In this document: one piece after another, positions 1 through 64,000 of the stretch
Position numbering within the stretch: the first letter of the stretch is position 1
Layout of the letters: every line of letters starts with the position of its first letter
Assembly: GCA_041906465.1 (NCBI GenBank)
Contig: JAYRJE010000015.1
Location: forward strand, 105,340-169,339
Reading direction: 5' to 3'
Origin: Candidatus Didemnitutus sp.
Lineage (GTDB): Bacteria; Verrucomicrobiota; Verrucomicrobiia; Opitutales; Opitutaceae
Length of the DNA: 64,000 nt
Notes under the pieces: model-generated
What the model was told of the DNA's origin: nothing
What the model saw: only the letters and a program-made list of their open reading frames with translations
The model's database searches: none
Translations under genes and position numbers: made by a program

Positions 1-8616: not shown

Positions 8617-9234
8617 ATGCCAGCGCGTATTCTCTTGGTGGACGATCATCCTCTGTTTCGAGCCGGCGTTGCCGCAGTGTTGCGGAGCGATCGGGGGCTC
8701 GAGATATGCGCGGAAGCGAATGATGGTGCGGCCGCGCGTCAGGCGCTCGTGACGGTGCGACCTGACGTGGCGGTCGTCGACCTTGTGCTCGGCGGCGATG
8801 ATGGGCTGAAACTTGTGCGCGAGCTGCGGCGCGATTGTCCGGGCTTGCGCATCGTGGTGCTTACCATGCTGGACGAAGCGGTTTACCGATCGAAGGCGCT
8901 GCAGGCGGGCGCAGATGCCTTCCTTTCGAAAAGGGAGGGGCCGGCACAGATCGTCGCGGTCGTGCGTCAGCTGCTGGATTTTCCGGTGCCGGTCCGGTCG
9001 GCGGTGCCGAACGGCGACAACGCGGTCGCGCAACTGAGCGAGCGTGAACTACAGGTGTTTCGCGAACTCGGGTTCGGTCACACCACGCAAGAGGTCGCGA
9101 CGAAGCTGGGCGTGAGCATCAAGACGATCGAGACCCATCGCGAGTCGATCAAACAGAAGCTCGGCCTGCCGCACGCCAACGCGCTCATTGTGCGTGCCGC
9201 GATCTGGGTTCGCGAACAGGGCCTTGCTCCCTAG
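8617..9234 (+). CDS. NarL/LuxR-family response regulator
   Basis: ATG 8617; REC ILLVDDHP...VVDLVL...FLSK; LuxR HTH LSERELQVF...TTQEVATKLGVSIKTIETHRESIKQKL. Confidence 0.93.
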   Translation: MPARILLVDDHPLFRAGVAAVLRSDRGLEICAEANDGAAARQALVTVRPDVAVVDLVLGGDDGLKLVRELRRDCPGLRIVVLTMLDEAVYRSKALQAGADAFLSKREGPAQIVAVVRQLLDFPVPVRSAVPNGDNAVAQLSERELQVFRELGFGHTTQEVATKLGVSIKTIETHRESIKQKLGLPHANALIVRAAIWVREQGLAP

Positions 9235-9286
9235 GGCCGGTTGGCTGGGGCGGTGCGGGGATTTCTCCCGGTGCGCGCGAAAAAAA

Positions 9287-9331
9287 TCAGGGATGCCCTG
9301 ATCGGGGTTACCTTGAGCAGGAGCGTAGCGT
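9287..9331 (+). promoter_or_regulatory. Tandem 15-bp palindromes (candidate response-regulator sites) and a possible -10 element
   Basis: TCAGGG-ATG-CCCTGA (9287-9301, perfect) abuts TCGGGG-TTA-CCTTGA (9302-9316). TAGCGT at 9326-9331; ATG at 9347. Confidence 0.5.
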
Positions 9332-9346
9332 TGCAAAGCTTTGGCC

Positions 9347-12300
9347 ATGGTTGCCCGCTTTCTCCACGCTGCGCGCGGCGTGCTCGCCTTTGGTTTGGTT
9401 CGCGCGCTACTGGCCGTCGTCGTCTGTGCCGTCGCGGCCTTGCCGTCGGCGCGCGCGGCGGATCTCGACGCGTCCTTCGACGTCGACGCGCGCGCGTTCG
9501 GCATCGGTCTGGCGGTGGCGACGCAGCCGGATGGCAAGGTGCTCGTCGGCGGGTCGTTCAGCCGCGCCGATCGCGCTGAGGTCACGAACCTGGCGCGTTT
9601 CAACAGCGACGGCACGCGTGACACCACTTTCAATGTGGGTTCCTCCCTCGACGGTGCCGTGCGGTCCATCGCGGTGCAGAGTGACGGCAAGATCGTCATC
9701 GGTGGCACGTTCACCGGCTACGGTGCGACTTCGCGCAATCGCATCGCGCGGCTCAACGCCGACGGCTCGCTCGACACGAGTTTCAATCCGGGCACCGGCT
9801 TCGACCAGGAGGTCATCAGTCTCGCCATCCAGAGCGACGGCAAGATCGTGGCCGCGGGCGCGTTCACCACGTTCAACGGCACGGTGCGCAATCGCGTGGC
9901 CCGCCTCACGACTGCGGGCGCGCTCGACACCACGTTTCTCAACACCGGAGCGGGCGCGAACGGCATCGTGTGGGACGTCGCACTCCAAGCCGACGGCAAG
10001 CCGGTCATCGTTGGCGGTTTCACCAGCTACAACGGCACCGCGCGCGCTCGCGTCGCGCGCCTGACGACTGCCGGCGCGCTCGACACGACGTTCAATCCCG
10101 GCACCGGCGCGAATGCGGACGTGGTGGCCGTGGCGATCGACAGCGCGGGCCGCGCCGTGATCGGCGGCTTGTTCAGCACCTACAACGGCACCGCGCGCGC
10201 CTGCCTGGCACGCCTCACGACCGCGGGCGCGCTCGACACGACGTTCGCGAGCACGGCGGTGTTTTCCTCGAGCTACGATGCGATCCTCGACGTGCGGCTC
10301 GACAGCGCGGAGCGCGTCGTCCTCGCGGGCGATTTCTATCCGAGCTACCAATACAACTACAACACGCCGACGCAGGGGCTCGCGCGCCTGAACGCCGACG
10401 GCAACGCGCTCGACGAAACGTTCCTCGTGCGCGACACCGTGTGGAAAATCAGCCGCGCCGGCCTTTCCTTCCGCCGCATCATGTCGATCGCGCTCGGCGC
10501 CGACGATGGCGTCTTCGTGGCGGGCGGCATGTATGATCCGACTTCCGGCCAGGCGGGCGTGTTGCGCGTCAGCAACACCGGCGCACGCGACACGACCTTC
10601 AACGCCCGCGCGGGCATCTGGTTTCCGGCGAACATCAACGCCGTGCGTCCGGGCGCCGGGGGCAAATACTACGTCGCGGGCGCGTTCGACTGGATCGCCG
10701 GCGCGCGTCGCGTCGACCTCGCGCGCTTCCTGCCCAACGCGCAGATCGATTCGACCTTTTTCGCCTACGATTCCGATTTCACGGACAACCAGATCCGCGA
10801 AGTCGTCGAACTGCCCGATGGAAAAGTATGGGTGTTCGGTCCGTTCACGAAGATCGGTTCGCAGACGCGCACGGGCGCCGCATTGTTCAACGCCAACGGC
10901 TCGTTGAGCTACACGCCGCCCTTCCTCACCGTCACGGGCGGCAACGCGAACGGCAACGTGACGCGCGCGCTCGCGACCAGCAGCGGCGACGTCGTGCTCG
11001 CGGGCACATTCACGCAGGTGAACGCCACCGCGCGCCCCGGCATCGCGCGCATCACCGCGGCCGGTGTGCTCGACACGGCGTTCGCGCCCGGCGCGGGTCC
11101 GGTCGGCGGCGCGATCGAGGATGCAGCCCTTGATGCGAGCGGTCGCGTCGTGATCGGCGGCAGCTTCACCAGTTTCAGCGGCACGGCCGAAGGCTACATC
11201 GTGCGGCTCTCCACCGCGGGCGCCGTCGACGCGGCGTTTGCGGCGAACACCAACGTCAGCGCCGCCGTGAACAGCGTGCAGGTGCAGGCCAACGGCCAGA
11301 TCCTGCTCGGCGGCAGTTTCGCGAACTCCGGCGGCTACGTTTTCAACGGCACGACGCTGCTCAACGCCGACGGCACCACCGACACGACGTTCAATCCTTA
11401 TCCCGGGGCGAACAGCTCCGTCTTCCGCGCCCGCCGCGTGTCCGACGGCTCCGTCGTCGTCACGGGCGCGTTTACGCAGATGCAGAATCAGCCGCGCCCG
11501 CTGATCGCGCGCTTCACGACGAACGGTCCGATCGACTCGCTCTTCGCCACCGACACGATCGAGGGCGGCTATCCGGTCGACGTGCTCGAGCGCCCGGACG
11601 GCAAGCTGCTCGTGCGCGGCACCTTCACGATCGTCAACGGCCAGTCGCGCAACGGCCTCGCGCGTTTCCACTCGGCGCCGGTGCGTCGCGGTGGACTCGA
11701 GTCCGCGATGAACGGCGCGAACCTCGCCAACAACGTCGTCAACGCCGTCGTGCCGCTCGGCGACGGACGCTTCGTGGTCGCGGGCGATTTCACGACTTTC
11801 TCCGCCCAGTCCCGCTCGCGCGTCGCCGCCATCAACGTCTACGGCGAGGTCGACTCAACGTTCAACGTTGGCAGCGGCTTCAACGGCAGCGTCCTCGGTG
11901 GCGCGCTGCTGTCCTCCGGCAAGATTCTCCTCTGGGGCGGCTTCAGCAGCTACAACAACGCGGCCGCGCCCGGGCTCGTGCGTCTCAACACCGACGGCAC
12001 GCTCGACCCGACGTTCGTATCGCCCGTGTTCAACGCGGCCGTCAACGCCGTGCAAGTGCTCGCTGACGGCCGCTTGCTCGTCGGCGGCGCGTTCACGTTC
12101 GCCGGCGCGACGCAGGCGGGCGGCATCGTGCGGCTGCACGCGAACGGCGCGGTCGACACCACTTTCAACGCCGGCACCGGCGCGAACGGCGCCGTGTTCG
12201 CGGTCGCGCGCGCGAGCGACGGCAGCGTGTTCGCGGGCGGCGCGTTCACGACTTTCGCGGACGCGGCGGCGCCGGGCGTCGTGAAGCTCACGGCGGACGG

Positions 12301-15300
12301 CGCGCGCGCCTCCGGGTTTTCGATTGGCACGGGCAACGCGAACAACGCCAATCCGGTGCGCGCGCTCGCCGTGGCGAACGACGGCAAGCTGATCGTCGCG
12401 GGTTCGTTCGACGCGTGGGCCGACGCCAGCGTCGGCCGCATCGTGCGGCTCAATCTCGACGGTTCGCGTGATACGACTTTCCTCAACGGTTTCGGTGCGG
12501 ACGGCGCCGTGTATGCGCTCGCCGCGCTCAGTGACGGACGGCTCTACGTCGGCGGCGCGTTCACGACCTTCGGCGGCGGCGAACGTCGCGGCCTCGTGCG
12601 CCTGTCGGCGAACGGCGTGATCGATCCGGTGTTCGACGTCGGCGCAGGCTTCAGTGGCGGCGAAGTGCGCGCGCTCGGTCTCGCGTCGGACGGACGCGTC
12701 GCCGCGGGCGGCACGTTTTCGTCCTACCAAGGCGTGGCGCGCAGCCGCGTGGCGATTCTCTTCGGCAGCGACGAGACGAGTTACTCGCTCCCGGGCGATC
12801 AGATTTTCACGGCCAACATCGACCCCGGCGCGCCGTTCTCGCTCAGCTACGGCGCGGCGATCTCGGGCCTGCGTTATCAATGGTATCGCGACGGCGCGCG
12901 CATTCCGGGCGCGACCGGCGCGACTTATGCGGTGGCGTCGGCCGGTCTGGCCGATGCCGGCCTCTACACGCTCACGTTCAGCAACGGCTCCGGCGAATAC
13001 ACGACGCAGGGCTGGCGCGTGACCGTGAAACTCGCGCCGGTGATCGTCGGCGCCCCGATAACGCAATCGGTCGGTTACGGTGCGAGCGCGACGTTCAACG
13101 TGGGCGTCGCTGGTCCCGGGCCGTTCACTTACCAATGGTATCGCAACGGCACGCTGATCGCCGGTGCGACCGACAGCAGCTACACCGTCACGAATGTCAG
13201 CGGCGCCGACTTCGGTGCGACGTTCCACGTCCGCATCACGAACGCCTACGGTTTCAGCGATTCGACGCCGGTGGCGCTGACGTTCGACACGAACGCCGTC
13301 CCCGGCGCGCTCGTGCTGCCATTCTCTTCTCCGCAAGCGTGGTCGGGCAGCCCGACCGCGGTGGTTCGCGCGGCCGGCGGCCAGTATTACGTCGGCGGAA
13401 GCAGTGTCTTCGTGCGCCTCAACGCTGACGGCACGGTCGACTCGAGTTTCGCGCCGGCGCTCGGCTCCTTCACCGTCACGCGATTGGCGTTGCAGGCCGA
13501 CGGCAAGATCATCGCGGCCGGCAGCCTGCCCATCAATGGCACGACTTACCAAGTCGCGCGCTTCCTCACCAGCGGCGCGGTCGATCCGACCTTCACGCCG
13601 GTCGCGGTGACTCATTCGACGTCGAGCTGGTCCACGGAGATCAACGCGCTCGTGCTCCAGGCGGATGGCAAGATTCTCCTCGGTGGTTACTTCGACACCG
13701 TCGCGGGCACGACGCGGCGCTTCCTCGCCCGACTGAACACCAGCGGCGCGCTCGACTCCACGCTCGCGCCCACGAGCGACAGCACCGGCCCGAACAGCAC
13801 GGTGCTCAGCATCGTGCTGCAGGGCACCAACGTGATCATCGGCGGCGCGTTCACCACGTATGCCGGTGCGACGGTGAATTACCTCGCGCGTTTCGTCGCC
13901 AGCAACGGCGCGCGCGACACGACCTTCGCCGGCGGCACGCGCGCCGACGCGCTCGTGCGCGGCGTGGCCGCACAGGCGGACGGCGATCTGATCATCCATG
14001 GCAACTTCACGACCTACAACGGCACCGCGCGCGCCCGCCTCGCCCGGCTCAACGCCGATGGCTCGCTCGACACCGCGTTCAATCCCGGCTCAGGCGCCGC
14101 GAAGCGCTCGATTTGGGACTCCCCGAGCATCGCCGCCGCGCTCCCGAGCGACAACGGCACGGTGATCGTCGTCGGCTCCTTCGACAGTTTCTCCGGCTGG
14201 CCGGCCGTGAACTCCGTGCGCCTCACCAGCACGGGTGCGATCGACACCCAATGGGCTACGCCGGACAGCGGTTCGACCTCCTTCGGCCAGCTCTTTTCGC
14301 TGAGCGATGGCTCGCTGTTCGTGGGCTACACCTACGGCGGCTTCCTGCGCCTGTTGAGCGGTTCGTATCCGCCGCAGGCGCCCGCCATCGCGCGCGCTCC
14401 GGTGGCGCCGGGCGGCGAGCGGCCCGCCGGCGCGCGCGTCGAGCTCAGCGCGCTCGCGAGCGGCCCCGGCACGCTCACTTTCCAATGGTATCGCGGCACC
14501 ACCGCGCTGACGAACAGCACCACGGTTTCCGGCGCCACGTCGCCGGTGCTCACGTTGCGCAGCGTGCGCGCGAGCGAGGCGGGCAGCTACCAGCTGCGCG
14601 TCACGTCATCGACCAACGGCTTCGTCGAAACCACGCCGGTCAACGTCGCGGTCGGCGCCGAGCGCTCCGGCCCCGGCAGCCTCGATCTCACGTGGGCGGC
14701 CGATCCGATGCCGCGCATTTCCACCGTGCTCGCCTTCGCAAGCGACGGCAGCGCGATCGCGTCGATCTACGACAACAACCTGTCGCCCTCGCGGAGTTTC
14801 CTGCGGAAATTCGATGCGAACGGCGTGCTGTTGCCGACGACGACGTTCTCCTCCGGCGCGGGCTTCGAAGGCTACTTCAGCGAACTGCACGTGCAGTCCG
14901 ACGGGAAGATCATCGCCGTCGGCGCCCATCTCCCGCCGGGCAGCTCGACCGCGCGTTACCTCGCCCGCATGAACGCCGACGGCTCGTATGATACCGCTTA
15001 CACGACGGCGCCCGACAACTCCGTCAACGACTCCGTCCTGCAATCCGACGGAAAGCTCCTCATCGTCGGTTCGTTCGCCAACGTCAGCGGCACGGCCCGC
15101 GCGGGAGTCGCGCGCATTTTGACCACCGGTGGCGTGGACACGACGTTCACGCCCGGCGCGCACGGGCTGACTAATTTGCGCTTCGTCCGCCTCGCGACCG
15201 ACACCGCCAACCTCGGCAAGATCTACCTCGTCGGCTACAACTCGACGGTCAGCTCCGAGGAAATCGTTCGCCTCACTGCGGCGGGCGCGGTCGATGGAAC

Positions 15301-18300
15301 TTTCGCGCGCGTCGCCATCACGAACAACACGGTGCGCGACATCGCGCTCGACAGCTCCGGCCGTTTGCTGCTCACCGGCAATTTCACCACGGTCGCCGGC
15401 CAGGCGCGCCGGACGATCGCGCGCATCAATACCAACGGCACGCTCGACACGACCTTTGGGCCTGCGCGCTCCGCCGGTTTTTCCGCGACGCCGAGTTCGA
15501 TCGCGATCGGCACCGACGGCTGGATTTACCTCGCCGCCAGCGACAGCACTTCGACGACGTTTGACGGATTCCCGACCGGCCCGATCGTGCGCGTCGATGC
15601 GACGGCGGGTCAGCTCGACGTGAATTTCCCGGGCTCGGGCGGCATCCGCTACGAAAGCCTGAGCGAGGCGCGCCTCTGGTGGGTCGGGTCAAAGCTTGCG
15701 CTGAACGGCTACATTTCCGGTCCGTCGCGCACGGAGTTCATCCGCGTCAACGTCGACGGCGCGCCGACCGGTGCGCCGTCGCTGGTCGACAGCAGTGGCG
15801 ATCGCACGGTGGCCGACGGCTCGGCCTTGTCGCTCTTCGCGCGCTTCAGTGGCGCCGGGCCGTTCACCTATGTCTGGCGCAAGGACGGCAACGTCATCAC
15901 CGGTGCGACCGGACCGCAGCTCGTCATCACCGCCGTCTCCGCCGCCGACGCCGGCGCTTACACGGTCACGGCGACCAACACCAGCGGCTCCGCCACGGCG
16001 ACGATGAACGTCGCGCTCTTCTCGGCCGACCCGCTCGCGGCGGTCGGTGGCTTCCAACTCACCGCCAACTTCAACGGCTCGATCACCAACGCCGTGCGCT
16101 TCGCCGACGGTTCGGTGCTGGTCAGCGGCACGTTCACCACCGTCAACGGCACCGCCCGCCGCTCGCTCGCGCGCTTCACCGCAGCGGGTGCGCTCGACAC
16201 GACCTTCAACGCCAACGTGCCGCTCGCCACCTCGGGCGAGGTTCTCATCTCGAACCTCATCGTCGAACCCGACGGCCGCATCCTCGTGCACGGCGTGCTG
16301 CCGTTGAACAACAGCACGAGCGCCAGCCTCATCCGCCTCAACACGAACGGCACGCTCGCGGCCTCGATCCTCAACAGCACCAACCTGACCGGCGGCATCG
16401 CAGCGGTCGCGCGCCAGGCCGACGGAGGCATCGTCGTGATGGGACCGTTCACCTCGATTCTCGGCACCGCGCGCACCAATTTCGCGCGCATTACCTCCGC
16501 GGGCGCACTCGATACGACCTTCGTGCCGACGGGCCTCGACGCGTCCGACTATCGCCAGATCGCCGTCGATGCGACCGGCCGGATCTGGCTTCTGGGCAAT
16601 TTCACCCGCATCGGCACCGACTCGATCGGAGCCCGCGTCGTCCGTCTCGCGTCCACCGGCGTGTTGGACACCACGTTCCAGGCTCCGCTGTTCAACAACA
16701 CGCCATCGCGCGTTTTCTTCGCCGCGGACGGCCGCGCGTTCCTGCTCGGTCAGGCGAACTTCGTGCTGGGAGAACCTTCCCCGGTGGTGCTGCTCGATGC
16801 GACGGGAGCGGTGAATCGCGGCTTTCGGGTGGCGAGCACCTCGTCGGCGATCGCGCTGGCCGAGGACAGCGCGGGTCGTCTGCACGGCCTGTTCGGCAAT
16901 CAGATCCTCCGCCTCACGGCGACGGGTGAGATCGATCGCGTCATGAACGTCTCGTCGAGTCCGGGCGTGTTGCTCGGCGCGGGCGATCGCCTGCTCCTCG
17001 CCGGGGGCAGCCAGTTGTCATCCGTGGGCACGACGTCGGTGTTCGGTCTCGTCTATGCGAACGCCGCCGACACGGACACGTTCAGCCTGCTCGGTCCGCT
17101 GCCCGCCAATGCGAGCGTGGCGCAGGGCGGCGTGCTGGCGTTGCGTCCGGGCGTCCGCGGGGCGACGACCGGCACGGTGACCTACCAGTGGTTCCGCGAC
17201 GGCACGCCGATCGGCGGCGCCACCGGTCCGGCGCTCGTCTTGCCGAGCGCCACGGTGGCCGACCGCGGGGTCTACACGTTCACCGCGACGAAGGGCGGCG
17301 TCACGCTCACCGCGGGTCCGACGCAGGTCGATGTGATCGCGAACACCGCCCGCCCCGGCGAGGTGGACCTCGGGTGGAAAGCCAGCGTCCCGCTCTCGGG
17401 CGTCTCGAGGATCTTCTCCGATGCGGCCGACAATCTCTATCTGACCGGCAATGTCGTCGCCGGCACCGCGTCGCCGCGCGCGCTGGTCGCGCTCGATGCC
17501 GCGGGGACGGTGCGCAGCAACTTCACGCTGTCGAGCCGCGTGACCGGTTTTGTCTCCGGGCTCCGGTTCCTGAGCGGTGGCAAGCTGCTGCTCTACGGCC
17601 AAAGCCTGCAGCTGGACGGACTGGCGTGCACGCTCCTGCGGTTGAATGCCGACGGCACGCTCGACACCACGTTCACCACCAGCAGCGATCCGATCAACGA
17701 CCTGATCGTGCTGGGCGACGGTCGCCTGCTGGCGCTGACCAGCAGCGGCCTGATGCGTTACAGTGCGGCGGGCGTGCGAGACACGACATTCAGCTCGACC
17801 AGTTACCCGTCGGGCAACTTGTTCCCCGCGCCGGGCGGCAAGTTCTGGATCGTCGGTTCGCATTACGACCCGGTCTCCTACATCGTCAGCCGCTGGCTCA
17901 CGCGGGTGAACGCGGATGGCACCATCGACCCCACGTATGTTGGCCCCGCCTTGCGGCAGGGTGAGAATGTCTCCGCGGTGGCCGCGACGCCGGATGGCGG
18001 GCTCTACGTCGTGCTGCAGCTCAACGACAGCAACGTCAGCGGCTACGCCTTCGGTTATCGGCGGATCGTGCGGGTGCGGCCCGACGGCACCGTCGATGCG
18101 AGCTTCGCGGCCGGGACCTTCCAGTTTGGGCAGACCTCCTTCTCGATCTCGGACCTCGCCGCGGATGCGGCGGGCCGGTTGGTCGTCGTGGGCATGTTTG
18201 ATCGCTATGATGGCAGCGCCCGCAACGGCACCGTGCGTCTGTTGCCCGATGGCGCGATCGACCCCTCCTTCGTCTCCCTTGCGGCCCCGGCAATCGCGAG

Positions 18301-21300
18301 CAACAACGCGTTGAACCGTGTGCTCGTGCTCCCCTCGGGCCGGATCGTGGTCAGCACCTCGGGGGCGACCCCGATCGGCCAGGTGGCGGATCGCATCGGC
18401 CTCGCGGCGCTCGTCAGCACGGAAGTCGCGGCCGGCACCGCGCCGGTGCTGACGACCCCGCTGACCGATCGCACGCTCAATCCCTACGACGCGCTCGCGC
18501 TGCACGCTCCGGTGTTCGCGCCGGCCAGCGCGACCTTCCAGTGGCGCAAGGACGGCACCGCCATCCCCGACGCCACCGGGCCGCGCTACCGTCTGATCGG
18601 CGCGCCGCCCGACGCGGCGGGCGAATACACCGTGCAGGTGACCACGCCGGGCGGTTCCGTCACGAGTGCGCCGGTCCTGGTCAATGTCGCTCCGTCCGAC
18701 TTCAGTGGCGGCCTCGGCTCACGCAATGCCTTCACGCGCGTCGAAGCCCCGGCCTCGTTCGCCGTGACGCAGCCGGATGGACGCGCGCTGGTCGTGTCGC
18801 TCGGCTCCACCATCAACGGCAGCGTGGCGCATGAACTTTTCCGCCTCAACGCCGACGGCAGCTTCGCGGGCGGACTGCCGACCACGGTGACCGGCACGAA
18901 TTCGCAGCTCCAGATCTCCGCGGCCGTCGTCGATGCGGAGGGTCGCATCTACATCGGCGGTCAGTTCAGCTACGTGAACGGCGTGAGCCGCAATCGCGTG
19001 GCGCGCCTGCTGGCCGACGGCTCGCTCGACCCCACCTGGGATCCGGGCGCGGGTCCGAACTCGACGGTCTCGTCGCTCGCCCTCATGCCCGACGGCAAAC
19101 TCGTCATCGGCGGATCCTTCTCGCAGGTCGGCGGTGTGGCGCGGCAATTCCTCGCGCGTCTCACCACGACCGGTGCGCTGGATTCCACGTTCGTCGTCGG
19201 CACCGGCCTGAACAACTTGCCCATCGCGCTCGCGGCCCAGTCCGACGGCCGCCTGCTCGTCGGCGGCCAGTTCACGACCTACAACGGCATCACGGCGACG
19301 CGCCTGATCCGACTTGATGCCACCGGCGGACTCGATGCCACCTTCGCGCCCGCGCCGAACTCCACCGTGCGCGTGATCCGCGTGGCAGGAGACGGCCGCA
19401 TCCTCGTCGGCGGCGACTTCGGCCAGGTCGCCGGTTCGCCTCGCACCGGCCTGGCCTGGCTCGACGCCCAGGGCACGCTGCTGCCGACGACGATGAATTA
19501 CACCTCCGGTTATCGCGGGGCGTTGATTCTGCCCGACAACAGCGTCATCGCGACCACGGCGAACACCGTTGCGCGCTTCCGGGCCGATGGCACAGCCGAC
19601 ACGGTTTTCAACAACGCCAACAGCTACCGTGGGAGTTTCTACCGCACGCTCTCCTCGAGCTCGGCGTCGACGCAGTTGTTCCCGGTGCTGGCGGCCGGCA
19701 ACGAAGTCCTGATCGTCGGCGACTTTGCCCGCATCAGTCCGCAATCCACGGCCAACACCGGCATCTCCCGCCACGCCGCGGTGTGGTTGCGCTATTCCGA
19801 TTCGCTGGCGCCCGTCATCGGCACCGCGCCGATCGATGCGAACCTGCCCGAAGGCGGCTCGGTGACGTGGACGCTCCAGGCGACGTCGCCCAGCGGCACG
19901 CTCACCTATGCGTGGACGAAGGTTTCCGACCCCACGACCGTGCTCGCCACCACGCCGTCGCTCACCCGCACCAACGTGAAACCCGGTGACGCCGGCCAAT
20001 ACCGCGTCGTCGTCGCGAACGGGGAGGGGTTTGCCGAGGCCTTCGTGAACCTCTCCGTGCGCGCGGCCAGTGTCCCACTGCCCGGCAGCGTGCGGCTGGG
20101 CTTCTATGCGCCCACGCTCACGAGCAGTATCTCCAGCGTCGCTCCCGCCGCCGGCGGCGGCTGGTGGGCGGCGATCAACTCCAACCTCGTGCGCCTGCTG
20201 GCCAACGGCTCGGTCGATCCCACGTTCACCGCCCTGACCCTGAGCAGCGGCTCCATCACGGGCATTTTGGACACGCCCTCGGGCGGCCTGTATGTCTGGG
20301 GCACGTTCACCAGCCTCGGCGGACAACCGATCCCGCGCCTCATCCGCCTGACTTCCACCGGAGCCTTGGATGAAACCTTCACCGCCGCGCTGCCCTCGGG
20401 CGCCACGATTTCCACCGTCGCTCCACTGGCGGACGGACGCGTTTACGTGGGCGGCTCGTTCACCGTTGATCTCGCGGGCAAGACGACGACCAATTTTGTG
20501 CGCCTCATCGCGACGGGCGCACTCGATACAACCTTCGATCCGAATGGCGGCGTCGATGGTGCGCCCACGGCCATCCGTCCCTTGAGCGACGGCCGCGTCT
20601 ATGTGGCCGGTTCGTTCTCGTCCGCCGGCGGCGCGGCCCGGCGCGGCGTCGTGCGTTTCCTCGCCAGCGGCGCGCTCGATGGCGCGTTCAACAATCTCAA
20701 CGTCACCAGCGTGGCGCAGCTCGTCGTCTATCCGGACGGCCGCCTGCTGATCGCCGGCTCGTTCACGTCGGTCGACGGCGTGCCGCGCACGGGCGTGGCG
20801 CGGCTCAGCGCGAACGGCGTGGTTGACCCGGGCTTCGTGCTCGGGGCGACGCCGAATTTCGGCGGCGCGTTTGTGCCGATCGTGTTGCGGCCCGACGGAC
20901 GCATCGTGATCGCGGGCAACTTCAACGAAAGCGGCAGCAGTCGCTCGCGCGTCCTGCAGTTCGAGGCCGACGGCGCGCTCGACGCGAGCTTCGACGGCAC
21001 GCGCACCTTCACGGCGACGATCGGCGGCGTTTCGAGCACCACGTTCCGCTCGCTCACGCTTCTTCCCACCGGGCATCTGATCGTGACGGGCAGCTTCACC
21101 TACCTCGACGACGGCATCAGCCGCGCCGGCGTCGTGTCGCTGCAAGGCACGCCCCTCGCGCCGGAAATCACCGCCGACACGATCGTCAGCGCCACGCTCA
21201 GCGCCGGCGGCACGATCAACCTCAGCGTCACCGCCACCGGCGCCCCGACGCTCAGTTATCAATGGCGGCGCAACACCAGCGCGATTTCGGGCGCGACTTC

Positions 21301-22045
21301 CGCGACGTTCACGAAGGCCGACCTCACCGCGGCCGACGTGGGCACCTACGATGTCGTCGTGACCAACGCCTACGGCACCGCGACCTCGCGCAGCGCCGTC
21401 ATCGCGCTCAATCAGCAGGCGCAGACGATCACGTTCGCCGCGTTGCCCGATGTGCCGTTCAGCGCCACGCCGCTCACTCTCAGCGCGACTGCGACCTCCG
21501 GCCTCACGGTCACATTCAGTGTCGTTTCCGGTTCCGCCAGCCTCACGGGCAACCAGCTGACGCTGCTCGGCACCGGCGCGATCACGGTTCGCGCCTCGCA
21601 ATCCGGCAACGGTTCCTACCTCGCCGCGACGCCGGTCGAGCGCACGTTCACCGTCACCGCGAACTTCGCTTCGTGGCTCGTGGACAACTTCGCGCCTTCC
21701 GAGATCGCGAACGCTGCGCTGACCGGTCCGAACGCCGACTTCGACCAGGACGGCGTGCCGAATCTCGTCGAATACGCGCTCGGCCTGAACCCGAAGGCCG
21801 CGAGCACGACCGGCACGCCGGTGTTCGCGCTGGAGAGCGGCAACTGGACGCTGACCTACACGCGTCCCGCGAGCCGCGCCGACGTGAGCTACGCCGTGCA
21901 GTTCTCCACCAACCTCACGACCTGGTCGACGACCGGCGTCACGCACACGCTGGTTTCCACGGTCAACGGCGTGGAGACATGGCGAGCCACTTACCCCGCT
22001 GCTTCGGCCCCGAGCTGCTTCCTGCGACTGATGGTGACGAAATAA
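9347..22045 (+). CDS. Giant secreted/surface protein (about 4232 aa): delta-60-type beta-propeller repeat blocks alternating with Ig-like domains, QTITF domain, shared 127-aa C-terminal domain
   Basis: Signal peptide ending PSARA; dozens of 'V..IAxQxDGKIxxGGxF...RxNxDGxLDTTF' repeats in about 8 blocks; about 8 I-set-like Ig domains (YQWYRxG); single uninterrupted ORF. Confidence 0.88.
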   Translation: MVARFLHAARGVLAFGLVRALLAVVVCAVAALPSARAADLDASFDVDARAFGIGLAVATQPDGKVLVGGSFSRADRAEVTNLARFNSDGTRDTTFNVGSSLDGAVRSIAVQSDGKIVIGGTFTGYGATSRNRIARLNADGSLDTSFNPGTGFDQEVISLAIQSDGKIVAAGAFTTFNGTVRNRVARLTTAGALDTTFLNTGAGANGIVWDVALQADGKPVIVGGFTSYNGTARARVARLTTAGALDTTFNPGTGANADVVAVAIDSAGRAVIGGLFSTYNGTARACLARLTTAGALDTTFASTAVFSSSYDAILDVRLDSAERVVLAGDFYPSYQYNYNTPTQGLARLNADGNALDETFLVRDTVWKISRAGLSFRRIMSIALGADDGVFVAGGMYDPTSGQAGVLRVSNTGARDTTFNARAGIWFPANINAVRPGAGGKYYVAGAFDWIAGARRVDLARFLPNAQIDSTFFAYDSDFTDNQIREVVELPDGKVWVFGPFTKIGSQTRTGAALFNANGSLSYTPPFLTVTGGNANGNVTRALATSSGDVVLAGTFTQVNATARPGIARITAAGVLDTAFAPGAGPVGGAIEDAALDASGRVVIGGSFTSFSGTAEGYIVRLSTAGAVDAAFAANTNVSAAVNSVQVQANGQILLGGSFANSGGYVFNGTTLLNADGTTDTTFNPYPGANSSVFRARRVSDGSVVVTGAFTQMQNQPRPLIARFTTNGPIDSLFATDTIEGGYPVDVLERPDGKLLVRGTFTIVNGQSRNGLARFHSAPVRRGGLESAMNGANLANNVVNAVVPLGDGRFVVAGDFTTFSAQSRSRVAAINVYGEVDSTFNVGSGFNGSVLGGALLSSGKILLWGGFSSYNNAAAPGLVRLNTDGTLDPTFVSPVFNAAVNAVQVLADGRLLVGGAFTFAGATQAGGIVRLHANGAVDTTFNAGTGANGAVFAVARASDGSVFAGGAFTTFADAAAPGVVKLTADGARASGFSIGTGNANNANPVRALAVANDGKLIVAGSFDAWADASVGRIVRLNLDGSRDTTFLNGFGADGAVYALAALSDGRLYVGGAFTTFGGGERRGLVRLSANGVIDPVFDVGAGFSGGEVRALGLASDGRVAAGGTFSSYQGVARSRVAILFGSDETSYSLPGDQIFTANIDPGAPFSLSYGAAISGLRYQWYRDGARIPGATGATYAVASAGLADAGLYTLTFSNGSGEYTTQGWRVTVKLAPVIVGAPITQSVGYGASATFNVGVAGPGPFTYQWYRNGTLIAGATDSSYTVTNVSGADFGATFHVRITNAYGFSDSTPVALTFDTNAVPGALVLPFSSPQAWSGSPTAVVRAAGGQYYVGGSSVFVRLNADGTVDSSFAPALGSFTVTRLALQADGKIIAAGSLPINGTTYQVARFLTSGAVDPTFTPVAVTHSTSSWSTEINALVLQADGKILLGGYFDTVAGTTRRFLARLNTSGALDSTLAPTSDSTGPNSTVLSIVLQGTNVIIGGAFTTYAGATVNYLARFVASNGARDTTFAGGTRADALVRGVAAQADGDLIIHGNFTTYNGTARARLARLNADGSLDTAFNPGSGAAKRSIWDSPSIAAALPSDNGTVIVVGSFDSFSGWPAVNSVRLTSTGAIDTQWATPDSGSTSFGQLFSLSDGSLFVGYTYGGFLRLLSGSYPPQAPAIARAPVAPGGERPAGARVELSALASGPGTLTFQWYRGTTALTNSTTVSGATSPVLTLRSVRASEAGSYQLRVTSSTNGFVETTPVNVAVGAERSGPGSLDLTWAADPMPRISTVLAFASDGSAIASIYDNNLSPSRSFLRKFDANGVLLPTTTFSSGAGFEGYFSELHVQSDGKIIAVGAHLPPGSSTARYLARMNADGSYDTAYTTAPDNSVNDSVLQSDGKLLIVGSFANVSGTARAGVARILTTGGVDTTFTPGAHGLTNLRFVRLATDTANLGKIYLVGYNSTVSSEEIVRLTAAGAVDGTFARVAITNNTVRDIALDSSGRLLLTGNFTTVAGQARRTIARINTNGTLDTTFGPARSAGFSATPSSIAIGTDGWIYLAASDSTSTTFDGFPTGPIVRVDATAGQLDVNFPGSGGIRYESLSEARLWWVGSKLALNGYISGPSRTEFIRVNVDGAPTGAPSLVDSSGDRTVADGSALSLFARFSGAGPFTYVWRKDGNVITGATGPQLVITAVSAADAGAYTVTATNTSGSATATMNVALFSADPLAAVGGFQLTANFNGSITNAVRFADGSVLVSGTFTTVNGTARRSLARFTAAGALDTTFNANVPLATSGEVLISNLIVEPDGRILVHGVLPLNNSTSASLIRLNTNGTLAASILNSTNLTGGIAAVARQADGGIVVMGPFTSILGTARTNFARITSAGALDTTFVPTGLDASDYRQIAVDATGRIWLLGNFTRIGTDSIGARVVRLASTGVLDTTFQAPLFNNTPSRVFFAADGRAFLLGQANFVLGEPSPVVLLDATGAVNRGFRVASTSSAIALAEDSAGRLHGLFGNQILRLTATGEIDRVMNVSSSPGVLLGAGDRLLLAGGSQLSSVGTTSVFGLVYANAADTDTFSLLGPLPANASVAQGGVLALRPGVRGATTGTVTYQWFRDGTPIGGATGPALVLPSATVADRGVYTFTATKGGVTLTAGPTQVDVIANTARPGEVDLGWKASVPLSGVSRIFSDAADNLYLTGNVVAGTASPRALVALDAAGTVRSNFTLSSRVTGFVSGLRFLSGGKLLLYGQSLQLDGLACTLLRLNADGTLDTTFTTSSDPINDLIVLGDGRLLALTSSGLMRYSAAGVRDTTFSSTSYPSGNLFPAPGGKFWIVGSHYDPVSYIVSRWLTRVNADGTIDPTYVGPALRQGENVSAVAATPDGGLYVVLQLNDSNVSGYAFGYRRIVRVRPDGTVDASFAAGTFQFGQTSFSISDLAADAAGRLVVVGMFDRYDGSARNGTVRLLPDGAIDPSFVSLAAPAIASNNALNRVLVLPSGRIVVSTSGATPIGQVADRIGLAALVSTEVAAGTAPVLTTPLTDRTLNPYDALALHAPVFAPASATFQWRKDGTAIPDATGPRYRLIGAPPDAAGEYTVQVTTPGGSVTSAPVLVNVAPSDFSGGLGSRNAFTRVEAPASFAVTQPDGRALVVSLGSTINGSVAHELFRLNADGSFAGGLPTTVTGTNSQLQISAAVVDAEGRIYIGGQFSYVNGVSRNRVARLLADGSLDPTWDPGAGPNSTVSSLALMPDGKLVIGGSFSQVGGVARQFLARLTTTGALDSTFVVGTGLNNLPIALAAQSDGRLLVGGQFTTYNGITATRLIRLDATGGLDATFAPAPNSTVRVIRVAGDGRILVGGDFGQVAGSPRTGLAWLDAQGTLLPTTMNYTSGYRGALILPDNSVIATTANTVARFRADGTADTVFNNANSYRGSFYRTLSSSSASTQLFPVLAAGNEVLIVGDFARISPQSTANTGISRHAAVWLRYSDSLAPVIGTAPIDANLPEGGSVTWTLQATSPSGTLTYAWTKVSDPTTVLATTPSLTRTNVKPGDAGQYRVVVANGEGFAEAFVNLSVRAASVPLPGSVRLGFYAPTLTSSISSVAPAAGGGWWAAINSNLVRLLANGSVDPTFTALTLSSGSITGILDTPSGGLYVWGTFTSLGGQPIPRLIRLTSTGALDETFTAALPSGATISTVAPLADGRVYVGGSFTVDLAGKTTTNFVRLIATGALDTTFDPNGGVDGAPTAIRPLSDGRVYVAGSFSSAGGAARRGVVRFLASGALDGAFNNLNVTSVAQLVVYPDGRLLIAGSFTSVDGVPRTGVARLSANGVVDPGFVLGATPNFGGAFVPIVLRPDGRIVIAGNFNESGSSRSRVLQFEADGALDASFDGTRTFTATIGGVSSTTFRSLTLLPTGHLIVTGSFTYLDDGISRAGVVSLQGTPLAPEITADTIVSATLSAGGTINLSVTATGAPTLSYQWRRNTSAISGATSATFTKADLTAADVGTYDVVVTNAYGTATSRSAVIALNQQAQTITFAALPDVPFSATPLTLSATATSGLTVTFSVVSGSASLTGNQLTLLGTGAITVRASQSGNGSYLAATPVERTFTVTANFASWLVDNFAPSEIANAALTGPNADFDQDGVPNLVEYALGLNPKAASTTGTPVFALESGNWTLTYTRPASRADVSYAVQFSTNLTTWSTTGVTHTLVSTVNGVETWRATYPAASAPSCFLRLMVTK

Positions 22046-22457
22046 GGCCGATTGCACGACTCGAGCGCCCCAGCTCATGCCGGGCGCCACGAGCGGCCGG
22101 ACCATCGGCCTGGCGCTCGCGTCCGTCGGCGCGGCGGGAAGCACCGCACGGCGTGGAGCAAAGGCTTGCTCCGTGTGTGTCGGCGTTGGCATAGTGCGCG
22201 CGCTGTTCCGATTTTATGGGCTTGGCGGAGATTTCGCCAAAGTCGGGAGGCGAAACGCGTGCGCACACTCGTGCGCGCACCTCTCTGTTCGCGGTTCTGA
22301 CGCCCCTGCCTTCTCTTTCCTTCCGGCCCGCATCGCTCACGGTCAGCAGTGAGATCGGGGCCGGCCATGGCCTCCGCTTGCGCGTATCCGCGCGGAGCGG
22401 CGGCGTCCCTTTCCTTGATTTTCCCTGCTGGGCACCGCCCGGCGCCTGTCCCTGCCG

Positions 22458-25400
22458 ATGAAACCGTTCCGGATCGTTGCTCTCCTGATTGCTGTGCTTG
22501 CGCTCGCGTTTGCCTGGCGCGCCGTTTCGCGCCGCTGCGTCGCGACGCCCGGTCCGTCATCCGCGTCCGCCGTCGTCAGCCCGGCGGCTGCACCCGTGGC
22601 CGTTGCGTCCACGATCCCGCCGGCCCCGGCTGCGTCCGCCGCCGCGGCCGGCGTCCCGGCGCTCTTCGGCGCCCGCGGAGCGGTGACGCTCGACGAAGTG
22701 CCGGCGGGACGCTTCCGCGAACAGCTCCGGCAGCTGACACCGACGGCGCGCGCTCAAGCCTTCGCGGCGCTCGAACACCTCCGCATTCCGTATAATGATG
22801 TGGGTTCACTCGTGGCCGATGCCGATGGCCAGCTCTACTACGAGTACGCGCGCGAGCCGGCGGTGGTGGAAGCACCACTCGCCGCCATGCCGGTGGCCAG
22901 CGCCACGTCCGTCGCCATCACCGCTCCCCCGGTGCGGCACAGCCGCCCGGGCGCGTCGCGCGTGCTCTATCTCGACTTTAACGGCCATGATGTCGCCAAC
23001 ACCGCGTGGAATGTCGCGAATCCCACCGCCGGTCGTCCAGCCGTGGAAACTTACGCCTGCCGGCCCTACGATACCGATGGCAATGCGACGACGTTCAACG
23101 AGGCCGAGCAGGCCCAGATCGTGGAGATCTGGCAGCGCGTCGCGGAGGATTACAGTGCCTTTGACGTCGACGTGACGACGGAGGAGCCCGCGGTCTTTAC
23201 GGCCCAGACTTTGCGCGCGCTCATCACCCGCACCGTCGATGCCGCCGGCGTCGCCAACCCCTCCAGCGCGACGGCTTCGGGCGCCGCCTACATCAATATC
23301 TACGGGCAGAGCTACAGCGCCACCTATCAGCCGGCGTTCGTCTATTACGACGTGCTCTCCAGCCCGGCCTCGATCGCCGAGGTCGTGGCCCACGAATTGG
23401 GACACAACCTCGCGCTCTCGCACGACGGCACCTCCACCGCGCAATATTACGGCGGTCACGGCACCGGCGAATTGTCCTGGGGCCCGATCATGGGGGCGCC
23501 GTTTTCGCGCCGTGTGACGCAATGGTCGAAAGGCGACTATTACGAGGCCAACAATCCGCAGGACGACCTTGCGCTCATCGCCGCGCGCCTGACGCTGCGC
23601 ATGGACGTGGCGAGCAACTCGCTCGCGACCGCCACCCCCGCGCCGAATACCGGCAACGACGTGAGTGTCACCGATGTGATCCGCGCGGCGGACGAGAGCC
23701 ACTACCACCGCGTCGTGACCGCGGCGGGCCGCATTGGATTCACGGCTTCGCCGACCAGCTACGGCAATTCGGACCTGCGGCTCGAGCTGCTCGACTCGGG
23801 GGGCAATGCCCTCGCGTTGGACGACCCCGCGGGCGCCCGCATCGGCGGCGTGTTCACGGCGAATCCCGTTCCGGCCGGCATCTACTACCTGAAGGTCACC
23901 GCCTCCGGCACCGGCACGCCGCTGGCCAACCCGCCCAGCGGTTACACCAGCTATGGCAGCATCGGCCAATACACGCTCACCGGCTCGGTGGTGGCCGGTC
24001 CGCCGGTGATCGTGAGCGGCAGCACCACGAGTGTCGGCGTGGGACACGAGTTCCTTTACCAGATCGTGGCGGCGGGCGACGCGAATGCGTTCGGCGCCGC
24101 GGGTCTGCCGCCCGGCGTCAGCGTCGACCCGGCCACGGGCCTGCTCTCCGGCCGTCCGACCGCGACCGGCGTTTACTCGATCACGCTGAGCGCCACCAAC
24201 ACCGTCGGCACCGGCACGGCGCCGCTCACGCTCACCGTCTCCGCCGCCGCGCCGGCCGTGATCGCGACGAGCTCGAGCTACACCGTGCTAGCGCCGGGGG
24301 GATCGACGACGCTGAGCGCCACCGGCTTCAGCGTGAATGGCGCGATCTCCTATCAATGGTTCCGCAACGGTCGGGCGATTGCCGGTGCGACGAACTCAAG
24401 CTGCGTCGCGGCCGCGGGCCCGAACGGCGGCTACGACGCCTATTGGCTCGAGGCCACCAACACGATCGGCACGACCCGGGGCGCGCCGTTTTTTGTCCGT
24501 GCCGCCCCGGCGCACACCCGCGTGCAGGCGTGGAATGCCACCAGCAGCGGCACGCCGCCCACGATTCCGGCCGGCCTGGGCCGTGTCGTCGATGTGGCGG
24601 CGGGAGGCTCGCTCGCGCTCGCCGCCCGCGCCGATGGCCGCGTGGCCGCCTGGGGCGCGCTGTCGGAAGTCGCGTCGCTCGGCGCCAACGTCGTCGCCGT
24701 CGTGGCGGGCAACAGCTACGCGGCGGCGTTGCGTGCGGATGGCACGGTGGCCGTCGTCGGGACCGGCTCCACCGATTCTCTGGTGCTGACGGTGCCGGCC
24801 GGCCTGCGCGACGTCGTGGCGATCGCCGCGGGATCGTTCCATCTGCTCGCGCTGAAGACGGACGGGACCGTCGTCACCTGGGGCATCGACAACTACGGCC
24901 TGCTCACTGTGCCGGCGAACCTCGCGAACGTCGTCGCGGTGGCGGCCGGCGGCTATCGCTCGGTGGCCCTCCAGGCGGACGGCACCGTCGTTTCGTGGGG
25001 ATACAACGCCACGACCATGCCGCCGGCGCTGGCCGGTGTGATCGCCCTGGCCACTTCCGACAGCCGCTCGGTCGTGTTGAAGAGCGGTGGCACGACGGTG
25101 GCGTGGGGCAATTCGGCGAGCGCCGCACCTCGCCTGCTGCCGGAGGGCAGCCGCCTCATCGCGGGGGTGGATCGCTTCTATGCTGTGCTGCCGGACGGCA
25201 CGCTGTTTGCCTGGGCGGCGGGCCTGTCCGCGGGCCCGATGCCGGCAAATCTGGCCGGTGTCGTGACGGTCAGCGGCGGCAGTTCAACCGTGCTGGCGAT
25301 CGTCGATGGGGCCGGGGACGCGGCGCCGAGCGTGACCGCGTCGCCAGTTTCGGTGCTGCGTGCCGTCGGTGATAGCTGCACGTTCACCGTGACGGCCAAT

Positions 25401-28400
25401 GGGCCGGGAGAACTCGCCTATCAATGGCGCAAGGGCGGGGTTCCGCTCCCCGCGGCCACGGCGGCGTCCCTCGTCTTGCCCGCGGTGCAACTCGCCGACG
25501 CGGGCGTCTATGACGTCGTCGTGTCGAACCACGTGGGCGCCACGGCCAGCGCCGCCGCCACGCTCTCCGTGGAACCGCCCCCGAGCGTCACCTCCGCTCC
25601 GGCGGCGCTGCTCTCGGTCGAGGCCGGTGCTCCGCTGACGCTCAGCGTCGCGGCCACTTCCGCCCATGGCCCGCTGTCCTACCAATGGAAGAAGGGCACG
25701 ACGGCGATTCCGGGGGCGACGAGTTCAACCTACACCATTCCTGCCTTCAGCGCCGCCGATGCCGGCGTCTATGTGCTCGAGATCACCGATGCGCACGGCC
25801 TGCGCACACGCCACTTGTCCTTTGTGCGTCCGACGGTGGCGCGCACCCAGGTCGTTGTCTGGGGCCAGCCGGGCAACGGCCCGGCCGCGACGCTGCCACT
25901 TTTGTCCGATGCGGTGCAGTTCCACGGCAACTATGGCACCGGCATCGTGGTCCGGGCGGACGGCAGCGCGAAGGTCTGGGGTTACATGGCCGGCAAGATC
26001 GATCCGCTCCTCGCCGAGCGGCGGGACATCGTCGATGCGGCGACCGGCAGCGGACCGCTCTACACGCTCCACGCCGATGGGCGTGTGCGGACATGGGGCA
26101 GCAACGGCTTCGTCGGAACTGAGCCCGCGCGAGACGTCGTGGCGCTGTCGGGTGACAATGGCACGGTCGCGGCACTGCTGGCCGACGGCACGGTGCGCAT
26201 CGTGAGCTCCAGCTCGAGCGTGTCCGTGCCGGCGGGGCTGACCGACGTCGTCGCGATTGCCGCGGGTTCCAGCCACGTGCTCGCATTGCGGCGAGAGGGC
26301 ACGGTCGTCGCGTTTGGCGGCAATTATTCCGGGCAATGCGATGTGCCGGCAGGACTCACGGGCGTCACGGCCATTGCCGCGGCCACCGATCACTCCGTGG
26401 CGCTGAAGGCCGACGGCCAGGTCGTCGCGTGGGGCCGCAACTCCAGCTACACGCCGGCGACCGTGCCCGCGGATCTCGGCCCCGTCACGGCCATCGCGGC
26501 GGGGACGTCCTACACGCTGGCGCGGGGGGCGGACGGATCATTGCGCCTGTGGGGCAACCCCGGGGCGGCGTTCACGACGGTGCCACAGCCGAGCGACGGC
26601 ATCCGGACGATCGGAGACGCCTACGGAAATCCCTTTTTCATCCGCGCCGCTTCGACCGACAGCGCACCGGCCATCGCCGCGCCGCCGGTCGCGATCGTCA
26701 CGGGCTCCGGTGTGCCGCAACGCTTCACGGTGCGCGCGTCCGGTGCGGGGCCCTTCCGTTACCAATGGCGGAAAAACGGGGTGGCGATCGCTGGAGCGAC
26801 GCAGAGCTTCCTCGACCTCATCGACCCGCAACCGGCGGACGCCGCCAGCTACGACGTCGTCGTGAGCAACCATATCGGCTCCGTCACCAGCGCCGCCGCT
26901 GCGTTGACGCTCGTCACGCCGCCGACGATCACCACGCCGCCGCCGCGCCGCTTCCTCGCGGTCGCGGGCCAGGCCGTCCGGCTCACGGTGACGGCGAGTT
27001 CCGCCTACGGCGGCCCGCTGTCGTATCAGTGGAAGAAAAACAACCGGCCGATCGCCGGCGCGACCGCGACGGTGTTCGAACTGCCGGCGTTTGCGCGGAC
27101 CGATGCCGGCGCCTACACGGTGGAAGTGACCGACACGCGCGGCGCGGTCTCGCGCGCCACCACTTTCGTGGTGCCGGATTTCGACCGCACGCAGTTGAGA
27201 CCCTGGAACGTGGGCACCGTGGCAGTGCCGGAGCTGGCCGAAGTCCAATCCCTGTGGCCCAACCTGCTCGCGCTCGGCCGGGCGGGCGAACTGATCGCTT
27301 GGGACTACTACAGCACGCAACCAAGCGCGAGCTTGCCCCGGGATCGGTCGCCCTACGTGGCCGTGGCGGCGAGCTACAGCGAGGACGGGTTCGCGCTTGC
27401 CGCCGACGGCACGGTGTCCGGCTGGGGCAACAGCGCGGCCTCGGTCGCGCGCAATGTGCCGGCGAATCTGCGGGGCGTGATCGCGCTCAGCCGCACCGCC
27501 AACGACGGACTCGCCCTCTGTTCCGACGGACGGGTTTATCGCTGGGGCTATCAGCGCGGGCTCAGCGCATTCGCGGCCGACACGGGGCCGGTGTCCGCTC
27601 TCGTGGCCGGCGACGGTTTCCTGCTGCTGCTGCGCGCCGACGGCACCGTGCTCACCTTGCCGATCGACGACTCGGTCAACGTGCCGGCGGTGCCGGCGAA
27701 TGTGTCCGGCGTCGTGGCCATCGCTGCGGGCAACGCGCACTGTCTCGCGCTCAAGTCCGACGGGACCGTCGTGGCGTGGGGCTCGAATTCCTCCCGGCAG
27801 TGCGACGTGCCGGCCGGCTTGTCCGGTGTCGTCGCGATCGGCGGCAATTACGACCGGTCCTATGCGCTCACCGCGGACGGCACGCTGCGCATGTGGGGTG
27901 GCGGCTCTGCCTCCGTGGCAGTTGCGCCCGCGGAATACGGGCGGATTGTCGACTTCGTCGGCTACTCCAGCGGCGCGTGGATCCTGCGCGACGCCAACGC
28001 GGACGCCGCTCCCCTCATTTCCGTCCAGCCCGTCGGCGGTCTGCGCGCGGCGGGCAGTTGGCATACCTTCCGCGTCACGGCGACCGGCTCCGGCACGCTC
28101 AGCTATCAATGGCGCCGCGACGGCGTCGCGATCGCAGGCGCGACGCAATCCGCGTTCACGCTCAACGCCGTCCAGCTCACGGATGCGGGACGCTACGATG
28201 TGGTCGTGACGAACTATGCCGGCCGCGCGATCAGCGCGCCCGCCACGCTCGACGTGGCCAGCCCGCCCGTGCTGAACGCGGTCGCCGGCTCCCGTCGCGT
28301 CGTGGACCCCGGCACCGCCGTCACGCTGACGTTCACGGTCGAGAGCGTCGCCGGGCCGGTGACGCTGCAATGGAAGAAAAACAATCGTCCGCTCCCGGGG

Positions 28401-31400
28401 GCCACGACCGCGACGTTGTCGCTGTCGAGCTTCGCGGCGGATGATGCCGGCGCCTACACGCTCGAGGCGACCGACCGTCGCGGGATCGTCAGTCGCTCGA
28501 CGATTTTTGCTCTGCCCGCCGCCGCCACCGTGGTGCGGACGTGGGGCGCCAACACCGCGGGCCAGACGACGCTCCCGGCGGTCGATCTCACGCGGGCGCT
28601 GGCGGTGGCCGCGAACGGCGATGCGAGCTACGCCCTGTGCGCCGACGGCACCGTGGCGGCGTGGGGCCAGATGAGTGCCTACGACAATCCGCGGGTGCGG
28701 GTGCCGTCCGGCCTGGCCAACGTCGTGGCCATCGCCGCCGGCGCCAACTCTGCGCTGGCGCTGCGGGCCGACGGCTCGGTCACCGCTTGGTCCGCCACGG
28801 CGACCCTCAGCGTGCCGCCGGCGGTGCGTGGCATCATCGCGGTCGCCGCGCACGCCGCGCTCAACGCGGCGCTCGGCGCGGATGGATCCATCGTGTATTG
28901 GACCAACAACAGTGCGGAGGCGACGGTGTTGCCGCCGGCCGCCAGCCCTTATGTGGCCATTGCCGTCGGTGAGGCGCACGTGCTGGCGCTGCGGGCGGAC
29001 GGCACCGTGGCAGCCTGGGCGACGGGTTCCAGCGCGAGCGCGGCCGCGACCGTGCCGGCCGCGCTGACCAATGGGGTGGCGCTCGCGGCGGGTGGCCGCC
29101 AATCGCTCGCGTTGCGTGCCGACGGGTCGGTCGTCACGTGGGGAGACAACGCCGGCGCGCAAGCGCTCGGCGCGGGTGACGGTCTGGCGATCGCCGCGGG
29201 CTCCAGCATCGCCGGAGCGGTGCTGGCCGATCGCAGCGTCGCGGTCTGGCCGGCGTCCTCCGCCGTGGCGAAGGCGGTGCCGGCCGACTTGGTGAACGTG
29301 CAGCAAATCGCGCTGGGCAGCGCGCACGGCGTCGCGCTGGTGACCGCCGCCGGGGCGGCGCCCGCCATCACGCGCGGTCCCCTCTCGGTGACGCGCGCCG
29401 CCGGCGACGTGGTGGTCTTCGATGTCGTCGCGACCGGTGCCGGACTGCGTTATCAATGGCGCAAGGAGGGGACGCCGATCGCCGGCGCCACGGCGTCGTC
29501 GCTCGTGCTCAGCCCGCTCACGGAAGCCGATGCGGCGACTTACGACGTGATCGTCGTGAACGCCACCGGCGCGGCGGTCAGCCCAACTGCGACGCTCACG
29601 ATCGCGGCCGGCCCGCAGGTGACGAGCGCGCCGCCGGCGCGCGTGGCGGTGGTGCCGGGCACGCGGGTCACGCTGGAGGCCGCGGCCACTTCCGCGCACG
29701 GGCCGATCACTTATCGCTGGAAAAAGGACAACCGTCCGCTGCCGGATGCGACCGCCCCCGCACTCGCGCTCGGCGAGTTCACGCCGGCGCAGGCCGGCGC
29801 CTACACGCTCGAGATCACCGATGCGCGCGGTGTCACCACGCGGGTGACGTCGTTTGTGCTGCCGGTGCGAACGCGGACGCAGCTGCGCCTCTTCGGGGAT
29901 GCGGGCTACGTGTCGCTCAACAACCCGCTGCCGGCGGGGCTGGGGGACAACGTCGTGAGTGCGGCCTTGAACGACAGCCGCATCGTCGTGTTGCGCACCG
30001 ACGGCACCGTGGCGCAATGGGAGCCGGCCAATTCGGCGCAAGTGGTCACCGTGCCTGGACTGACGAACGTCGTCGCGGTGGCCGTGAACGGCGGGTCGAA
30101 CTTTGCGCTGCGCGCCGACGGCACGGTCTGGGGCTGGGGCTACAGTTTTGCGTCGCCCACCCCCGTCGCCGGCTTGAGCGACATCATCGGCCTCGTGCCG
30201 ACGGGCGGGCCGATGCTCGCGCTGCGCGCCAACGGCACGCTCGTGGAGTGGGGCAGCAACGGAAATTTCAAGGCCTACGCCCCGACGACAGTGACGGGTG
30301 CGTTTGCCGCGACCGGCGCACGCCTCGGAGACGTGGTCGCCTGCTCCGCCAGCGGCGACTCTGCCTACACGGCGCTCGCGGTGCGCCTCGATGGGAGCGT
30401 TGTCGGTTGGACCGCGAATGCGGGCTCATCGTCCGTGGTTCCCGGTGCGGCGGCCGTGCGGGACGCGGTGCGCGTGGCGAATGCAGGCTACACGGGGCTG
30501 GCGGTGCGCGCCGACGGCTTGATCCAAAGCTGGGGCGAGCAGGCGGCGAATCTCAATCAGGCGTTCGCGGGTGGCGTGACGACCGAGGCGAAGATCAGCA
30601 CCAATCTCGCGCTCGCGCTCCGCGCGGATGGCTCCGTCGCGGCATGGCAGGGCGGCTCGAACGTGACGGCCGGCGTGCCCGCCGGCCCGTTCGGCGCGTT
30701 CGGCATCGCGGTCGGATTCAACCGCGCCCTCGTTCTCCGCGAGACGACCGGCGACACCGTCCCGACGGTCCTCGTGCCGCCGGCCGGCCAGATGCTCGCG
30801 CTGGGGAGCAATGCCACGTTCACCGTCACCGCCGGCGGCCCGGCGCCGTATGCCTACCAATGGCGCAAAGACGGCGTGCCGATCTCCGGCGCCACGCAGG
30901 CGACGCTCGTCGTGCCGGCCGTCACGCTCGTCGACGTCGGTGGTTACGACGTCGTGATTTCCAATCACGTGGGCTCCGTCACCAGTGCGGTTGCGCGGCT
31001 GCGCGTCGGGTCGGCCGAGATTTTTGCGACGCAACCGGCCGCGCGCCAGATCGTGGCGGCCGGCACGCCGGTGACGCTCGCGTTCACGTTGCGCGATCCG
31101 CAGCCCGGCGATGCGGCGCGCTGGCAGTTCAACAATCGCCCGATTCCCGGCGCCACCGGTCTGACCTACGCGATTCCGGCCGTGACGGCGGAGACCGCGG
31201 GCGCCTACACGCTGATCGTCACGCGGACGGACAACACGGTCGTGCGTCGCACGACGTTTGTGCAGCGCCGTCCCGGCGCCACACGCCTGGCGGCGTGGGG
31301 CAAGGACGATTACGCCCAGGCGCGGCCGCCGGTCACGATCGGTGATGCGCTCGCGATCGCCGCGGGCGAGATGCATGGCCTCGCGTTGCGCGAGGATGGC

Positions 31401-34400
31401 ACGGTGGTGGCCTGGGGCTACAACGGCTCGGGGCAGTGCACCGTGCCGGCGAATCTGCGCGACGTCGTCGCCATCGCGGCGGGCAGCAGCCACTCGCTGG
31501 CCTTGCGTGCGGACGGCACCGTCGTGCAGTGGGGCTCGGGCACGACCGTGCCGGCGAATGTGCAGGACGTGGTCGCGATCTCGGCCGGCGGCTCGCGCAG
31601 TGCGGCGCTCAAGTCCGATGGGACGGTGGTGGTGTGGGGCGGATATGGTTTCACCGATGTCGTGCCGCCGACCGATCTCACGGCGATCGCCGTGGGCGTC
31701 GATCACGTGGTCGGCCTCAAGCAGGATGGCGCCGTCGTGGCGTGGGCGCTCGCTTCCATTTACTCGGGGCAAACCACGGTGCCGGCGGGCCTGGGCCGCG
31801 CCCTGGCGATTGATGCCTCCTCGGCCCAGTCCGGGGCGCTCGGCGCGGATGGCCGGCTTTATGTGTGGGGCAGCGGCGGTGGGGCCGTGGCGCTTGGCGC
31901 GACGACGTTCACGGCCTTCGATTGCGGTCCGAATTTCGGTGTCGCGCGGCGGAGTGGCGGGGGCGTGCTGGTGTGGGGCGACAACACCTACAATCAGCGG
32001 ACCGTGCCCGCTACCCTCGGCGATCCGCTCGCGCTGGCGACGGGCAGCGGCTTCGTGCTGGCGCTGTGCAATGCGGAGGGCGACTCCGCCCCCACGATCA
32101 CCGAGCAGCCGGCGGATATCACGACGTCGGCGGGCAATCGCGTGCAGTTGCGCGTCGTGGCCACGGGGCCGGGCACGCTGGCTTACCAATGGCGGCTCGC
32201 GGGCAATCCCATCGCCGGGGCGACCCAGCCGACGCTCACGCTGAGCGAGATCGGCTCCGCCCAGGCGGGGAGCTACGATGTCGTGGTGTCGAATCACGTC
32301 GGCGTCACCACGTCGCGCACGGCCACGGTGTCGCTCGTGATGCCACCCGAATTTTCGACGCGACCGGCGGCGCGCATCGTCGCCACTCTGGACCAGCCGC
32401 TATCCCTGGAGGGGAATGCCACCTCCGCGTTCGGCCCCATCGCTTATCGGTGGAAAAAGAACAATCGTCCGATCCCCGGCGCGAACACGGCGACTCTGGC
32501 GCTGCCGAATTTCACGGTCGAGGACGCGGGCGCCTACACGCTCGAAGCGACCGACACGCGCGGTCTCGTGGCGCGGTCGACCTCGTTTGTGCTGCCCGAT
32601 TATGGGCGCACGGAACTCGTGCATTTCGGTTCCCCGTCGTCGGTCTCCGTCCTCCCCGCGGAGATCGCGGACGCGATTTCGGTGGTGACCAACGGGGCCT
32701 ACGCCGCGGCGTTGCGTCGCGACGGCACCGTCGCGGTCTGGGGCAGCGGATCGGTCGTGACCGGAAAGCCGGCCGGCCTGTCCAACGTCGTCGCGCTCGC
32801 GGCGGGATCGGATTCGATCCTCGCCTTGCGCGCGGATGGCACCGTCGTGGGCTGGGGCTCCAGTTATTACAACCTCTTCAATCCGCCGGCGGCGGTGCGC
32901 GACGTCATCGCGCTCGCTCACGGCGGCAACGTTGCGCTGGCGGTGCGCTCCGACGGCACCGTGGTCGGCTGGGGCTCCAACTACAGCAGCAGCGCCACGC
33001 TCCTGCCGGTGCCGACGTGGCCGGACGACATTGCCAGCGTCGCCACCAACGGCAGTGCGGCGCTCGCCGTGACCGCGAATGGCGCGCTGGTGGGATGGGG
33101 GGAGCGCGGTTACGGCCAGACGCGTCCGCCCAACGAGGTGGGTGCGGTCGTCGCCGCCGCCGTCGGCTACTACCACAGCCTGGTGCTGCAGGATGATGGC
33201 GCGCTCGTGGCCTGGGGCTCCAGCAGCAGCGGCATGGTGTCCGTGCCGGCCGGCCGTTTCCGCAAGATCGCGACCAGCGACTACCGCGCGGCCGCCGTCC
33301 GCCGCGACGGCACGCTGGCGGTATGGGGCAACAATTACGGCTACGGCGAAAACACGCCGCCGGCCAACACCGGTAATTTCATCGACGTCGCTCTGAGCGG
33401 CTCGAACACGCTGGCCCTGCGCCGCGCGATCGGCGACGCGCTGCCGGTGATCGTCACATCGCCCCGCGCCACGGTTGCGGCGCGCGGAGGCGAGGTGTCG
33501 CTCAGCGTCGTCGCCACGAGTGCGCGAACGCTGTCCTATCAATGGCGGCGCAATGGAGTGGAACTCGCCGGCGCCAATGCGGCGACACTCACCCTCAAGG
33601 ACCTGACCGACGCCGCCGCCGGCGACTACGACGTCGTGGTGCGCAACGCGGCGGGGGCGGTCACCAGCGCGGTGGCCACGCTGACCCTCGAGACCGCGCC
33701 GGTCCTCACCACGGCCCCCGATGCGCGGCAACTCGTCGCCCTCGGCGCGTCGCGCACGCTCGCCTTCACCTGCGCGAGCGAACACCCGCCGCTCGCGTAT
33801 CGCTGGAAGAAAAACAATCGCGTCCTCGCGGGGCAGACGACGGCGACGCTCACGCTGGCGAACTTCACCGCCGCCGACGCGGGCGCTTACACGCTCGAGG
33901 TCACCGACGCGCTGGGCCTGCTCACGCGGGCCACGACGTTCGTGCTGCCCGATTATGGCCGGACGCAGATTCGAGTCTGGGGCTATGATTCGGAAATTCT
34001 CCGCCAGGCGCCGCTCACGCTGACGGATGCGCTCTCGTTCTCCCTGACTTCGCGCAATGTCGCCGCGCTGCGGGCGGACGGCACGATCGCGATCTGGGGA
34101 GCCTCTTACAGCATCGCCTCGCCCCCCGCGGGGTTGAACGACGCGGTGGCCTTCGCCATGCGCGATGCCGACGCGCTCGCGCTGCGGAAGAACGGCACCG
34201 TGGTGGCGTGGGGCAACTATGGCGGAGCGCCGGCCGGCTTGCGCGACGTGATAGCCATCGCGGTCGGCGACAATGCCCGCCTCGCGCTGCGCTCCGATGG
34301 CACGGTCGTTTCGTGGAGCCGTTATTCCTCGTCGGAGAGCACGCCGCCGGAAGGTCTGCGTGACGTCAGCGCCATCGCGGCGGGCTCCAACGGCTATCTC

Positions 34401-37400
34401 GCCTTGAAAGTCGACGGAACCATCGTCGCCTGGGGCAATGCGAGTGCCGCGCTGCCCGCGGGTCTCACGGGCGTGGTTGCCATTGACGCCTATGGTTCCG
34501 TTTTCTCGGCGCTGAAGAGTGACGGCACGCTCGTCCGCTGGGGCGGCGCCGCGTTCGCGTCCAACCTGCCGCCGTTGCGCGCCGTCTCGCTGGGTGACTC
34601 CGCCTACGCGATCGGGCAGGCGCTCGACGGTTCGCTGGTGGGCGTCGGCATGCCCGGCAACAATTACGGGCAGACCCAGATTCCGGCGAACTTGGGTTCC
34701 GTGCCGGCGTTCGCGGCCGGGCCTTATCACGTCGTGGCGTTGCGCGACGCCAATGCCGATGTCGCGCCCCTGCTCACCACCGAACCGGGTTCGGTGGTGT
34801 TGAATCCGGGCGTGCGACACTCCTTCAGCGTGACGGCGTCCGGTGCCGGGCCCTTGAGCTATCAGTGGTTCAAGAACGGCGTGGCGATCGCCGGCGCGAC
34901 CTCCGCGGTCCTCACGCTGCCGGACGTGGGGGCATCCGATGTCGGCGACTACACGGTGCGGATCACCAATCACGTCGGCGCCCGCGTGAGCGCGCCGGCG
35001 AGCCTGCGTTTGCTCGCGGCGCCGCAGTTCACCGTGCGGCCCGCGCGTCGGATCGCAGCCGTGGTGGGCGCGCCGGTGTCTTTGCAAGCCACGGTGGTCG
35101 GCGCAGCGCCGGAGTCCGGCGCGTTGCGCTATCAATGGAAGAAAGACAATCGCGCCATCGCGGGCGCGACCGGGCCCCAGTTCAACTTGCCCGCATTCGC
35201 TCTCGCGGACGCCGGCGCCTACACGCTCGAGGTCACCGATGCGCTGGGCGCGGTCGCGCGGCACACGACGTTCGTGCTGCCGACCGGTTTGGTCACGCAG
35301 GTGCGCACCTGGGGCAACACGTCCTTCAATGCGCCCGTGACGCTGAACGACGCCTGGAAGGTTTTCGCGGCCGGCTCGAATGGTGGGCTCGCTCTCCGCA
35401 GCAACGGGCAGGTGGCTTATTGGGGCACGGACACCACGCCGTTCCCGGTCGGCCTGGGGCACGTCGCCGACCTGGCGGTCGGCTCGAACGGAGCGGCCAT
35501 CGCGCTCCGGGATGACCAGACGCTCGTCAGTCCCGCGGCGCCGCCGCCGGCCAGCGCCACGGAAGTGGTCGCCGTCGCGGCCGGCACCAGTCATTTCCTG
35601 GCCCTCCGCGCCGACGGGCGCGTGGTGGGCTGGGCGATCAACAACTCCGACTCCTACGGAGCCGCGACGGTGCCGGCGGGTCTGCAGGACGTCGTGGCGA
35701 TTGCGGCCTACGGTTCCACGAGCGCCGCGCTCACCGCCGCGGGCAATGTGGTGGTCTGGGGCTATCGCAGCGCGGCCGCGGTCCCGCAGAATTTCAACGG
35801 CGCCACGGATCTCGCGCTCGGCAACAGCCACGCTCTTGCCCGCCGGCCCGATGGCACGGTGGTCGGTTGGGCGCTGGATTACAGTTACAGCGGCGAAGCG
35901 ACGCCCCCGTCCGATTTGGGCGCCGTCAGTCGCGTCTTTGCGGGAGCGGCGGTGTCGTTCGCCGTCAAACCCGATGGCTCGGTGCGCGCCTGGGGCTCGA
36001 CCAGCTACGCCCTCGTGCCCGTGCCGACCGACCTGGCCAACGTGATCCATCTCTCCGTCGGAAGCTCGTCGGCGTTGGCGGTGCGTCTCGCGGCGGCCGA
36101 TGCGGCGCCGCAGATTGTCGCGTCGCCCCAATCGCAGAATCTCAGCGTAGGCGCGTCGCTCGTCCTCTCGGTCGCGGTTTCCGGCACGGGCCCCTTCAGC
36201 TATCAATGGCGGCGTGATGGCAACGTGTTGAGCGGAGCCACGGCGGGCGCCTTCTCCATTGCCAGCCTCACTCCGGGCGACGCGGGCAGTTATGATGTGG
36301 TGGTGACGAACCACCGCGGTTCGGCGACCAGCGCCGCGGCGAGGATCACGCTCGCGAGTCCGCCCACGATCGTCACGCCCGTGATACGCCGCACCGGGGT
36401 GACGCGCGGCCAGGCGGTCACGCTCAGCGTCTCGGCCACCACCGATGACGGTCCGCTCCGCTATCGTTGGAAAAAGAACAACCGCCTCATCGGCGGGGCC
36501 ACGGGAGCGACTTACTCGATCCCGTCGGCGACCCTCGGCGACAGTGGCGCCTACACGGTGGAGGTTTTCGATGCCGCGGGGCGCGTGCGCCGCAGCACCG
36601 GGTTCGTGGCGGTTGCGCCGGCCGCGAGCCAGCTGATCGCGTTCGGCTATTCGAATCCCCGCAACGCCGATACGACGTTCCGGCAGCTCACCGGGCCGCT
36701 CCTCGCCGCGGTCGATGGTTCGGCGCACAGCCTCGCGCTCAAGGCTGACGGCACGGTGGCGGCCTGGGGTTACGATTCCTACGGCGTGACCGCCGTGCCC
36801 GCCGGGCTGGCCGACGTGGTCGCCATCGCGGCCTCCGGCGACTACTCGCTCGTGCTGAAGTCCGACGGCAAGGTCGTCTATTGGGGTTATCCGTATGGCG
36901 GCCCGAAGGACGTTCCGGCCGGATTGGACGAGGTCATTGCGATCTCCGCGGCGCCCGGCTACGCGCTGGCGCTGAGGGCCGATGGCACGGTGGCCATGTG
37001 GGGCACGACGAGCACCACGCTGACGGTGCCGGCCGGTCTCGCCGACGTGGTGAGCATCTTCGCGGCGCCCGAATACGCGCTGGCGACGAAGGCGGACGGC
37101 AGCGTCGTGGTGTGGGGCAGCCCCGGCTCCACGCAAGCGTCAGCCGCGTCGAGCCAGTCGGGATTGCGCCGAACGCTTGGCTCCTCGTCCGCCGCTCTGG
37201 GCTTGAAGCTGGACGGCACCGTCGTCGGCTGGGGGAGCAACAGCTACAGCCAGCTCTCCATTCCGGGCGACCTCAATCAGGTCGCCGATCTGGCGATGGG
37301 CAATTATCACGCCGTGGCGTTGAAGTCCGATGGCTCGCTGGTGGCGTGGGGTTACAACTACAACGGCGGTGAAACCGCCGTGCCCGCCGGCTTGACCAGC

Positions 37401-40400
37401 GCCTACGCGATTTCGGTCTATGGGTCCCGCACGCTCGTGCTGCGCGATGCCAGCGCGGATGCGGCCCCGACGATCACCGGTTCGCCTCAGTCGGTCGACG
37501 TCACGGAAGGTGCCTCCGCCAGCTTCACGGTGACGGCCAGCGGCGTCGGCTCTCTGCGCTATCAGTGGCGCCGCAACGGCGTCGCGATCACCGGAGCGAC
37601 CGCCTCGACGCTGACGCTCAACCCGGCGACGCCGGAGTGGGCGGGAACCTACGATGTCGTGGTGAGCAATCACGTCGGTGCCGCTTCCAGCGCGGCGGCG
37701 ACGCTGACGGTGCGTGCGCTGCCGCGCGTCGCGCCCGTGGGATCGCGGCGGATCATCGCGGGCGTCGGGGCTTCGGCCCAGCTGACGGTCAGCGCGAGCG
37801 GCACGGGTGCGCTTGGCTACCAGTGGCGGCGCAATGGCGTCGCGATCGCGGGCGCCACGGGCGCCACGCTGGCGTTGCCGGCCCTCACGCGGGCGGACGC
37901 CGGCTGGTATGTCTGCGCGGTGACGGATGCCAACGGCACCCGTCTCGCGGCACCGCAGTGGATTTTTGTCGTGCCGAGCCGCACGCAAGTCGTCGGCTGG
38001 GGCGCCAACAGCTCGCGGCAGGCGGACGCGCCCGCCACGGTGAACGACGCCATCGCGCTGGCCGCGGGCGAAACCGGCTCGCTCGCCGTGCGCCGCGACG
38101 GCTCGGTGCTCACCTGGGGCAGCACCGGCGCTCTGCCGCCGGCGACTGCGACGCTCGCCGGCGTGGTCGGAGCCTCCATCGGCAACGCCCAATCGCTGAC
38201 GCTGCACGACGACGGCACGGTCCGGGTCTGGGGCAGTTATTCGACGCCCACGTTCCCGAGTGGTGAACCGTTTGTCGCGGTCGCCTCCAGTGGCGGATTG
38301 AACGTGGCCCTGCGGGCGGATGGCACCGCGGTGTCCTGGAACTACTACTCGACCGCGCTCTCGATCCCGAGTGAGGCCGTCGGTCTGGCCGCGGTTGCCG
38401 CGGGCGAATCCTTCGTCGTCGGCTTGAAGGGCGATGGCACGGTCGTGCAATGGGGCTCGCCGCCGCAGGCCGCGCCCGCCGGGCTGGCCGGGGTGCGGGC
38501 CATCGCCACCGGTTCGGCGCATGCGCTCGCTTTGCGCAGCGATGGCACCGTCGTGGCGTGGGGCTCCAACAGCAACGGAGCGTGTGACGTGCCGGCCGAT
38601 TTGAGCGGCGTGGTCGCGATCTCCGCCACGCGCTCGACGTCGTTTGCCGTCAAAGCCGACGGCACCGTGGTGGCCTGGGGCGGCAACGCCAACCAGGAGC
38701 GGGCGCTGCCGGCCGAGCTCCGGGCGGTGCAGGCCATGGCCAGCGCCAGCAATGCCAGCCATGCCCTCGTGCTGCGCGATCTGGCCGACGACACGGCGCC
38801 GGTGGTGACGCCGCTGCCGGCCACCTTCATCACCGCGGCCGGCGAGGCCGTTTCGTTGATCGCGACGGCGTCCGGCGCCGGCCCGTTCGCCTATCAGTGG
38901 AAAAGGAACGGCGTCGCCCTCCCCGGCGCGACGGCGAACACGCTGCTGCTCGATCCGATCACGGATGCGCTGGCGGGCGACTACACGGTCACGGTCACCA
39001 ATCACGTCGGTGCCACGCAGAGCTCCGCAGCCACCGTGATCGTGGAAACAGGCCCCCGCTTCACGAGTCGCCCGAGTGCCCGGATCATTGGTCCGACCGG
39101 AGCGTCGCTGACGTTGAGCGGCGCCGCGAGCGGGCCGTTCGCTCCGATCACCTATCAATGGAACAAAGACAACCGTCCGATTCCCGGCGCGACTTCCGGC
39201 ACGCTGACGATCGATAACTTCACCAACGCCCAGGCGGGTGCTTACACGCTGGTGGCCACCGACGCGCACGGTCACCGCGCCTTGGCCACCACTTTCGTGC
39301 TGCCGGACTACGGGACGACGCAGCTGCGCTCCTTCGACACCGCGCCGCCCATGGATCTGGGGCCGGTGGTGGATTTCGCGACCACCAGCTACGGGAGTGT
39401 GGCCGTGCGCCGCGACGGATCGCTGGCGGCGTGGGGCAGCAGCGTCAGCACACCGCCGGGCGGCATCACCGACGCCGTGCGCGTCGCTCAGGCGGGCAGT
39501 GTCGCTCTCGCCCTCCGCGCGGACGGCAGCGTGATCGCCTGGGGCTCGAATGGCGACGTCGTCAGCGTGTCCGCGCGCGCGGTGAACGTCGTGGCGATTG
39601 CCACCAGTTCCACGCACGCACTCGCCTTGCGGGCCGACGGCACCGTCGTCGCCTGGGGCCAGAACAACCTGGGCCAATGCAACGTGCCGGCCGGACTCAC
39701 GGACGTCGTCGCGGTCGCGGCCACCGTCAACGCCTCGGGCGCGGTGAAGGCCGACGGCTCGGTCGTGCTCTGGGGCGGAAGCTCCGAGATCGTGAAGGTC
39801 CCGCCGGCCAGCTTGAGTGGCGTCACGCGTCTGGTTTTCGGCGACAACCATGCGCTTGCGTTGCGGACCGACGGCACGGTGGTGGCGTGGGGCCAGACCG
39901 GTAGCCAGCTCTCCGTCCCGGCGGGGCTGGCCGGGGTGACGGACATTGCGGCGGGATATTACTCCTCCTACGCCATCGACGGCGCGGGCGACCTGCGCGG
40001 GTGGGGCAACACGGTCTCGCTGAGCGACGTCACCGGGCCGGCGCTCCGCATCGCCGCGGGCAGCTATGGCTTCGCCGTGCTGCGCGACTCCAGCCGCGAC
40101 ACCGCCCCCACGATCACCACGCAACCGGCCGACATGAATCCGGGCTCGAATTACTCGGCGACCTTCTCCGTGGCAGTGAGCGGCTCGGGACCGTTTTCCT
40201 ATCAATGGCGCCGCGAGGGGACGCCGATTGCGGGCGCCACCTACGCGTGGCTGAATCTCTACAGCCCGTTCGACGCTCAAGTCGGTCGCTACGACGTCGT
40301 CGTCACGAACCACGTGGGCAGCGTCACCAGCACGACCGCGCGCCTCTCGGTTGGCGCGGTGACGACGGGGCCGGTGATCGAGGCGCCGGCGGCGGGGCTC

Positions 40401-42821
40401 CGCCAGTTCGCCACGCCCGGTCAGAACTTCGCCCTGACGCTCGCGGTCAGTGGCAACGGGCCGCTCAGCTACCAATGGTTGCGCGCCAACCGGCCGCTCG
40501 CCGGCGCCACCAGCGCGACGCTGACGCTGCCGAGCTTCACGGCGGCCGATGCCGGACCGTATACGCTGGTCGTCACCGACGCGACCAACGTCACCGCGCG
40601 GCGCACGATCTTTGTGCTGCCGCGATTCCCCGCCACGCGGATCGTCGGCTGGGGACGCAACGATCTCGGCCAGGCCTCCGCTCCGGCCACCGTGCTCGAT
40701 GCCGTGGCGCTCGCCGCCGGCGAGCGCCACTCGCTGGCGTTGCGCGGCGACGGTTCGGTCACCGGCTGGGGCAGCAATCTGCAGGGACAAACCACCCTGC
40801 CCACCGGGCTTGCCTCCGCCGTCGCCCTCGCGGCCGGACCGATGCACAGTTTTGCGCTCAATGCCGATGGCACGGTGGTGGGCTGGGGCGCCGCGGCGGT
40901 CGGCGTCGTGACCGGCGGCTCGGGCTATCGCAACCTCATCGCCCTCTCGGCCGGTGCGAACCTGGCGGCCGGATTGCGCGACGATGGCTCGGTGGTGGGC
41001 TGGGGTTCCTCCTACGGCTATTCCACCGTGCCGACGCTCACCGATGCGATCGCCGTGGCGGCGGGTTCGGACCACGCGGTGGCGTTGCGCCTCAACGGCA
41101 CGGTCGTCGCCTGGGGCGACAACACCCAGGGCCAGACCAACGTGCCGGCCGGACTCGGCGGCGTGACCGCGATCGCGGCCGGTTATCGCCACACGCTCGC
41201 GCTCAAGGCTGATGGCACCGTGGTGGCGTGGGGGCAGAACCACCTCGGCCAAGCGACCCCGCCGGCACTCAGCAACATCGTGGCCGTTTGCGCGGGAGGC
41301 GATTGGAGTGCCGCCCGGAACGCCACCGGCCAGTGGACGGTGTGGGGCGACACCGCCCAGGCGACCGTGGGCGCCGCGAGCAACCTCGGGCCGCTGCTGT
41401 CCACCTCCAGCAGCGCCTATCACACGCTGGCTCTGGTGGACACCACCGCGTTGCACCTGCCCCTCATCACCGAGCACCCGCAGGGTGAAATCGCGTCGGC
41501 CGGCGCCACGATTCGTTTGCGCGTGGTTGCCACGGGCAACGGCACGCTGCGCTACCAATGGTATCGTGACGCGGTGGCGCTGAGTGACGACGCCCGCCTC
41601 ACCGGCTGCCAGACGGCCGCGCTCGAACTCACCGGCTTCTCGCCCGCCGACGTGGGCAACTACTCCGTCGTCGTGAGCGACGCCGAAGGCGCGGTGCGCA
41701 GCGTGCGGGCTCCGCTCAGCTTCGCGCTCGGTGCGCAGACGATCAACTTCCCGGCGCTGGCCGATCGGACCTACGGCCCGGCCGTGATCACGTTGGCCGC
41801 CAGTGCGAGCTCCGGCCTGCCGGTGAGTTTCGCCGTGGTGTCGGGCCCCGCAATCGTCGAGGGCGATCAACTCACGCTCACCGGCAGCGGGACGGTGGTG
41901 ATCCGCGCCGCCCAAGGCGGTGATGCGAGCTATGCGCTCGCGAGTCCGGTGGAGCGATCGTTCGCGGTGGCGCGCGCCGCCGCCACGGTGATGTTGTCGA
42001 ACCTCGTGCGCGCTTACAGCGGCGCCGCGCAGGCGATCGTGGCCACGACGGATCCGCAAAACCTGTCGTTGCGAATCCGCTATGACGGCCGCGTCGAGGC
42101 CCCCAGCGCCGCCGGCATCTATTCGGTTTTCGTCAGCGTCGACGACCCGCGCTATGTCGGTTCGGCGGCGGGCACGCTCGAGATCACCGGCAGCGCGCAA
42201 ACCATCACCTTCGCTCCGATCGGGCCCCGCGCCCTGTCGGCGGGCGACGTCTCGCTCGTGGCGAGCGCCTCCTCCGGTTTGTCCGTCACCTTCAGTCTCG
42301 TGAGCGGCCCGGCGCGTCTCGCGGGCAATCAGGTGGTGCTCACCGGTCCGGGCACCGTGACCGTGCGCGCGTCCCAGGCGGGCAACGCGAACTACTTCGC
42401 CGCGCCCGAGGTGGAGCGTGTGTTTGTCGTCGTGACCGGCTTTGCCGGCTGGCAGGCGATCCATTTCAGCAGCGAAGAACTCGCGCTGCCGGCCCTCGCC
42501 GGTCCCAATGCCGATCCGGACGCGGATGGCCTCGGCAACTTGATGGAATACGCGCTCGGCTCCGATCCGCGCGCCAGTTCGTCGGCGCCGGCGCCGGCGG
42601 TTGGCGCGACGGCCACCGATTGGACGTTCACCTACACGCGCCCCAGCGACCGTCTCGATCTGGGCTACACGGTCGAATGCTCGCCGAATCTCACCGCATG
42701 GAGCAGCACGGGTGTGACGCACACGCTCGTGTCGAGCAGCGATGGGTTCGAAACCTGGCGGGCCACCGCTCCGCTCCGCTCGTCGCCGACCTGCTTCTTC
42801 CGGTTGGTGGTGACACACTGA
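22458..42821 (+). CDS. Giant secreted/surface protein (6787 aa): N-terminal metzincin protease, Ig, 13 RCC1/BLIP-II-like propeller blocks with Ig pairs, MBG-like and QTITF domains, shared C-terminal domain
   Basis: N-terminal hydrophobic segment; HELGHNLALSH (23391-23423) and Met-turn WGPIMG; He_PIG-like Ig (GLPPGVSVDPATGLLSGRPT); repeated 'AIAAGxxHxLALRADGTVVAWG' blades; MBG-like segment near 41970-42190. Confidence 0.88.
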   Translation: MKPFRIVALLIAVLALAFAWRAVSRRCVATPGPSSASAVVSPAAAPVAVASTIPPAPAASAAAAGVPALFGARGAVTLDEVPAGRFREQLRQLTPTARAQAFAALEHLRIPYNDVGSLVADADGQLYYEYAREPAVVEAPLAAMPVASATSVAITAPPVRHSRPGASRVLYLDFNGHDVANTAWNVANPTAGRPAVETYACRPYDTDGNATTFNEAEQAQIVEIWQRVAEDYSAFDVDVTTEEPAVFTAQTLRALITRTVDAAGVANPSSATASGAAYINIYGQSYSATYQPAFVYYDVLSSPASIAEVVAHELGHNLALSHDGTSTAQYYGGHGTGELSWGPIMGAPFSRRVTQWSKGDYYEANNPQDDLALIAARLTLRMDVASNSLATATPAPNTGNDVSVTDVIRAADESHYHRVVTAAGRIGFTASPTSYGNSDLRLELLDSGGNALALDDPAGARIGGVFTANPVPAGIYYLKVTASGTGTPLANPPSGYTSYGSIGQYTLTGSVVAGPPVIVSGSTTSVGVGHEFLYQIVAAGDANAFGAAGLPPGVSVDPATGLLSGRPTATGVYSITLSATNTVGTGTAPLTLTVSAAAPAVIATSSSYTVLAPGGSTTLSATGFSVNGAISYQWFRNGRAIAGATNSSCVAAAGPNGGYDAYWLEATNTIGTTRGAPFFVRAAPAHTRVQAWNATSSGTPPTIPAGLGRVVDVAAGGSLALAARADGRVAAWGALSEVASLGANVVAVVAGNSYAAALRADGTVAVVGTGSTDSLVLTVPAGLRDVVAIAAGSFHLLALKTDGTVVTWGIDNYGLLTVPANLANVVAVAAGGYRSVALQADGTVVSWGYNATTMPPALAGVIALATSDSRSVVLKSGGTTVAWGNSASAAPRLLPEGSRLIAGVDRFYAVLPDGTLFAWAAGLSAGPMPANLAGVVTVSGGSSTVLAIVDGAGDAAPSVTASPVSVLRAVGDSCTFTVTANGPGELAYQWRKGGVPLPAATAASLVLPAVQLADAGVYDVVVSNHVGATASAAATLSVEPPPSVTSAPAALLSVEAGAPLTLSVAATSAHGPLSYQWKKGTTAIPGATSSTYTIPAFSAADAGVYVLEITDAHGLRTRHLSFVRPTVARTQVVVWGQPGNGPAATLPLLSDAVQFHGNYGTGIVVRADGSAKVWGYMAGKIDPLLAERRDIVDAATGSGPLYTLHADGRVRTWGSNGFVGTEPARDVVALSGDNGTVAALLADGTVRIVSSSSSVSVPAGLTDVVAIAAGSSHVLALRREGTVVAFGGNYSGQCDVPAGLTGVTAIAAATDHSVALKADGQVVAWGRNSSYTPATVPADLGPVTAIAAGTSYTLARGADGSLRLWGNPGAAFTTVPQPSDGIRTIGDAYGNPFFIRAASTDSAPAIAAPPVAIVTGSGVPQRFTVRASGAGPFRYQWRKNGVAIAGATQSFLDLIDPQPADAASYDVVVSNHIGSVTSAAAALTLVTPPTITTPPPRRFLAVAGQAVRLTVTASSAYGGPLSYQWKKNNRPIAGATATVFELPAFARTDAGAYTVEVTDTRGAVSRATTFVVPDFDRTQLRPWNVGTVAVPELAEVQSLWPNLLALGRAGELIAWDYYSTQPSASLPRDRSPYVAVAASYSEDGFALAADGTVSGWGNSAASVARNVPANLRGVIALSRTANDGLALCSDGRVYRWGYQRGLSAFAADTGPVSALVAGDGFLLLLRADGTVLTLPIDDSVNVPAVPANVSGVVAIAAGNAHCLALKSDGTVVAWGSNSSRQCDVPAGLSGVVAIGGNYDRSYALTADGTLRMWGGGSASVAVAPAEYGRIVDFVGYSSGAWILRDANADAAPLISVQPVGGLRAAGSWHTFRVTATGSGTLSYQWRRDGVAIAGATQSAFTLNAVQLTDAGRYDVVVTNYAGRAISAPATLDVASPPVLNAVAGSRRVVDPGTAVTLTFTVESVAGPVTLQWKKNNRPLPGATTATLSLSSFAADDAGAYTLEATDRRGIVSRSTIFALPAAATVVRTWGANTAGQTTLPAVDLTRALAVAANGDASYALCADGTVAAWGQMSAYDNPRVRVPSGLANVVAIAAGANSALALRADGSVTAWSATATLSVPPAVRGIIAVAAHAALNAALGADGSIVYWTNNSAEATVLPPAASPYVAIAVGEAHVLALRADGTVAAWATGSSASAAATVPAALTNGVALAAGGRQSLALRADGSVVTWGDNAGAQALGAGDGLAIAAGSSIAGAVLADRSVAVWPASSAVAKAVPADLVNVQQIALGSAHGVALVTAAGAAPAITRGPLSVTRAAGDVVVFDVVATGAGLRYQWRKEGTPIAGATASSLVLSPLTEADAATYDVIVVNATGAAVSPTATLTIAAGPQVTSAPPARVAVVPGTRVTLEAAATSAHGPITYRWKKDNRPLPDATAPALALGEFTPAQAGAYTLEITDARGVTTRVTSFVLPVRTRTQLRLFGDAGYVSLNNPLPAGLGDNVVSAALNDSRIVVLRTDGTVAQWEPANSAQVVTVPGLTNVVAVAVNGGSNFALRADGTVWGWGYSFASPTPVAGLSDIIGLVPTGGPMLALRANGTLVEWGSNGNFKAYAPTTVTGAFAATGARLGDVVACSASGDSAYTALAVRLDGSVVGWTANAGSSSVVPGAAAVRDAVRVANAGYTGLAVRADGLIQSWGEQAANLNQAFAGGVTTEAKISTNLALALRADGSVAAWQGGSNVTAGVPAGPFGAFGIAVGFNRALVLRETTGDTVPTVLVPPAGQMLALGSNATFTVTAGGPAPYAYQWRKDGVPISGATQATLVVPAVTLVDVGGYDVVISNHVGSVTSAVARLRVGSAEIFATQPAARQIVAAGTPVTLAFTLRDPQPGDAARWQFNNRPIPGATGLTYAIPAVTAETAGAYTLIVTRTDNTVVRRTTFVQRRPGATRLAAWGKDDYAQARPPVTIGDALAIAAGEMHGLALREDGTVVAWGYNGSGQCTVPANLRDVVAIAAGSSHSLALRADGTVVQWGSGTTVPANVQDVVAISAGGSRSAALKSDGTVVVWGGYGFTDVVPPTDLTAIAVGVDHVVGLKQDGAVVAWALASIYSGQTTVPAGLGRALAIDASSAQSGALGADGRLYVWGSGGGAVALGATTFTAFDCGPNFGVARRSGGGVLVWGDNTYNQRTVPATLGDPLALATGSGFVLALCNAEGDSAPTITEQPADITTSAGNRVQLRVVATGPGTLAYQWRLAGNPIAGATQPTLTLSEIGSAQAGSYDVVVSNHVGVTTSRTATVSLVMPPEFSTRPAARIVATLDQPLSLEGNATSAFGPIAYRWKKNNRPIPGANTATLALPNFTVEDAGAYTLEATDTRGLVARSTSFVLPDYGRTELVHFGSPSSVSVLPAEIADAISVVTNGAYAAALRRDGTVAVWGSGSVVTGKPAGLSNVVALAAGSDSILALRADGTVVGWGSSYYNLFNPPAAVRDVIALAHGGNVALAVRSDGTVVGWGSNYSSSATLLPVPTWPDDIASVATNGSAALAVTANGALVGWGERGYGQTRPPNEVGAVVAAAVGYYHSLVLQDDGALVAWGSSSSGMVSVPAGRFRKIATSDYRAAAVRRDGTLAVWGNNYGYGENTPPANTGNFIDVALSGSNTLALRRAIGDALPVIVTSPRATVAARGGEVSLSVVATSARTLSYQWRRNGVELAGANAATLTLKDLTDAAAGDYDVVVRNAAGAVTSAVATLTLETAPVLTTAPDARQLVALGASRTLAFTCASEHPPLAYRWKKNNRVLAGQTTATLTLANFTAADAGAYTLEVTDALGLLTRATTFVLPDYGRTQIRVWGYDSEILRQAPLTLTDALSFSLTSRNVAALRADGTIAIWGASYSIASPPAGLNDAVAFAMRDADALALRKNGTVVAWGNYGGAPAGLRDVIAIAVGDNARLALRSDGTVVSWSRYSSSESTPPEGLRDVSAIAAGSNGYLALKVDGTIVAWGNASAALPAGLTGVVAIDAYGSVFSALKSDGTLVRWGGAAFASNLPPLRAVSLGDSAYAIGQALDGSLVGVGMPGNNYGQTQIPANLGSVPAFAAGPYHVVALRDANADVAPLLTTEPGSVVLNPGVRHSFSVTASGAGPLSYQWFKNGVAIAGATSAVLTLPDVGASDVGDYTVRITNHVGARVSAPASLRLLAAPQFTVRPARRIAAVVGAPVSLQATVVGAAPESGALRYQWKKDNRAIAGATGPQFNLPAFALADAGAYTLEVTDALGAVARHTTFVLPTGLVTQVRTWGNTSFNAPVTLNDAWKVFAAGSNGGLALRSNGQVAYWGTDTTPFPVGLGHVADLAVGSNGAAIALRDDQTLVSPAAPPPASATEVVAVAAGTSHFLALRADGRVVGWAINNSDSYGAATVPAGLQDVVAIAAYGSTSAALTAAGNVVVWGYRSAAAVPQNFNGATDLALGNSHALARRPDGTVVGWALDYSYSGEATPPSDLGAVSRVFAGAAVSFAVKPDGSVRAWGSTSYALVPVPTDLANVIHLSVGSSSALAVRLAAADAAPQIVASPQSQNLSVGASLVLSVAVSGTGPFSYQWRRDGNVLSGATAGAFSIASLTPGDAGSYDVVVTNHRGSATSAAARITLASPPTIVTPVIRRTGVTRGQAVTLSVSATTDDGPLRYRWKKNNRLIGGATGATYSIPSATLGDSGAYTVEVFDAAGRVRRSTGFVAVAPAASQLIAFGYSNPRNADTTFRQLTGPLLAAVDGSAHSLALKADGTVAAWGYDSYGVTAVPAGLADVVAIAASGDYSLVLKSDGKVVYWGYPYGGPKDVPAGLDEVIAISAAPGYALALRADGTVAMWGTTSTTLTVPAGLADVVSIFAAPEYALATKADGSVVVWGSPGSTQASAASSQSGLRRTLGSSSAALGLKLDGTVVGWGSNSYSQLSIPGDLNQVADLAMGNYHAVALKSDGSLVAWGYNYNGGETAVPAGLTSAYAISVYGSRTLVLRDASADAAPTITGSPQSVDVTEGASASFTVTASGVGSLRYQWRRNGVAITGATASTLTLNPATPEWAGTYDVVVSNHVGAASSAAATLTVRALPRVAPVGSRRIIAGVGASAQLTVSASGTGALGYQWRRNGVAIAGATGATLALPALTRADAGWYVCAVTDANGTRLAAPQWIFVVPSRTQVVGWGANSSRQADAPATVNDAIALAAGETGSLAVRRDGSVLTWGSTGALPPATATLAGVVGASIGNAQSLTLHDDGTVRVWGSYSTPTFPSGEPFVAVASSGGLNVALRADGTAVSWNYYSTALSIPSEAVGLAAVAAGESFVVGLKGDGTVVQWGSPPQAAPAGLAGVRAIATGSAHALALRSDGTVVAWGSNSNGACDVPADLSGVVAISATRSTSFAVKADGTVVAWGGNANQERALPAELRAVQAMASASNASHALVLRDLADDTAPVVTPLPATFITAAGEAVSLIATASGAGPFAYQWKRNGVALPGATANTLLLDPITDALAGDYTVTVTNHVGATQSSAATVIVETGPRFTSRPSARIIGPTGASLTLSGAASGPFAPITYQWNKDNRPIPGATSGTLTIDNFTNAQAGAYTLVATDAHGHRALATTFVLPDYGTTQLRSFDTAPPMDLGPVVDFATTSYGSVAVRRDGSLAAWGSSVSTPPGGITDAVRVAQAGSVALALRADGSVIAWGSNGDVVSVSARAVNVVAIATSSTHALALRADGTVVAWGQNNLGQCNVPAGLTDVVAVAATVNASGAVKADGSVVLWGGSSEIVKVPPASLSGVTRLVFGDNHALALRTDGTVVAWGQTGSQLSVPAGLAGVTDIAAGYYSSYAIDGAGDLRGWGNTVSLSDVTGPALRIAAGSYGFAVLRDSSRDTAPTITTQPADMNPGSNYSATFSVAVSGSGPFSYQWRREGTPIAGATYAWLNLYSPFDAQVGRYDVVVTNHVGSVTSTTARLSVGAVTTGPVIEAPAAGLRQFATPGQNFALTLAVSGNGPLSYQWLRANRPLAGATSATLTLPSFTAADAGPYTLVVTDATNVTARRTIFVLPRFPATRIVGWGRNDLGQASAPATVLDAVALAAGERHSLALRGDGSVTGWGSNLQGQTTLPTGLASAVALAAGPMHSFALNADGTVVGWGAAAVGVVTGGSGYRNLIALSAGANLAAGLRDDGSVVGWGSSYGYSTVPTLTDAIAVAAGSDHAVALRLNGTVVAWGDNTQGQTNVPAGLGGVTAIAAGYRHTLALKADGTVVAWGQNHLGQATPPALSNIVAVCAGGDWSAARNATGQWTVWGDTAQATVGAASNLGPLLSTSSSAYHTLALVDTTALHLPLITEHPQGEIASAGATIRLRVVATGNGTLRYQWYRDAVALSDDARLTGCQTAALELTGFSPADVGNYSVVVSDAEGAVRSVRAPLSFALGAQTINFPALADRTYGPAVITLAASASSGLPVSFAVVSGPAIVEGDQLTLTGSGTVVIRAAQGGDASYALASPVERSFAVARAAATVMLSNLVRAYSGAAQAIVATTDPQNLSLRIRYDGRVEAPSAAGIYSVFVSVDDPRYVGSAAGTLEITGSAQTITFAPIGPRALSAGDVSLVASASSGLSVTFSLVSGPARLAGNQVVLTGPGTVTVRASQAGNANYFAAPEVERVFVVVTGFAGWQAIHFSSEELALPALAGPNADPDADGLGNLMEYALGSDPRASSSAPAPAVGATATDWTFTYTRPSDRLDLGYTVECSPNLTAWSSTGVTHTLVSSSDGFETWRATAPLRSSPTCFFRLVVTH

Positions 42822-42842
42822 TGCCATTTTTCTGATGGCGTC
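42820..42842 (+). terminator. Possible terminator hairpin after the 6787-aa gene
   Basis: GATGCCAT-(7 nt)-ATGGCGTC, an 8-bp stem with one G.U pair, right at the stop codon. No clear U-tract follows. Confidence 0.25.
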
Positions 42843-42922
42843 CGCTTTCGCCTTGCCTACGCCTTAGCTCGCCGAAGCGCACGTTGACGTGAGGGCCCGC
42901 CGGCTAAGCGAGGATAGGAAGC

Positions 42923-45900
42923 GTGAATCGCCCCAGCCCCAGCGTCAGTGCACACACCCCAGCGCTCAGTCAGTGTCGCTGGAGCAGAGTGCTACTATTC
43001 CTCTGGCTGGCCGCGCCAGCTCTCGCTCCGGCCGCCATCACCGGTTTGAGCTGGCGAAATAGCTCGGCGAGCAGCTCAAGCGTGCTCTCCACCGTCGAAG
43101 CCGGGCAGACGGTTTATGCCCGGGTGAACGCGACAAACATGTCCGGGCAGACCGTTTCCGTGACGGTCATGGAAAAGGACACCTTTGCCAACGACACGAT
43201 CCAGACGCTCTCAGTTACCATTAACTCGTCCGGCTACGGCACGGCAGCGTGGACGGCGAAGTGGACGGACGACGGTGTCGGCGGTGGCGATCCGGAGTAT
43301 ATCTTGCGGGCTAGCGGAGCGAGCGACTCGGCGCAGCTGAGCGTGACCGACAAGACGGGCCCAGGTGCGCCGGCGCTGAGTTCGCCGAGCGATGCGGCAA
43401 CGGTGACAGCCAGTTCGGTGGCATTCAGTTGGGGCGCGTCGAGCGACTCAGCGAGCGGCAGCGGATTCCGCGATTACACGCTCGAGTGGGCGAACAACAG
43501 CGCCTTCAGCTCCTCAACCCGCCGCACCGGACTGACGACGACCAGCTACACCGATACGGTCACTGCGGACGGAACCTATTACTGGCGCGTCTACGCCTAC
43601 GACAAGCTGGGCAATGCCACCGTGAGTTCGCCCGCGAGTCGCAGCTTCACGCGATCGACGCCGCGCATCACCGGGTTGAGCTGGCGGAACGGGTCGTCCA
43701 GTAGCGCGTCGACGCTCAGCACCATCGAGGCAGGGCAAACGGTCTATGTCCGCGTCGATGCCACCGGCATGGCGAGCTCGACGGTGCTGGTGACCATTCT
43801 GGAAAATGATCCGATTTCCAACGACACGATCCAGACGCTCTCAGTTACCATTAACTCGTCCGGCTATGGCACGGCGGCGTGGACGGCGAAGTGGACGGAC
43901 GACGGTGTCGGCGGTGGCGATCCGGAGTATATCTTGCGGGCCAGCGGAGCGAGCGACTCCGCGCAATTGAGCGTGACCGACAAGACGGGCCCGAGTGCGC
44001 CGGCGCTGAGTTCGCCGAGCGATGCGGCAACGGTGACAGCCAGTTCGGTGGCATTCAGTTGGGGCGCGTCGAGCGACTCAGCGAGCGGCAGCGGATTCCG
44101 CGATTACACGCTCGAGTGGGCGAACAACAGCGCCTTCAGCTCCTCAACCCGCCGCACCGGACTGACGACGACCAGCTACACCGATACGGTCACTGCGGAC
44201 GGAACCTATTACTGGCGCGTCTACGCCTACGACAAGCTGGGCAACTCAACCGTGAGTTCGCCCGCGAGTCGCAGTTTTATCCGCCTCACACCGCGCATCA
44301 CTGCACTCAGCTGGCGCAGTGCCGCAACGACGAGCGCGCCGACCTTGGCGTCGGTTCGCGCCGGTCAAACGGCGGTGATCCGCATCGACTCCGTCGGTAT
44401 GGCGGGCGGCAATGTTTCCGTGTCGGTCTACGAATCGGACCCCTTGGCGGATGATTTCGTGGAAACGATCAACGTCCCGATTGGCGCGGACGGCGTTGGT
44501 TTCGCGAATTGGGCCGCGCGCTGGCTGGATGACGGCGTAGGCGGTGGCGATCCGGAGTTTCTGCTGCGCGTCGCCGGTGTGGCAGATTCGGCGCTGCTCA
44601 CGGTCACGCCGTCGACGGGTGCGATCGCCGCGTCGCTCCGGGCGCTCAGCGAAACGCAGCCCGATCCGGCCCGCTTGAGCATCATGGTCGAGGAAACCGG
44701 GCAGGAAAAATTCGGCGCGGGCATCGCGACTCCGGTGCGCTTCGAGGATCTGGCGCCCGGAACCTATCATGTCACCGGCAAATACCAGAGCCAAACCGGA
44801 CACACGGAATACTGGAGTTGGAAGCGCAGCTACACCGTGGCGGCCGGTGCGACCACGGCGGCACCGCTGATTCGAAATTTGCCCTACGTGCGGGCGGTGG
44901 AGTTCGCGGCGGTCGACGCCGCAGGCGCGGAACGCATTCTGGGTGCGGGCGACAGCGTGAATCCCGGGAGCACCGTCAAGGCACGCTTGTTGCTCGCGAA
45001 TCCCACCGGATCGGCCGCGGCAGTGCGGTGGACGTTGGCACTCGACCGATTGCGGGACGCAACGAACGATGTGGTGCGCACCGGAACCACGACGATCGCC
45101 GGCGCGGCGACCGATACGACGGTCGAAGCGACTGTCAGTTTGTCCGATCTGGGCTCCTATTCGTATTTCGTAACTCTTGAGACTGACCTTGAAGGTTTCC
45201 GCTACACGGATTCGTGGAGCTGGAACTCCTCGTTCGGTGTGTTTTCCGTGCCGCCGCCGCAGGTCTCGATCTGGCCGCTTCTGCCCATTGCGCTGCGGAC
45301 AGGAGAATCGTCGACGATCACAATCAAGGTCATGCATCAGCAGGGCGACCAGATGGTCAATTCAAGTGGCGCGTCGGTGCAGGTTTTCGATGCTTTTGTG
45401 GGCGCGACGCCGATCGCGCTCCCGCTGACCGACGCCAATGGCGAGACGAGCTACAAGGTCACCGCTTCCGGTCGCACGGTGGCGGTCGACGCTACCGAGG
45501 ATTTGGCGATTCGGGTGGTGGCCTCCCGTCCGGGCGGTGGTGTCGCGGAGACCACCAAGCGTGTGCGTCTGCACAATCCGAAATTCGGCGTCACGGCGGT
45601 GACGCATGGCTATTTGCCCGGAGCCGGAACGGCGCCGGGATGGCTCTACGACCTGGCGATCGCGGTGCTCAACCGGGCGGGACGCGGCAAACTATGGCTG
45701 ATGAGTTTCGAGGAGAGCGGCGTCACCACCTTGACGCGGCTGAGTCTCACCGGCGCGGAGCAACGGGCGACCTCCGAGAAATTCTCGCCGCAATTCGTCG
45801 AGGGTTCCGATGCTTCCGCCGACGCGAGCAACCCGGCAAAGATCGGCGAACAGGTGATCATTTACCACTGGGGCACCTACGCCAACAACACCCTGGCCTC

Positions 45901-48196
45901 GCCACTCGGTCACGCGGCCGTCGCTGGTCATGCCTTGGAGGCTGCTCTGCGCGGCGGATGTGGCGAACATGCCGCATCCTTCCTCGCTGCGGGCACGCCG
46001 TTGCACCTGATTGCGCACAGTTTCGGCACCGTGGTGATCAGCGAGGCTGCGCGCCGGCTGGCCGCCGCGGATATCGAAGTGGATCAGCTGACCGTGCTCG
46101 ACCCTCACGATTTCGACGAGTTTTGGGTGCCGGTGGATGGCGACGCGCGATTGCCCAATGTGAATGTGTGGGAAAACGTGCGCTACGCGGACGACTATTT
46201 CGCCACGAAGGGTGGTGGTGCGTCGGACAATCCCCACGGGCGTGCGATCAATCATGCGCGCACGGAGGATCTCACCGATTTCGACGGGTTCTACAATGCG
46301 TGGTTCAATCACTCGCATTCCAACACGCACGGTTTCTATCACGGAACGGTCAATCCCGGCAGCGTTGGTGACAAGGTTGATGGTCTCGAAGTTCGCTCCA
46401 GCTGGTATTCCGGACGCAAGTCGGACGAATCGGTGGGCTTCACCACCTCTCGTCTCGGCGGACGATTTGGCCGTGGTGACTTTCCCACGCGCGACAGTGG
46501 CGTCGTGGACTACCGCGAACCCGAGCGCCTGCCCGATTCCGATACTGGCTCGCTCGGTCAGGTGAACGATGTGGTGACTTATCCCGAGCGGCCCATTTTC
46601 AACGGCGACTTTTCGCTCTACGACGCCGGTGAAATTGTCGCGCCGTGCACCGTGCCCGGCTTTCTCGGCGCCACCGAATTGCGCGGGCCGCTCCTGGAGG
46701 AAGTCGGCGGCGGCCAAGCCATGCTTTTGTCGTCGCCGCTGGTCGCGCTGACCCAGCCCGGGGACATGATGTTGTCGCGTGTGCGCACGGTGTTGACCTA
46801 CCTGCCGGCGACGGCGCGCCAGTTCTCGTTCCGTTTGCGGCGCGGCTATACATACGCTCCGAGCGCGAGTGATGACTACCTCGAAGTCGCCGTTTTGCGC
46901 GGCGGCACGCGTGAGCAGGTGCGTGAGCCGATCCGCGCTTCGCTGGTCGGCAACAGCGCGTTCGCCACCTACTATGCCGACGTCTCGCGTTACGCGGGAC
47001 AGGCTGTTCAATTTGAGTTTACGGTCACCGCGGGCGTGTTGGTCGGCGGGGTGGCGCCTGGTATTTCCGATTCGAATCTTTATCTCGACGACCTCGGACT
47101 GGTCACCTCCGACGACGCCACGGTGACCGTGACCGCAAGCCCCGCCAACGGCGGTTCGGTGCAGGGAGGTGGCACATTCACCGCCGGCACGACCATCACG
47201 CTGACCGCCACTGCCGGCGCCGGTTTCACTTTCGTGAATTGGAACGATGGCATGACCAGTGCGGTGCGCCAAATCACCGTTCCAGTCGGAGGCGCAAACT
47301 ACACCGCCAATTTCAGCGCCAACACTTTCCTGCTGTCGGTCGACGTTTCGCCGCGCAACGCCGGCACCGTGACGATAGCGCCGGCGAAGGCCCGCTACGA
47401 CTTCGGTGAGGTCGTCACGCTCAGTGCGCAACCGGCCACGAACAACGGTTTCTACAGCTGGACGGGAGACCTTTCGGGCACGAATCCCGTGACGACCCTG
47501 ACCATGTCAGCCGACAAAGCGGTTGGGGCGACTTTTTCGACGCTCGATGTGACACCGGCGCGGCGGCAGATCGCCGCCGGCGGAGGCGAACTCACCTGGC
47601 AAATCGCCGTCTCGCCTGGCACCCAGCCCGAGGTGGCGCTGGGCGCCCCGTGGCTCCGCGACGCGGTGATTGCGTCCACGGACGGGCAGAGCGGCTGGAG
47701 ACTGACGCTCGCTGCGGATGTCAATCCGGGTTCGGCACGCACGGGCTACGTTGACGTGGTCGCTCATGGTCTGTCGCGACGGCTCTCGCTGGACCAAGCG
47801 GCCGCCGCTTCCGGTTATCAGACATGGCTCACTGCCCACTTTGCTGCCGACGAAGTTCAACAGACCGCAATTAGCGGACCGGCTGCGGATCCGGACCGCG
47901 ATGGACTCTCCAATCTGCTTGAATACGCCTTTGGACTCGATCCGCGCTCGGTGAACGGAGCCATCCCGACCACATTGGAACTCACGTCTGGCGGATGGAC
48001 TCTAACCTATGCCCGCCCGGCGGATCGCGGCGATGTCGTTTTCACAGTGGAAACGTCGGCGGATTTGAAAAATTGGACCAATGCGGGAGTTTCCCACGTG
48101 CTCGTATCGACGGCCAACGGGGTCGAAACCTGGCGGGCCACTTACCCCGTGGATGGAGCCCCAAGCTGCTTCTTCCGCATCGTGGTTACGCGTTGA
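42923..48196 (+). CDS. Large secreted/surface protein (1757 aa): duplicated N-terminal modules, alpha/beta-hydrolase-like domain, InlB-B-type and BACON-like domains, shared C-terminal domain
   Basis: GTG start and signal peptide (...LFLWLAAPALAPA); 210-aa tandem unit; THG...HLIAHSFG...VLDPHD; 'VTVTASPANGGSVQGGGTF..G...TLTATAGAGFTFVNW' repeats; shared CTD. Confidence 0.82.
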   Translation: MNRPSPSVSAHTPALSQCRWSRVLLFLWLAAPALAPAAITGLSWRNSSASSSSVLSTVEAGQTVYARVNATNMSGQTVSVTVMEKDTFANDTIQTLSVTINSSGYGTAAWTAKWTDDGVGGGDPEYILRASGASDSAQLSVTDKTGPGAPALSSPSDAATVTASSVAFSWGASSDSASGSGFRDYTLEWANNSAFSSSTRRTGLTTTSYTDTVTADGTYYWRVYAYDKLGNATVSSPASRSFTRSTPRITGLSWRNGSSSSASTLSTIEAGQTVYVRVDATGMASSTVLVTILENDPISNDTIQTLSVTINSSGYGTAAWTAKWTDDGVGGGDPEYILRASGASDSAQLSVTDKTGPSAPALSSPSDAATVTASSVAFSWGASSDSASGSGFRDYTLEWANNSAFSSSTRRTGLTTTSYTDTVTADGTYYWRVYAYDKLGNSTVSSPASRSFIRLTPRITALSWRSAATTSAPTLASVRAGQTAVIRIDSVGMAGGNVSVSVYESDPLADDFVETINVPIGADGVGFANWAARWLDDGVGGGDPEFLLRVAGVADSALLTVTPSTGAIAASLRALSETQPDPARLSIMVEETGQEKFGAGIATPVRFEDLAPGTYHVTGKYQSQTGHTEYWSWKRSYTVAAGATTAAPLIRNLPYVRAVEFAAVDAAGAERILGAGDSVNPGSTVKARLLLANPTGSAAAVRWTLALDRLRDATNDVVRTGTTTIAGAATDTTVEATVSLSDLGSYSYFVTLETDLEGFRYTDSWSWNSSFGVFSVPPPQVSIWPLLPIALRTGESSTITIKVMHQQGDQMVNSSGASVQVFDAFVGATPIALPLTDANGETSYKVTASGRTVAVDATEDLAIRVVASRPGGGVAETTKRVRLHNPKFGVTAVTHGYLPGAGTAPGWLYDLAIAVLNRAGRGKLWLMSFEESGVTTLTRLSLTGAEQRATSEKFSPQFVEGSDASADASNPAKIGEQVIIYHWGTYANNTLASPLGHAAVAGHALEAALRGGCGEHAASFLAAGTPLHLIAHSFGTVVISEAARRLAAADIEVDQLTVLDPHDFDEFWVPVDGDARLPNVNVWENVRYADDYFATKGGGASDNPHGRAINHARTEDLTDFDGFYNAWFNHSHSNTHGFYHGTVNPGSVGDKVDGLEVRSSWYSGRKSDESVGFTTSRLGGRFGRGDFPTRDSGVVDYREPERLPDSDTGSLGQVNDVVTYPERPIFNGDFSLYDAGEIVAPCTVPGFLGATELRGPLLEEVGGGQAMLLSSPLVALTQPGDMMLSRVRTVLTYLPATARQFSFRLRRGYTYAPSASDDYLEVAVLRGGTREQVREPIRASLVGNSAFATYYADVSRYAGQAVQFEFTVTAGVLVGGVAPGISDSNLYLDDLGLVTSDDATVTVTASPANGGSVQGGGTFTAGTTITLTATAGAGFTFVNWNDGMTSAVRQITVPVGGANYTANFSANTFLLSVDVSPRNAGTVTIAPAKARYDFGEVVTLSAQPATNNGFYSWTGDLSGTNPVTTLTMSADKAVGATFSTLDVTPARRQIAAGGGELTWQIAVSPGTQPEVALGAPWLRDAVIASTDGQSGWRLTLAADVNPGSARTGYVDVVAHGLSRRLSLDQAAAASGYQTWLTAHFAADEVQQTAISGPAADPDRDGLSNLLEYAFGLDPRSVNGAIPTTLELTSGGWTLTYARPADRGDVVFTVETSADLKNWTNAGVSHVLVSTANGVETWRATYPVDGAPSCFFRIVVTR
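43188..44274 (+). repeat. Near-identical intragenic direct repeat (43188-43644 vs 43818-44274; period 630 bp)
   Basis: By-eye alignment of about 457 bp found roughly 11 mismatches, mostly synonymous. Confidence 0.92.
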
Positions 48197-48199
48197 GCA

Positions 48200-50188
48200 C
48201 TATTCGACCGGCGCCGCCGGAAACTGCACGCACGGCTTCGGCGGGAGCGGGGCGGATTCGTCGAGGTAGAAGCCGGGGTGCGGCGGCTGGTTGTAGGCGA
48301 CGTTCTGCCAGGCGATGCTGAGGCGGTATTGCGGGTCGTGCATCAGCGTGACGAGGCGATGCGTCGTCGGAATCGTCGACGTGTAGATGTGCAACGCGGC
48401 GTTGTCGCGCGTGCGCCAGATGACTTCCTCGCGCCAGTCGCCCCAGAGATCGACGCTGAGTGCCGGCGTGGATTTCGTGCCGTTGTTCGAGTCGCACTCT
48501 TCGGCGACGAGCAATGAGTCGAGCGCGCTGGTCTGCCAGTTCCATTTCACGATGCGGTTGCGATCGAGCAGTTCGTGCAGCAGGTCGCCATCCCAGAGGA
48601 TCCCGAAGTTGCACGGGAAACCGCGCGGGCGGCGTTCGAGGAACTTCTCGCCGCGCATCGTGTAGAGGCCGTCCATGCCGGAGCCGGCGGCCCAGACTTC
48701 GGCGCCGGGGAAGCGCGGGTCGATGTTGAACGCGTTGCCGCGACCCGGGCCTTCGCCTTTGTCGCCGCCCTCGGTGTCGGCCTTCACGGATGGCACGAGG
48801 AGAATCGGGCGACCGGTGCGCGCGTCGCGGACGTTGATGCCTTCCCCGGCGAAGCGCTCCTGGATGCTCATGATTTCGAGGCCGGGATTTTGCGGATCGA
48901 GATCGCCGACGTGGATCGCGTCGCCGTGGCCCCAGCCGGTCGAGTAGAGCCCCTTGCCGTCGTCATCGATCACGCACGCGCCGTAGATGATTTCGTCGCG
49001 GCCGTCGCCGTCGACGTCGGCGACGGAGAGGTTGTGATTGCCCTGGCCGCGAAACTTTTCGTTGCCGGGTGTGCCGTCGTCGGAGTCGAACACCCAGCGC
49101 GGCGTGAGCTTGCCGTCGCGCCAATCCCACGCGGCGAGCACGGCGCGCGTGTAGTAGCCGCGGCACATCACGATGCTCGGGTGCGTGCCGTCGAGGTAGG
49201 CGACGCCGGCGAGGAAACGATCGGAGCGGTTGCCTGAGCTGTCGCCCCACACGGCTTTCGCTTGCTCGGGCGTGGGATTGTCGGTGTCGGGATGGCGGCG
49301 CGGCGCGTAAGGCACGGTGGCGAGCGCGGCGCCGGTGCGGCCGTCGAACACGGTGAGATATTCCGGGCCGCGCAGGATGCGGCCCTCGAGGTGTGCGACG
49401 AGACCTTGGGGCGTGCGTGTGGCGCCGGTGGCATCGGGTGTCGGCACCGTGCCGCCGGCGGGCTCGCGCCAGTCGGCGTTTGCGTCGCCGATGATTTTGC
49501 TCGTGCCATCGACGCTGCCGTCAGCGGTCTTGCAGACGAACTCGGCGCGGCCATCGCCGTCGAAATCGTAGACGAGAAACTGCGTGTAATGCGCGCCTTC
49601 GCGGACGTTTTTGCCGAGGTTGATCGTCCAGAGGAGTTTTCCGTCGAGCGTGTAGGCCTGGAAGATCGGCGCGTCAGTCGGACCGGCTTGGGAATTGTCG
49701 CGCGCGCGGCCGGTTTGGTGGAGGACGATTTCGTAGCGACCATCGCCGTCGAGGTCGCCGACGGAGGCGTCGTTCGGCGTGTAGCCGTCGATGGGCTGGA
49801 GTTTGAGCGTGTGATACGGCGCGCGCGGCGTGCCGGCGGCGAGCGTGTAGCCGCGGTCAGCAATGGCGGCAGCGAGTTCCTGTCCGTTGACGATGGTGCG
49901 CACGGTGTAGGAGACGGATTGAGCGGCGGGCGCGGCATCGTCGACGAACCACGTGGCGCCGGTGAGCGGAGCGGCGTTCAGCCTCGTGGTTGCCGAGCCG
50001 GCCGTGCGGTAAACGTTGAACGCGACGCCGTCGGGATCAGACGCGAGCACGCGCCAGGCGACGTAGTTTTTTCCGTCGGATTGCGGCACGGCGACCACGC
50101 CGCGATCGAGACGTTCCATGATCGGCGTGGCGTGGACGCCAAGAAACAAACCAGCGAGCAGGGGAAGAAAGCGAAACGGGGAGTGCAT
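48200..50188 (-). CDS. Rhamnogalacturonan lyase, polysaccharide lyase family 11 (YesW/YesX-like)
   Basis: Signal peptide then MERLDRGVVAV; Y.PNDASVGDLDGDGRYEIV, GKNVREGAHYTQFLVYDFDGDGRAE, GNRSDRFLAGVAYLDG, SIVMCRGYYTR, GQGNHNLSVADVDGDGRDEI, GHGDAIHV, NNGTKSTP, DLWGDWREEVI, MHDPQYRLSIAWQNVAYNQPPHPGFYL. Confidence 0.95.
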   Translation of the reverse strand: MHSPFRFLPLLAGLFLGVHATPIMERLDRGVVAVPQSDGKNYVAWRVLASDPDGVAFNVYRTAGSATTRLNAAPLTGATWFVDDAAPAAQSVSYTVRTIVNGQELAAAIADRGYTLAAGTPRAPYHTLKLQPIDGYTPNDASVGDLDGDGRYEIVLHQTGRARDNSQAGPTDAPIFQAYTLDGKLLWTINLGKNVREGAHYTQFLVYDFDGDGRAEFVCKTADGSVDGTSKIIGDANADWREPAGGTVPTPDATGATRTPQGLVAHLEGRILRGPEYLTVFDGRTGAALATVPYAPRRHPDTDNPTPEQAKAVWGDSSGNRSDRFLAGVAYLDGTHPSIVMCRGYYTRAVLAAWDWRDGKLTPRWVFDSDDGTPGNEKFRGQGNHNLSVADVDGDGRDEIIYGACVIDDDGKGLYSTGWGHGDAIHVGDLDPQNPGLEIMSIQERFAGEGINVRDARTGRPILLVPSVKADTEGGDKGEGPGRGNAFNIDPRFPGAEVWAAGSGMDGLYTMRGEKFLERRPRGFPCNFGILWDGDLLHELLDRNRIVKWNWQTSALDSLLVAEECDSNNGTKSTPALSVDLWGDWREEVIWRTRDNAALHIYTSTIPTTHRLVTLMHDPQYRLSIAWQNVAYNQPPHPGFYLDESAPLPPKPCVQFPAAPVE

Positions 50189-50234
50189 GGTGGGAAGGTG
50201 AGCGCGCACGGGTTGGGGCTAAACAGCAGGAGGA

Positions 50235-50299
50235 ACCACGGATTTCTCGGATGGCACGGATGAAGCGCCTGGATCCGTGTGATCGGTGCAATCCGTGGT
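50235..50299. repeat. Intergenic inverted repeat with 9-bp-periodic arms (CACGGAT type)
   Basis: ACCACGGATTTCTCGGATGGCACGGAT (50235-50261), 11-nt spacer, ATCCGTGTGATCGGTGCAATCCGTGGT (50273-50299). Confidence 0.75.
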
Positions 50300-50455
50300 G
50301 GATGGCTTGAGCGGAATTGGGGTTGATCAGAAACGCCGCGGACGCGAGCGCGGGCGGAGCGGACCGTCAACCATCGAGGCTGCGCTTGCGACGCGCGGGC
50401 GAACGCGCTGGGATGCGGCTGTGATTCCGCCCGTGCAACGGCCCGACGCACCACG

Positions 50456-50578
50456 GTGGAGCGCATTGTCCTCAATGCGCTCGAGCGATCGTCCCGCGGC
50501 GAGAATTCGAGAACGCGTTGATGCGCCGGAGGCACACAAGGGGCTTGCCCGCCTCTGGCGGGTCAACGCGTTCCACCT
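50456..50578. repeat. Second inverted pair of the GTGG-footed REP-like family, one copy with an expanded loop
   Basis: GTGGAGCGCATTGTCCTCAATGCGCTCGA (50456-50484); GAACGCGTTGA (50511-50521) ... TCAACGCGTTCCACCT (50563-50578). Confidence 0.72.
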
Positions 50579-50639
50579 GCTACCGCCGCTCGCTCGAATC
50601 GTCATCGCCGTCGCGTTGTGGGCGTTGCCGTCGACGCCG

Positions 50640-51161
50640 ATGAGCGCGGCGGAGAACCTGGCGGACGTGCTGCGCGGCTTCCGGGTCGCACCGGCTGGAT
50701 TCGTGAGCGAGAACTTGCAGCGCGTCGCGGTTCCTTCGCCGAAGTCGCTCGTGCGCGAGTCGCGGCACGGCTATGCGGCGTGGGCGGCGGATGTTTTCTC
50801 GGCGGACGAACTCGCCGACGCGCGCTTGAGCGGGCCTGACGCCGTGCGTGCCGCGGATGGTCTGACGAATTTGGAAAAATACGCGCTCGGGCTCGATCCG
50901 CACGACGTGGCGCGCGCGGCTGACTTGCCCGAGAGCGGACAGCTCGATGACCACTGGTTTCTTTGGTATCGGCGTCCGAGCGACACCGACGACGTCGAGT
51001 ATCGCATCGAAGTTTCGACGGACGACGGCGCGACGTGGAGGAGCGGTGGCGTGACGCAGGAGCCGATCCTGGCGAACGACCTCGCCCAGTCCTGGCAGGC
51101 GCACTATCACGCGGCAGCGGGGCAGACGGTGCGCTGGCGGTTGGTGCCGCGACTGCGCTGA
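50640..51161 (+). CDS. Small protein consisting almost only of a diverged copy of the shared C-terminal domain (start uncertain)
   Basis: GYAAWAADVFSADEL...SGPDA...DGLTNLEKYALGLDP...W.L.YRRP....DVEYRIEVSTD...W..GGV...WRL aligns with the giant-protein CTDs. ATG at 50640, but a signal-peptide-like stretch (IVIAVALWALPSTPMSA) lies upstream in frame; alternatives are TTG 50616 and ATG 50475. Confidence 0.75.
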   Translation: MSAAENLADVLRGFRVAPAGFVSENLQRVAVPSPKSLVRESRHGYAAWAADVFSADELADARLSGPDAVRAADGLTNLEKYALGLDPHDVARAADLPESGQLDDHWFLWYRRPSDTDDVEYRIEVSTDDGATWRSGGVTQEPILANDLAQSWQAHYHAAAGQTVRWRLVPRLR

Positions 51162-51430
51162 GCAGCGCGCCTTTTCGCGATACGGTCGGGGCGGGGCAGC
51201 CTGTTTCCAGAAAAATCTTGCCGGCAATTGGGGGGATTTCAGCATGCGGGTTCGTCCATCGACAATGGGCCCACCAAATCGGGATGTTTTGGTGTGTCGG
51301 CGCGGCGAAACGACATTGCCATGGATCTTCCCCCGCCCCCGCCCTCCCGCGCGTCCCGCCGGACCGCGCGAAACCAAGAACGCGAGCGCGCTGACTTCCA
51401 GTGCGGCCCTGGAGTGTTGCCGCGCTGCCG

Positions 51431-54400
51431 ATGAGGACGGTGCGCTTCCCGTTCATCGCCGCCAAATGGGTGATGCTGGCGTGCGTAGTCTGGTCCGTTT
51501 CGCTGGCGGCAACGCCGCCGTCGACGAGCGTGATCGCGAGTGGCAGCTCCATCACCTTCGATGCCACGACCGAGGGAGCCACTTCCTACGGATGGTCGCG
51601 CAATGGTGAATATTTGGGGATTTCGAGCCCGCAGTTTGTGATCGAGAACGCGAGCGCGCTCCACGCGGGCTCCTATCAGGTGTCGATCGTCCATTCCACC
51701 GGGGTGAGTTACCGCATGTTCCATGTGCGGGTCGCGCGTTCGAATGTCGTGCAGGCGTGGGGGGATAATACCTTCGGGCAATGCGCCGTGCCGGCGGGAC
51801 TGCACGATGTGGTCGATCTCAGTGCGGGGCAGGATCACACCTTGGCGTTGCGGAGTGACGGAACGGTGGTCGCCTGGGGACGGAACGATCACGGGCAGTG
51901 CGCGGTTCCCGTGGGATTGAGCGGCGTCGTGCAGGTGGCTGCCGGTGCGGATCATAGTGTCGCGCTCAAAGCGGACGGCTCGGTCGTGGCGTGGGGATTG
52001 AACACCAGCGGGCAGTGCGCGGTGCCGGCGGGTCTCACTGGCGTGGGTTTCGTTGCCGCGGGCGGTGCCCACACGATTGCGCTCAAACACGACGGAACCG
52101 TGGTGGCGTGGGGCGACAACGCCTATGGGCAGACGGATATTCCCTATGCGATCCGTCCCCTCCGGACGATCTCGGCCGGTCTGACGCACAATGTTGCAAT
52201 CACTGACGTTGGTCGCGTGGTGGCGTGGGGGGACAATGAATCTGGGCAGTCGACCCCGTCGTGGGATACTTACGCCACGGCGGTGCACGCGGGCGAAAAG
52301 TTCACGGCTTACCTCAACTCCGGGCGACAGCTATGGTATTTTGGCAAGCTCGTGCCGGCGATGCCGTCGGGAAGCTACGCGGTCGCGCTTTCCGGTCGCG
52401 CGCGGCATGGCTTGGCGCTGCGGGCAGATGGCTCAGTCGTGGCCTGGGGGCCGAACGTCAGCGGAGAAGGCAGCATTCCGGCGGGGATTGGCAACGTGCA
52501 GCAGGTGGCGGCGGGCCGGGCGCACAGTGTGGTGGCGCTGTCGGGTGTTCCGCCCACGATCACGCTTCAGCCAGTGGCGCAAACGGCGGCGGAAGGTGAC
52601 TCGGTAGCCTTCACGGTCGCCGCGGGTGGCGCCGCCACTTACCAATGGCTGCATGAGGGAGTCGCGCTGACCGATGGTGGACGATTTGCCGGCACATCGA
52701 CCGCAACACTCACGATCAGCCCTGTGCAAGAGACCGACGCCGGCAGTTACACCGTGCGCATGGGCAATCCGTTTGGGGAGGTCACCTCGCAGCCCGCTCT
52801 GCTGGCGGTGCACCCTCTGATCGTGCGCGCTCAAGGAACGGCACTGGCCAACAGCGACGGCTCCCAGGTCACGTTGAGCGTGTCGGTGTCCGGGGTGGGG
52901 CCCTTCACCTATCAGTGGTATCGCGGCCAGTCGGGAGATACTTCAACTCCGGTGAACGGTGGCGTCTCGGCTACGCTCACGGTTGCACAGACAACGGCGG
53001 CGGACCCTTACTGGGTGCGAGTCTCCAATGGCATGGCGCAGGCGGACAGCGTCACGATTCCCGTGGGCAAATGGCAGGTGATCGATCCGGTGTTTGGTGC
53101 CTCGCCCCTCTACGCGGTCGCTTATGGCGGCGGAAACTATGTCGTGGTTGGGGGCTCGGTCGGATACTCGACGACGGGGCGGGAGTGGCAAGTGGGCGCC
53201 ATCGAATCGGGGGCGGATTTGCGCACCGTCGTGCACGACGGAACGCGCTTTGTCGCGGCGGGCACGGGCGGGCAGGTGTTCGTTTCCGGCGATGGGGCGC
53301 TATGGACGAAGTTGCGGGCGGCGGACGTGAATGCAGACACGGACCTGCCGCACGCGGCGGCCGTCGGCAATGGGACCGTGGTTTTCCTCGGTTTTCGTCA
53401 GGTGCTGACCTCGACGGATGGCACCGCCTGGGCCTGGCGGGTGATCAACGCCGATGGGCAGACGATCGTGCTCCGGTCGATCGCTTTTGGCGCCGGGCGC
53501 TTCGTCGCGGTGGGCGCAACCTCAGCCAACTTTGGATCTCCGTGCATTTTTTCCTCCCTCGACGGCGTGAATTGGACTCAGGCCACGGTGCCGCTCACCT
53601 CGCCGAATGGGTCCTACAAGCTCGGGGATTTGCAGCAGGTGCATTACCTGGGCGGACGGTTTGTGGCCTTGGGAATGCTGGCCTACTCCAGCAACTCGAA
53701 TTACGTGCTGAGTTCGACCGACGGCGTCACGTGGAGCACCGCGGTGGCGAGCAATCTCACGGTCTCTCCGGAATTCATGGCCCTGGGGAACGGCCAGCTG
53801 GTATCTGCGGATTTGCGCACCTCGGCGGATGGCATCACCTGGTCGGCGTCGCGGGGTAATTTGCCACCGGGCCATCCGCGGGGGCTCAGTTTCGGCAACG
53901 GCCTCTTCTTTTACCTGAGTTACGCGGACAACGACACTTATTCCTCGATCGCGACCTCGTCGGATCTGAGCAACTGGACGACGCGAACCGGATTCGGTGT
54001 TCCTGAGTATGTCGGCTACGGCAGCGGACGATTTGTGGGATTTGCGCGGGAGCGGACGGGTTATTCGCTGGATGGGCTGACTTGGACGGCGACGGATGGT
54101 TTGGGATACTCCGTCGCCACCGAAGATGTCTCCTACGGGAACGGCCTGTTCGTGGCGCGCGACACCACCGGAAGAAACGTCACACACTACACGTCGAGCG
54201 ACGGCATCACTTGGACGGCGCGCACCGCCGCGGCGCTCAATGGCACCCAGGTGTTCGCCACGATTCGCTACCTGAATGGCCAGTGGGTTGGCGTCAGCGC
54301 CGGCATCGGCATCCTGACCTCGCCGGACGCGGTGACGTGGACAAAATGCTTTGCCGACACCAACTACTACTATCGTGACATCGCTTATGGAGCGGGGCGG

Positions 54401-57400
54401 TATGTGGCCGTCGGACGGAACGGGCGGGTTGTCGTCTCCACCGACGGCCTCAACTGGACGGCCCATCCCCAGGCGGAATCTCTGCTTTTTTATCGCGTCG
54501 TCTTTGGCGCCGGCGTCTTTGTCGCCACGGATGGGACAAACCTGTGGAGCTCGGCCGACGGCACGCAATGGACCGCACGGAACCGGCCGATAAAAAGCAG
54601 CGGCAGCTACACTGGGTTTGTTTCCAGCCTGGAATATGCCGACGGCAATTTCGTCGCCACGTATGGCAGCGACGTCCTCCGGTCGGCTAACGGCGTAGAC
54701 TGGCAGGTGCTGTCGGGCGTGCTGCCGCCGCCGGTGAACGGTAACTATTTCACCGGCCGACTCGTGGTGGCGGACGGCAAACTTTGGGCGATCGGTTCCA
54801 CCTTCGGCGGGCTTCCCTTCTGGCTGCGCGCTCCGCGTGTGGCCAGTCCGCCCGCCATCACGGCATCGCCGGCGGATGTCGTGATCGCCAGTGGTGGCAG
54901 CGCGACGCTGACGGTGGCTGCGAGCGGCTCGGACCTGACCTATCAATGGTATCGTGGTCCGGCGGGCGATGCTTCCAATCCGATCGTTGGCGCCAGCGGA
55001 GCATCCTACGTCACGCCCGCGCTGACTCAAACCGCGCAGTATTGGGTGCGGATCACCAACGCGGACGGTGCGGCAAGCAGTCCGACGGTGACGGTGGCCA
55101 TCGGCAGTGCGCCGGTCATCACGACTCACCCGGTCGATCTGGATGTCCTGGCCGGTTCCACGCCGAACCTCGCGGTCGTCGCTACCGGCAATCCGGCTCT
55201 CAGTTACCAGTGGTATCGCGGGGAGAGTGGCGATACGTCGCGACCGGTCGCCGGTGCGACCGGCGGCAGTTACACTCCGCCCACCGACGGCGCGTATGCC
55301 GTGCGGTATTGGGTGCGCGTGAGTAACACCTTGGGCACAGCGGACAGTCGCGCCGTGATTGTGACTCCATGGTTCGCTCGGAGCACGCTCGTCAATCAGT
55401 TGATCGCCGGAGTGGTTCACGGCGCGGGTCGCTGGGTGGTGCAGGGATTCTCCGACAACGATTACTTTTCGGACGATGGGGCTGCCTGGAGCAGAACAAC
55501 CACGGCCGTCGGCGGCCAAAGCGGTGGCCCGGTCGCGTGGGGCAACGGAATCTTTGTCGCCGCCGATTCCGACACGGTCGGCGCGCTTTGGGTTTCGTCG
55601 GACGGCAGCACGTGGAGGAAGATCTTCGTGCCGGGGAGCAGTGCCGGATTCACGCAGGTCGCTTACGCCGGAGGCTACCTGTTTGCGCTGGGCGCGGAAG
55701 GCAAGTTTGCGACGTCGGTCGACGGCACCAACTGGACGCTGCGCGGCGTCGGGAGCAGCGTGTATCTGCACGACGTTGCTTACGGCAACGGTCGTTACGT
55801 GATGGCGGCGGGACTCACCACGCACACTTCGACGGATTTGAGCGCGTGGGAATCCTTCGCCGTCGCGGACGGCGATATTCGAATCTCGGCGTTGAGCTTT
55901 GGAGCCGGAAAATTTGTGGCGGTCGGCGGAGCCAATCAGGGCCGGATCATGACCTCGACCGATGGCGCGAGTTGGACGGTGCGCTACACCTCCAACTCAA
56001 ACGGCGTTCACGATGTCGCGTTCAATGGCTCGCGCTTCGCGGTGTCCGCGAGCGACTACTTGCTCGTGTCGCGCGACGGGCTGGACTGGAGAGCGCTTTC
56101 GCTGCCTGAAACCTCCGTGATCGCATCCGGAGCCGGCCGTTTTCTGGCCGTCGGCAATTTTGCGGCCTGGCAGAGCGCGGCGGATGAGCTGCTCGGTCCG
56201 GTGATCACCGCGCAACCCACCCAACAGTCCGTGGTGGCCGGCGCGGATGCCACTTTCCGCGTTACTGCCGTCGGCGGCACGCTGACCTATCGCTGGCAGA
56301 AAGACGGCGTCGACCTTTCCGGCGCCACGGGTGCGACGCTTACGCTCGCCAACGTCACCGCTGCCGACGCGGGACTCTATTCCGTCGTGGTGACGAACGA
56401 GGCCGGCGCGGTGGTCTCGGAAGTTGCGCGCCTCACCGTCGTGGCATTGCCGCACCTCGTCGCTCAGCCCCAGGCGCAGACCATCAAGGAGGGACAGCCG
56501 ATCTACTTCGAGGTCGTCGTGGCGGGAGACGCTCCGACGACGTATGTGTGGTATCGGGACAACGTTCCCATCGCTGGCGCGATCGATGCGCGGCTCCGCT
56601 TCAGTGCGGTGCAGCCGAGTGATGCCGGCTCTTACACGGTGAAGGTGACCAACGCCGCGGGCTCGGTGACGTCCGCCCCGGCGATCCTGACGGTTGCGAC
56701 GGTCCCCGTCATTACTCTGCAGCCCGCGTCGCAAAGCACCACCATTGGCGTGCCGGTGAGCTTCACCCTCACGTCCACCGGGACGGGAATGTTTCACTAC
56801 CAATGGGAGACGTCGCCCGCGGGCTCCGACACCTGGAGCTATGTGCCGCTGGAGGCCGGCTACACCGGCGTCATGAGCCAGACGCTCACGGTCGTGTCGC
56901 CGACTGCCGCGGATAGCGGGCGGCGATTCCGCTGCGTGGTCATGGACGACGTGGGCTTGGCGCGGTCCCAAGCGGCGACGCTGACGGTCAGGCTCAATCC
57001 GCAGACGATCACGTTTGCGAGTCCTGGTGACCAGTCGTTCAGCTTCACGCCGCTCAAGCTCACCGCCAGCGCGAGCTCCGGTCTGCCGGTGAGTTTCGCG
57101 ATCGATTCGGGCCCGGCCAGCGTGGACGGTAACACGCTCACGCTCACTGGCACCGGCTCGGTGACCGTGCGCGCTTCGCAGGGAGGCGACGCGTCCTACG
57201 CCGCGGCGGCAAGCGTCGTGCGCACGTTCACGGTGACGGCCAGTTTCGCTTTCTGGCAGCTGAACGCATTCTCGCCTGCTGAGCGGAGCGATCCGACGGT
57301 TAGTGGTCCCCAGGCCGATCCCGATGCGGATGGAATTTCGAATCTGATGGAATACGCACTCGGCCTGGATGCCCGAAGCGCATCGGCGATGGGCGTGCCG

Positions 57401-57625
57401 GTCGTGGCGCTCGAGTCAGGCCACTGGTCGTTCACCTACACGCGACCGGCGGATCGCTCCGACGTCGTCTACACCGTCGAGCGGTCCGACGATCTTGTGC
57501 GCTGGAGTCGTGATGGTCTCGTGCACGCGCGCGTGTCGGTTGCGGACGGGGTTGAAACCTGGCGTGCAACCTATCCGACCGCTTCCGCCCCGGTTTGCTT
57601 TTTCCGGTTGGTGGTCACGCGCTGA
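51431..57625 (+). CDS. Large secreted/surface protein (about 2064 aa): RCC1-like propeller, two blocks of SxDGxxW repeats, Ig-like domains, QTITF domain, shared C-terminal domain
   Basis: ATG 51431 and signal peptide (MRTVRFPFIAAKWVMLACVVWSVSLAA); RCC1 blades at about 51750-52545; repeated 'V.YGxGxFVAV...xSxDGxxW' at about 53070-54840 and 55370-56190; shared CTD. Confidence 0.86.
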   Translation: MRTVRFPFIAAKWVMLACVVWSVSLAATPPSTSVIASGSSITFDATTEGATSYGWSRNGEYLGISSPQFVIENASALHAGSYQVSIVHSTGVSYRMFHVRVARSNVVQAWGDNTFGQCAVPAGLHDVVDLSAGQDHTLALRSDGTVVAWGRNDHGQCAVPVGLSGVVQVAAGADHSVALKADGSVVAWGLNTSGQCAVPAGLTGVGFVAAGGAHTIALKHDGTVVAWGDNAYGQTDIPYAIRPLRTISAGLTHNVAITDVGRVVAWGDNESGQSTPSWDTYATAVHAGEKFTAYLNSGRQLWYFGKLVPAMPSGSYAVALSGRARHGLALRADGSVVAWGPNVSGEGSIPAGIGNVQQVAAGRAHSVVALSGVPPTITLQPVAQTAAEGDSVAFTVAAGGAATYQWLHEGVALTDGGRFAGTSTATLTISPVQETDAGSYTVRMGNPFGEVTSQPALLAVHPLIVRAQGTALANSDGSQVTLSVSVSGVGPFTYQWYRGQSGDTSTPVNGGVSATLTVAQTTAADPYWVRVSNGMAQADSVTIPVGKWQVIDPVFGASPLYAVAYGGGNYVVVGGSVGYSTTGREWQVGAIESGADLRTVVHDGTRFVAAGTGGQVFVSGDGALWTKLRAADVNADTDLPHAAAVGNGTVVFLGFRQVLTSTDGTAWAWRVINADGQTIVLRSIAFGAGRFVAVGATSANFGSPCIFSSLDGVNWTQATVPLTSPNGSYKLGDLQQVHYLGGRFVALGMLAYSSNSNYVLSSTDGVTWSTAVASNLTVSPEFMALGNGQLVSADLRTSADGITWSASRGNLPPGHPRGLSFGNGLFFYLSYADNDTYSSIATSSDLSNWTTRTGFGVPEYVGYGSGRFVGFARERTGYSLDGLTWTATDGLGYSVATEDVSYGNGLFVARDTTGRNVTHYTSSDGITWTARTAAALNGTQVFATIRYLNGQWVGVSAGIGILTSPDAVTWTKCFADTNYYYRDIAYGAGRYVAVGRNGRVVVSTDGLNWTAHPQAESLLFYRVVFGAGVFVATDGTNLWSSADGTQWTARNRPIKSSGSYTGFVSSLEYADGNFVATYGSDVLRSANGVDWQVLSGVLPPPVNGNYFTGRLVVADGKLWAIGSTFGGLPFWLRAPRVASPPAITASPADVVIASGGSATLTVAASGSDLTYQWYRGPAGDASNPIVGASGASYVTPALTQTAQYWVRITNADGAASSPTVTVAIGSAPVITTHPVDLDVLAGSTPNLAVVATGNPALSYQWYRGESGDTSRPVAGATGGSYTPPTDGAYAVRYWVRVSNTLGTADSRAVIVTPWFARSTLVNQLIAGVVHGAGRWVVQGFSDNDYFSDDGAAWSRTTTAVGGQSGGPVAWGNGIFVAADSDTVGALWVSSDGSTWRKIFVPGSSAGFTQVAYAGGYLFALGAEGKFATSVDGTNWTLRGVGSSVYLHDVAYGNGRYVMAAGLTTHTSTDLSAWESFAVADGDIRISALSFGAGKFVAVGGANQGRIMTSTDGASWTVRYTSNSNGVHDVAFNGSRFAVSASDYLLVSRDGLDWRALSLPETSVIASGAGRFLAVGNFAAWQSAADELLGPVITAQPTQQSVVAGADATFRVTAVGGTLTYRWQKDGVDLSGATGATLTLANVTAADAGLYSVVVTNEAGAVVSEVARLTVVALPHLVAQPQAQTIKEGQPIYFEVVVAGDAPTTYVWYRDNVPIAGAIDARLRFSAVQPSDAGSYTVKVTNAAGSVTSAPAILTVATVPVITLQPASQSTTIGVPVSFTLTSTGTGMFHYQWETSPAGSDTWSYVPLEAGYTGVMSQTLTVVSPTAADSGRRFRCVVMDDVGLARSQAATLTVRLNPQTITFASPGDQSFSFTPLKLTASASSGLPVSFAIDSGPASVDGNTLTLTGTGSVTVRASQGGDASYAAAASVVRTFTVTASFAFWQLNAFSPAERSDPTVSGPQADPDADGISNLMEYALGLDARSASAMGVPVVALESGHWSFTYTRPADRSDVVYTVERSDDLVRWSRDGLVHARVSVADGVETWRATYPTASAPVCFFRLVVTR

Positions 57626-57668
57626 GCGCCGAGTCCACGGCAGGCGAAGAGCCGCACCACTCGGCGGG

Positions 57669-58565
57669 CTACTTTCCCGCGGCGCACGCCTGCCGAATTC
57701 GTTCGCGCAGCCAGCGGTGGGCGGGATCGGCGTCCATGCGGGGATGCCAGAGCAGCGATACGGTGAGCGGCCGACTCGGAAACGGCAGAGCGAAGGTGTG
57801 CAGCCCCGTGCGCAGCGTGGCGGTGTGCCGCCCGGGCACCGTGGCGACGAGATCGGTGGAGCCGGCCAGGGTGAGCGCCGCCGAGAAGCCGGTGAGGACC
57901 GTCCCGATTCGCCGCTCCAAGCCGAGCGCGGCGAGATCGGCGTCGACGGGACTTTTTTCGGATTCGCCGCGGGAAATGAGAATGTGGCTCGCCGCGAGGT
58001 AGCGTGTGGTCGTGATTTTGCCCCGGCTCAGGGCATGGCCCTTTCGCACGACGCCGACGAGGCGGTCGCGGAAAAGCGCCTGCGTGCGAATTTCCGGACT
58101 GAGCGTGGCGCCGACGACGCCGGTCTCGAGATCGACCGCGCCCTCCCGCAACAGGGCGCCGTCGCGGGTGACCTTCTGGACAAAATGGAGCGTGACGCCC
58201 GGCGCCTCCGCGCCGATCTGCGCGAGGAGCGCCGCGCCGAAATTTTCGACGAAGCCGTCGCTCGTCCGCAGCGTGAACGTGCGCCGCACGTGCTGCAGAT
58301 TGAGTCGCTCGACCGGCTGCAGCAGGCGCGTGGCTTGTGCGACGAGGGGGCCGACTTGCGCCCTGAGTTCGAGCGCACGCGGCGAGGGAACGAGATTCCG
58401 GCCCGCGCGCACAAGCAGCGGGTCGCCGGTGGTGACCCGCAGTCGCGCCATCGTGCGACTCATCGCCGACGGGCTCAGCCGCAGCCGTCTCGCCGCCCGG
58501 GCGATGCTTCCCTCCGTCAGCAGCGCGTCGAGCGCAACGAGCAGATTCAAGTCGGGGTGGGTCAT
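57669..58565 (-). CDS. LysR-family transcriptional regulator
   Basis: ATG at 58565: MTHPDLNLLVALDALLTEGSIARAARRLRLSPSAMSRTMARLR...GDPLLVRAGRNLVPSPRA, plus a substrate-binding domain. The ORF track over-extends it to 60617. Confidence 0.93.
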   Translation of the reverse strand: MTHPDLNLLVALDALLTEGSIARAARRLRLSPSAMSRTMARLRVTTGDPLLVRAGRNLVPSPRALELRAQVGPLVAQATRLLQPVERLNLQHVRRTFTLRTSDGFVENFGAALLAQIGAEAPGVTLHFVQKVTRDGALLREGAVDLETGVVGATLSPEIRTQALFRDRLVGVVRKGHALSRGKITTTRYLAASHILISRGESEKSPVDADLAALGLERRIGTVLTGFSAALTLAGSTDLVATVPGRHTATLRTGLHTFALPFPSRPLTVSLLWHPRMDADPAHRWLRERIRQACAAGK

Positions 58566-58596
58566 CGGGGCGGCGGGACTATCGGCCGACGTGGCG

Positions 58597-58618
58597 TGGC
58601 ATGCACTCATAAAGTGCA
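58597..58618. promoter_or_regulatory. Candidate LysR operator in the divergent promoter
   Basis: TGCAC-N7-GTGCA dyad (58602-58618), overlapping a T-N11-A string TGGCATGCACTCA (58597-58609), in the 99-bp gap between divergent genes. Confidence 0.45.
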
Positions 58619-58664
58619 CACGGCGCGCCTTCTGGGTTTGGGCGTGGTCGGCTATGCTGCGGGC

Positions 58665-59960
58665 ATGATCTCCACGCCCACGGTCAGCCATGAGCCGCGA
58701 ACGCCCCTTCGCCGGGGCACACGTGCGATGCTGATGGCGATTGGCGGAGCGTGGATAACCAGTGTGGCGTGGGCCGACCCGTTGTCGGATGCTGGCCCGC
58801 TTTCGTTCCAGTTGAACGCCGAGGCGCGTTTGCGCTACGAGGCCCGTGATGAATTGACGGGTGGTGCGCCGAGCAGGCGCTTGCTGACTCGAGGTCTCGT
58901 CGCCGCGTCGGCACGCAACGGCATCGGGGTCCGTGGCTATGGCGAGATTGTCATGGGCGAGGTGAGCGCGAGCCGGCGCACGGCTGCGCCCAACCTGCGC
59001 AACGCGGCGTCGCTGCAACAGCTGTGGCTGGGGTTGCCGGTGTTGCTCGGCGGGCATCGAGCCGAGGCGATCATCGGTCGGCAGGAGTTCGACGACGGTC
59101 CGAGGCAACTGCTGAGCGTGAGTGACGGCCCGAATCTCCACCGGACGTGGAATGGTGCGCGTCTCGCGCTGAAGGAGCGCGGCGTGCGGTGGGGAGCGTT
59201 TGCGTTTCGTGCCACGGAGTTGGGACGCCACGGTTTCGATGAGCGGGTAAGCCGCACCGAGAGTCTGAGCGGGATCACGGCGGGTATTGCGCTGCCCCGA
59301 TCGCTCGGCCTGCTGAACCTCGATCCGTTTTGGCTGCGCACGGCAAAATCCGGCGTCACGAGCGATACGGTCGGAGCCCGGGTGTGGGGGCAGCGCGGCG
59401 CGTGGACCTGCGATGTGAGCGCGGCGGTGCAGTCTCGGCGGCGGGGCAATCGGGAGAGCGAAGCGTGGGCTGTTTTTGCGTCGCAATCGATCGCCCTGAC
59501 GAAAAGCGGATGGAAGCCGCGCGTCGGCGTGCGCGTGGACGCCGCCTCCGGCGGAGGCGCCGATCCAACTCCCGCGGCGGGCCGGTTCGATCCGCTTTAC
59601 GCGAGTTCCAGTTACCTCGGCGAGGGGCTGTTTTTGAGCGCGAGCAATCTGTTCATGGTGTCGCCGGGTTTTTCTTTCACGCCGACTGCGCAGACGAAGG
59701 TCGGCGTCGACTACGGGTTCGCGCGGCGTCTCGACGAGCGCGATGCGGTGTTTGCCGGACAGCTGCGCGCTTATCCCGGCACGAACGCGGTGCGCGGTCG
59801 CGAGATTGGCGGTCTGTTTCGCGCGACGTTCAACTGGAACGTGAATCCACGCGTGGGCTTCGGTTTTGATTACGAGCACCTTTCGCGGGGGGAAGTTCTC
59901 GCCCGCGCGGAGCTGTCCGCGCGACGCTATGCCCACGGCAGTGTCACGCTTCGGTATTGA
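58665..59960 (+). CDS. Alginate-export (AlgE-like) outer-membrane beta-barrel family protein
   Basis: ATG 58665; signal peptide ending VAWA; EARLRYE, IGRQEFDDGPRQLLSVSDGPN..RTWNG, FDPLYASSSYLG; C-terminal aromatic residue (VTLRY). The ORF track over-extends the start to 57369. Confidence 0.72.
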   Translation: MISTPTVSHEPRTPLRRGTRAMLMAIGGAWITSVAWADPLSDAGPLSFQLNAEARLRYEARDELTGGAPSRRLLTRGLVAASARNGIGVRGYGEIVMGEVSASRRTAAPNLRNAASLQQLWLGLPVLLGGHRAEAIIGRQEFDDGPRQLLSVSDGPNLHRTWNGARLALKERGVRWGAFAFRATELGRHGFDERVSRTESLSGITAGIALPRSLGLLNLDPFWLRTAKSGVTSDTVGARVWGQRGAWTCDVSAAVQSRRRGNRESEAWAVFASQSIALTKSGWKPRVGVRVDAASGGGADPTPAAGRFDPLYASSSYLGEGLFLSASNLFMVSPGFSFTPTAQTKVGVDYGFARRLDERDAVFAGQLRAYPGTNAVRGREIGGLFRATFNWNVNPRVGFGFDYEHLSRGEVLARAELSARRYAHGSVTLRY

Positions 59961-59970
59961 GGGCGCACGC

Positions 59971-61428
59971 ATGAACGCCACGCCGGAACCAACGCCGCCT
60001 GTGACAGCAAGAGAACGCTCAGCCACGCGGTTCGCGCTGGCGGGGTTGTCGCTGGCGGTGCTGCTGTCGACGCTGAACACCAGCATCGTGAATGTCGCGC
60101 TCCCGACACTGAGCCGGGTTTTCGGTGCATCCACGCCAGCGGCGCAATGGACCGTCATCTCGTTCGTGCTCGCGATCACGACGCTGATTGTCAGCGCGGG
60201 ACGGTGGGCGGATATCGTGGGACGCAAACGTCTGCTGCTCGCGGGCGTGGTGCTCTTCACCCTGGCCGCGGCCGTGTGTGCGGCGGTGCCGAGTCTGTCG
60301 TGGCTGATCGCGGCGCGGTTTTTCCAAGGACTGGGCGCCGCCGTGATGATGGCCCTCAGCGTGGCGCTCATTGGCGATCTGGTGCCGAAGGAAAAGGCGG
60401 GGCGCGCGATGGGTCTGCTCGGCAGCATGTCAGCGATCGGAACGGCGCTCGGACCGGCGGTCGGCGGGTGGCTGATCGCCGCGTTTGGCTGGCGGGCGAT
60501 TTTTCTGGTGAGCGTGCCGCTCGGAGCGACGACGTTGCTGCTGCTGGCGCGGACGCTCCCGGCCGATCGCGCGCAACCGGCCGCGCGGGCGGGTGATTTC
60601 GACGGGTGGGGGACCATGCTGCTGGCGGCGAGCCTGGCGGCCTACGCGCTCGCACTCACGCGACATCGCGACGGCTTCGGCGCGGCGAATCTCGCGCTGC
60701 TGGCGACGGCCGTCGGAGTTGCGGCGCTGTTGGTGCGCACCCAGCGGCGCAGTGCGTCGCGCTTGCTGCCGCTGGCGCTGTGGAGGGACGCTTCGCTGCG
60801 CGCCGGTCTCGCCGCGAGCCTGCTCGTCGGCGCGGTGATGATGTCCACGCTGGTGGTCGGACCGTTTTATCTCGCGCAAACTCTCGCGGTGAGCGCCGGT
60901 GCGATGGGCATGGTGCTGGCGGTCGGCCCGGTGGTGGCGGCGCTCGTGGCCGGAATCGCGGGCCGGTGGGTGGATCGCGCCGGCACCCGGCGCACGACGC
61001 TGTTCGGGCTCGCCGCGGCGGTCAGCGGATGCCTTGCCCTCGCGCTTTTGCCAGAACGATGCGGCGTGGCGGGCTATGTGATTCCGGTCGCGGTGATGAC
61101 GGCGGGCTATGCGGTGTTTCAGACGGCCAACAACACTGCCGTGATGCACTGCGCGGCGCGGGAGCAACGCGGCTTGATCGCGGGCGTGTTGAATCTTTCG
61201 CGCAACCTCGGTCTTGTGACCGGCGCGTCACTTCTGGGCGGCGTGTTCGCGTTCGCGGCGGAACGTGCGACGACGGCGGGCCCCGAGGCCGTGGCGTTTG
61301 CCACGCGCACGACGTTCGCGGTCGCGACCGTTTTTATCGCCACGGCGATAGCGATCAGCCTGCGCGTGCCGCGGACCCGCGGGAGCGCAGCGGCTACAAA
61401 CACGGCTGCCGTGGCGCCGGTTCGATAA
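59971..61428 (+). CDS. MFS transporter, DHA2 (EmrB/QacA, 14-TMS) family
   Basis: ATG 59971; LNTSIVNVALPTL, motif A-like GRWADIVGRKR, ARFFQGLGAA, GPAVGGWL, WRAIFLVSVPLG. Confidence 0.92.
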   Translation: MNATPEPTPPVTARERSATRFALAGLSLAVLLSTLNTSIVNVALPTLSRVFGASTPAAQWTVISFVLAITTLIVSAGRWADIVGRKRLLLAGVVLFTLAAAVCAAVPSLSWLIAARFFQGLGAAVMMALSVALIGDLVPKEKAGRAMGLLGSMSAIGTALGPAVGGWLIAAFGWRAIFLVSVPLGATTLLLLARTLPADRAQPAARAGDFDGWGTMLLAASLAAYALALTRHRDGFGAANLALLATAVGVAALLVRTQRRSASRLLPLALWRDASLRAGLAASLLVGAVMMSTLVVGPFYLAQTLAVSAGAMGMVLAVGPVVAALVAGIAGRWVDRAGTRRTTLFGLAAAVSGCLALALLPERCGVAGYVIPVAVMTAGYAVFQTANNTAVMHCAAREQRGLIAGVLNLSRNLGLVTGASLLGGVFAFAAERATTAGPEAVAFATRTTFAVATVFIATAIAISLRVPRTRGSAAATNTAAVAPVR

Positions 61429-61540
61429 TCGCGTTATCACTCCCGATCCTTCAAGTAGCGCCCATTCCTCCCCAAAAAACTCTTCACGGTGCACGATAGG
61501 CCGTGGAGCTCCACGTATCGACCCCTGACCCCCGCCTCCC

Positions 61541-64000: not shown

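What the first reader, a model, noticed from the sequence alone, without database searches (positions are those of the whole stretch)
9347..57625. One architectural grammar, three unrelated propeller families
Seen: three proteins share the layout signal peptide, [repeat block + Ig]n, QTITF domain, common CTD. They fill the repeat slot with delta-60-type repeats (9347-22045), RCC1/BLIP-II-like repeats (22458-42821), or RCC1 plus SxDGxxW repeats (51431-57625). Inference: a mix-and-match surface-display system in which cargo modules are exchanged onto a constant export/anchor end, analogous to polymorphic toxin or T9SS cargo families.
Basis: partly seen in the sequence, partly recalled or inferred. 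Interest (0 to 1): 0.65.

Follow-up and report, generated by a model that had tools for sequence, protein, structure and literature searches.

The report
Shared tail on giant surface proteins
A sewage-sludge bacterium of the phylum Verrucomicrobiota carries five neighbouring genes, three of them giant chains of propeller-shaped domains. All five end in the same 135-residue tail domain, which is absent from the domain libraries searched; it is probably a cell-surface anchoring or sorting tag, and it has been combined with different cargo slowly over evolution, not swapped as cassettes.

Summary
Proteins A (9347-22045), B (22458-42821) and D (51431-57625) have the stated layout: signal peptide, [7-bladed propeller + Ig]n, QTITF domain, common C-terminal domain (CTD). 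The propeller slot holds delta-60/DUF5122, RCC1_2 (39-aa blades) or RCC1_2 plus SxDGxxW Asp-box repeats. Two more genes carry the CTD: C (42923-48196, no propellers, no QTITF) and E (about 50475-51161, signal peptide + CTD only).

The CTD has no Pfam, NCBIfam or PDB sequence match. Its model is confident (pLDDT 94.5): an EF-hand-like DxDxDGxxNxxE loop plus a beta-sandwich. A profile search found 20,486 protein clusters. Among the 141 closest, 132 carry a single CTD at the extreme C-terminus, and 64 of them scanned carry 54 Pfam families. Every genome hit returned is Verrucomicrobiota.

Related genomes carry different gene sets at this locus, including a chimera, a 248-aa remnant of D, and no giant genes at all. 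One protease head occurs with either a GlyGly-CTERM tail or the CTD. There is no sign of active cassette exchange: paralogous tails are about 50-57% identical, orthologues are colinear over 3,500-6,800 residues, all 13 repeats of B have positional orthologues, and 98-99% identical contigs in other samples cover B, C and D. The CTD's function is inferred, not shown.

The parts
9347..22045 (+). Gene A (4234 aa from the TTG at 9341; ATG at 9347). Signal peptide, about 59 delta-60/DUF5122 blades in about 9-10 propeller blocks, 8 Ig domains, QTITF, CTD.
21395..21634 (+). QTITF domain of A (aa 4019-4098). It is Ig-like and is not in Pfam.
21638..22042 (+). CTD of A (aa 4100-4234).
22458..42821 (+). 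Gene B (6787 aa). Signal peptide or signal anchor, metzincin head, Ig, 13 RCC1_2 propeller blocks (twelve followed by two Ig domains, the last by one), QTITF-MBG-QTITF, CTD.
23229..23528 (+). Reprolysin-like zinc-protease region of B. It holds an intact HELGHNLALSHD motif starting at aa 312 (about nt 23391).
24567..41702 (+). The 13 super-repeats of B. Blade period is 117 nt and super-repeat period is about 1.34 kb. Paralogous repeats are 35-41% identical at protein level.
41709..42410 (+). QTITF (aa 6418-6497), MBG_3 (about aa 6509-6577) and QTITF (aa 6572-6651) of B.
42414..42818 (+). CTD of B (aa 6653-6787).
42923..48196 (+). Gene C (1757 aa). Signal peptide, N-terminal 630-nt-spaced repeats, two Flg_new_2 domains, no propeller, no QTITF, CTD.
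47789..48193 (+). CTD of C.
50475..51161 (+). Gene E. A small secreted protein made of a signal peptide, a conserved N-peptide (LRGFRxAPAGFV) and a CTD-like domain whose Ca-loop is degenerate. The start codon is uncertain. The CTD lies at 50742-51158.
51431..57625 (+). Gene D (2074 aa from the GTG at 51401). Signal peptide, Ig, RCC1_2 x7, Ig2, Asp-box block, Ig2, Asp-box block, Ig3, QTITF, CTD.
51746..52543 (+). RCC1_2 propeller of D (aa 116-381).
53051..54871 (+). First SxDGxxW (Asp-box) block of D (aa 551-1157), with 9 exact motifs.
55349..56218 (+). Second SxDGxxW (Asp-box) block of D (aa 1317-1606), with 5 exact motifs. Pfam DUF6242 scores 33.7 bits here.
56975..57214 (+). QTITF domain of D (aa 1859-1938).
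57218..57622 (+). CTD of D (aa 1940-2074).
3384..4898 (+). Context gene: matrixin + Ig protein with a GlyGly-CTERM-like tail. Its head is homologous (42-46%) to the N-terminus of CTD-ending giants in two related genomes.
4870..5514 (+). Context gene: rhombosortase.
504..2525 (-). Context gene: GspD-type secretin. It is the end of a gspF-gspE-gspD backbone seen in a related genome.

Best explanation
The window comes from an Opitutaceae bacterium (phylum Verrucomicrobiota) in activated sludge. It holds an island of five genes for proteins whose N-termini look like Sec signal peptides and which all end in one 135-residue domain (CTD) absent from the libraries searched.

Shown:
- The CTD is an autonomous fold: short helices carrying an EF-hand-like DxDxDGxxNxxE loop, packed on a 6-7-strand beta-sandwich.
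- It is a very large family seen here only in Verrucomicrobiota genomes. It is almost always the last domain and sits on highly diverse cargo.
- In half of its closest relatives a QTITF Ig-like domain comes directly before it.

Inferred:
- The CTD is a cell-surface retention or sorting module that holds the C-terminus at the outer membrane, perhaps by Ca2+-dependent binding to a surface glycan or protein.
- The N-terminal part projects outward as a rod of 7-bladed propellers spaced by Ig domains. In B, and in protein Y of a related genome, the rod is tipped by a zinc protease. The rod would act as a multivalent binding or adhesion array.
- Export is probably through Sec and then possibly the adjacent type II secretion system.

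Evolution, shown by comparison. The family diversifies by slow shuffling of whole domain blocks, by repeat-block gain and loss, and by gene gain, loss and decay in a variable island. The island is inserted between a rhombosortase gene and gene E. It does not diversify by ongoing cassette exchange.
For: CTD homology among five genes: E = 1e-21 to 1e-46, 33-57% identity.

CTD as an uncurated fold. There is no Pfam or NCBIfam model and no PDB sequence match. The AlphaFold2 (AF2) model has pLDDT 94.5 and pTM 0.85. Foldseek against the PDB gives only generic Ig-like matches with TM <= 0.43.

Family size and position. The profile search found 20,486 representatives at E <= 1e-3 and 4,683 at E <= 1e-10. 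Of the 141 closest, 132 have a single CTD at the extreme C-terminus and 71 have QTITF directly before it.

Cargo and taxonomy. The 64 members scanned carry 54 Pfam families, including matrixin, PhoX, cyclophilin, NHL, PATR and He_PIG. About 63% of representatives that start with Met pass a crude signal-peptide rule, and many of the rest are evidently truncated gene calls.

The CTD sits where a known anchor sits. The matrixin head has a GlyGly-CTERM-like tail next to a rhombosortase in the window and in Didemnitutus. Homologous heads sit on giants in JACPIT and L082: Y ends in the CTD, while in L082 the gene call is split into a 2861-aa head protein and P0125, which ends in the CTD.

Slow evolution. 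A/X are 67% identical and B/Z 50% identical, both colinear. All 13 of B's repeats have positional orthologues. DNA repeats are 60-82% identical and no tandem-repeat array was detected. CTD identity groups follow gene lineages.

Variable island. Four related genomes carry four different gene sets.

Secretion system. A T2SS secretin lies next to the island. Giant genes lying beside T2SS-like loci have been reported in Omnitrophota (10.1101/2023.11.21.568195).
Against: - No experiment or localisation data bears on the CTD. Anchoring and sorting are inferred from position, paralogy and cargo diversity only.
- No gene is a conserved neighbour of CTD genes (the best cluster is in 7 of 79 loci), so no machinery has been identified.
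- A few relatives have tandem copies (2-5), internal copies or even an N-terminal CTD-like domain. Gene E is a CTD-only protein. Both fit a general binding module better than a strictly terminal translocation signal.
- E and its relatives lack the acidic Ca-loop residues, so Ca2+ binding cannot be essential to the fold.
- Linkage to the T2SS is seen only at this island's insertion site, not generally.
- Propeller and Ig arrays as adhesins is a generic inference.
Confidence: 0.55

Rival explanations
1. The CTD is a substrate- or ligand-binding module, for example a Ca2+-dependent carbohydrate- or protein-binding domain. It would be part of the proteins' working end and not an anchor. The proteins would be released or anchored by some other means.
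For: Tandem, internal and N-terminal copies exist in a few relatives. A stand-alone secreted form, E, is conserved across Opitutaceae. The beta-sandwich fold with an Asp-box-like hairpin is typical of binding modules. A PL11 rhamnogalacturonan lyase gene is syntenic with E.
Against: The domain is terminal in 132 of the 141 closest relatives. Its cargo range (peptidyl-prolyl isomerase (cyclophilin), PhoX, proteases, adhesin-like repeats) is broader than usual for a substrate-binding module. It occupies the position that a GlyGly-CTERM anchor occupies on a homologous cargo. No match to any carbohydrate-binding-module family or lectin was found.
Confidence: 0.2
2. The CTD is the recognition signal of a dedicated, still unknown Verrucomicrobiota secretion and attachment pathway. 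It would be a true functional analogue of the T9SS C-terminal domain, possibly cleaved and replaced by a lipid or glycan anchor.
For: The hallmarks match the T9SS CTD. The domain is folded, about 100-135 aa, beta-sandwich and terminal. It is restricted to one phylum, has many paralogues per genome, carries diverse cargo and accompanies N-terminal Sec signals.
Against: No candidate machinery is linked to CTD genes. The CTD follows QTITF with no linker or obvious cleavage motif (alignment). Non-terminal and tandem copies exist. There is no match to the T9SS models.
Confidence: 0.2
3. One reading: an active mix-and-match system in which cargo cassettes are recombined onto a constant end, in the manner of polymorphic toxins.
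For: Y is a chimera. Y's CTD is 76-77% identical to that of its neighbour Z, whereas the orthologues B and Z are 62% identical, which hints at some exchange or conversion between neighbours. D has decayed to a 248-aa tail remnant in a relative whose backbone genes are about 90% identical. On a neighbour-joining (NJ) tree of CTDs, cargo class needs 57 changes when the minimum possible is 6.
Against: Tails within the genome are about 50-57% identical and there is no shared near-identical DNA. Orthologues are colinear over thousands of residues. All 13 of B's repeats have positional orthologues. Contigs 98-99% identical to the window cover B, C and D in other samples. No toxin or immunity genes are present. 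The NJ test is weak because the domain is short and the sequences are cluster representatives at 50% identity.
Confidence: 0.05

Closest known systems
T9SS C-terminal domain (CTD) cargo proteins of Bacteroidota (TIGR04183 / TIGR04131)
   Same: A folded beta-sandwich domain at the extreme C-terminus of proteins with Sec-type signal peptides. There are many paralogues per genome, the cargo is very diverse, the domain is restricted to one phylum, and cargo genes are scattered rather than linked to the machinery.
   Different: There is no sequence match to the T9SS CTD models and no T9SS CTD among the top 50 structural matches listed. This domain has an extra helical sub-domain with an EF-hand-like loop. 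The host phylum is Verrucomicrobiota. No T9SS genes lie in the window. Rare tandem or internal copies exist. The function has not been tested.
GlyGly-CTERM / rhombosortase sorting (Haft and Varghese 2011, PMC3237569)
   Same: It is a C-terminal sorting element in a many-to-one pairing with its processing enzyme. A bona fide rhombosortase and a GlyGly-CTERM-like protease lie in the same window, and the homologous protease head is found on CTD-ending giants elsewhere.
   Different: GlyGly-CTERM is a short Gly-rich motif followed by a transmembrane helix and a basic tail. The CTD is a 135-aa soluble domain with no transmembrane segment.
Non-covalent envelope-anchoring modules of surface proteins, such as SLH domains and the Ca2+-dependent LPS-binding N-terminal domain of Caulobacter RsaA (from my own knowledge)
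   Same: These are autonomous modules that tether large extracellular proteins to the cell envelope. They may occur in tandem, and binding can depend on Ca2+.
   Different: No sequence or fold relationship was detected, and the ligand is unknown.
Giant genes of the PVC supergroup encoded next to T2SS-like loci (West-Roberts et al. 2023, bioRxiv 10.1101/2023.11.21.568195)
   Same: Very large secreted multi-domain proteins lie beside gspD/E/F homologues in a related lineage and are proposed to act in adhesion.
   Different: The Omnitrophota proteins have different domain content (SecA-like regions, transmembrane regions, dockerin-type). No shared CTD was reported in the passages read.
Polymorphic toxin systems (Zhang et al. 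2012, PMC3482391)
   Same: The proteins are modular and combine constant and variable parts.
   Different: The polarity is reversed, with the constant part at the C-terminus. There is no toxin domain and no immunity gene. The constant parts are only about 50-57% identical. No cassette arrays are present.
BLIP-II / RCC1_2, delta-60 (TIGR02608, DUF5122) and Asp-box propellers
   Same: The three repeat families in the cargo slots are ordinary members of these known propeller repeat families.
   Different: They are arranged as long beads-on-a-string arrays with Ig spacers, and 13 consecutive propellers in B are each conserved one-to-one in an orthologue that is 50% identical.

Membership tests
T9SS CTD cargo | The C-terminal domain matches the Por secretion tail models (TIGR04183 type A or TIGR04131 type B). 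| tested here: not met
   NCBIfam scans of A, C, D and E report no such family. B's CTD was not scanned against NCBIfam; the Pfam scan of isolated CTDs at E <= 5 gives nothing relevant.
T9SS CTD cargo | The host encodes T9SS machinery (SprA/Sov, PorU, PorV) and is typically Bacteroidota. | not testable with these tools
   Only 64 kb of the genome is available and none of its genes match. All related loci are Verrucomicrobiota.
T9SS CTD cargo | An N-terminal Sec signal plus a terminal folded domain on diverse cargo, with many copies per genome. | tested here: met
Polymorphic toxin system | A variable C-terminal toxin domain on a conserved N-terminal trafficking region, followed by an immunity gene. 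| tested here: not met
   The conserved part is C-terminal. There are no toxin families in the Pfam scans. The genes downstream are a further giant gene, a lyase and a LysR regulator.
Polymorphic toxin system | Near-identical constant regions with sharp recombination breakpoints between alleles or strains. | tested here: not met
   Tails are 48-57% identical at protein level and 62-72% at DNA level. Contigs 98-99% identical to the window cover the same genes in other samples.
GlyGly-CTERM / rhombosortase (tested on the protein at 3384-4898, not on the giants) | A rhombosortase (TIGR03902) is encoded in the genome. | tested here: met
   The protein at 4870-5514 scores 101 bits against a cut-off of 84.
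GlyGly-CTERM / rhombosortase (tested on the protein at 3384-4898, not on the giants) | A C-terminal Gly-Gly motif, then a hydrophobic helix, then a basic cluster. | tested here: inconclusive
   The tail PSGGGGGGGGGAPSHWFFAALALTALARWRQRRQ fits by eye, but no GlyGly-CTERM model was reported by NCBIfam at E <= 0.1. A, B, C and D have no such tail.
delta-60 repeat / DUF5122 propeller (A) | Matches TIGR02608 / PF17164 above the curated cut-off. | tested here: met
   788.9 bits against 76.5, and 1148 bits against 27.
RCC1_2 / BLIP-II-like propeller (B and D) | Matches PF13540 above the cut-off, with about 40-aa blades in sevens. | tested here: met
   305, 452 and 146 bits against a cut-off of 22. 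Blade spacing is 117 nt. Most blocks have 6-8 blades (5-8 overall).
Asp-box (BNR) propeller (D) | Repeated S-x-D-x-G-x-x-W hairpins, and matches to BNR-type models. | tested here: inconclusive
   There are 14 exact SxDGxxW motifs, one residue shorter than the canonical form. DUF6242 scores 33.7 bits, above its 29-bit cut-off, but BNR_2 scores 18.8 bits, below its 31.4-bit cut-off.
Dockerin / EF-hand / TSP3 Ca-binding modules (CTD loop) | Matches Dockerin_1, an EF-hand model or a TSP_3 model. | tested here: not met
   The only match is TSP_3 at E = 0.27. The DxDxDGxxNxxE pattern is read from the sequence and is degenerate in E.
T1SS RTX giant adhesins (LapA/SiiE type) | No Sec signal, C-terminal RTX repeats and secretion signal, and an adjacent ABC / membrane-fusion-protein / TolC transporter. 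| tested here: not met
   N-terminal signal-peptide-like segments are present. There are no RTX/HemolysinCabind hits. There are no T1SS genes in the window.

The most novel reading that the evidence does not exclude
The 135-aa CTD is the address tag of an undescribed surface-display pathway specific to Verrucomicrobiota. It would be functionally equivalent to the T9SS CTD or to the sortase signals, serving thousands of cargo proteins. The small conserved CTD-only protein E, which sits beside the T2SS/rhombosortase backbone, would be a dedicated accessory such as an adaptor, a cap or a competitor.
Probability: 0.25. Interest if true: 0.75.

Novelty: new variant of a known kind. Interest (0 to 1): 0.5.

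Why it matters
Verrucomicrobiota are abundant in soil, water, sludge and the gut, but how they display proteins on their surface is largely unknown.

A single domain absent from the libraries searched ends more than 4,600 protein clusters at E <= 1e-10 and more than 20,000 at E <= 1e-3. These include enzymes and some of the largest proteins in these genomes. That makes the domain a strong candidate for the phylum's general anchoring or sorting tag.

Defining it would:
- improve annotation of thousands of hypothetical proteins;
- allow the surface proteome to be predicted from sequence;
- give a handle (CTD fusions) for finding the machinery or the envelope ligand.

The locus also gives a clear picture of how giant repeat proteins evolve. 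Thirteen propellers have each been kept one-to-one at 50% identity, while whole genes appear, fuse and decay in neighbouring genomes.

The propeller, Ig and protease parts themselves are ordinary.

Tried and rejected
- **Tandem and direct repeats.** Tandem Repeats Finder at score >= 200 over 9-58 kb found nothing. The direct-repeat scan gave only blades and Ig domains at 60-82% identity and tails at 62-72%, so there is no recent duplication or conversion tract.
- **PDB sequence searches.** The CTD profile, C and the B head gave nothing useful.
- **Foldseek against the PDB.** The confident CTD model gave only generic Ig, MHC, cytokine-receptor and CBM21-like sandwiches with TM <= 0.43, so no family could be assigned.
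- **Pfam at E <= 5.** Isolated CTD and QTITF domains gave only noise: BNR_2 at 0.028, TSP_3 at 0.27, Big_3_5 at 0.051.
- **Neighbourhood clustering.** ORFs from 79 loci were clustered to find a linked machinery gene. The best cluster is an ABC ATPase in 7 loci. Two unknown proteins follow CTD genes directly in 6 and 4 loci, mostly labelled Verrucomicrobiales, Akkermansiaceae or unclassified Verrucomicrobiota. Nothing is general.
- **CTD tree against cargo class.** The Fitch score is 57, against a random mean of 68 (random minimum 61) and a possible minimum of 6. I treat this as weak evidence because a 135-aa NJ tree of representatives at 50% identity is poorly resolved.
- **Literature.** Four full-text searches found no description of this CTD.
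- **Readings rejected.** T1SS RTX adhesin: signal peptides are present, and there are no RTX repeats and no transporter. Autotransporter: there is no beta-barrel domain. PEP-CTERM and other short CTERM signals: there is no transmembrane tail. Artefactual ORFs: GC3 is 0.77-0.88 and full-length orthologues exist.

Full report
**1. What is in the window**

The window is high-GC (63-73%). Its backbone genes are 69-87% identical at protein level to Candidatus Didemnitutus (Opitutaceae, Verrucomicrobiota). Its 31-mers are fully held by one activated-sludge metagenome run.

Four very long + strand ORFs have the GC3 signature of real genes:
- A: 9341/9347-22045, 4234 aa.
- B: 22458-42821, 6787 aa.
- C: 42923-48196, 1757 aa.
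- D: 51401/51431-57625, 2074 aa.

tblastn with B's last 135 residues finds five copies of the same C-terminal domain (CTD) in the window: the ends of A, B, C and D, and a small ORF E with its CTD at 50769-51146. E-values run from 8e-21 to 2e-46.

**2.

Pfam and NCBIfam assign A to DUF5122/delta-60 (1148 and 789 bits). B has RCC1_2 and WD40_RLD together with about 26 Ig domains and an MBG_3 domain. D has RCC1_2, Ig domains and weak BNR/DUF6242 matches. D carries 14 exact SxDGxxW motifs, and A, B and C carry none.

HMMs built from single blades find 59 delta-60 blades only in A, 87 RCC1 blades in B and 8 in D, and 16 Asp-box blades only in D. One of D's 8 is a short hit (aa 991-1012) inside its Asp-box block. 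The three repeat families are therefore unrelated at sequence level.

The domain maps confirm the 'grammar':
- A: signal peptide, 21 blades, Ig2, six [6-7 blades + Ig] units, QTITF, CTD.
- B: signal peptide, a zinc-protease head (HELGHNLALSHD), Ig, 13 propeller blocks of about 7 blades (39 aa each; twelve followed by two Ig, the last by one), QTITF-MBG-QTITF, CTD.
- D: signal peptide, Ig, RCC1x7, Ig2, a double-size Asp-box block, Ig2, an Asp-box block, Ig3, QTITF, CTD.

C has a signal peptide, N-terminal repeats, two Flg_new_2 domains and the CTD, but no propeller and no QTITF. E is a signal peptide, a short conserved peptide and the CTD. The invariant element is therefore the CTD. The unit shared by A, B and D is Ig-QTITF-CTD, about 220-290 aa at roughly 50% identity. 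Upstream of it similarity collapses to 10-25%.

**3. What the CTD is**

It has no Pfam-A (2025 copy) or NCBIfam (release 20) model, even at E <= 5 for the isolated domain, and no PDB sequence match. QTITF also has no model.

With a 110-sequence alignment AlphaFold2 gives a confident model (pLDDT 94.5, pTM 0.85). Short helices include the most conserved stretch, GPxADxDxDGxxNLxEYALGxxP. By position this stretch is an EF-hand-like loop (D1, D3, D5, G6, N9, E12). The helices pack on a 6-7-strand beta-sandwich that contains an Asp-box-like S-x-D-L-x-x-W hairpin and ends in ...FFRLxVTR. Foldseek against the PDB returns only generic Ig-like sandwiches with TM <= 0.43, and none of the 50 listed matches is a T9SS CTD.

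A profile search of 1.84 billion cluster representatives finds 20,486 proteins at E <= 1e-3, 4,683 at E <= 1e-10 and 310 at E <= 1e-30. Among the 141 closest:
- 132 have one CTD within 15 residues of the C-terminus.
- 71 have QTITF directly in front of it.
- 86 have the same Ig type.
- 5 have two to five tandem copies.
- Two have a single copy elsewhere: N-terminal in P0196 and internal in P0215.

Host protein lengths run from 124 to 6732 aa. Pfam on 64 of these proteins finds 54 families, including matrixin (6 proteins), RCC1, DUF5122, NHL, He_PIG, PATR, cyclophilin, SGL and PhoX. They span Opitutales, Verrucomicrobiales, Chthoniobacterales, Methylacidiphilales and Akkermansiaceae, with up to 10 loci from a single MAG. 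No neighbouring gene is conserved across these loci; the best cluster is in 7 of 79. Four literature searches found no description of the domain.

**4. How the locus evolves**

Four related genomes give four different gene sets on one backbone.

(a) Didemnitutus GCA_019634575 has the order gspF-gspE-gspD | p2600 homologue - matrixin with Ig (502 aa) - rhombosortase - E. It has no giant genes. In the window the block histidine kinase - response regulator - A - B - C - RG lyase lies between the rhombosortase and E, and D lies after E.

(b) The Opitutia MAG JACPIT010000013 has the order X - p2600 homologue - Y - Z - ... - RG lyase - E.
- X is 67% identical to A over 3,477 colinear residues.
- Z is 50% identical to B over 6,788 colinear residues and has the same 13 super-repeats.
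- Y (4972 aa) has a matrixin head that is 46% identical to the window's 504-aa GlyGly-CTERM protein (3384-4898).
- Y's next segment is RCC1/Asp-box and is 43% identical to D over 1,578 residues.
- Y then has three blocks whose sequence shows canonical RCC1 motifs (GQLGDGTT; read by eye).
- Y ends in a B/Z-type QTITF-MBG-QTITF-CTD tail.

(c) An ENA metagenome contig (loci L079/L082) has backbone genes 86-91% identical to the window's. It carries:
- an A orthologue of 4232 aa;
- a p2600 homologue;
- a matrixin-headed 2861-aa ORF abutting a 2599-aa RCC1/Ig/CTD ORF, which together look like a split Y-type gene;
- a C orthologue (92% identical and 157 aa longer);
- the RG lyase and E;
- at D's position, a 248-aa ORF whose last 188 residues are 82% identical to D's tail, that is, a remnant.

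It has no B orthologue there.

(d) A full-length D orthologue (81% identical) exists in another sample.

The locus is therefore a variable island, and heads, propeller blocks and tails have been recombined.

**5. This is slow evolution, not an exchange system**

- CTDs of the four large proteins within the window are 48-57% identical; E's CTD is 33-39% identical to them. DNA of the tails is 62-72% identical.
- CTD identities group by gene lineage: {A,X} 77%, {D,D2,Drem} 78-92%, {C,C2} 85%, {B,Z,Y,Yl} 62-76%.
- The one clear incongruence is Y. Its cargo is D-like, but its CTD is 65-76% identical to B and Z and only 55% identical to D. Y-Z, which sit in the same genome, are 76% identical, exceeding the orthologous B-Z pair at 62%. 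This suggests an old tail replacement or some conversion between neighbours.
- Each of B's 13 super-repeats finds its positional counterpart in Z as best hit (42-54% identity, against 35-41% for paralogues). The array therefore predates the split and shows no concerted evolution.
- Contigs 98-99% identical to the window from a wastewater metagenome and a biofilm metagenome cover B, C, E and D at even depth.
- A cargo-class parsimony test on a CTD NJ tree needs 57 changes, against a random mean of 68 and a possible minimum of 6. This is compatible with much shuffling over deep time, but it is weak because the tree is poorly resolved.

**6. How it most likely works**

Shown: the CTD is a phylum-wide, terminal, autonomous domain on diverse cargo, and most of these proteins have N-termini that look like Sec signal peptides.

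Inferred: the CTD is a surface retention or sorting module. The strongest indirect argument is positional equivalence. The same matrixin head carries either a GlyGly-CTERM-like tail beside a rhombosortase that passes the TIGR03902 cut-off (concept from PMC3237569) or a giant stalk ending in the CTD. Enzyme heads sit at the N-terminus (B, Y), as expected if the C-terminus is the attached end. The EF-hand-like loop suggests Ca2+-stabilised folding or binding, but E-type proteins lack it.

Export across the outer membrane may use the adjacent T2SS. Giant genes next to T2SS-like loci have been reported in Omnitrophota (10.1101/2023.11.21.568195). This linkage is local to the island, not general.

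The tandem, internal and stand-alone forms favour a binding or anchoring module over a strictly terminal translocation signal. I give 0.55 to 'anchor/sorting module on slowly shuffled cargo'. Within and beside that:
- a dedicated T9SS-like pathway, about 0.2;
- a substrate-binding module, about 0.2;
- active cassette exchange, about 0.05.

**7. Comparison with known systems, and novelty**

Functionally the closest analogue is the T9SS CTD, but membership fails on sequence models, fold match and host phylum. It is not a polymorphic toxin system: the polarity is reversed, there is no toxin or immunity gene, and the constant part is diverged. It is not a T1SS RTX adhesin, an autotransporter or a short CTERM signal.

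The propeller, Ig, MBG and protease parts are ordinary members of known families. What is new is an uncurated, very large C-terminal domain family of Verrucomicrobiota, often paired with QTITF, together with the documented variable island. I rate it a new variant of a known kind, with interest 0.5.

Noticed in passing
window 504-5514: A type II secretion / rhombosortase backbone. It comprises a GspD secretin (504-2525, - strand), an unknown secreted protein 'p2600' (about 2816-3454), a matrixin + Ig protein ending in PSGGGGGGGGGAPSHWFFAALALTALARWRQRRQ (3384-4898), and a rhombosortase (4870-5514; TIGR03902 at 101 bits against a cut-off of 84). The same gene order, with E directly after the rhombosortase, occurs in Didemnitutus GCA_019634575 (L081).
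   Followed up: partly
window 50475-51161 (E); P0003-P0034; L079, L081: E belongs to a conserved Opitutaceae family of small secreted proteins of about 175-230 aa. Each has a signal peptide, a conserved N-peptide (LRxFRAAPAGxVxENL) and a CTD-like domain in which the acidic Ca-loop residues are lost (AVRAADG). The gene is syntenic with the RG lyase or the rhombosortase in every genome examined. Its function is unknown.
   Followed up: partly
window 23391-23426 (B aa 312-323): B carries an intact metzincin zinc-binding motif, HELGHNLALSHD, in a reprolysin-like N-terminal head. The motif is conserved in the 50%-identical orthologue Z, so this 6787-aa protein is probably a protease-tipped stalk.
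   Followed up: partly
window 43036-43965 (C N-terminus): There are two 300-nt direct repeats at 81% identity, spaced 630 nt apart. Contigs of the source run break between 43.2 and 44.3 kb. The 92%-identical orthologue P0123 is 157 aa longer. Repeat copy number in C is probably variable or collapsed in assembly.
   Followed up: partly
window 42000-58000: GC content drops from about 70% over A and B to about 63-67% over C, the RG lyase, E and D. This was not explained. It could reflect a different origin or a different amino-acid composition.
   Followed up: no
window 5687-9234: A hybrid histidine kinase (HisKA, HATPase, receiver, Hpt) and a LuxR-type response regulator sit directly upstream of A. 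They are absent from the island-free Didemnitutus locus, so they are possible dedicated regulators of the giant genes.
   Followed up: no
window 48200-50209 (- strand): A PL11 rhamnogalacturonan lyase gene (RGL11_C at 669 bits) is convergent with C, with a 3-nt gap between them. It is 85-90% identical in relatives, far more conserved than the neighbouring giant genes (B/Z 50%, A/X 67%).
   Followed up: partly
window about 58800-59960: An alginate-export-like porin ORF (Alginate_exp, E = 2e-31) lies between the LysR and MFS genes. It has no counterpart at that position in the relative L079, whose backbone is about 90% identical.
   Followed up: no
window 50494-50560: Contigs of runs X1 and X3 include a variant in which about 65-76 nt upstream of E's signal peptide are replaced by 25-37 other nucleotides. 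This is strain heterogeneity in E's 5' region.
   Followed up: no
L038, L046, L048, L049, L051, L056 (about 670-aa ORF) and L006, L018, L032, L058 (about 380-aa ORF): Two families of unknown secreted proteins recur near CTD genes, mostly in MAGs labelled Verrucomicrobiales, Akkermansiaceae or unclassified Verrucomicrobiota. The about-670-aa ORF lies directly downstream of the CTD gene in all six loci listed. The about-380-aa ORF does so in L006 and L018, but lies elsewhere in L032 and L058. Neither has a Pfam match. They are possible lineage-specific partners.
   Followed up: partly
P0127, P0135, P0141, P0150, P0196, P0215: Rare proteins carry 2-5 tandem CTD-like domains, or a single one at the N-terminus (P0196, directly after the signal peptide) or inside the protein. 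The domain is therefore not obligatorily terminal.
   Followed up: partly

What the first reader, a model, noticed from the sequence alone, without database searches (positions are those of the whole stretch)
21662..57625. Shared, gap-free 127-aa C-terminal domain on four giant secreted proteins: candidate new secretion/anchoring signal beside a T2SS
Seen: the last 127 aa of four otherwise different proteins (21662-22045, 42438-42821, 47813-48196, 57242-57625; each exactly 384 nt with stop) align without a gap. Invariant positions include W5, F10, GP22-23, AD25-26, D28, DG30-31, NL34-35, EYA37-39, G41, W62, TY65-66, RP68-69, R72, D74, S82, L85, W88, G92, H95, VS98-99, G103, ETWRAT105-110, P112, P117, CF119-120, R122 and VT125-126. 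All four have Sec-type N-termini, and none has a recognisable outer-membrane route (no autotransporter barrel, RTX, T9SS CTD, PEP-CTERM or TM tail). Known: conserved soluble terminal domains act as sorting signals in other systems (T9SS CTD). Inference: this is an analogous signal or assembly module, possibly for the GspD/GspE machine in the same window. The DxDxDG part resembles bacterial TSP3-like Ca-binding motifs, so part of it may already have a Pfam match.
Basis: partly seen in the sequence, partly recalled or inferred. Interest (0 to 1): 0.9.

Follow-up and report, generated by a model that had tools for sequence, protein, structure and literature searches.

The report
Uncatalogued C-terminal domain of Verrucomicrobial surface proteins
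Five secreted proteins in this window, four of them giant, end in the same ~127-residue calcium-loop-plus-beta-sandwich domain, which sits at the very C-terminus of thousands of Verrucomicrobiota proteins, is in no domain library searched, and looks like a new cell-surface sorting or anchoring tag whose partner is unknown.

Summary
The last 127 aa of four giant proteins align without a gap, with 51-56% identity and 45 invariant columns.

The segment is an autonomous domain. AlphaFold2 gives pLDDT 97. It has short helices, one EF-hand/dockerin-like DxDxDGxxNxxE loop with an exiting helix, and a six-stranded Ig-like sandwich. It has no significant Pfam, NCBIfam or PDB sequence match, and its fold matches only generic Ig domains.

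The family is very large (1,292 50%-identity clusters at E<=1e-30). The 80 best genome loci are all named Verrucomicrobiota or unnamed. In 95 of 102 strong hits the domain ends within 3 residues of the stop codon. Its cargo is very diverse, including proteases, GH5 cellulases, propellers and Ig or Calx-beta arrays.

Orthologues of the neighbouring M10 protease give a natural tail swap. Here that protease ends in a GlyGly-CTERM-like tail next to a rhombosortase; in two relatives it ends in this domain.

Best reading, by inference: a surface-sorting or retention module. The proposed link to GspD/GspE is weak, because a secretin lies within 10 kb in only 1 of 80 related loci. The T2SS genes here sit in a locus conserved in the closest relative with the M10 protease, whose rhombosortase/GlyGly-CTERM pairing is window-specific. 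Some distant members carry tandem or internal copies, sometimes fused to a TIGR02597-family domain.

The parts
21662..22045 (+). C-terminal domain (CTD) copy 1; ends the 4234-aa protein (gene 9341-22045: DUF5122 propeller blades and Ig domains)
   Evidence: Gap-free alignment; Pfam on the whole protein; AlphaFold2 model of this copy, pLDDT 97.2 and pTM 0.88
42438..42821 (+). CTD copy 2; ends the 6787-aa protein (gene 22458-42821: reprolysin-like metalloprotease, RCC1 propellers, Ig, MBG)
47813..48196 (+). CTD copy 3; ends the 1757-aa protein (gene 42923-48196: InlB B-repeat-like domains). It lacks the upstream Ig-like domain shared by copies 1, 2 and 4.
57242..57625 (+). CTD copy 4; ends the 2074-aa protein (gene 51401-57625: RCC1 propeller, Ig domains)
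50769..51161 (+). It ends a small protein (ORF 50286-51161; likeliest start ATG 50475; hydrophobic signal-like segment, about 40 aa, then the CTD). The Ca loop is degenerate (D26V, D28A, E37K), and C119 and the ETWRAT motif are lost.
   Evidence: HMM hit E=1.4e-26 ending 2 aa before the stop; alignment; GC3 is 0.83 in the coding part against 0.67 upstream
21737..21781 (+). EF-hand/dockerin-like Ca2+ loop and start of the exiting helix in copy 1 (D26-F-D-Q-D-G-V-P-N-L-V-E37-Y-A-L). The equivalent positions in copies 2-4 are conserved. This is the most conserved part family-wide.
   Evidence: Read directly from the sequence: D1, D3, D5, G6, N9, E12 pattern. D26, D30, G31, N34, L35, E37, Y38, A39 are at least 90% conserved in 45 members. 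D/D/D/G/N/L/E/Y/A are invariant or at least 90% conserved in 64 further members. Helix 34-40 in the model.
3444..4898 (+). Context: M10 metalloprotease plus an Ig domain, ending in a Gly run, a hydrophobic helix and a basic tail (GlyGly-CTERM-like: ...PSGGGGGGGGGAPSHWFFAALALTALARWRQRRQ*). Its orthologues in L002 and L008 end in the CTD instead.
4906..5514 (+). Context: rhombosortase, the dedicated partner of the GlyGly-CTERM protease
   Evidence: TIGR03902, 101 bits against a cut-off of 84, E=5.9e-29; Pfam Rhomboid
504..2525 (-). Context: GspD-like secretin (N0 domain, three Secretin_N domains, Secretin)
   Evidence: Pfam; TIGR02517, 298 bits, below its 351-bit cut-off
1..469 (-). Context: N-terminal ~156 aa of a GspE-like ATPase; the gene runs off the left end of the window
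   Evidence: Translation. The longer Logan contig L081 shows MshEN and T2SSE domains.

Best explanation
The 127-aa segment is a self-folding C-terminal domain that is in none of the libraries searched. In order it has three short helices, one EF-hand/dockerin-like Ca2+ loop (DxDxDGxxNLxEYA) with its exiting helix, and a six-stranded Ig-like beta-sandwich whose last strand (F-F/L-R-L-x-V-T) ends 0-3 residues before the stop codon. It is spread across Verrucomicrobiota on very many Sec-exported, functionally unrelated extracytoplasmic proteins. The most likely function, by inference, is a C-terminal surface-sorting or retention module. After Sec export the domain would fold around Ca2+ and present its conserved loop-helix face to a shared cell-envelope partner. 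That would hold enzymes and giant adhesin-like proteins on the cell surface. It would then play the role that GlyGly-CTERM/rhombosortase, PEP-CTERM/exosortase, dockerin/cohesin or the T9SS CTD play elsewhere. Shown: the domain exists, its predicted fold, its terminal position, its phyletic concentration, its cargo diversity, purifying selection, and its absence from the libraries. Inferred: Ca2+ binding, a partner, and surface retention. The partner is not identified. It is not specifically the adjacent T2SS. A weak lead is the TIGR02597 family of secreted proteins.
For: (1) Autonomous domain: AlphaFold2 gives pLDDT 97.2 and pTM 0.88, with 4 helical segments and 6 strands. (2) Not catalogued: no Pfam or NCBIfam hit for the 4 copies; no Pfam family covers the domain in 45 members; no PDB sequence match; Foldseek finds only generic Ig-like sandwiches, with TM 0.3-0.44. 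(3) Large family: 52,641 50%-identity cluster representatives at E<=1e-3 and 1,292 at E<=1e-30. About 128 of the best 150 have their best match ending at the protein's C-terminus. (4) Phylum: at least 544 confirmed genome matches. The best 80 loci are all named Opitutales, Chthoniobacterales, Verrucomicrobiales or Akkermansiaceae, or are unnamed. (5) Position: 95 of 102 strong hits end within 3 aa of the stop, and 98 of 102 within 8 aa. (6) Many copies per genome and clustered genes: 5 in this 64-kb window; at least 7 in MAG JAMPXH01 and at least 6 in CAMTVI01 among the retained loci. (7) Cargo: 73 Pfam families among 64 proteins carrying the domain, including M10, S8 and C10 peptidases, GH5, cyclophilin, CBM2, Calx-beta, Ig, DUF5122, RCC1 and PATR. 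(8) Natural tail swap: in the syntenic secretin-orf-M10 locus, the window's M10 protease carries a GlyGly-CTERM-like tail and a rhombosortase follows it. The L002 orthologue (48.7% identity over 386 aa) and the L008 orthologue end in the CTD. Haft and Varghese used the same swap logic to argue that tails are interchangeable sorting signals (PMC3237569, section 12). GlyGly-CTERM confers surface retention on a T2SS substrate (PMC6219818). (9) The family-wide invariant residues are concentrated in the Ca loop and helix rather than on the sandwich. (10) Old paralogues under purifying selection: dN/dS 0.14-0.33.
Against: There is no experimental or proteomic evidence for location or processing. No conserved partner or machinery gene lies within 10 kb in 80 loci. 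Some distant members have 2-5 tandem copies (P0046, P0047, P0048, P0049/L028, P0053), or an internal copy followed by a TIGR02597-family domain (L031, L053). So a free C-terminus is not obligatory. Domain shuffling among orthologues can occur without equivalent function. The Ig-like fold and the Ca loop are equally compatible with an adhesive or purely structural end-cap. My signal-peptide heuristic was unspecific: 68 of 87 CTD ORFs scored positive, against 43% of control ORFs. Restriction to Verrucomicrobiota is shown only for the 80 best of at least 544 genome matches.
Confidence: 0.5

Rival explanations
1. Generic extracellular end-cap, adhesion module or ligand-binding module. On this reading the domain is a Ca2+-stabilised Ig-like unit that binds an external ligand (a polysaccharide, a surface or another cell), or simply stabilises the end of long repeat proteins. 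It would have no role in sorting. It would be terminal because modules are added at gene ends.
For: Only generic Ig-like fold matches. Tandem arrays of 2-5 copies and internal copies exist in distant members, as is typical of CBMs and adhesin repeats. Cargo is rich in adhesin-like repeats such as Ig, Calx-beta, He_PIG and PKD. No partner gene is linked.
Against: Extreme positional bias: 95 of 102 hits end within 3 aa of the stop, and usually a single copy is present. It is attached to unrelated enzyme classes, including proteases, a PPIase and GH5, which need no common external ligand. It replaces a bona fide anchoring tail in orthologous M10 proteases. Conservation is focused on one loop-helix face across orders. 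There is no match to any characterised binding family.
Confidence: 0.3
2. One reading: the domain is the outer-membrane export signal recognised by the adjacent GspD/GspE type II secretion system.
For: A GspD-like secretin and a GspE-like ATPase are in the window. In the closest relative L002, an M10 protease carrying the domain lies two genes from the orthologous secretin. GlyGly-CTERM proteins, which the domain replaces there, are T2SS substrates in Vibrio (PMC6219818).
Against: A secretin lies within 10 kb in only 1 of 80 loci, and that one is explained by synteny. In VesB the GlyGly-CTERM tail is needed for surface retention, not for T2SS export (PMC6219818 abstract), so the swap argues for anchoring rather than export. 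Known T2SS substrates have no shared linear or domain signal (established knowledge). Tandem and internal copies do not suit a translocation signal. It is unknown whether 4,000-6,800-aa proteins can pass a secretin.
Confidence: 0.12
3. Local artefact: the similarity reflects recent duplication or gene conversion among neighbouring giant genes, or a recombination cassette, and is not a functional domain.
For: Five copies lie within 36 kb on the same strand.
Against: Synonymous sites are saturated (dS 1.3 or higher) and dN/dS is 0.14-0.33. DNA identity is only 56-61%. Thousands of homologues occur in other genomes.
Confidence: 0.02

Closest known systems
T9SS C-terminal domain (Por_Secre_tail; Bacteroidota)
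   Same: A folded Ig-like beta-sandwich of roughly 80-100 aa at the extreme C-terminus of many unrelated Sec-exported cargo proteins in a genome. It is concentrated in one phylum. The last strand lies next to the free C-terminus (T9SS facts from PMC4804311 and PMC11285876 as listed).
   Different: No sequence match to the family models. T9SS CTD structures are not among the 50 best fold matches. The predicted sandwich has six strands, not the 3+4 seven-strand arrangement, and it carries an extra N-terminal helical and Ca-loop part. The host is Verrucomicrobiota, not Bacteroidota. Tandem and internal copies occur. The machinery and any cleavage are unknown.
GlyGly-CTERM / rhombosortase (with T2SS-dependent surface display)
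   Same: A C-terminal tag on secreted hydrolases. In this very locus the two tags replace one another on orthologous M10 proteases. Rhombosortase is present in the window. Opitutus terrae is a published case of a single adjacent GlyGly-CTERM/rhombosortase pair (PMC3237569).
   Different: GlyGly-CTERM is a ~20-25-aa tripartite signal (Gly/Ser motif, TM helix, basic residues) cleaved in the membrane. The domain described here is a 127-aa soluble folded unit with no hydrophobic tail.
Dockerin (type I) F-hand module / cohesin-dockerin attachment
   Same: A 12-residue Ca2+ loop with D1, D3, D5, G6, N9 and an acidic residue at 12, followed by an exiting helix, in a usually C-terminal module that tethers diverse enzymes to a scaffold. 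The loop-helix is the most conserved part.
   Different: There is one loop, not the duplicated pair. It is fused to a beta-sandwich. There is no Pfam Dockerin hit, and no cohesin-like partner was found. The TIGR02597 model shows no cohesin similarity.
Bacterial TSP3 repeat (Pfam TSP3_bac PF18884 / TSP_3 PF02412)
   Same: The same DxDxDGxxNxxEYxxGxxP motif. Proteins made only of tandem copies of this motif were pulled in by the profile (P0043).
   Different: Matches are sub-threshold (E=0.25; 1 of 45 members at E=0.0098). They cover about 25 of 127 residues. The sandwich and the N-terminal helices are not part of those families.
TIGR02597 family ('Verrucomicrobium spinosum paralogous family')
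   Same: Same phylum. The family is fused C-terminally to the domain in several proteins, and in some loci it is encoded directly downstream of genes carrying the domain.
   Different: It is a different ~330-aa all-beta protein with no fold match in PDB. It is absent from this window. Half of the independent TIGR02597 loci examined have no CTD gene nearby.

Membership tests
T9SS CTD (Por_Secre_tail, TIGR04183/PF18962) | Sequence match to the family HMM | tested here: not met
   No hit at E<=10 for the 4 copies in Pfam or NCBIfam. No hit at E<=0.01 in 45 members.
T9SS CTD (Por_Secre_tail, TIGR04183/PF18962) | Ig-like beta-sandwich at the extreme C-terminus of diverse Sec-exported cargo | tested here: met
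   Model with six strands and pLDDT 97. 95 of 102 hits end within 3 aa of the stop. 73 cargo Pfam families. This feature is generic and not sufficient for membership.
T9SS CTD (Por_Secre_tail, TIGR04183/PF18962) | Host is in Bacteroidota/FCB and has T9SS machinery (PorV, Sov, PorU) | tested here: not met
   The 80 best loci are named Verrucomicrobiota or unnamed. The machinery itself was not searched for genome-wide.
T9SS CTD (Por_Secre_tail, TIGR04183/PF18962) | CTD removed by a sortase-like enzyme, with lipid/LPS attachment | not testable with these tools
   Needs C-terminomics or mass spectrometry.
GlyGly-CTERM (rhombosortase substrate) | Tripartite tail: Gly/Ser motif, hydrophobic helix, basic residues | tested here: not met
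   The five copies end ...CFFRLVVTR-type with no hydrophobic helix. The neighbouring M10 protease (3444-4898) does have the tripartite tail by eye, although TIGR03501 gave no hit at E<=1.
GlyGly-CTERM (rhombosortase substrate) | A cognate rhombosortase is encoded | tested here: met
   TIGR03902, 101 bits against a cut-off of 84, at 4906-5514. This is relevant to the M10 neighbour, not to the CTD proteins.
PEP-CTERM (exosortase substrate) | PEP motif, TM helix and basic tail; match to the PF07589/TIGR02595 models | tested here: not met
   No hit and no hydrophobic tail.
Dockerin (PF00404) | Duplicated F-hand Ca2+ loop-helix; match to the family HMM | tested here: not met
   No Pfam hit. Only a single loop is present.
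Dockerin (PF00404) | Canonical 12-residue Ca2+ loop (positions 1, 3, 5, 6, 9, 12) followed by a helix | tested here: met
   D26-x-D28-x-D30-G31-x-x-N34-x-x-E37 is invariant in 4 copies. Helix 34-40 in the model. Ca2+ binding itself was not tested.
Dockerin (PF00404) | A cohesin partner is present | not tested
   No cohesin-like gene was noticed in the window. A genome-wide search was not possible.
Bacterial TSP3 repeat (PF18884 / PF02412) | Match to the family HMM above threshold | tested here: inconclusive
   TSP_3 gives E=0.25 and 11.5 bits against a cut-off of 25. TSP3_bac hits 1 of 45 members at E=0.0098. The motif resemblance is clear, but it covers only about 25 residues.
T2SS substrate | Secretion depends on GspD/GspE; no sequence-defined signal is known | not testable with these tools
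   Genetic linkage was tested: a secretin lies within 10 kb in 1 of 80 loci.

The most novel reading that the evidence does not exclude
Verrucomicrobiota have their own phylum-wide system of folded C-terminal sorting domains, a functional counterpart of the T9SS CTD of Bacteroidota. The 127-aa Ca-loop-plus-sandwich domain would target dozens of Sec-exported proteins per genome, including 4,000-6,800-aa giants, to an unidentified outer-membrane export or surface-attachment machinery. That machinery might involve the TIGR02597 plus small-PEP-CTERM-protein cassette.
Probability: 0.3. Interest if true: 0.85.

Novelty: new variant of a known kind. Interest (0 to 1): 0.62.

Why it matters
Verrucomicrobiota are major polysaccharide degraders in soil, water and guts. 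How they put enzymes and giant adhesin-like proteins on or beyond their outer membrane is largely unknown. A single recognisable C-terminal domain shared by thousands of their exported proteins would give three things. First, a sequence rule for predicting the surface and secreted proteome of the phylum. Second, a handle for finding the cognate machinery by phylogenetic profiling or pull-down. Third, a possible display tag for engineering. Even if the domain proves to be only a binding module, it deserves a family model, because it is currently unannotated in a very large number of proteins.

Tried and rejected
1. Known C-terminal signals (T9SS tail, PEP-CTERM, GlyGly-CTERM, dockerin, autotransporter, RTX): no HMM hits in the CTD or in the full proteins.

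2. Fold search of the CTD model against PDB and BFVD: only generic Ig-like sandwiches, with TM 0.3-0.44.

3. PDB sequence and profile search: nothing relevant.

4. Conserved neighbours: all-against-all clustering of ORFs in 80 loci found only histidine kinases (14 loci) and small synteny groups. tblastn with the window's secretin, rhombosortase, PL11 lyase, LysR, MFS, hydrolase and Fic found them only in the closest relatives or not at all.

5. Plasmid collection (tblastn): no match.

6. Literature: six keyword searches found no description of this domain, and 'TIGR02597' occurs in no paper held.

7. Taxon names through cluster look-up: only 'hypothetical protein', with no organism.

8. Signal-peptide heuristic: too unspecific to use (68 of 87 CTD ORFs against 43% of controls).

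9. TIGR02597 as a cohesin-like partner: the AlphaFold2 model is confident (pLDDT 92), but it has no PDB fold match (TM<=0.18) and no cohesin resemblance. The reciprocal neighbourhood test was mixed: 3 of 6 loci, about 2 of 4 independent ones.

10. Recent duplication or gene conversion: rejected by saturated dS.

11. The word-indexed homologue search returned only fragments of 217 aa or less. That is a bias of the tool or of short contigs, and it was corrected by the exhaustive search.

Full report
OBSERVATION

The four coordinates are the 3' ends of four long + strand ORFs: 9341-22045 (4234 aa), 22458-42821 (6787 aa), 42923-48196 (1757 aa) and 51401-57625 (2074 aa). GC3 of 0.75-0.88 marks them as the coding frames. 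Their last 127 residues align in 127 columns without a gap. Identity to the first copy is 54, 51 and 56%, and 45 columns are invariant.

At the DNA level the copies are only 56-61% identical. Third codon positions are 35-49% identical, dS is 1.3 or higher (or saturated), and dN/dS is 0.14-0.33. These are therefore old paralogues under purifying selection, not a recent duplication or gene conversion.

It ends a small ORF (50286-51161; likeliest start ATG 50475; domain from about 50769) immediately upstream of the fourth giant gene. In this copy the Ca-loop ligands are lost (D26V, D28A, E37K). In giants 1, 2 and 4 the similarity continues about 85 aa upstream into an Ig-like domain.

WHAT THE DOMAIN IS

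AlphaFold2, run with a 45-sequence alignment, gives one compact domain with pLDDT 97.2 and pTM 0.88. It has helices at 2-9, 12-15 and 18-21, a loop at 22-33, a helix at 34-40, and then six strands (54-58, 61-69, 76-82, 94-101, 104-112, 120-126).

Residues D26-x-D28-x-D30-G31-x-x-N34-x-x-E37, followed by the helix, fit the canonical 12-residue EF-hand/dockerin 'F-hand' pattern at positions 1, 3, 5, 6, 9 and 12. This is read directly from the sequence; Ca2+ binding is inferred.

Across 45 and 64 more distant members, the residues conserved at 90% or more are this loop and helix (D, D, G, N, L, E, Y, A, then P44). The other conserved residues are W88 and the F-x-R or F..L pattern of the last strand.

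No Pfam-A or NCBIfam model reaches significance on the domain. The best hits are TSP_3 at E=0.25 and Amuc_1099_fam at E=0.03, both on the loop only. No Pfam family covers the domain in any of 45 members; TSP3_bac hits 1 of 45 at E=0.0098. PDB sequence and profile searches find nothing relevant. Foldseek against PDB and BFVD returns only generic Ig-like sandwiches with TM 0.3-0.44, and no T9SS CTD appears among the top 50. Six literature searches found no description.

HOW WIDESPREAD IT IS

An exhaustive HMMER search of 1.84 billion cluster representatives gave 52,641 hits at E<=1e-3, 25,794 at E<=1e-10 and 1,292 at E<=1e-30. The profile also contained about 53 upstream Ig-like positions, and TSP3-only repeat proteins score too, so the loose counts are inflated. 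In about 128 of the best 150 hits, however, the best match ends at the protein's C-terminus. These proteins range from 144 to 6,732 aa.

A scan of one genome per species found at least 599 pattern matches, of which 544 were confirmed. The 80 best loci are all named Opitutaceae/Opitutales, Chthoniobacterales, Verrucomicrobiales, Akkermansiaceae or Luteolibacter, except three unnamed 'bacterium' MAGs. The closest are Candidatus Didemnitutus, family Opitutaceae. That is probably the window's family.

In these loci 95 of 102 strong domain hits end within 3 residues of the stop codon, and 98 of 102 within 8. Several loci hold 2-4 genes carrying the domain. Single MAGs contribute at least 6-7 copies among the retained loci alone.

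CARGO

In the window the cargo is DUF5122 propeller blades with Ig domains; a reprolysin-like protease with RCC1 propellers, Ig and MBG domains; InlB-B-repeat-like domains; and RCC1 with Ig domains.

Among 64 further ORFs carrying the domain, 73 Pfam families occur. They include Calx-beta (11), Ig (8), DUF5122 (5), He_PIG (5), GH5 cellulase, subtilase S8, peptidase C10, cyclophilin, CBM2, LamG, PKD and PATR.

The N-termini of the five window proteins look like Sec signal peptides by eye. A crude heuristic on 87 complete ORFs was too unspecific to count as a test. I saw no clear cytoplasmic carrier.

SURROUNDINGS AND THE T2SS QUESTION

The left end of the window encodes the following genes:
- a GspE-like ATPase (469-1, -; MshEN and T2SSE domains on the longer contig L081);
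- a GspD-like secretin (504-2525, -);
- a 207-aa protein of no known family (2831-3454);
- an M10 metalloprotease with an Ig domain (3444-4898);
- a rhomboid (4906-5514);
- a hybrid histidine kinase (5774-8563);
- a LuxR response regulator (8617-9234).

The rhomboid is a rhombosortase: TIGR03902 at 101 bits against a cut-off of 84. The protease ends ...PSGGGGGGGGGAPSHWFFAALALTALARWRQRRQ*, which is a Gly motif, a hydrophobic helix and a basic tail. That is the tripartite GlyGly-CTERM architecture. Haft and Varghese list Opitutus terrae among genomes with one GlyGly-CTERM protein adjacent to its rhombosortase (PMC3237569). In Vibrio cholerae, VesB needs the tail, rhombosortase and the T2SS for surface localisation, and is released when the tail is missing (PMC6219818).

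The T2SS genes here are therefore explained by a known system. The secretin's nearness to the giant genes is not general. Only the syntenic closest relative, L002 (secretin 73.5% identical), has a secretin within 10 kb, which is 1 of 80 loci. Clustering all neighbours found no recurrent machinery gene.

NATURAL TAIL SWAP

In L002 the orthologous M10 protease is 48.7% identical over 386 aa and has the same secretin-orf-M10 order. It is a 573-aa protein that ends in an Ig-like domain followed by the CTD instead of the GlyGly-CTERM tail, and no rhombosortase follows it. In L008 the M10 domain heads a 2941-aa protein that also ends in the CTD.

Replacement of one tail by another among homologues is the argument Haft and Varghese used for the equivalence of GlyGly-CTERM, PEP-CTERM and LPXTG (PMC3237569, section 12). 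By that logic the CTD stands where a surface-anchoring signal stands. This is inference, not proof.

EXCEPTIONS AND A PARTNER LEAD

Distant members have tandem copies: P0046 has 5, P0047 and P0048 have 3, and P0049 (the L028 protein) and P0053 have 2.

In L031, L053, P0046, P0047 and P0076 the last copy is followed by a ~330-aa domain of the TIGR02597 family, which JGI names 'Verrucomicrobium spinosum paralogous family'. The L053 tail scores 279 bits.

Stand-alone TIGR02597 genes with their own signal peptides lie directly downstream of CTD genes in L003, L004 and L084. They lie in the same cluster in L083 and L087. Three other TIGR02597 loci, L082 and the pair L085/L086, have no CTD gene within 10 kb.

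Each of the six TIGR02597 genes retrieved by protein look-up (L082-L087) is followed by a ~200-aa protein with a canonical PEP-CTERM tail.

The TIGR02597 model is confident (pLDDT 92) and all-beta, but it has no PDB fold match. The window has no TIGR02597 gene. Fusion plus adjacency is a Rosetta-stone-type hint of interaction. It is weak, and tandem or internal copies argue for a binding or anchoring module rather than a one-shot translocation signal.

MECHANISM I COMMIT TO

After Sec export, the C-terminal domain folds around Ca2+. Through its conserved loop-helix face it binds a shared envelope partner, and so retains or sorts diverse enzymes and giant adhesin-like proteins at the cell surface.

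Shown: the domain, its predicted fold, its position, its distribution, its cargo diversity and purifying selection.

Inferred: Ca2+ binding, the partner and surface retention.

I put this at about 0.5. The rivals are:
- a generic adhesive or structural end module, 0.3;
- a duplication artefact, 0.02 (refuted).

COMPARISON AND NOVELTY

The domain works most like the T9SS CTD, being a folded terminal Ig-like tag on many cargos in one phylum. It also resembles the dockerin (a Ca-loop-helix attachment module) and, in this locus, GlyGly-CTERM. It is a member of none of them; the membership table gives the tests.

It is best described as a new variant of a known kind: a C-terminal sorting or anchoring domain from a family in none of the libraries searched, in a phylum whose protein export is poorly understood. 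Function and machinery remain to be shown experimentally.

Noticed in passing
window 3444-5514 (+), with 504-2525 (-) and 1-469 (-): A dedicated GlyGly-CTERM-like M10 metalloprotease and rhombosortase pair (TIGR03902 above its cut-off) lies directly beside GspD and GspE. This is a Verrucomicrobial instance of the T2SS/rhombosortase surface-display system. The TIGR03501 model itself did not hit the tail.
   Followed up: yes
window 50286-51161 (+): A small protein consists of little more than a signal-like segment and a degenerate copy of the CTD with its Ca ligands lost. It lies just upstream of the fourth giant gene. Its role (adaptor, decoy or remnant) is unknown and its start codon is uncertain.
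   Followed up: partly
L031 9404-11395; L053 1738-6306; L003 10382-11536; L004 10288-11571; L084 10001-11125: The TIGR02597-family domain is fused after the CTD in some proteins and encoded directly downstream of CTD genes in others. The AlphaFold2 model is confident, but there is no PDB fold match.
   Followed up: partly
L082-L087, about 11045-11749 in each: Each of the six TIGR02597 genes retrieved by protein look-up (L082-L087) is followed by a ~200-213-aa protein with a canonical PEP-CTERM tail (IPEPS..., TM helix, basic residues). This looks like a conserved two-gene cassette.
   Followed up: partly
window 2831-3454 (+): A 207-aa secreted-looking protein with no Pfam or NCBIfam match lies between the secretin and the M10 protease. 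The same arrangement is conserved in L002 and L008.
   Followed up: no
window 5774-9234 (+); L002, L004, L007: A hybrid histidine kinase (HisKA, HATPase, REC, Hpt) plus a LuxR-type response regulator lies beside CTD-bearing giant genes in the window and in three Opitutaceae relatives. They may regulate the cluster.
   Followed up: no
window 22458-42821 against 42923-57625: G+C is 0.70-0.73 across giant gene 2 but 0.63-0.66 across giant genes 3 and 4. GC3 is 0.88 for gene 1 against 0.75-0.77 for genes 3 and 4. The neighbouring giant genes may have different histories.
   Followed up: no
window 23229-23528 (aa 258-357 of the 6787-aa protein): A reprolysin-like (M12B) metalloprotease domain lies near the N-terminus of the largest protein, so at least one giant is an enzyme carrier and not only a repeat adhesin.
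   Followed up: no
window 48200-50209 (-): A rhamnogalacturonan lyase (PL11) gene lies on the opposite strand between giant gene 3 and the small CTD gene. It has no CTD, so not every secreted enzyme in the cluster carries the domain.
   Followed up: no
window 62658-63830 (-): A Fic/DOC protein with an N-terminal DUF4172 domain lies at the right end of the window and appears unrelated to the finding.
   Followed up: no
The word-indexed homologue search returned only fragments of 217 aa or less for this domain. The exhaustive search found full-length carriers up to 6,732 aa, so the first tool under-reports long proteins for short domain queries.
   Followed up: yes

What the first reader, a model, noticed from the sequence alone, without database searches (positions are those of the whole stretch)
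50640..51161. Stand-alone, cargo-less and diverged version of the shared CTD
Seen: after about 45 aa the protein is just the CTD (50769-51161, 130 aa). It keeps W5, F10, SGP, DG, NL, YALGLDP, W, Y.RP, DV.Y..E.S and W..GV. It has lost the acidic loop (DAVRAADG for ADPDADG), swaps xEY for EKY, and lacks ETWRAT and the Cys. It sits co-oriented inside the cluster. Inference: a dedicated partner (chaperone, nucleator, cap, receptor or decoy) for the CTD, which argues the CTD is an interaction module of a system and not just a tag.
Basis: partly seen in the sequence, partly recalled or inferred. Interest (0 to 1): 0.72.

Follow-up and report, generated by a model that had tools for sequence, protein, structure and literature searches.

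The report
Small secreted copy of giant-protein tail domain
This is a real, conserved small secreted protein made almost only of the tail domain that giant surface proteins of Verrucomicrobia carry, but its fixed neighbours across genomes are a secretion, rhombosortase and metalloprotease gene cluster, not the giants.

Summary
The ORF ending at 51161 carries a diverged copy (31-36% identity; profile-profile E 4e-27) of the ~125-aa C-terminal domain (CTD) that ends the four giant proteins of the window. It is not a pseudogene: 26+ short orthologues exist, dN/dS of the domain is about 0.18, and all have a signal peptide. The real start therefore lies upstream of 50640.

The CTD is a large uncurated Verrucomicrobiota family (3,259 clusters, no Pfam, NCBIfam or PDB relative). 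It is a helical lobe with an EF-hand-like loop on an Ig-like sandwich. The "lost acidic loop plus EKY" is one of two standard states of that family.

The partner-of-the-giants reading is weakly supported. In 5 of 11 genomes the gene has no giant between the rhombosortase and itself. It is the last gene of a conserved cluster (unknown ~200-aa protein, GlyGly-CTERM M10 metalloprotease, rhombosortase, this gene) beside type II secretion genes. The giants are gained and lost around it. In sister lineages the same subtype is the ordinary C-terminal domain of M10-headed giants, once in the same chromosomal slot.

Best reading: a minimal-cargo member of the CTD family, tied to the protease/secretion module. 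Function is untested.

The parts
50286..51161 (+). Maximal ORF of the small CTD protein. The stop codon is at 51159-51161. Candidate starts are GTG 50421, ATG 50475, CTG 50577 and ATG 50640.
   Evidence: Orthologue starts align with GTG 50421. The coding GC3 signature begins at about 50586.
50598..50648 (+). Signal-peptide h-region (IVIAVALWAL) and c-region (PSTPMSA). The predicted cleavage is before Ala at 50649.
   Evidence: The alignment of 27 and of 8 orthologues shows the n/h/c pattern and an AxA site. GC3 is 0.90 here. This was inferred by eye; no predictor was run.
50649..50768 (+). Family-specific basic N-segment of 40 aa (AENLADVLRGFRVAPAGFVSENL...), pI 10.6.
   Evidence: The motif LR.FR..PAG.V.EN is shared by distant stand-alone members (P0120 E 7e-8; P0123 and P0117 about 1e-3). 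It is absent from the fused proteins and the giants. dN/dS is about 0.45. pLDDT is 56-68.
50769..51158 (+). B-type copy of the shared CTD: a helical lobe (50772-50885) followed by an Ig-like beta-sandwich (50931-51158).
   Evidence: homology; AF2 pLDDT above 95 in this part; dN/dS 0.10-0.31.
50844..50879 (+). Degenerate EF-hand-like 12-residue loop, VRAADGLTNLEK. The giants have DPDADGISNLME here.
   Evidence: K or R at position 12 goes with loss of Asp1 and Asp3 in 125 of 131 members. E at position 12 goes with DxDxDG in 86 of 90.
50455..50485 (+). REP-like hairpin (GGTGGAGCGCATTG-TCCT-CAATGCGCTCGAG) inside a palindrome-rich insert of about 126 nt (50460-50585) in the 5' leader.
   Evidence: There is a second copy at 440-470(-). 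Palindromes are listed. Depth is 3.3-fold, with several other contigs of the same organism matching in X1. The insert is absent in L001, L005, L006 and L008.
21656..22042 (+). A-type CTD of giant 1 (ORF 9341-22045, 4234 aa).
42432..42818 (+). A-type CTD of giant 2 (ORF 22458-42821, 6787 aa).
47807..48193 (+). A-type CTD of giant 3 (ORF 42923-48196, 1757 aa).
57236..57622 (+). A-type CTD of giant 4 (ORF 51401-57625, 2074 aa).
   Evidence: The AF2 model has pLDDT 96.6 and the same order of secondary-structure elements.
504..2525 (-). Secretin (GspD-like) of a type II secretion-like operon. GspE and GspF lie beyond the window start in relatives.
   Evidence: Secretin, Secretin_N, N0 domains; T2SSE and T2SSF next to it in relatives.
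2810..3454 (+). Conserved unknown protein of about 200 aa ('p207'). It overlaps the start of the M10 gene by 11 nt.
   Evidence: no family match; 61-78% identical orthologues in the same position.
3444..4898 (+). M10 (matrixin-like) metalloprotease with an Ig domain and a GlyGly-CTERM-like tail (GGGGGGGGG-APSHW-FFAALALTALA-RWRQRRQ).
   Evidence: the tail is conserved in orthologues. TIGR03501 itself did not score; the tail was assigned by its tripartite architecture and its adjacency to the rhombosortase.
4870..5514 (+). Rhombosortase.
   Evidence: TIGR03902 scores 101 bits against a cut-off of 84.
48200..50209 (-). Rhamnogalacturonan lyase (PL11). It is the immediate upstream neighbour of the small gene in most close relatives.

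Best explanation
SHOWN.
- The gene encodes a Sec-exported protein of about 19 kDa (mature form). It consists of a signal peptide, a 40-aa basic family-specific segment, and one 'B-type' copy of a large, uncurated Verrucomicrobiota C-terminal domain.
- That domain has three short helices, an EF-hand-like loop and a helix, packed on a six-stranded Ig-like sandwich.
- It is an orthologous gene under purifying selection.
- It is the last gene of a conserved cluster: p207, then an M10 metalloprotease with a GlyGly-CTERM tail, then a rhombosortase, then this gene. The cluster lies divergent to a secretin/GspE/GspF operon.
- The giants of the window (each with an A-type CTD carrying a canonical DxDxDG..E loop), their two-component system and the lyase are lineage-variable insertions between the rhombosortase and this gene.
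- In sister lineages the B-type domain is the normal C-terminal domain of M10-headed giants. In one of them it sits in the same slot, between the rhombosortase and RNase E/G.

INFERRED.
- The B-type domain does in the small protein what the CTD does at the end of every other family member. It is a self-folding C-terminal module that routes or retains type II-secreted proteins at the cell surface.
- The small protein is thus a minimal-cargo member whose 'cargo' is the basic N-segment. It is a client of the CTD pathway, not a component of it.
- It works with the M10 protease/rhombosortase module. It was not built for the giants.
- Lys at loop position 12 replaces the Ca2+ ion of the A-type.
For: Homology and fold
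- HHalign gives 99.7%, E 3.8e-27.
- The two AF2 models have the same order of secondary-structure elements, with pLDDT 89 and 96.6.

Real gene
- There are 26 short homologues at 51-82% identity.
- All have a signal peptide.
- dN/dS of the domain is 0.10-0.31.
- The N-segment motif is shared by deep-branching stand-alone members only.
- A 174-nt contig identical to 50719-50890 is present in a wastewater RNA-seq library. It is the only full-length match in 20 kb.

Conserved backbone
- The rhombosortase lies directly upstream in L001, L005/L012 and L015/L016.
- Only the lyase lies between in L007 and L011 (Oleiharenicola sp. Vm1, complete genome).
- The rhombosortase scores 99-101 bits on TIGR03902.

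Giants are variable
- They are present upstream in the window, L002, L004, L006, L008 and L013, and absent in the five contexts above.
- L007 and L008 differ by dS 0.14 in the domain yet differ in this respect.

Same subtype used in cis
- P0122 (2098 aa), P0124 (3000 aa) and P0125 (1882 aa) start with an M10 domain 46-50% identical to 3444-4898. They end in a B-type CTD 44-54% identical to the small protein.
- L019 reads: rhombosortase, p207', M10' giant ending in CTD(B), RNase E/G(-).

Family-wide position
- About nine in ten of the best 150 hits carry the domain at the extreme C-terminus of proteins 124-4940 aa long. The family has 3,259 clusters.

Precedent
- Giant genes in the related phylum Omnitrophota lie next to gspD/E/F-like loci (bioRxiv 10.1101/2023.11.21.568195).
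- Rhombosortase with a single adjacent GlyGly-CTERM target has been reported in Opitutus terrae (PMC3237569).
Against: - No experiment or known family tells what the CTD does. Surface routing or retention is inferred only from its C-terminal position, the diversity of cargo, and the secretion-gene neighbourhood.
- A pure sorting tag with almost no cargo has no obvious use. Yet the domain, and especially its last hairpin (GVTQEPILANDLAQSWQAHYHA), is strongly conserved. That fits a specific binding function at least as well.
- Giants sit directly upstream in 6 of 11 contexts, which is not explained by this reading alone.
- The M10 heads of the fused giants are paralogues (46-50%) of the cluster's M10, not the same gene.
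- The NJ tree used for the subtype has no support values.
- The start codon is unresolved.
Confidence: 0.5

Rival explanations
1. One reading: a trans-acting partner of the giants' CTD (receptor, cap, nucleator, chaperone or decoy). It would bind A-type CTDs during or after export and so control display of the giants.
For: - Giants with A-type CTDs lie immediately upstream and co-oriented in 6 of 11 contexts, including a lineage whose small protein is only 47% identical.
- The gene belongs to a cluster of sorting and secretion genes, the place where machinery is expected.
- The last beta-hairpin is nearly invariant.
- The basic N-segment (pI 10.6) could bind acidic CTDs (pI 4.6-4.8).
Against: - It persists under purifying selection where no giant lies between the rhombosortase and it, and none within about 7-10 kb (to the contig end in L015/L016) (L001, L005, L007, L011, L015).
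- The small family has about 10 clusters against 3,259 CTD clusters, and only 4 species representatives.
- The same subtype works as an ordinary tail of M10 giants.
- The two AF2 monomer models are complete and confident, with no sign of a missing strand.
- Whole-genome co-occurrence could not be tested.
Confidence: 0.15
2. A subunit or regulator of the neighbouring M10 protease module, unrelated to sorting. Examples are a substrate-binding or cell-surface adaptor subunit, or an inhibitor or pro-peptide-like partner acting in trans on the lipid-anchored protease.
For: - The gene order p207, M10, rhombosortase, small gene is conserved down to 44% identity of the small protein.
- All three full-length cargo-linked B-type proteins are M10-headed, a Rosetta-stone-type link.
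Against: - The fused M10 heads are paralogues carrying thousands of residues of other cargo in between.
- There is no similarity to known protease inhibitors or pro-domains.
- The N-segment is absent from the fused forms.
Confidence: 0.2
3. An orphan tail cassette. Like the orphan C-terminal modules of Rhs/CDI loci, it would serve mainly as a recombination substrate that can replace the tail of an upstream giant.
For: - It lies downstream of, and co-oriented with, giants that end in a homologous domain.
- In L019 a giant ends in the B-type domain at the very same chromosomal slot.
Against: - It has its own signal peptide and a conserved N-segment.
- It is under purifying selection also where no giant is upstream.
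- At 31-36% protein identity to A-type CTDs it is far too diverged for homologous recombination.
Confidence: 0.08
4. A decaying truncated remnant of a giant (pseudogene).
For: - A true remnant exists next door in a relative. L002 10663-11409 is a 248-aa leftover of the giant-4 orthologue, without a signal peptide. So such deletions do happen here.
- A REP-like insert sits in the leader of the window's copy.
Against: - dN/dS of the domain is about 0.18 over saturating dS.
- There are 26+ intact orthologues of the same architecture.
- The reading frame stays open through the insert in all four lineages that carry it.
- There is an RNA contig inside the gene.
Confidence: 0.02

Closest known systems
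Type IX secretion C-terminal domains (CTD) of Bacteroidota, including small proteins that are little more than signal peptide plus CTD
   Same: - An Ig-like beta-sandwich of about 80-130 aa at the extreme C-terminus.
- Carried by many unrelated, often very large, Sec-exported surface proteins.
- Cargo size ranges from tens to thousands of residues.
   Different: - No sequence match to the T9SS CTD models.
- An extra helical lobe with an EF-hand-like loop.
- The neighbouring machinery is type II-like (secretin/GspE/GspF), not T9SS.
- Cleavage or anchoring has not been shown.
GlyGly-CTERM / rhombosortase sorting with type II secretion (Haft & Varghese 2011, PMC3237569; Vibrio VesB from my own knowledge)
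   Same: - The small gene is the last gene of a cluster with a TIGR03902 rhombosortase and a single adjacent GlyGly-CTERM-like protease next to type II secretion genes. This is the 'dedicated system' layout described for Opitutus terrae.
- In related giants the B-type CTD occupies the C-terminal position that the GlyGly-CTERM tail holds in the cluster's protease.
   Different: The small protein has no Gly-rich motif, transmembrane helix or basic tail, so it is not a rhombosortase substrate of the known kind.
Dockerin / EF-hand and thrombospondin type 3 calcium loops
   Same: The A-type CTDs of the giants carry a canonical 12-residue DxDxDGxxNxxE loop followed by a helix.
   Different: - There is only one loop, fused to an Ig-like sandwich.
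- There is no Pfam Dockerin or EF-hand hit.
- The small protein has the de-metallated state (xxxxDG....K).
Orphan C-terminal modules of Rhs/CDI polymorphic toxin loci
   Same: A short gene homologous to the tail of the large upstream genes, co-oriented and downstream of them.
   Different: - It has its own signal peptide and a conserved N-segment.
- It is not a toxin and there is no immunity gene.
- It is conserved without upstream giants.
Giant genes next to type II secretion-like loci in Omnitrophota (bioRxiv 10.1101/2023.11.21.568195)
   Same: The same superphylum (PVC), with giant surface proteins encoded beside gspD/E/F-like genes.
   Different: - Those giants have transmembrane regions and SecA-like domains.
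- No shared CTD or stand-alone copy is described there.

Membership tests
Shared Verrucomicrobiota CTD family (uncurated; defined here by the four giants' tails) | Significant sequence homology over the whole ~125-aa domain | tested here: met
   HHalign gives 99.7%, E 3.8e-27 over 127 columns. Identity is 31-36%. The small-family profile retrieves 3,259 clusters.
Shared Verrucomicrobiota CTD family (uncurated; defined here by the four giants' tails) | Domain ends within a few residues of the protein's C-terminus | tested here: met
   The small protein ends ..RWRLVPRLR*. About nine in ten of the 150 best hits do likewise.
Shared Verrucomicrobiota CTD family (uncurated; defined here by the four giants' tails) | Same predicted fold (3 helices, loop, helix, 6 strands) | tested here: met
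   The AF2 models m366c1e3c719d and m4bf5eeb81c4c have the same order of elements, with pLDDT above 95 in the domain.
Shared Verrucomicrobiota CTD family (uncurated; defined here by the four giants' tails) | Acidic EF-hand-like loop DxDxDGxxNxxE (A-type state) | tested here: not met
   The small protein has VRAADGLTNLEK. This K/R state is seen in 131 of 223 members and so does not exclude membership.
T9SS C-terminal sorting domains (TIGR04183 / TIGR04131) | Match to the curated models | tested here: not met
   There is no NCBIfam hit at E<=1 for five sequences, nor at E<=0.01 for 78 members.
GlyGly-CTERM rhombosortase substrates | C-terminal Gly-rich motif, transmembrane helix and basic cluster | tested here: not met
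   All three are absent from the small protein (sequence). They are present in the neighbouring M10 protein and its orthologues.
Dockerin / EF-hand | Match to the Pfam models; paired calcium loops | tested here: not met
   There is no Pfam hit in 90 members. There is a single loop, degenerate in the small protein.
Chaperone-usher type chaperone or pilin (beta-strand complementation) | PapD-like or pilin fold with an incomplete Ig sandwich | tested here: not met
   - Fold searches return only generic Ig-like domains (best E 2.7e-4, TM 0.42).
- There are no PapD or pilin hits.
- The monomer models are confident.
- Strand complementation itself is not testable here.
Pseudogene remnant of a giant | Relaxed selection, disrupted frame, full-length cargo in orthologues | tested here: not met
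   dN/dS is 0.10-0.31. All 26 orthologues are short and intact. A true remnant (L002 10663-11409) looks different.

The most novel reading that the evidence does not exclude
The type II secretion genes, the rhombosortase and the stand-alone B-type CTD protein form the core of a Verrucomicrobiota-specific display system. In it the small protein is the trans-acting surface receptor or adaptor for CTD-tagged proteins. The gap between the rhombosortase and this gene is then the preferred landing site for new CTD-tagged giant cargo genes.
Probability: 0.12. Interest if true: 0.8.

Novelty: new variant of a known kind. Interest (0 to 1): 0.5.

Why it matters
The shared tail domain is a large family: 3,259 clusters at 50% identity. 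No Pfam or NCBIfam model, solved structure or paper could be found for it. It marks the C-terminus of very diverse, often giant, secreted proteins of Verrucomicrobiota.

If it is a sorting or retention module, it would be for this phylum what the T9SS CTD is for Bacteroidota.

The stand-alone form is the simplest handle on it. It is a 19-kDa soluble protein with a confident model, present in a cultured strain with a complete genome (Oleiharenicola sp. Vm1).

The locus also shows giant genes being gained, lost, truncated and re-tailed around a fixed secretion/rhombosortase backbone.

The two clean states of the EF-hand-like loop (DxDxDG..E against ....DG..K) offer a natural experiment on replacing a bound calcium ion by a lysine.

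Tried and rejected
- Pfam and NCBIfam on the small protein, the four CTDs, and 90 and 78 family members gave no family for the domain. There were only sub-threshold hits: Mo-co_dimer (an Ig-like E-set domain), and Amuc_1099 on the loop motif with best E 3e-4.
- The PDB sequence search with the family profile found nothing.
- Two PDB fold searches gave only generic Ig-like sandwiches: IL-18 binding protein, MHC C1-set domains and CBM21, all with TM <= 0.42.
- Rfam on 50100-51500 gave only a far sub-threshold hit.
- The promoter/terminator scan gave nothing above the shuffles.
- The metagenome-contig scan with the small family produced no confirmed locus.
- The genome-contig scan gave only 4 loci, and is limited by its two narrow peptide patterns.
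- Five literature searches found no description of the domain, its motifs, or giants of Opitutaceae.
- I tested whether the N-segment derives from the M10 head, p207 or the linkers of the fused giants. There was no similarity.
- I tested charge complementarity between the B-type and A-type domains. Both are acidic.
- I considered the loss of the conserved Cys as meaningful and rejected it. The Cys is a feature of this window's giants only and is absent from most of the family.
- A heterodimer prediction was not possible with the single-chain tool.
Full report
1. THE OBSERVATION.

The window is high-GC DNA (0.63-0.73). One activated-sludge metagenome holds it completely.

Four + strand giant ORFs end in the same ~125-aa domain: 9341-22045 (4234 aa), 22458-42821 (6787 aa), 42923-48196 (1757 aa) and 51401-57625 (2074 aa). 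The four copies are 53-57% identical to each other.

The ORF 50286-51161 carries a diverged copy in its last 130 aa:
- It is 31-36% identical to the four tails, with 25 invariant columns.
- A profile-profile comparison gives probability 99.7%, E 3.8e-27.

2. GENE MODEL.

The proposed start at 50640 is very probably wrong.
- The 26 homologues found among 5.8 billion proteins are all short (141-257 aa; 51-82% identical; Opitutae, Candidatus Didemnitutus and Opitutus MAGs).
- All begin with an Arg-rich n-region, a hydrophobic h-region and an AxA site.
- In the window that h-region (IVIAVALWAL, 50598-50627) lies upstream of Met50640, which falls in the c-region (PSTPMSA|AEN).
- Third-position GC is 0.90 in 50586-50648 and 0.80-0.88 downstream, but only 0.67-0.69 upstream of 50586.

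The starts of the orthologues align with GTG 50421. Between it and the h-region, however, the window and three relatives (L002, L004, L007) carry an in-frame, stop-free insert of 90-129 nt made of palindromes. Its first hairpin (50455-50485) recurs at 440-470(-) and on several other contigs of the same organism, so it is a REP-like element.

Which start is used remains open: GTG 50421 reading through the insert, ATG 50475, or CTG 50577. The protein is in any case built as an exported protein.

The mature form starts at about 50649. It has 170 aa, 18.8 kDa and pI 5.0.

3. IT IS A FUNCTIONAL GENE.

Nei-Gojobori dN/dS was computed among eight orthologues:
- 0.10-0.31 (typically 0.15-0.2) for the domain, at dS 0.5-1.4;
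- about 0.45 for the 40-aa N-segment;
- about 0.5-1.4 for the leader.

The N-segment motif (LR.FR..PAG.V.EN) is recognisable in deep-branching stand-alone members: P0120 at E 7e-8, and P0123 and P0117 at about 1e-3. It is seen in no other protein tested. The stand-alone architecture is therefore old, not a set of repeated accidents.

A wastewater RNA-seq library contains a 174-nt contig identical to 50719-50890. This is the only full-length match in 20 kb around the gene. The evidence is weak, because DNA carry-over cannot be excluded.

A real truncated remnant can be seen for comparison. In L002 the orthologue of giant 4 is reduced to a 248-aa ORF without a signal peptide. It keeps an A-type CTD 77.5% identical to that of giant 4.

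4. WHAT THE DOMAIN IS.

A full HMMER search with the small-family profile against 1.84 billion cluster representatives found 3,259 proteins at E<=1e-3 and 673 at E<=1e-10. In about nine of ten of the best 150, the match ends at the extreme C-terminus of proteins 124-4940 aa long.

Named members come from Opitutaceae, Rariglobus, Verrucomicrobiaceae and other Verrucomicrobiota. Their cargo includes Ig, RCC1/WD40-like, PATR, RHS, Calx-beta and choice-of-anchor D domains.

No Pfam or NCBIfam model covers the domain. No PDB sequence matches it.

AlphaFold2 models of the small protein (pLDDT 89, above 95 in the domain) and of the giant-4 CTD (pLDDT 96.6, pTM 0.88) show the same order of elements. 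There are three short helices, a 12-residue loop and a helix, then six strands. Fold searches return only generic Ig-like sandwiches with TM <= 0.42.

The loop of the giants, D-P-D-A-D-G-I-S-N-L-M-E, fits the EF-hand consensus DxDxDGxxxxxE. That assignment rests on established knowledge.

Among 223 members with a recognisable loop there are two clean states:
- Glu at position 12 goes with all three Asp in 86 of 90.
- Lys or Arg at position 12 goes with loss of Asp1 and Asp3 in 125 of 131.

The 223 loops were drawn with one search biased to each type, so the near-equal split is not an unbiased estimate.

The small protein's 'lost acidic loop' and 'EKY' are thus one coordinated switch, common among ordinary cargo-linked CTDs. 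They are not a mark of a special partner. The Cys is peculiar to this window's giants.

5. WHERE THE GENE LIVES.

I recovered 11 independent contexts of stand-alone genes.

Five have no giant between the rhombosortase and the small gene. None shows a giant within about 7-10 kb, to the contig end in L015/L016:
- L001 (Ca. Didemnitutus);
- L005/L012 (Opitutus sp.);
- L015/L016, whose small protein is 44% identical to the window's;
- L007;
- L011 (Oleiharenicola sp. Vm1, complete genome).

In these the order is: secretin (with GspE and GspF where the locus reaches them; L001, L005, L007) on the - strand, then p207, M10-Ig metalloprotease, rhombosortase and the small gene on the + strand. In L007 and L011 only a PL11 rhamnogalacturonan lyase lies between the rhombosortase and the small gene.

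The rhombosortases score 99-101 bits on TIGR03902, against a cut-off of 84. The M10 proteins all end in GGGGGGGG-APS(H/D)W, a hydrophobic helix and a basic cluster. This is the tripartite GlyGly-CTERM architecture, in the 'dedicated, adjacent' layout reported for Opitutus terrae (PMC3237569).

The window has the same backbone: secretin 504-2525(-), p207 to 3454, M10 3444-4898, rhombosortase 4870-5514. About 43 kb is inserted after the rhombosortase: a hybrid histidine kinase, a LuxR-type regulator, three giants and the lyase. A fourth giant follows the small gene.

Giants lie directly upstream of the small gene in six contexts: the window, L002/L010, L004/L009, L006, L008 and L013/L014.

The two states are interleaved. 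L007 has no giants and L008 has three. They differ by dS 0.14 in the domain. Giant 4 is at another place in L008 and is reduced to a stump in L002.

The small gene is therefore part of a stable secretion/sorting backbone, and the giants come and go around it.

6. THE SAME SUBTYPE AS AN ORDINARY TAIL.

In a neighbour-joining tree of the last 135 aa (no support values), all stand-alone proteins form one clade ('B-type') together with five cargo-linked proteins. This clade is apart from the window's giants.
- Two of the five, P0118 and P0119, are fragments.
- The three full-length ones are P0122 (2098 aa), P0124 (3000 aa) and P0125 (1882 aa). They begin with an M10 domain 46-50% identical to the cluster's protease. 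They end in a B-type CTD 44-54% identical to the small protein.
- P0122 is preceded by a p207 homologue that overlaps it by 11 nt.

L019 reads: rhombosortase (80% identical to the window's), p207', M10' giant ending in CTD(B), RNase E/G(-). The B-type domain there sits exactly where the stand-alone gene sits in L005 and L013.

The B-type domain can therefore act in cis as a normal giant-protein tail, and its only known cargo is M10-headed. Whether the fusions are derived or ancestral is not settled. The shared N-segment of deep stand-alone members suggests that they are derived.

7. MECHANISM.

Shown:
- a Sec signal and an independently folding domain;
- purifying selection;
- the conserved cluster with the rhombosortase, its protease target and type II secretion-like genes;
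- interchangeability of position with a giant's tail.

Inferred: the CTD is a C-terminal routing or retention module for proteins exported through the neighbouring type II-like system. The grounds are its invariable C-terminal position on unrelated cargo, its occupying the place of GlyGly-CTERM, PEP-CTERM or autotransporter tails, and the precedent of giants next to gspD/E/F-like loci in Omnitrophota (bioRxiv 10.1101/2023.11.21.568195).

On that view the small protein is a minimal-cargo client. Its short basic N-segment is the payload, and it is functionally tied to the M10 module.

I give this reading 0.5. The rivals are:
- a protease-module subunit or regulator unrelated to sorting (0.2);
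- an orphan tail cassette (0.08);
- a pseudogene (0.02).

8. COMPARISON WITH WHAT IS KNOWN, AND NOVELTY.

In logic, the closest system is the T9SS CTD of Bacteroidota, which is also found on near-cargo-less proteins. The curated models do not match, the fold has an extra EF-hand-like lobe, and the local machinery is type II-like.

The gene is not a GlyGly-CTERM substrate, a dockerin, a chaperone-usher protein or an Rhs/CDI orphan. In each case a defining feature was tested and not met.

I rate it a new variant of a known kind: a C-terminal domain shared by secreted giants, here in a stand-alone form. Interest is moderate, at 0.5.
- The uncurated 3,259-cluster domain family is worth following up.
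- The same holds for its two-state calcium loop.
- The fixed secretion/rhombosortase backbone around which giants are gained, lost and re-tailed also deserves follow-up.

Noticed in passing
window 504-5514: This is a complete 'dedicated' rhombosortase system beside a type II secretion-like operon. It comprises a secretin (-), an unknown ~200-aa protein overlapping the next gene by 11 nt, an M10 metalloprotease with an Ig domain and a poly-Gly/TM/basic tail, and a rhombosortase (TIGR03902, 101 bits). The order is conserved in at least six relatives.
   Followed up: partly
window 50235-50585 and 440-470: The 5' region of the small gene holds REP-like palindromes. The hairpin 50455-50485 has a second copy just after the secretin gene (440-470, - strand). 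It also matches several other contigs of the same organism (3.3-fold depth in run X1). The 90-129-nt insert is in frame and free of stops in four lineages and absent in four others.
   Followed up: partly
L002 10663-11409 (also L010 8128-8514): In a close relative the orthologue of giant 4 (window 51401-57625) is reduced to a 248-aa ORF. It keeps the last Ig-like domain and the CTD (77.5% identical) but has no signal peptide. This is a natural example of a truncated giant.
   Followed up: yes
CTD loop, e.g. window 57317-57352 (giant 4) and 50844-50879 (small protein): Family-wide covariation in the EF-hand-like loop. DxDxDG....E is found in 86 of 90 members with Glu at position 12. ....DG....K/R is found in 125 of 131 members with Lys or Arg there. 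This suggests that a lysine replaces the bound calcium ion.
   Followed up: partly
window 5687-48200: The ~43-kb block between the rhombosortase and the lyase holds a hybrid histidine kinase, a LuxR-type response regulator and three giants. It has higher GC (0.68-0.73) than the flanks (0.63-0.67). It is missing in the closest relative L007 and in L011. No boundaries or mobility genes were looked for.
   Followed up: no
L008 14681-20603: The orthologue of giant 4 (92% identical over the first 700 aa) lies downstream of the alpha/beta hydrolase gene, not next to the small gene. Individual giants therefore move within the neighbourhood.
   Followed up: no
L004 4533-7665: In one relative, two KaiB genes and a PAS histidine kinase with a receiver domain lie between the giant and the lyase. 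The window has a different two-component pair upstream of its giants.
   Followed up: no
giant 2 CTD, window 42504-42596: There is a sub-threshold similarity of the loop-helix motif (ADPDADGLGNLMEYALG) to NF042425, the Amuc_1099 family of the Akkermansia pilus-like system. The best E among family members is 3e-4, far below the cut-off. That system is also encoded next to a secretin.
   Followed up: no
window 50670-50886: Run X18 is small (20 million letters), of unknown library type and labelled only 'organism A'. It holds a 217-nt contig at depth about 20 that matches only this part of the small gene, with 5 differences.
   Followed up: no
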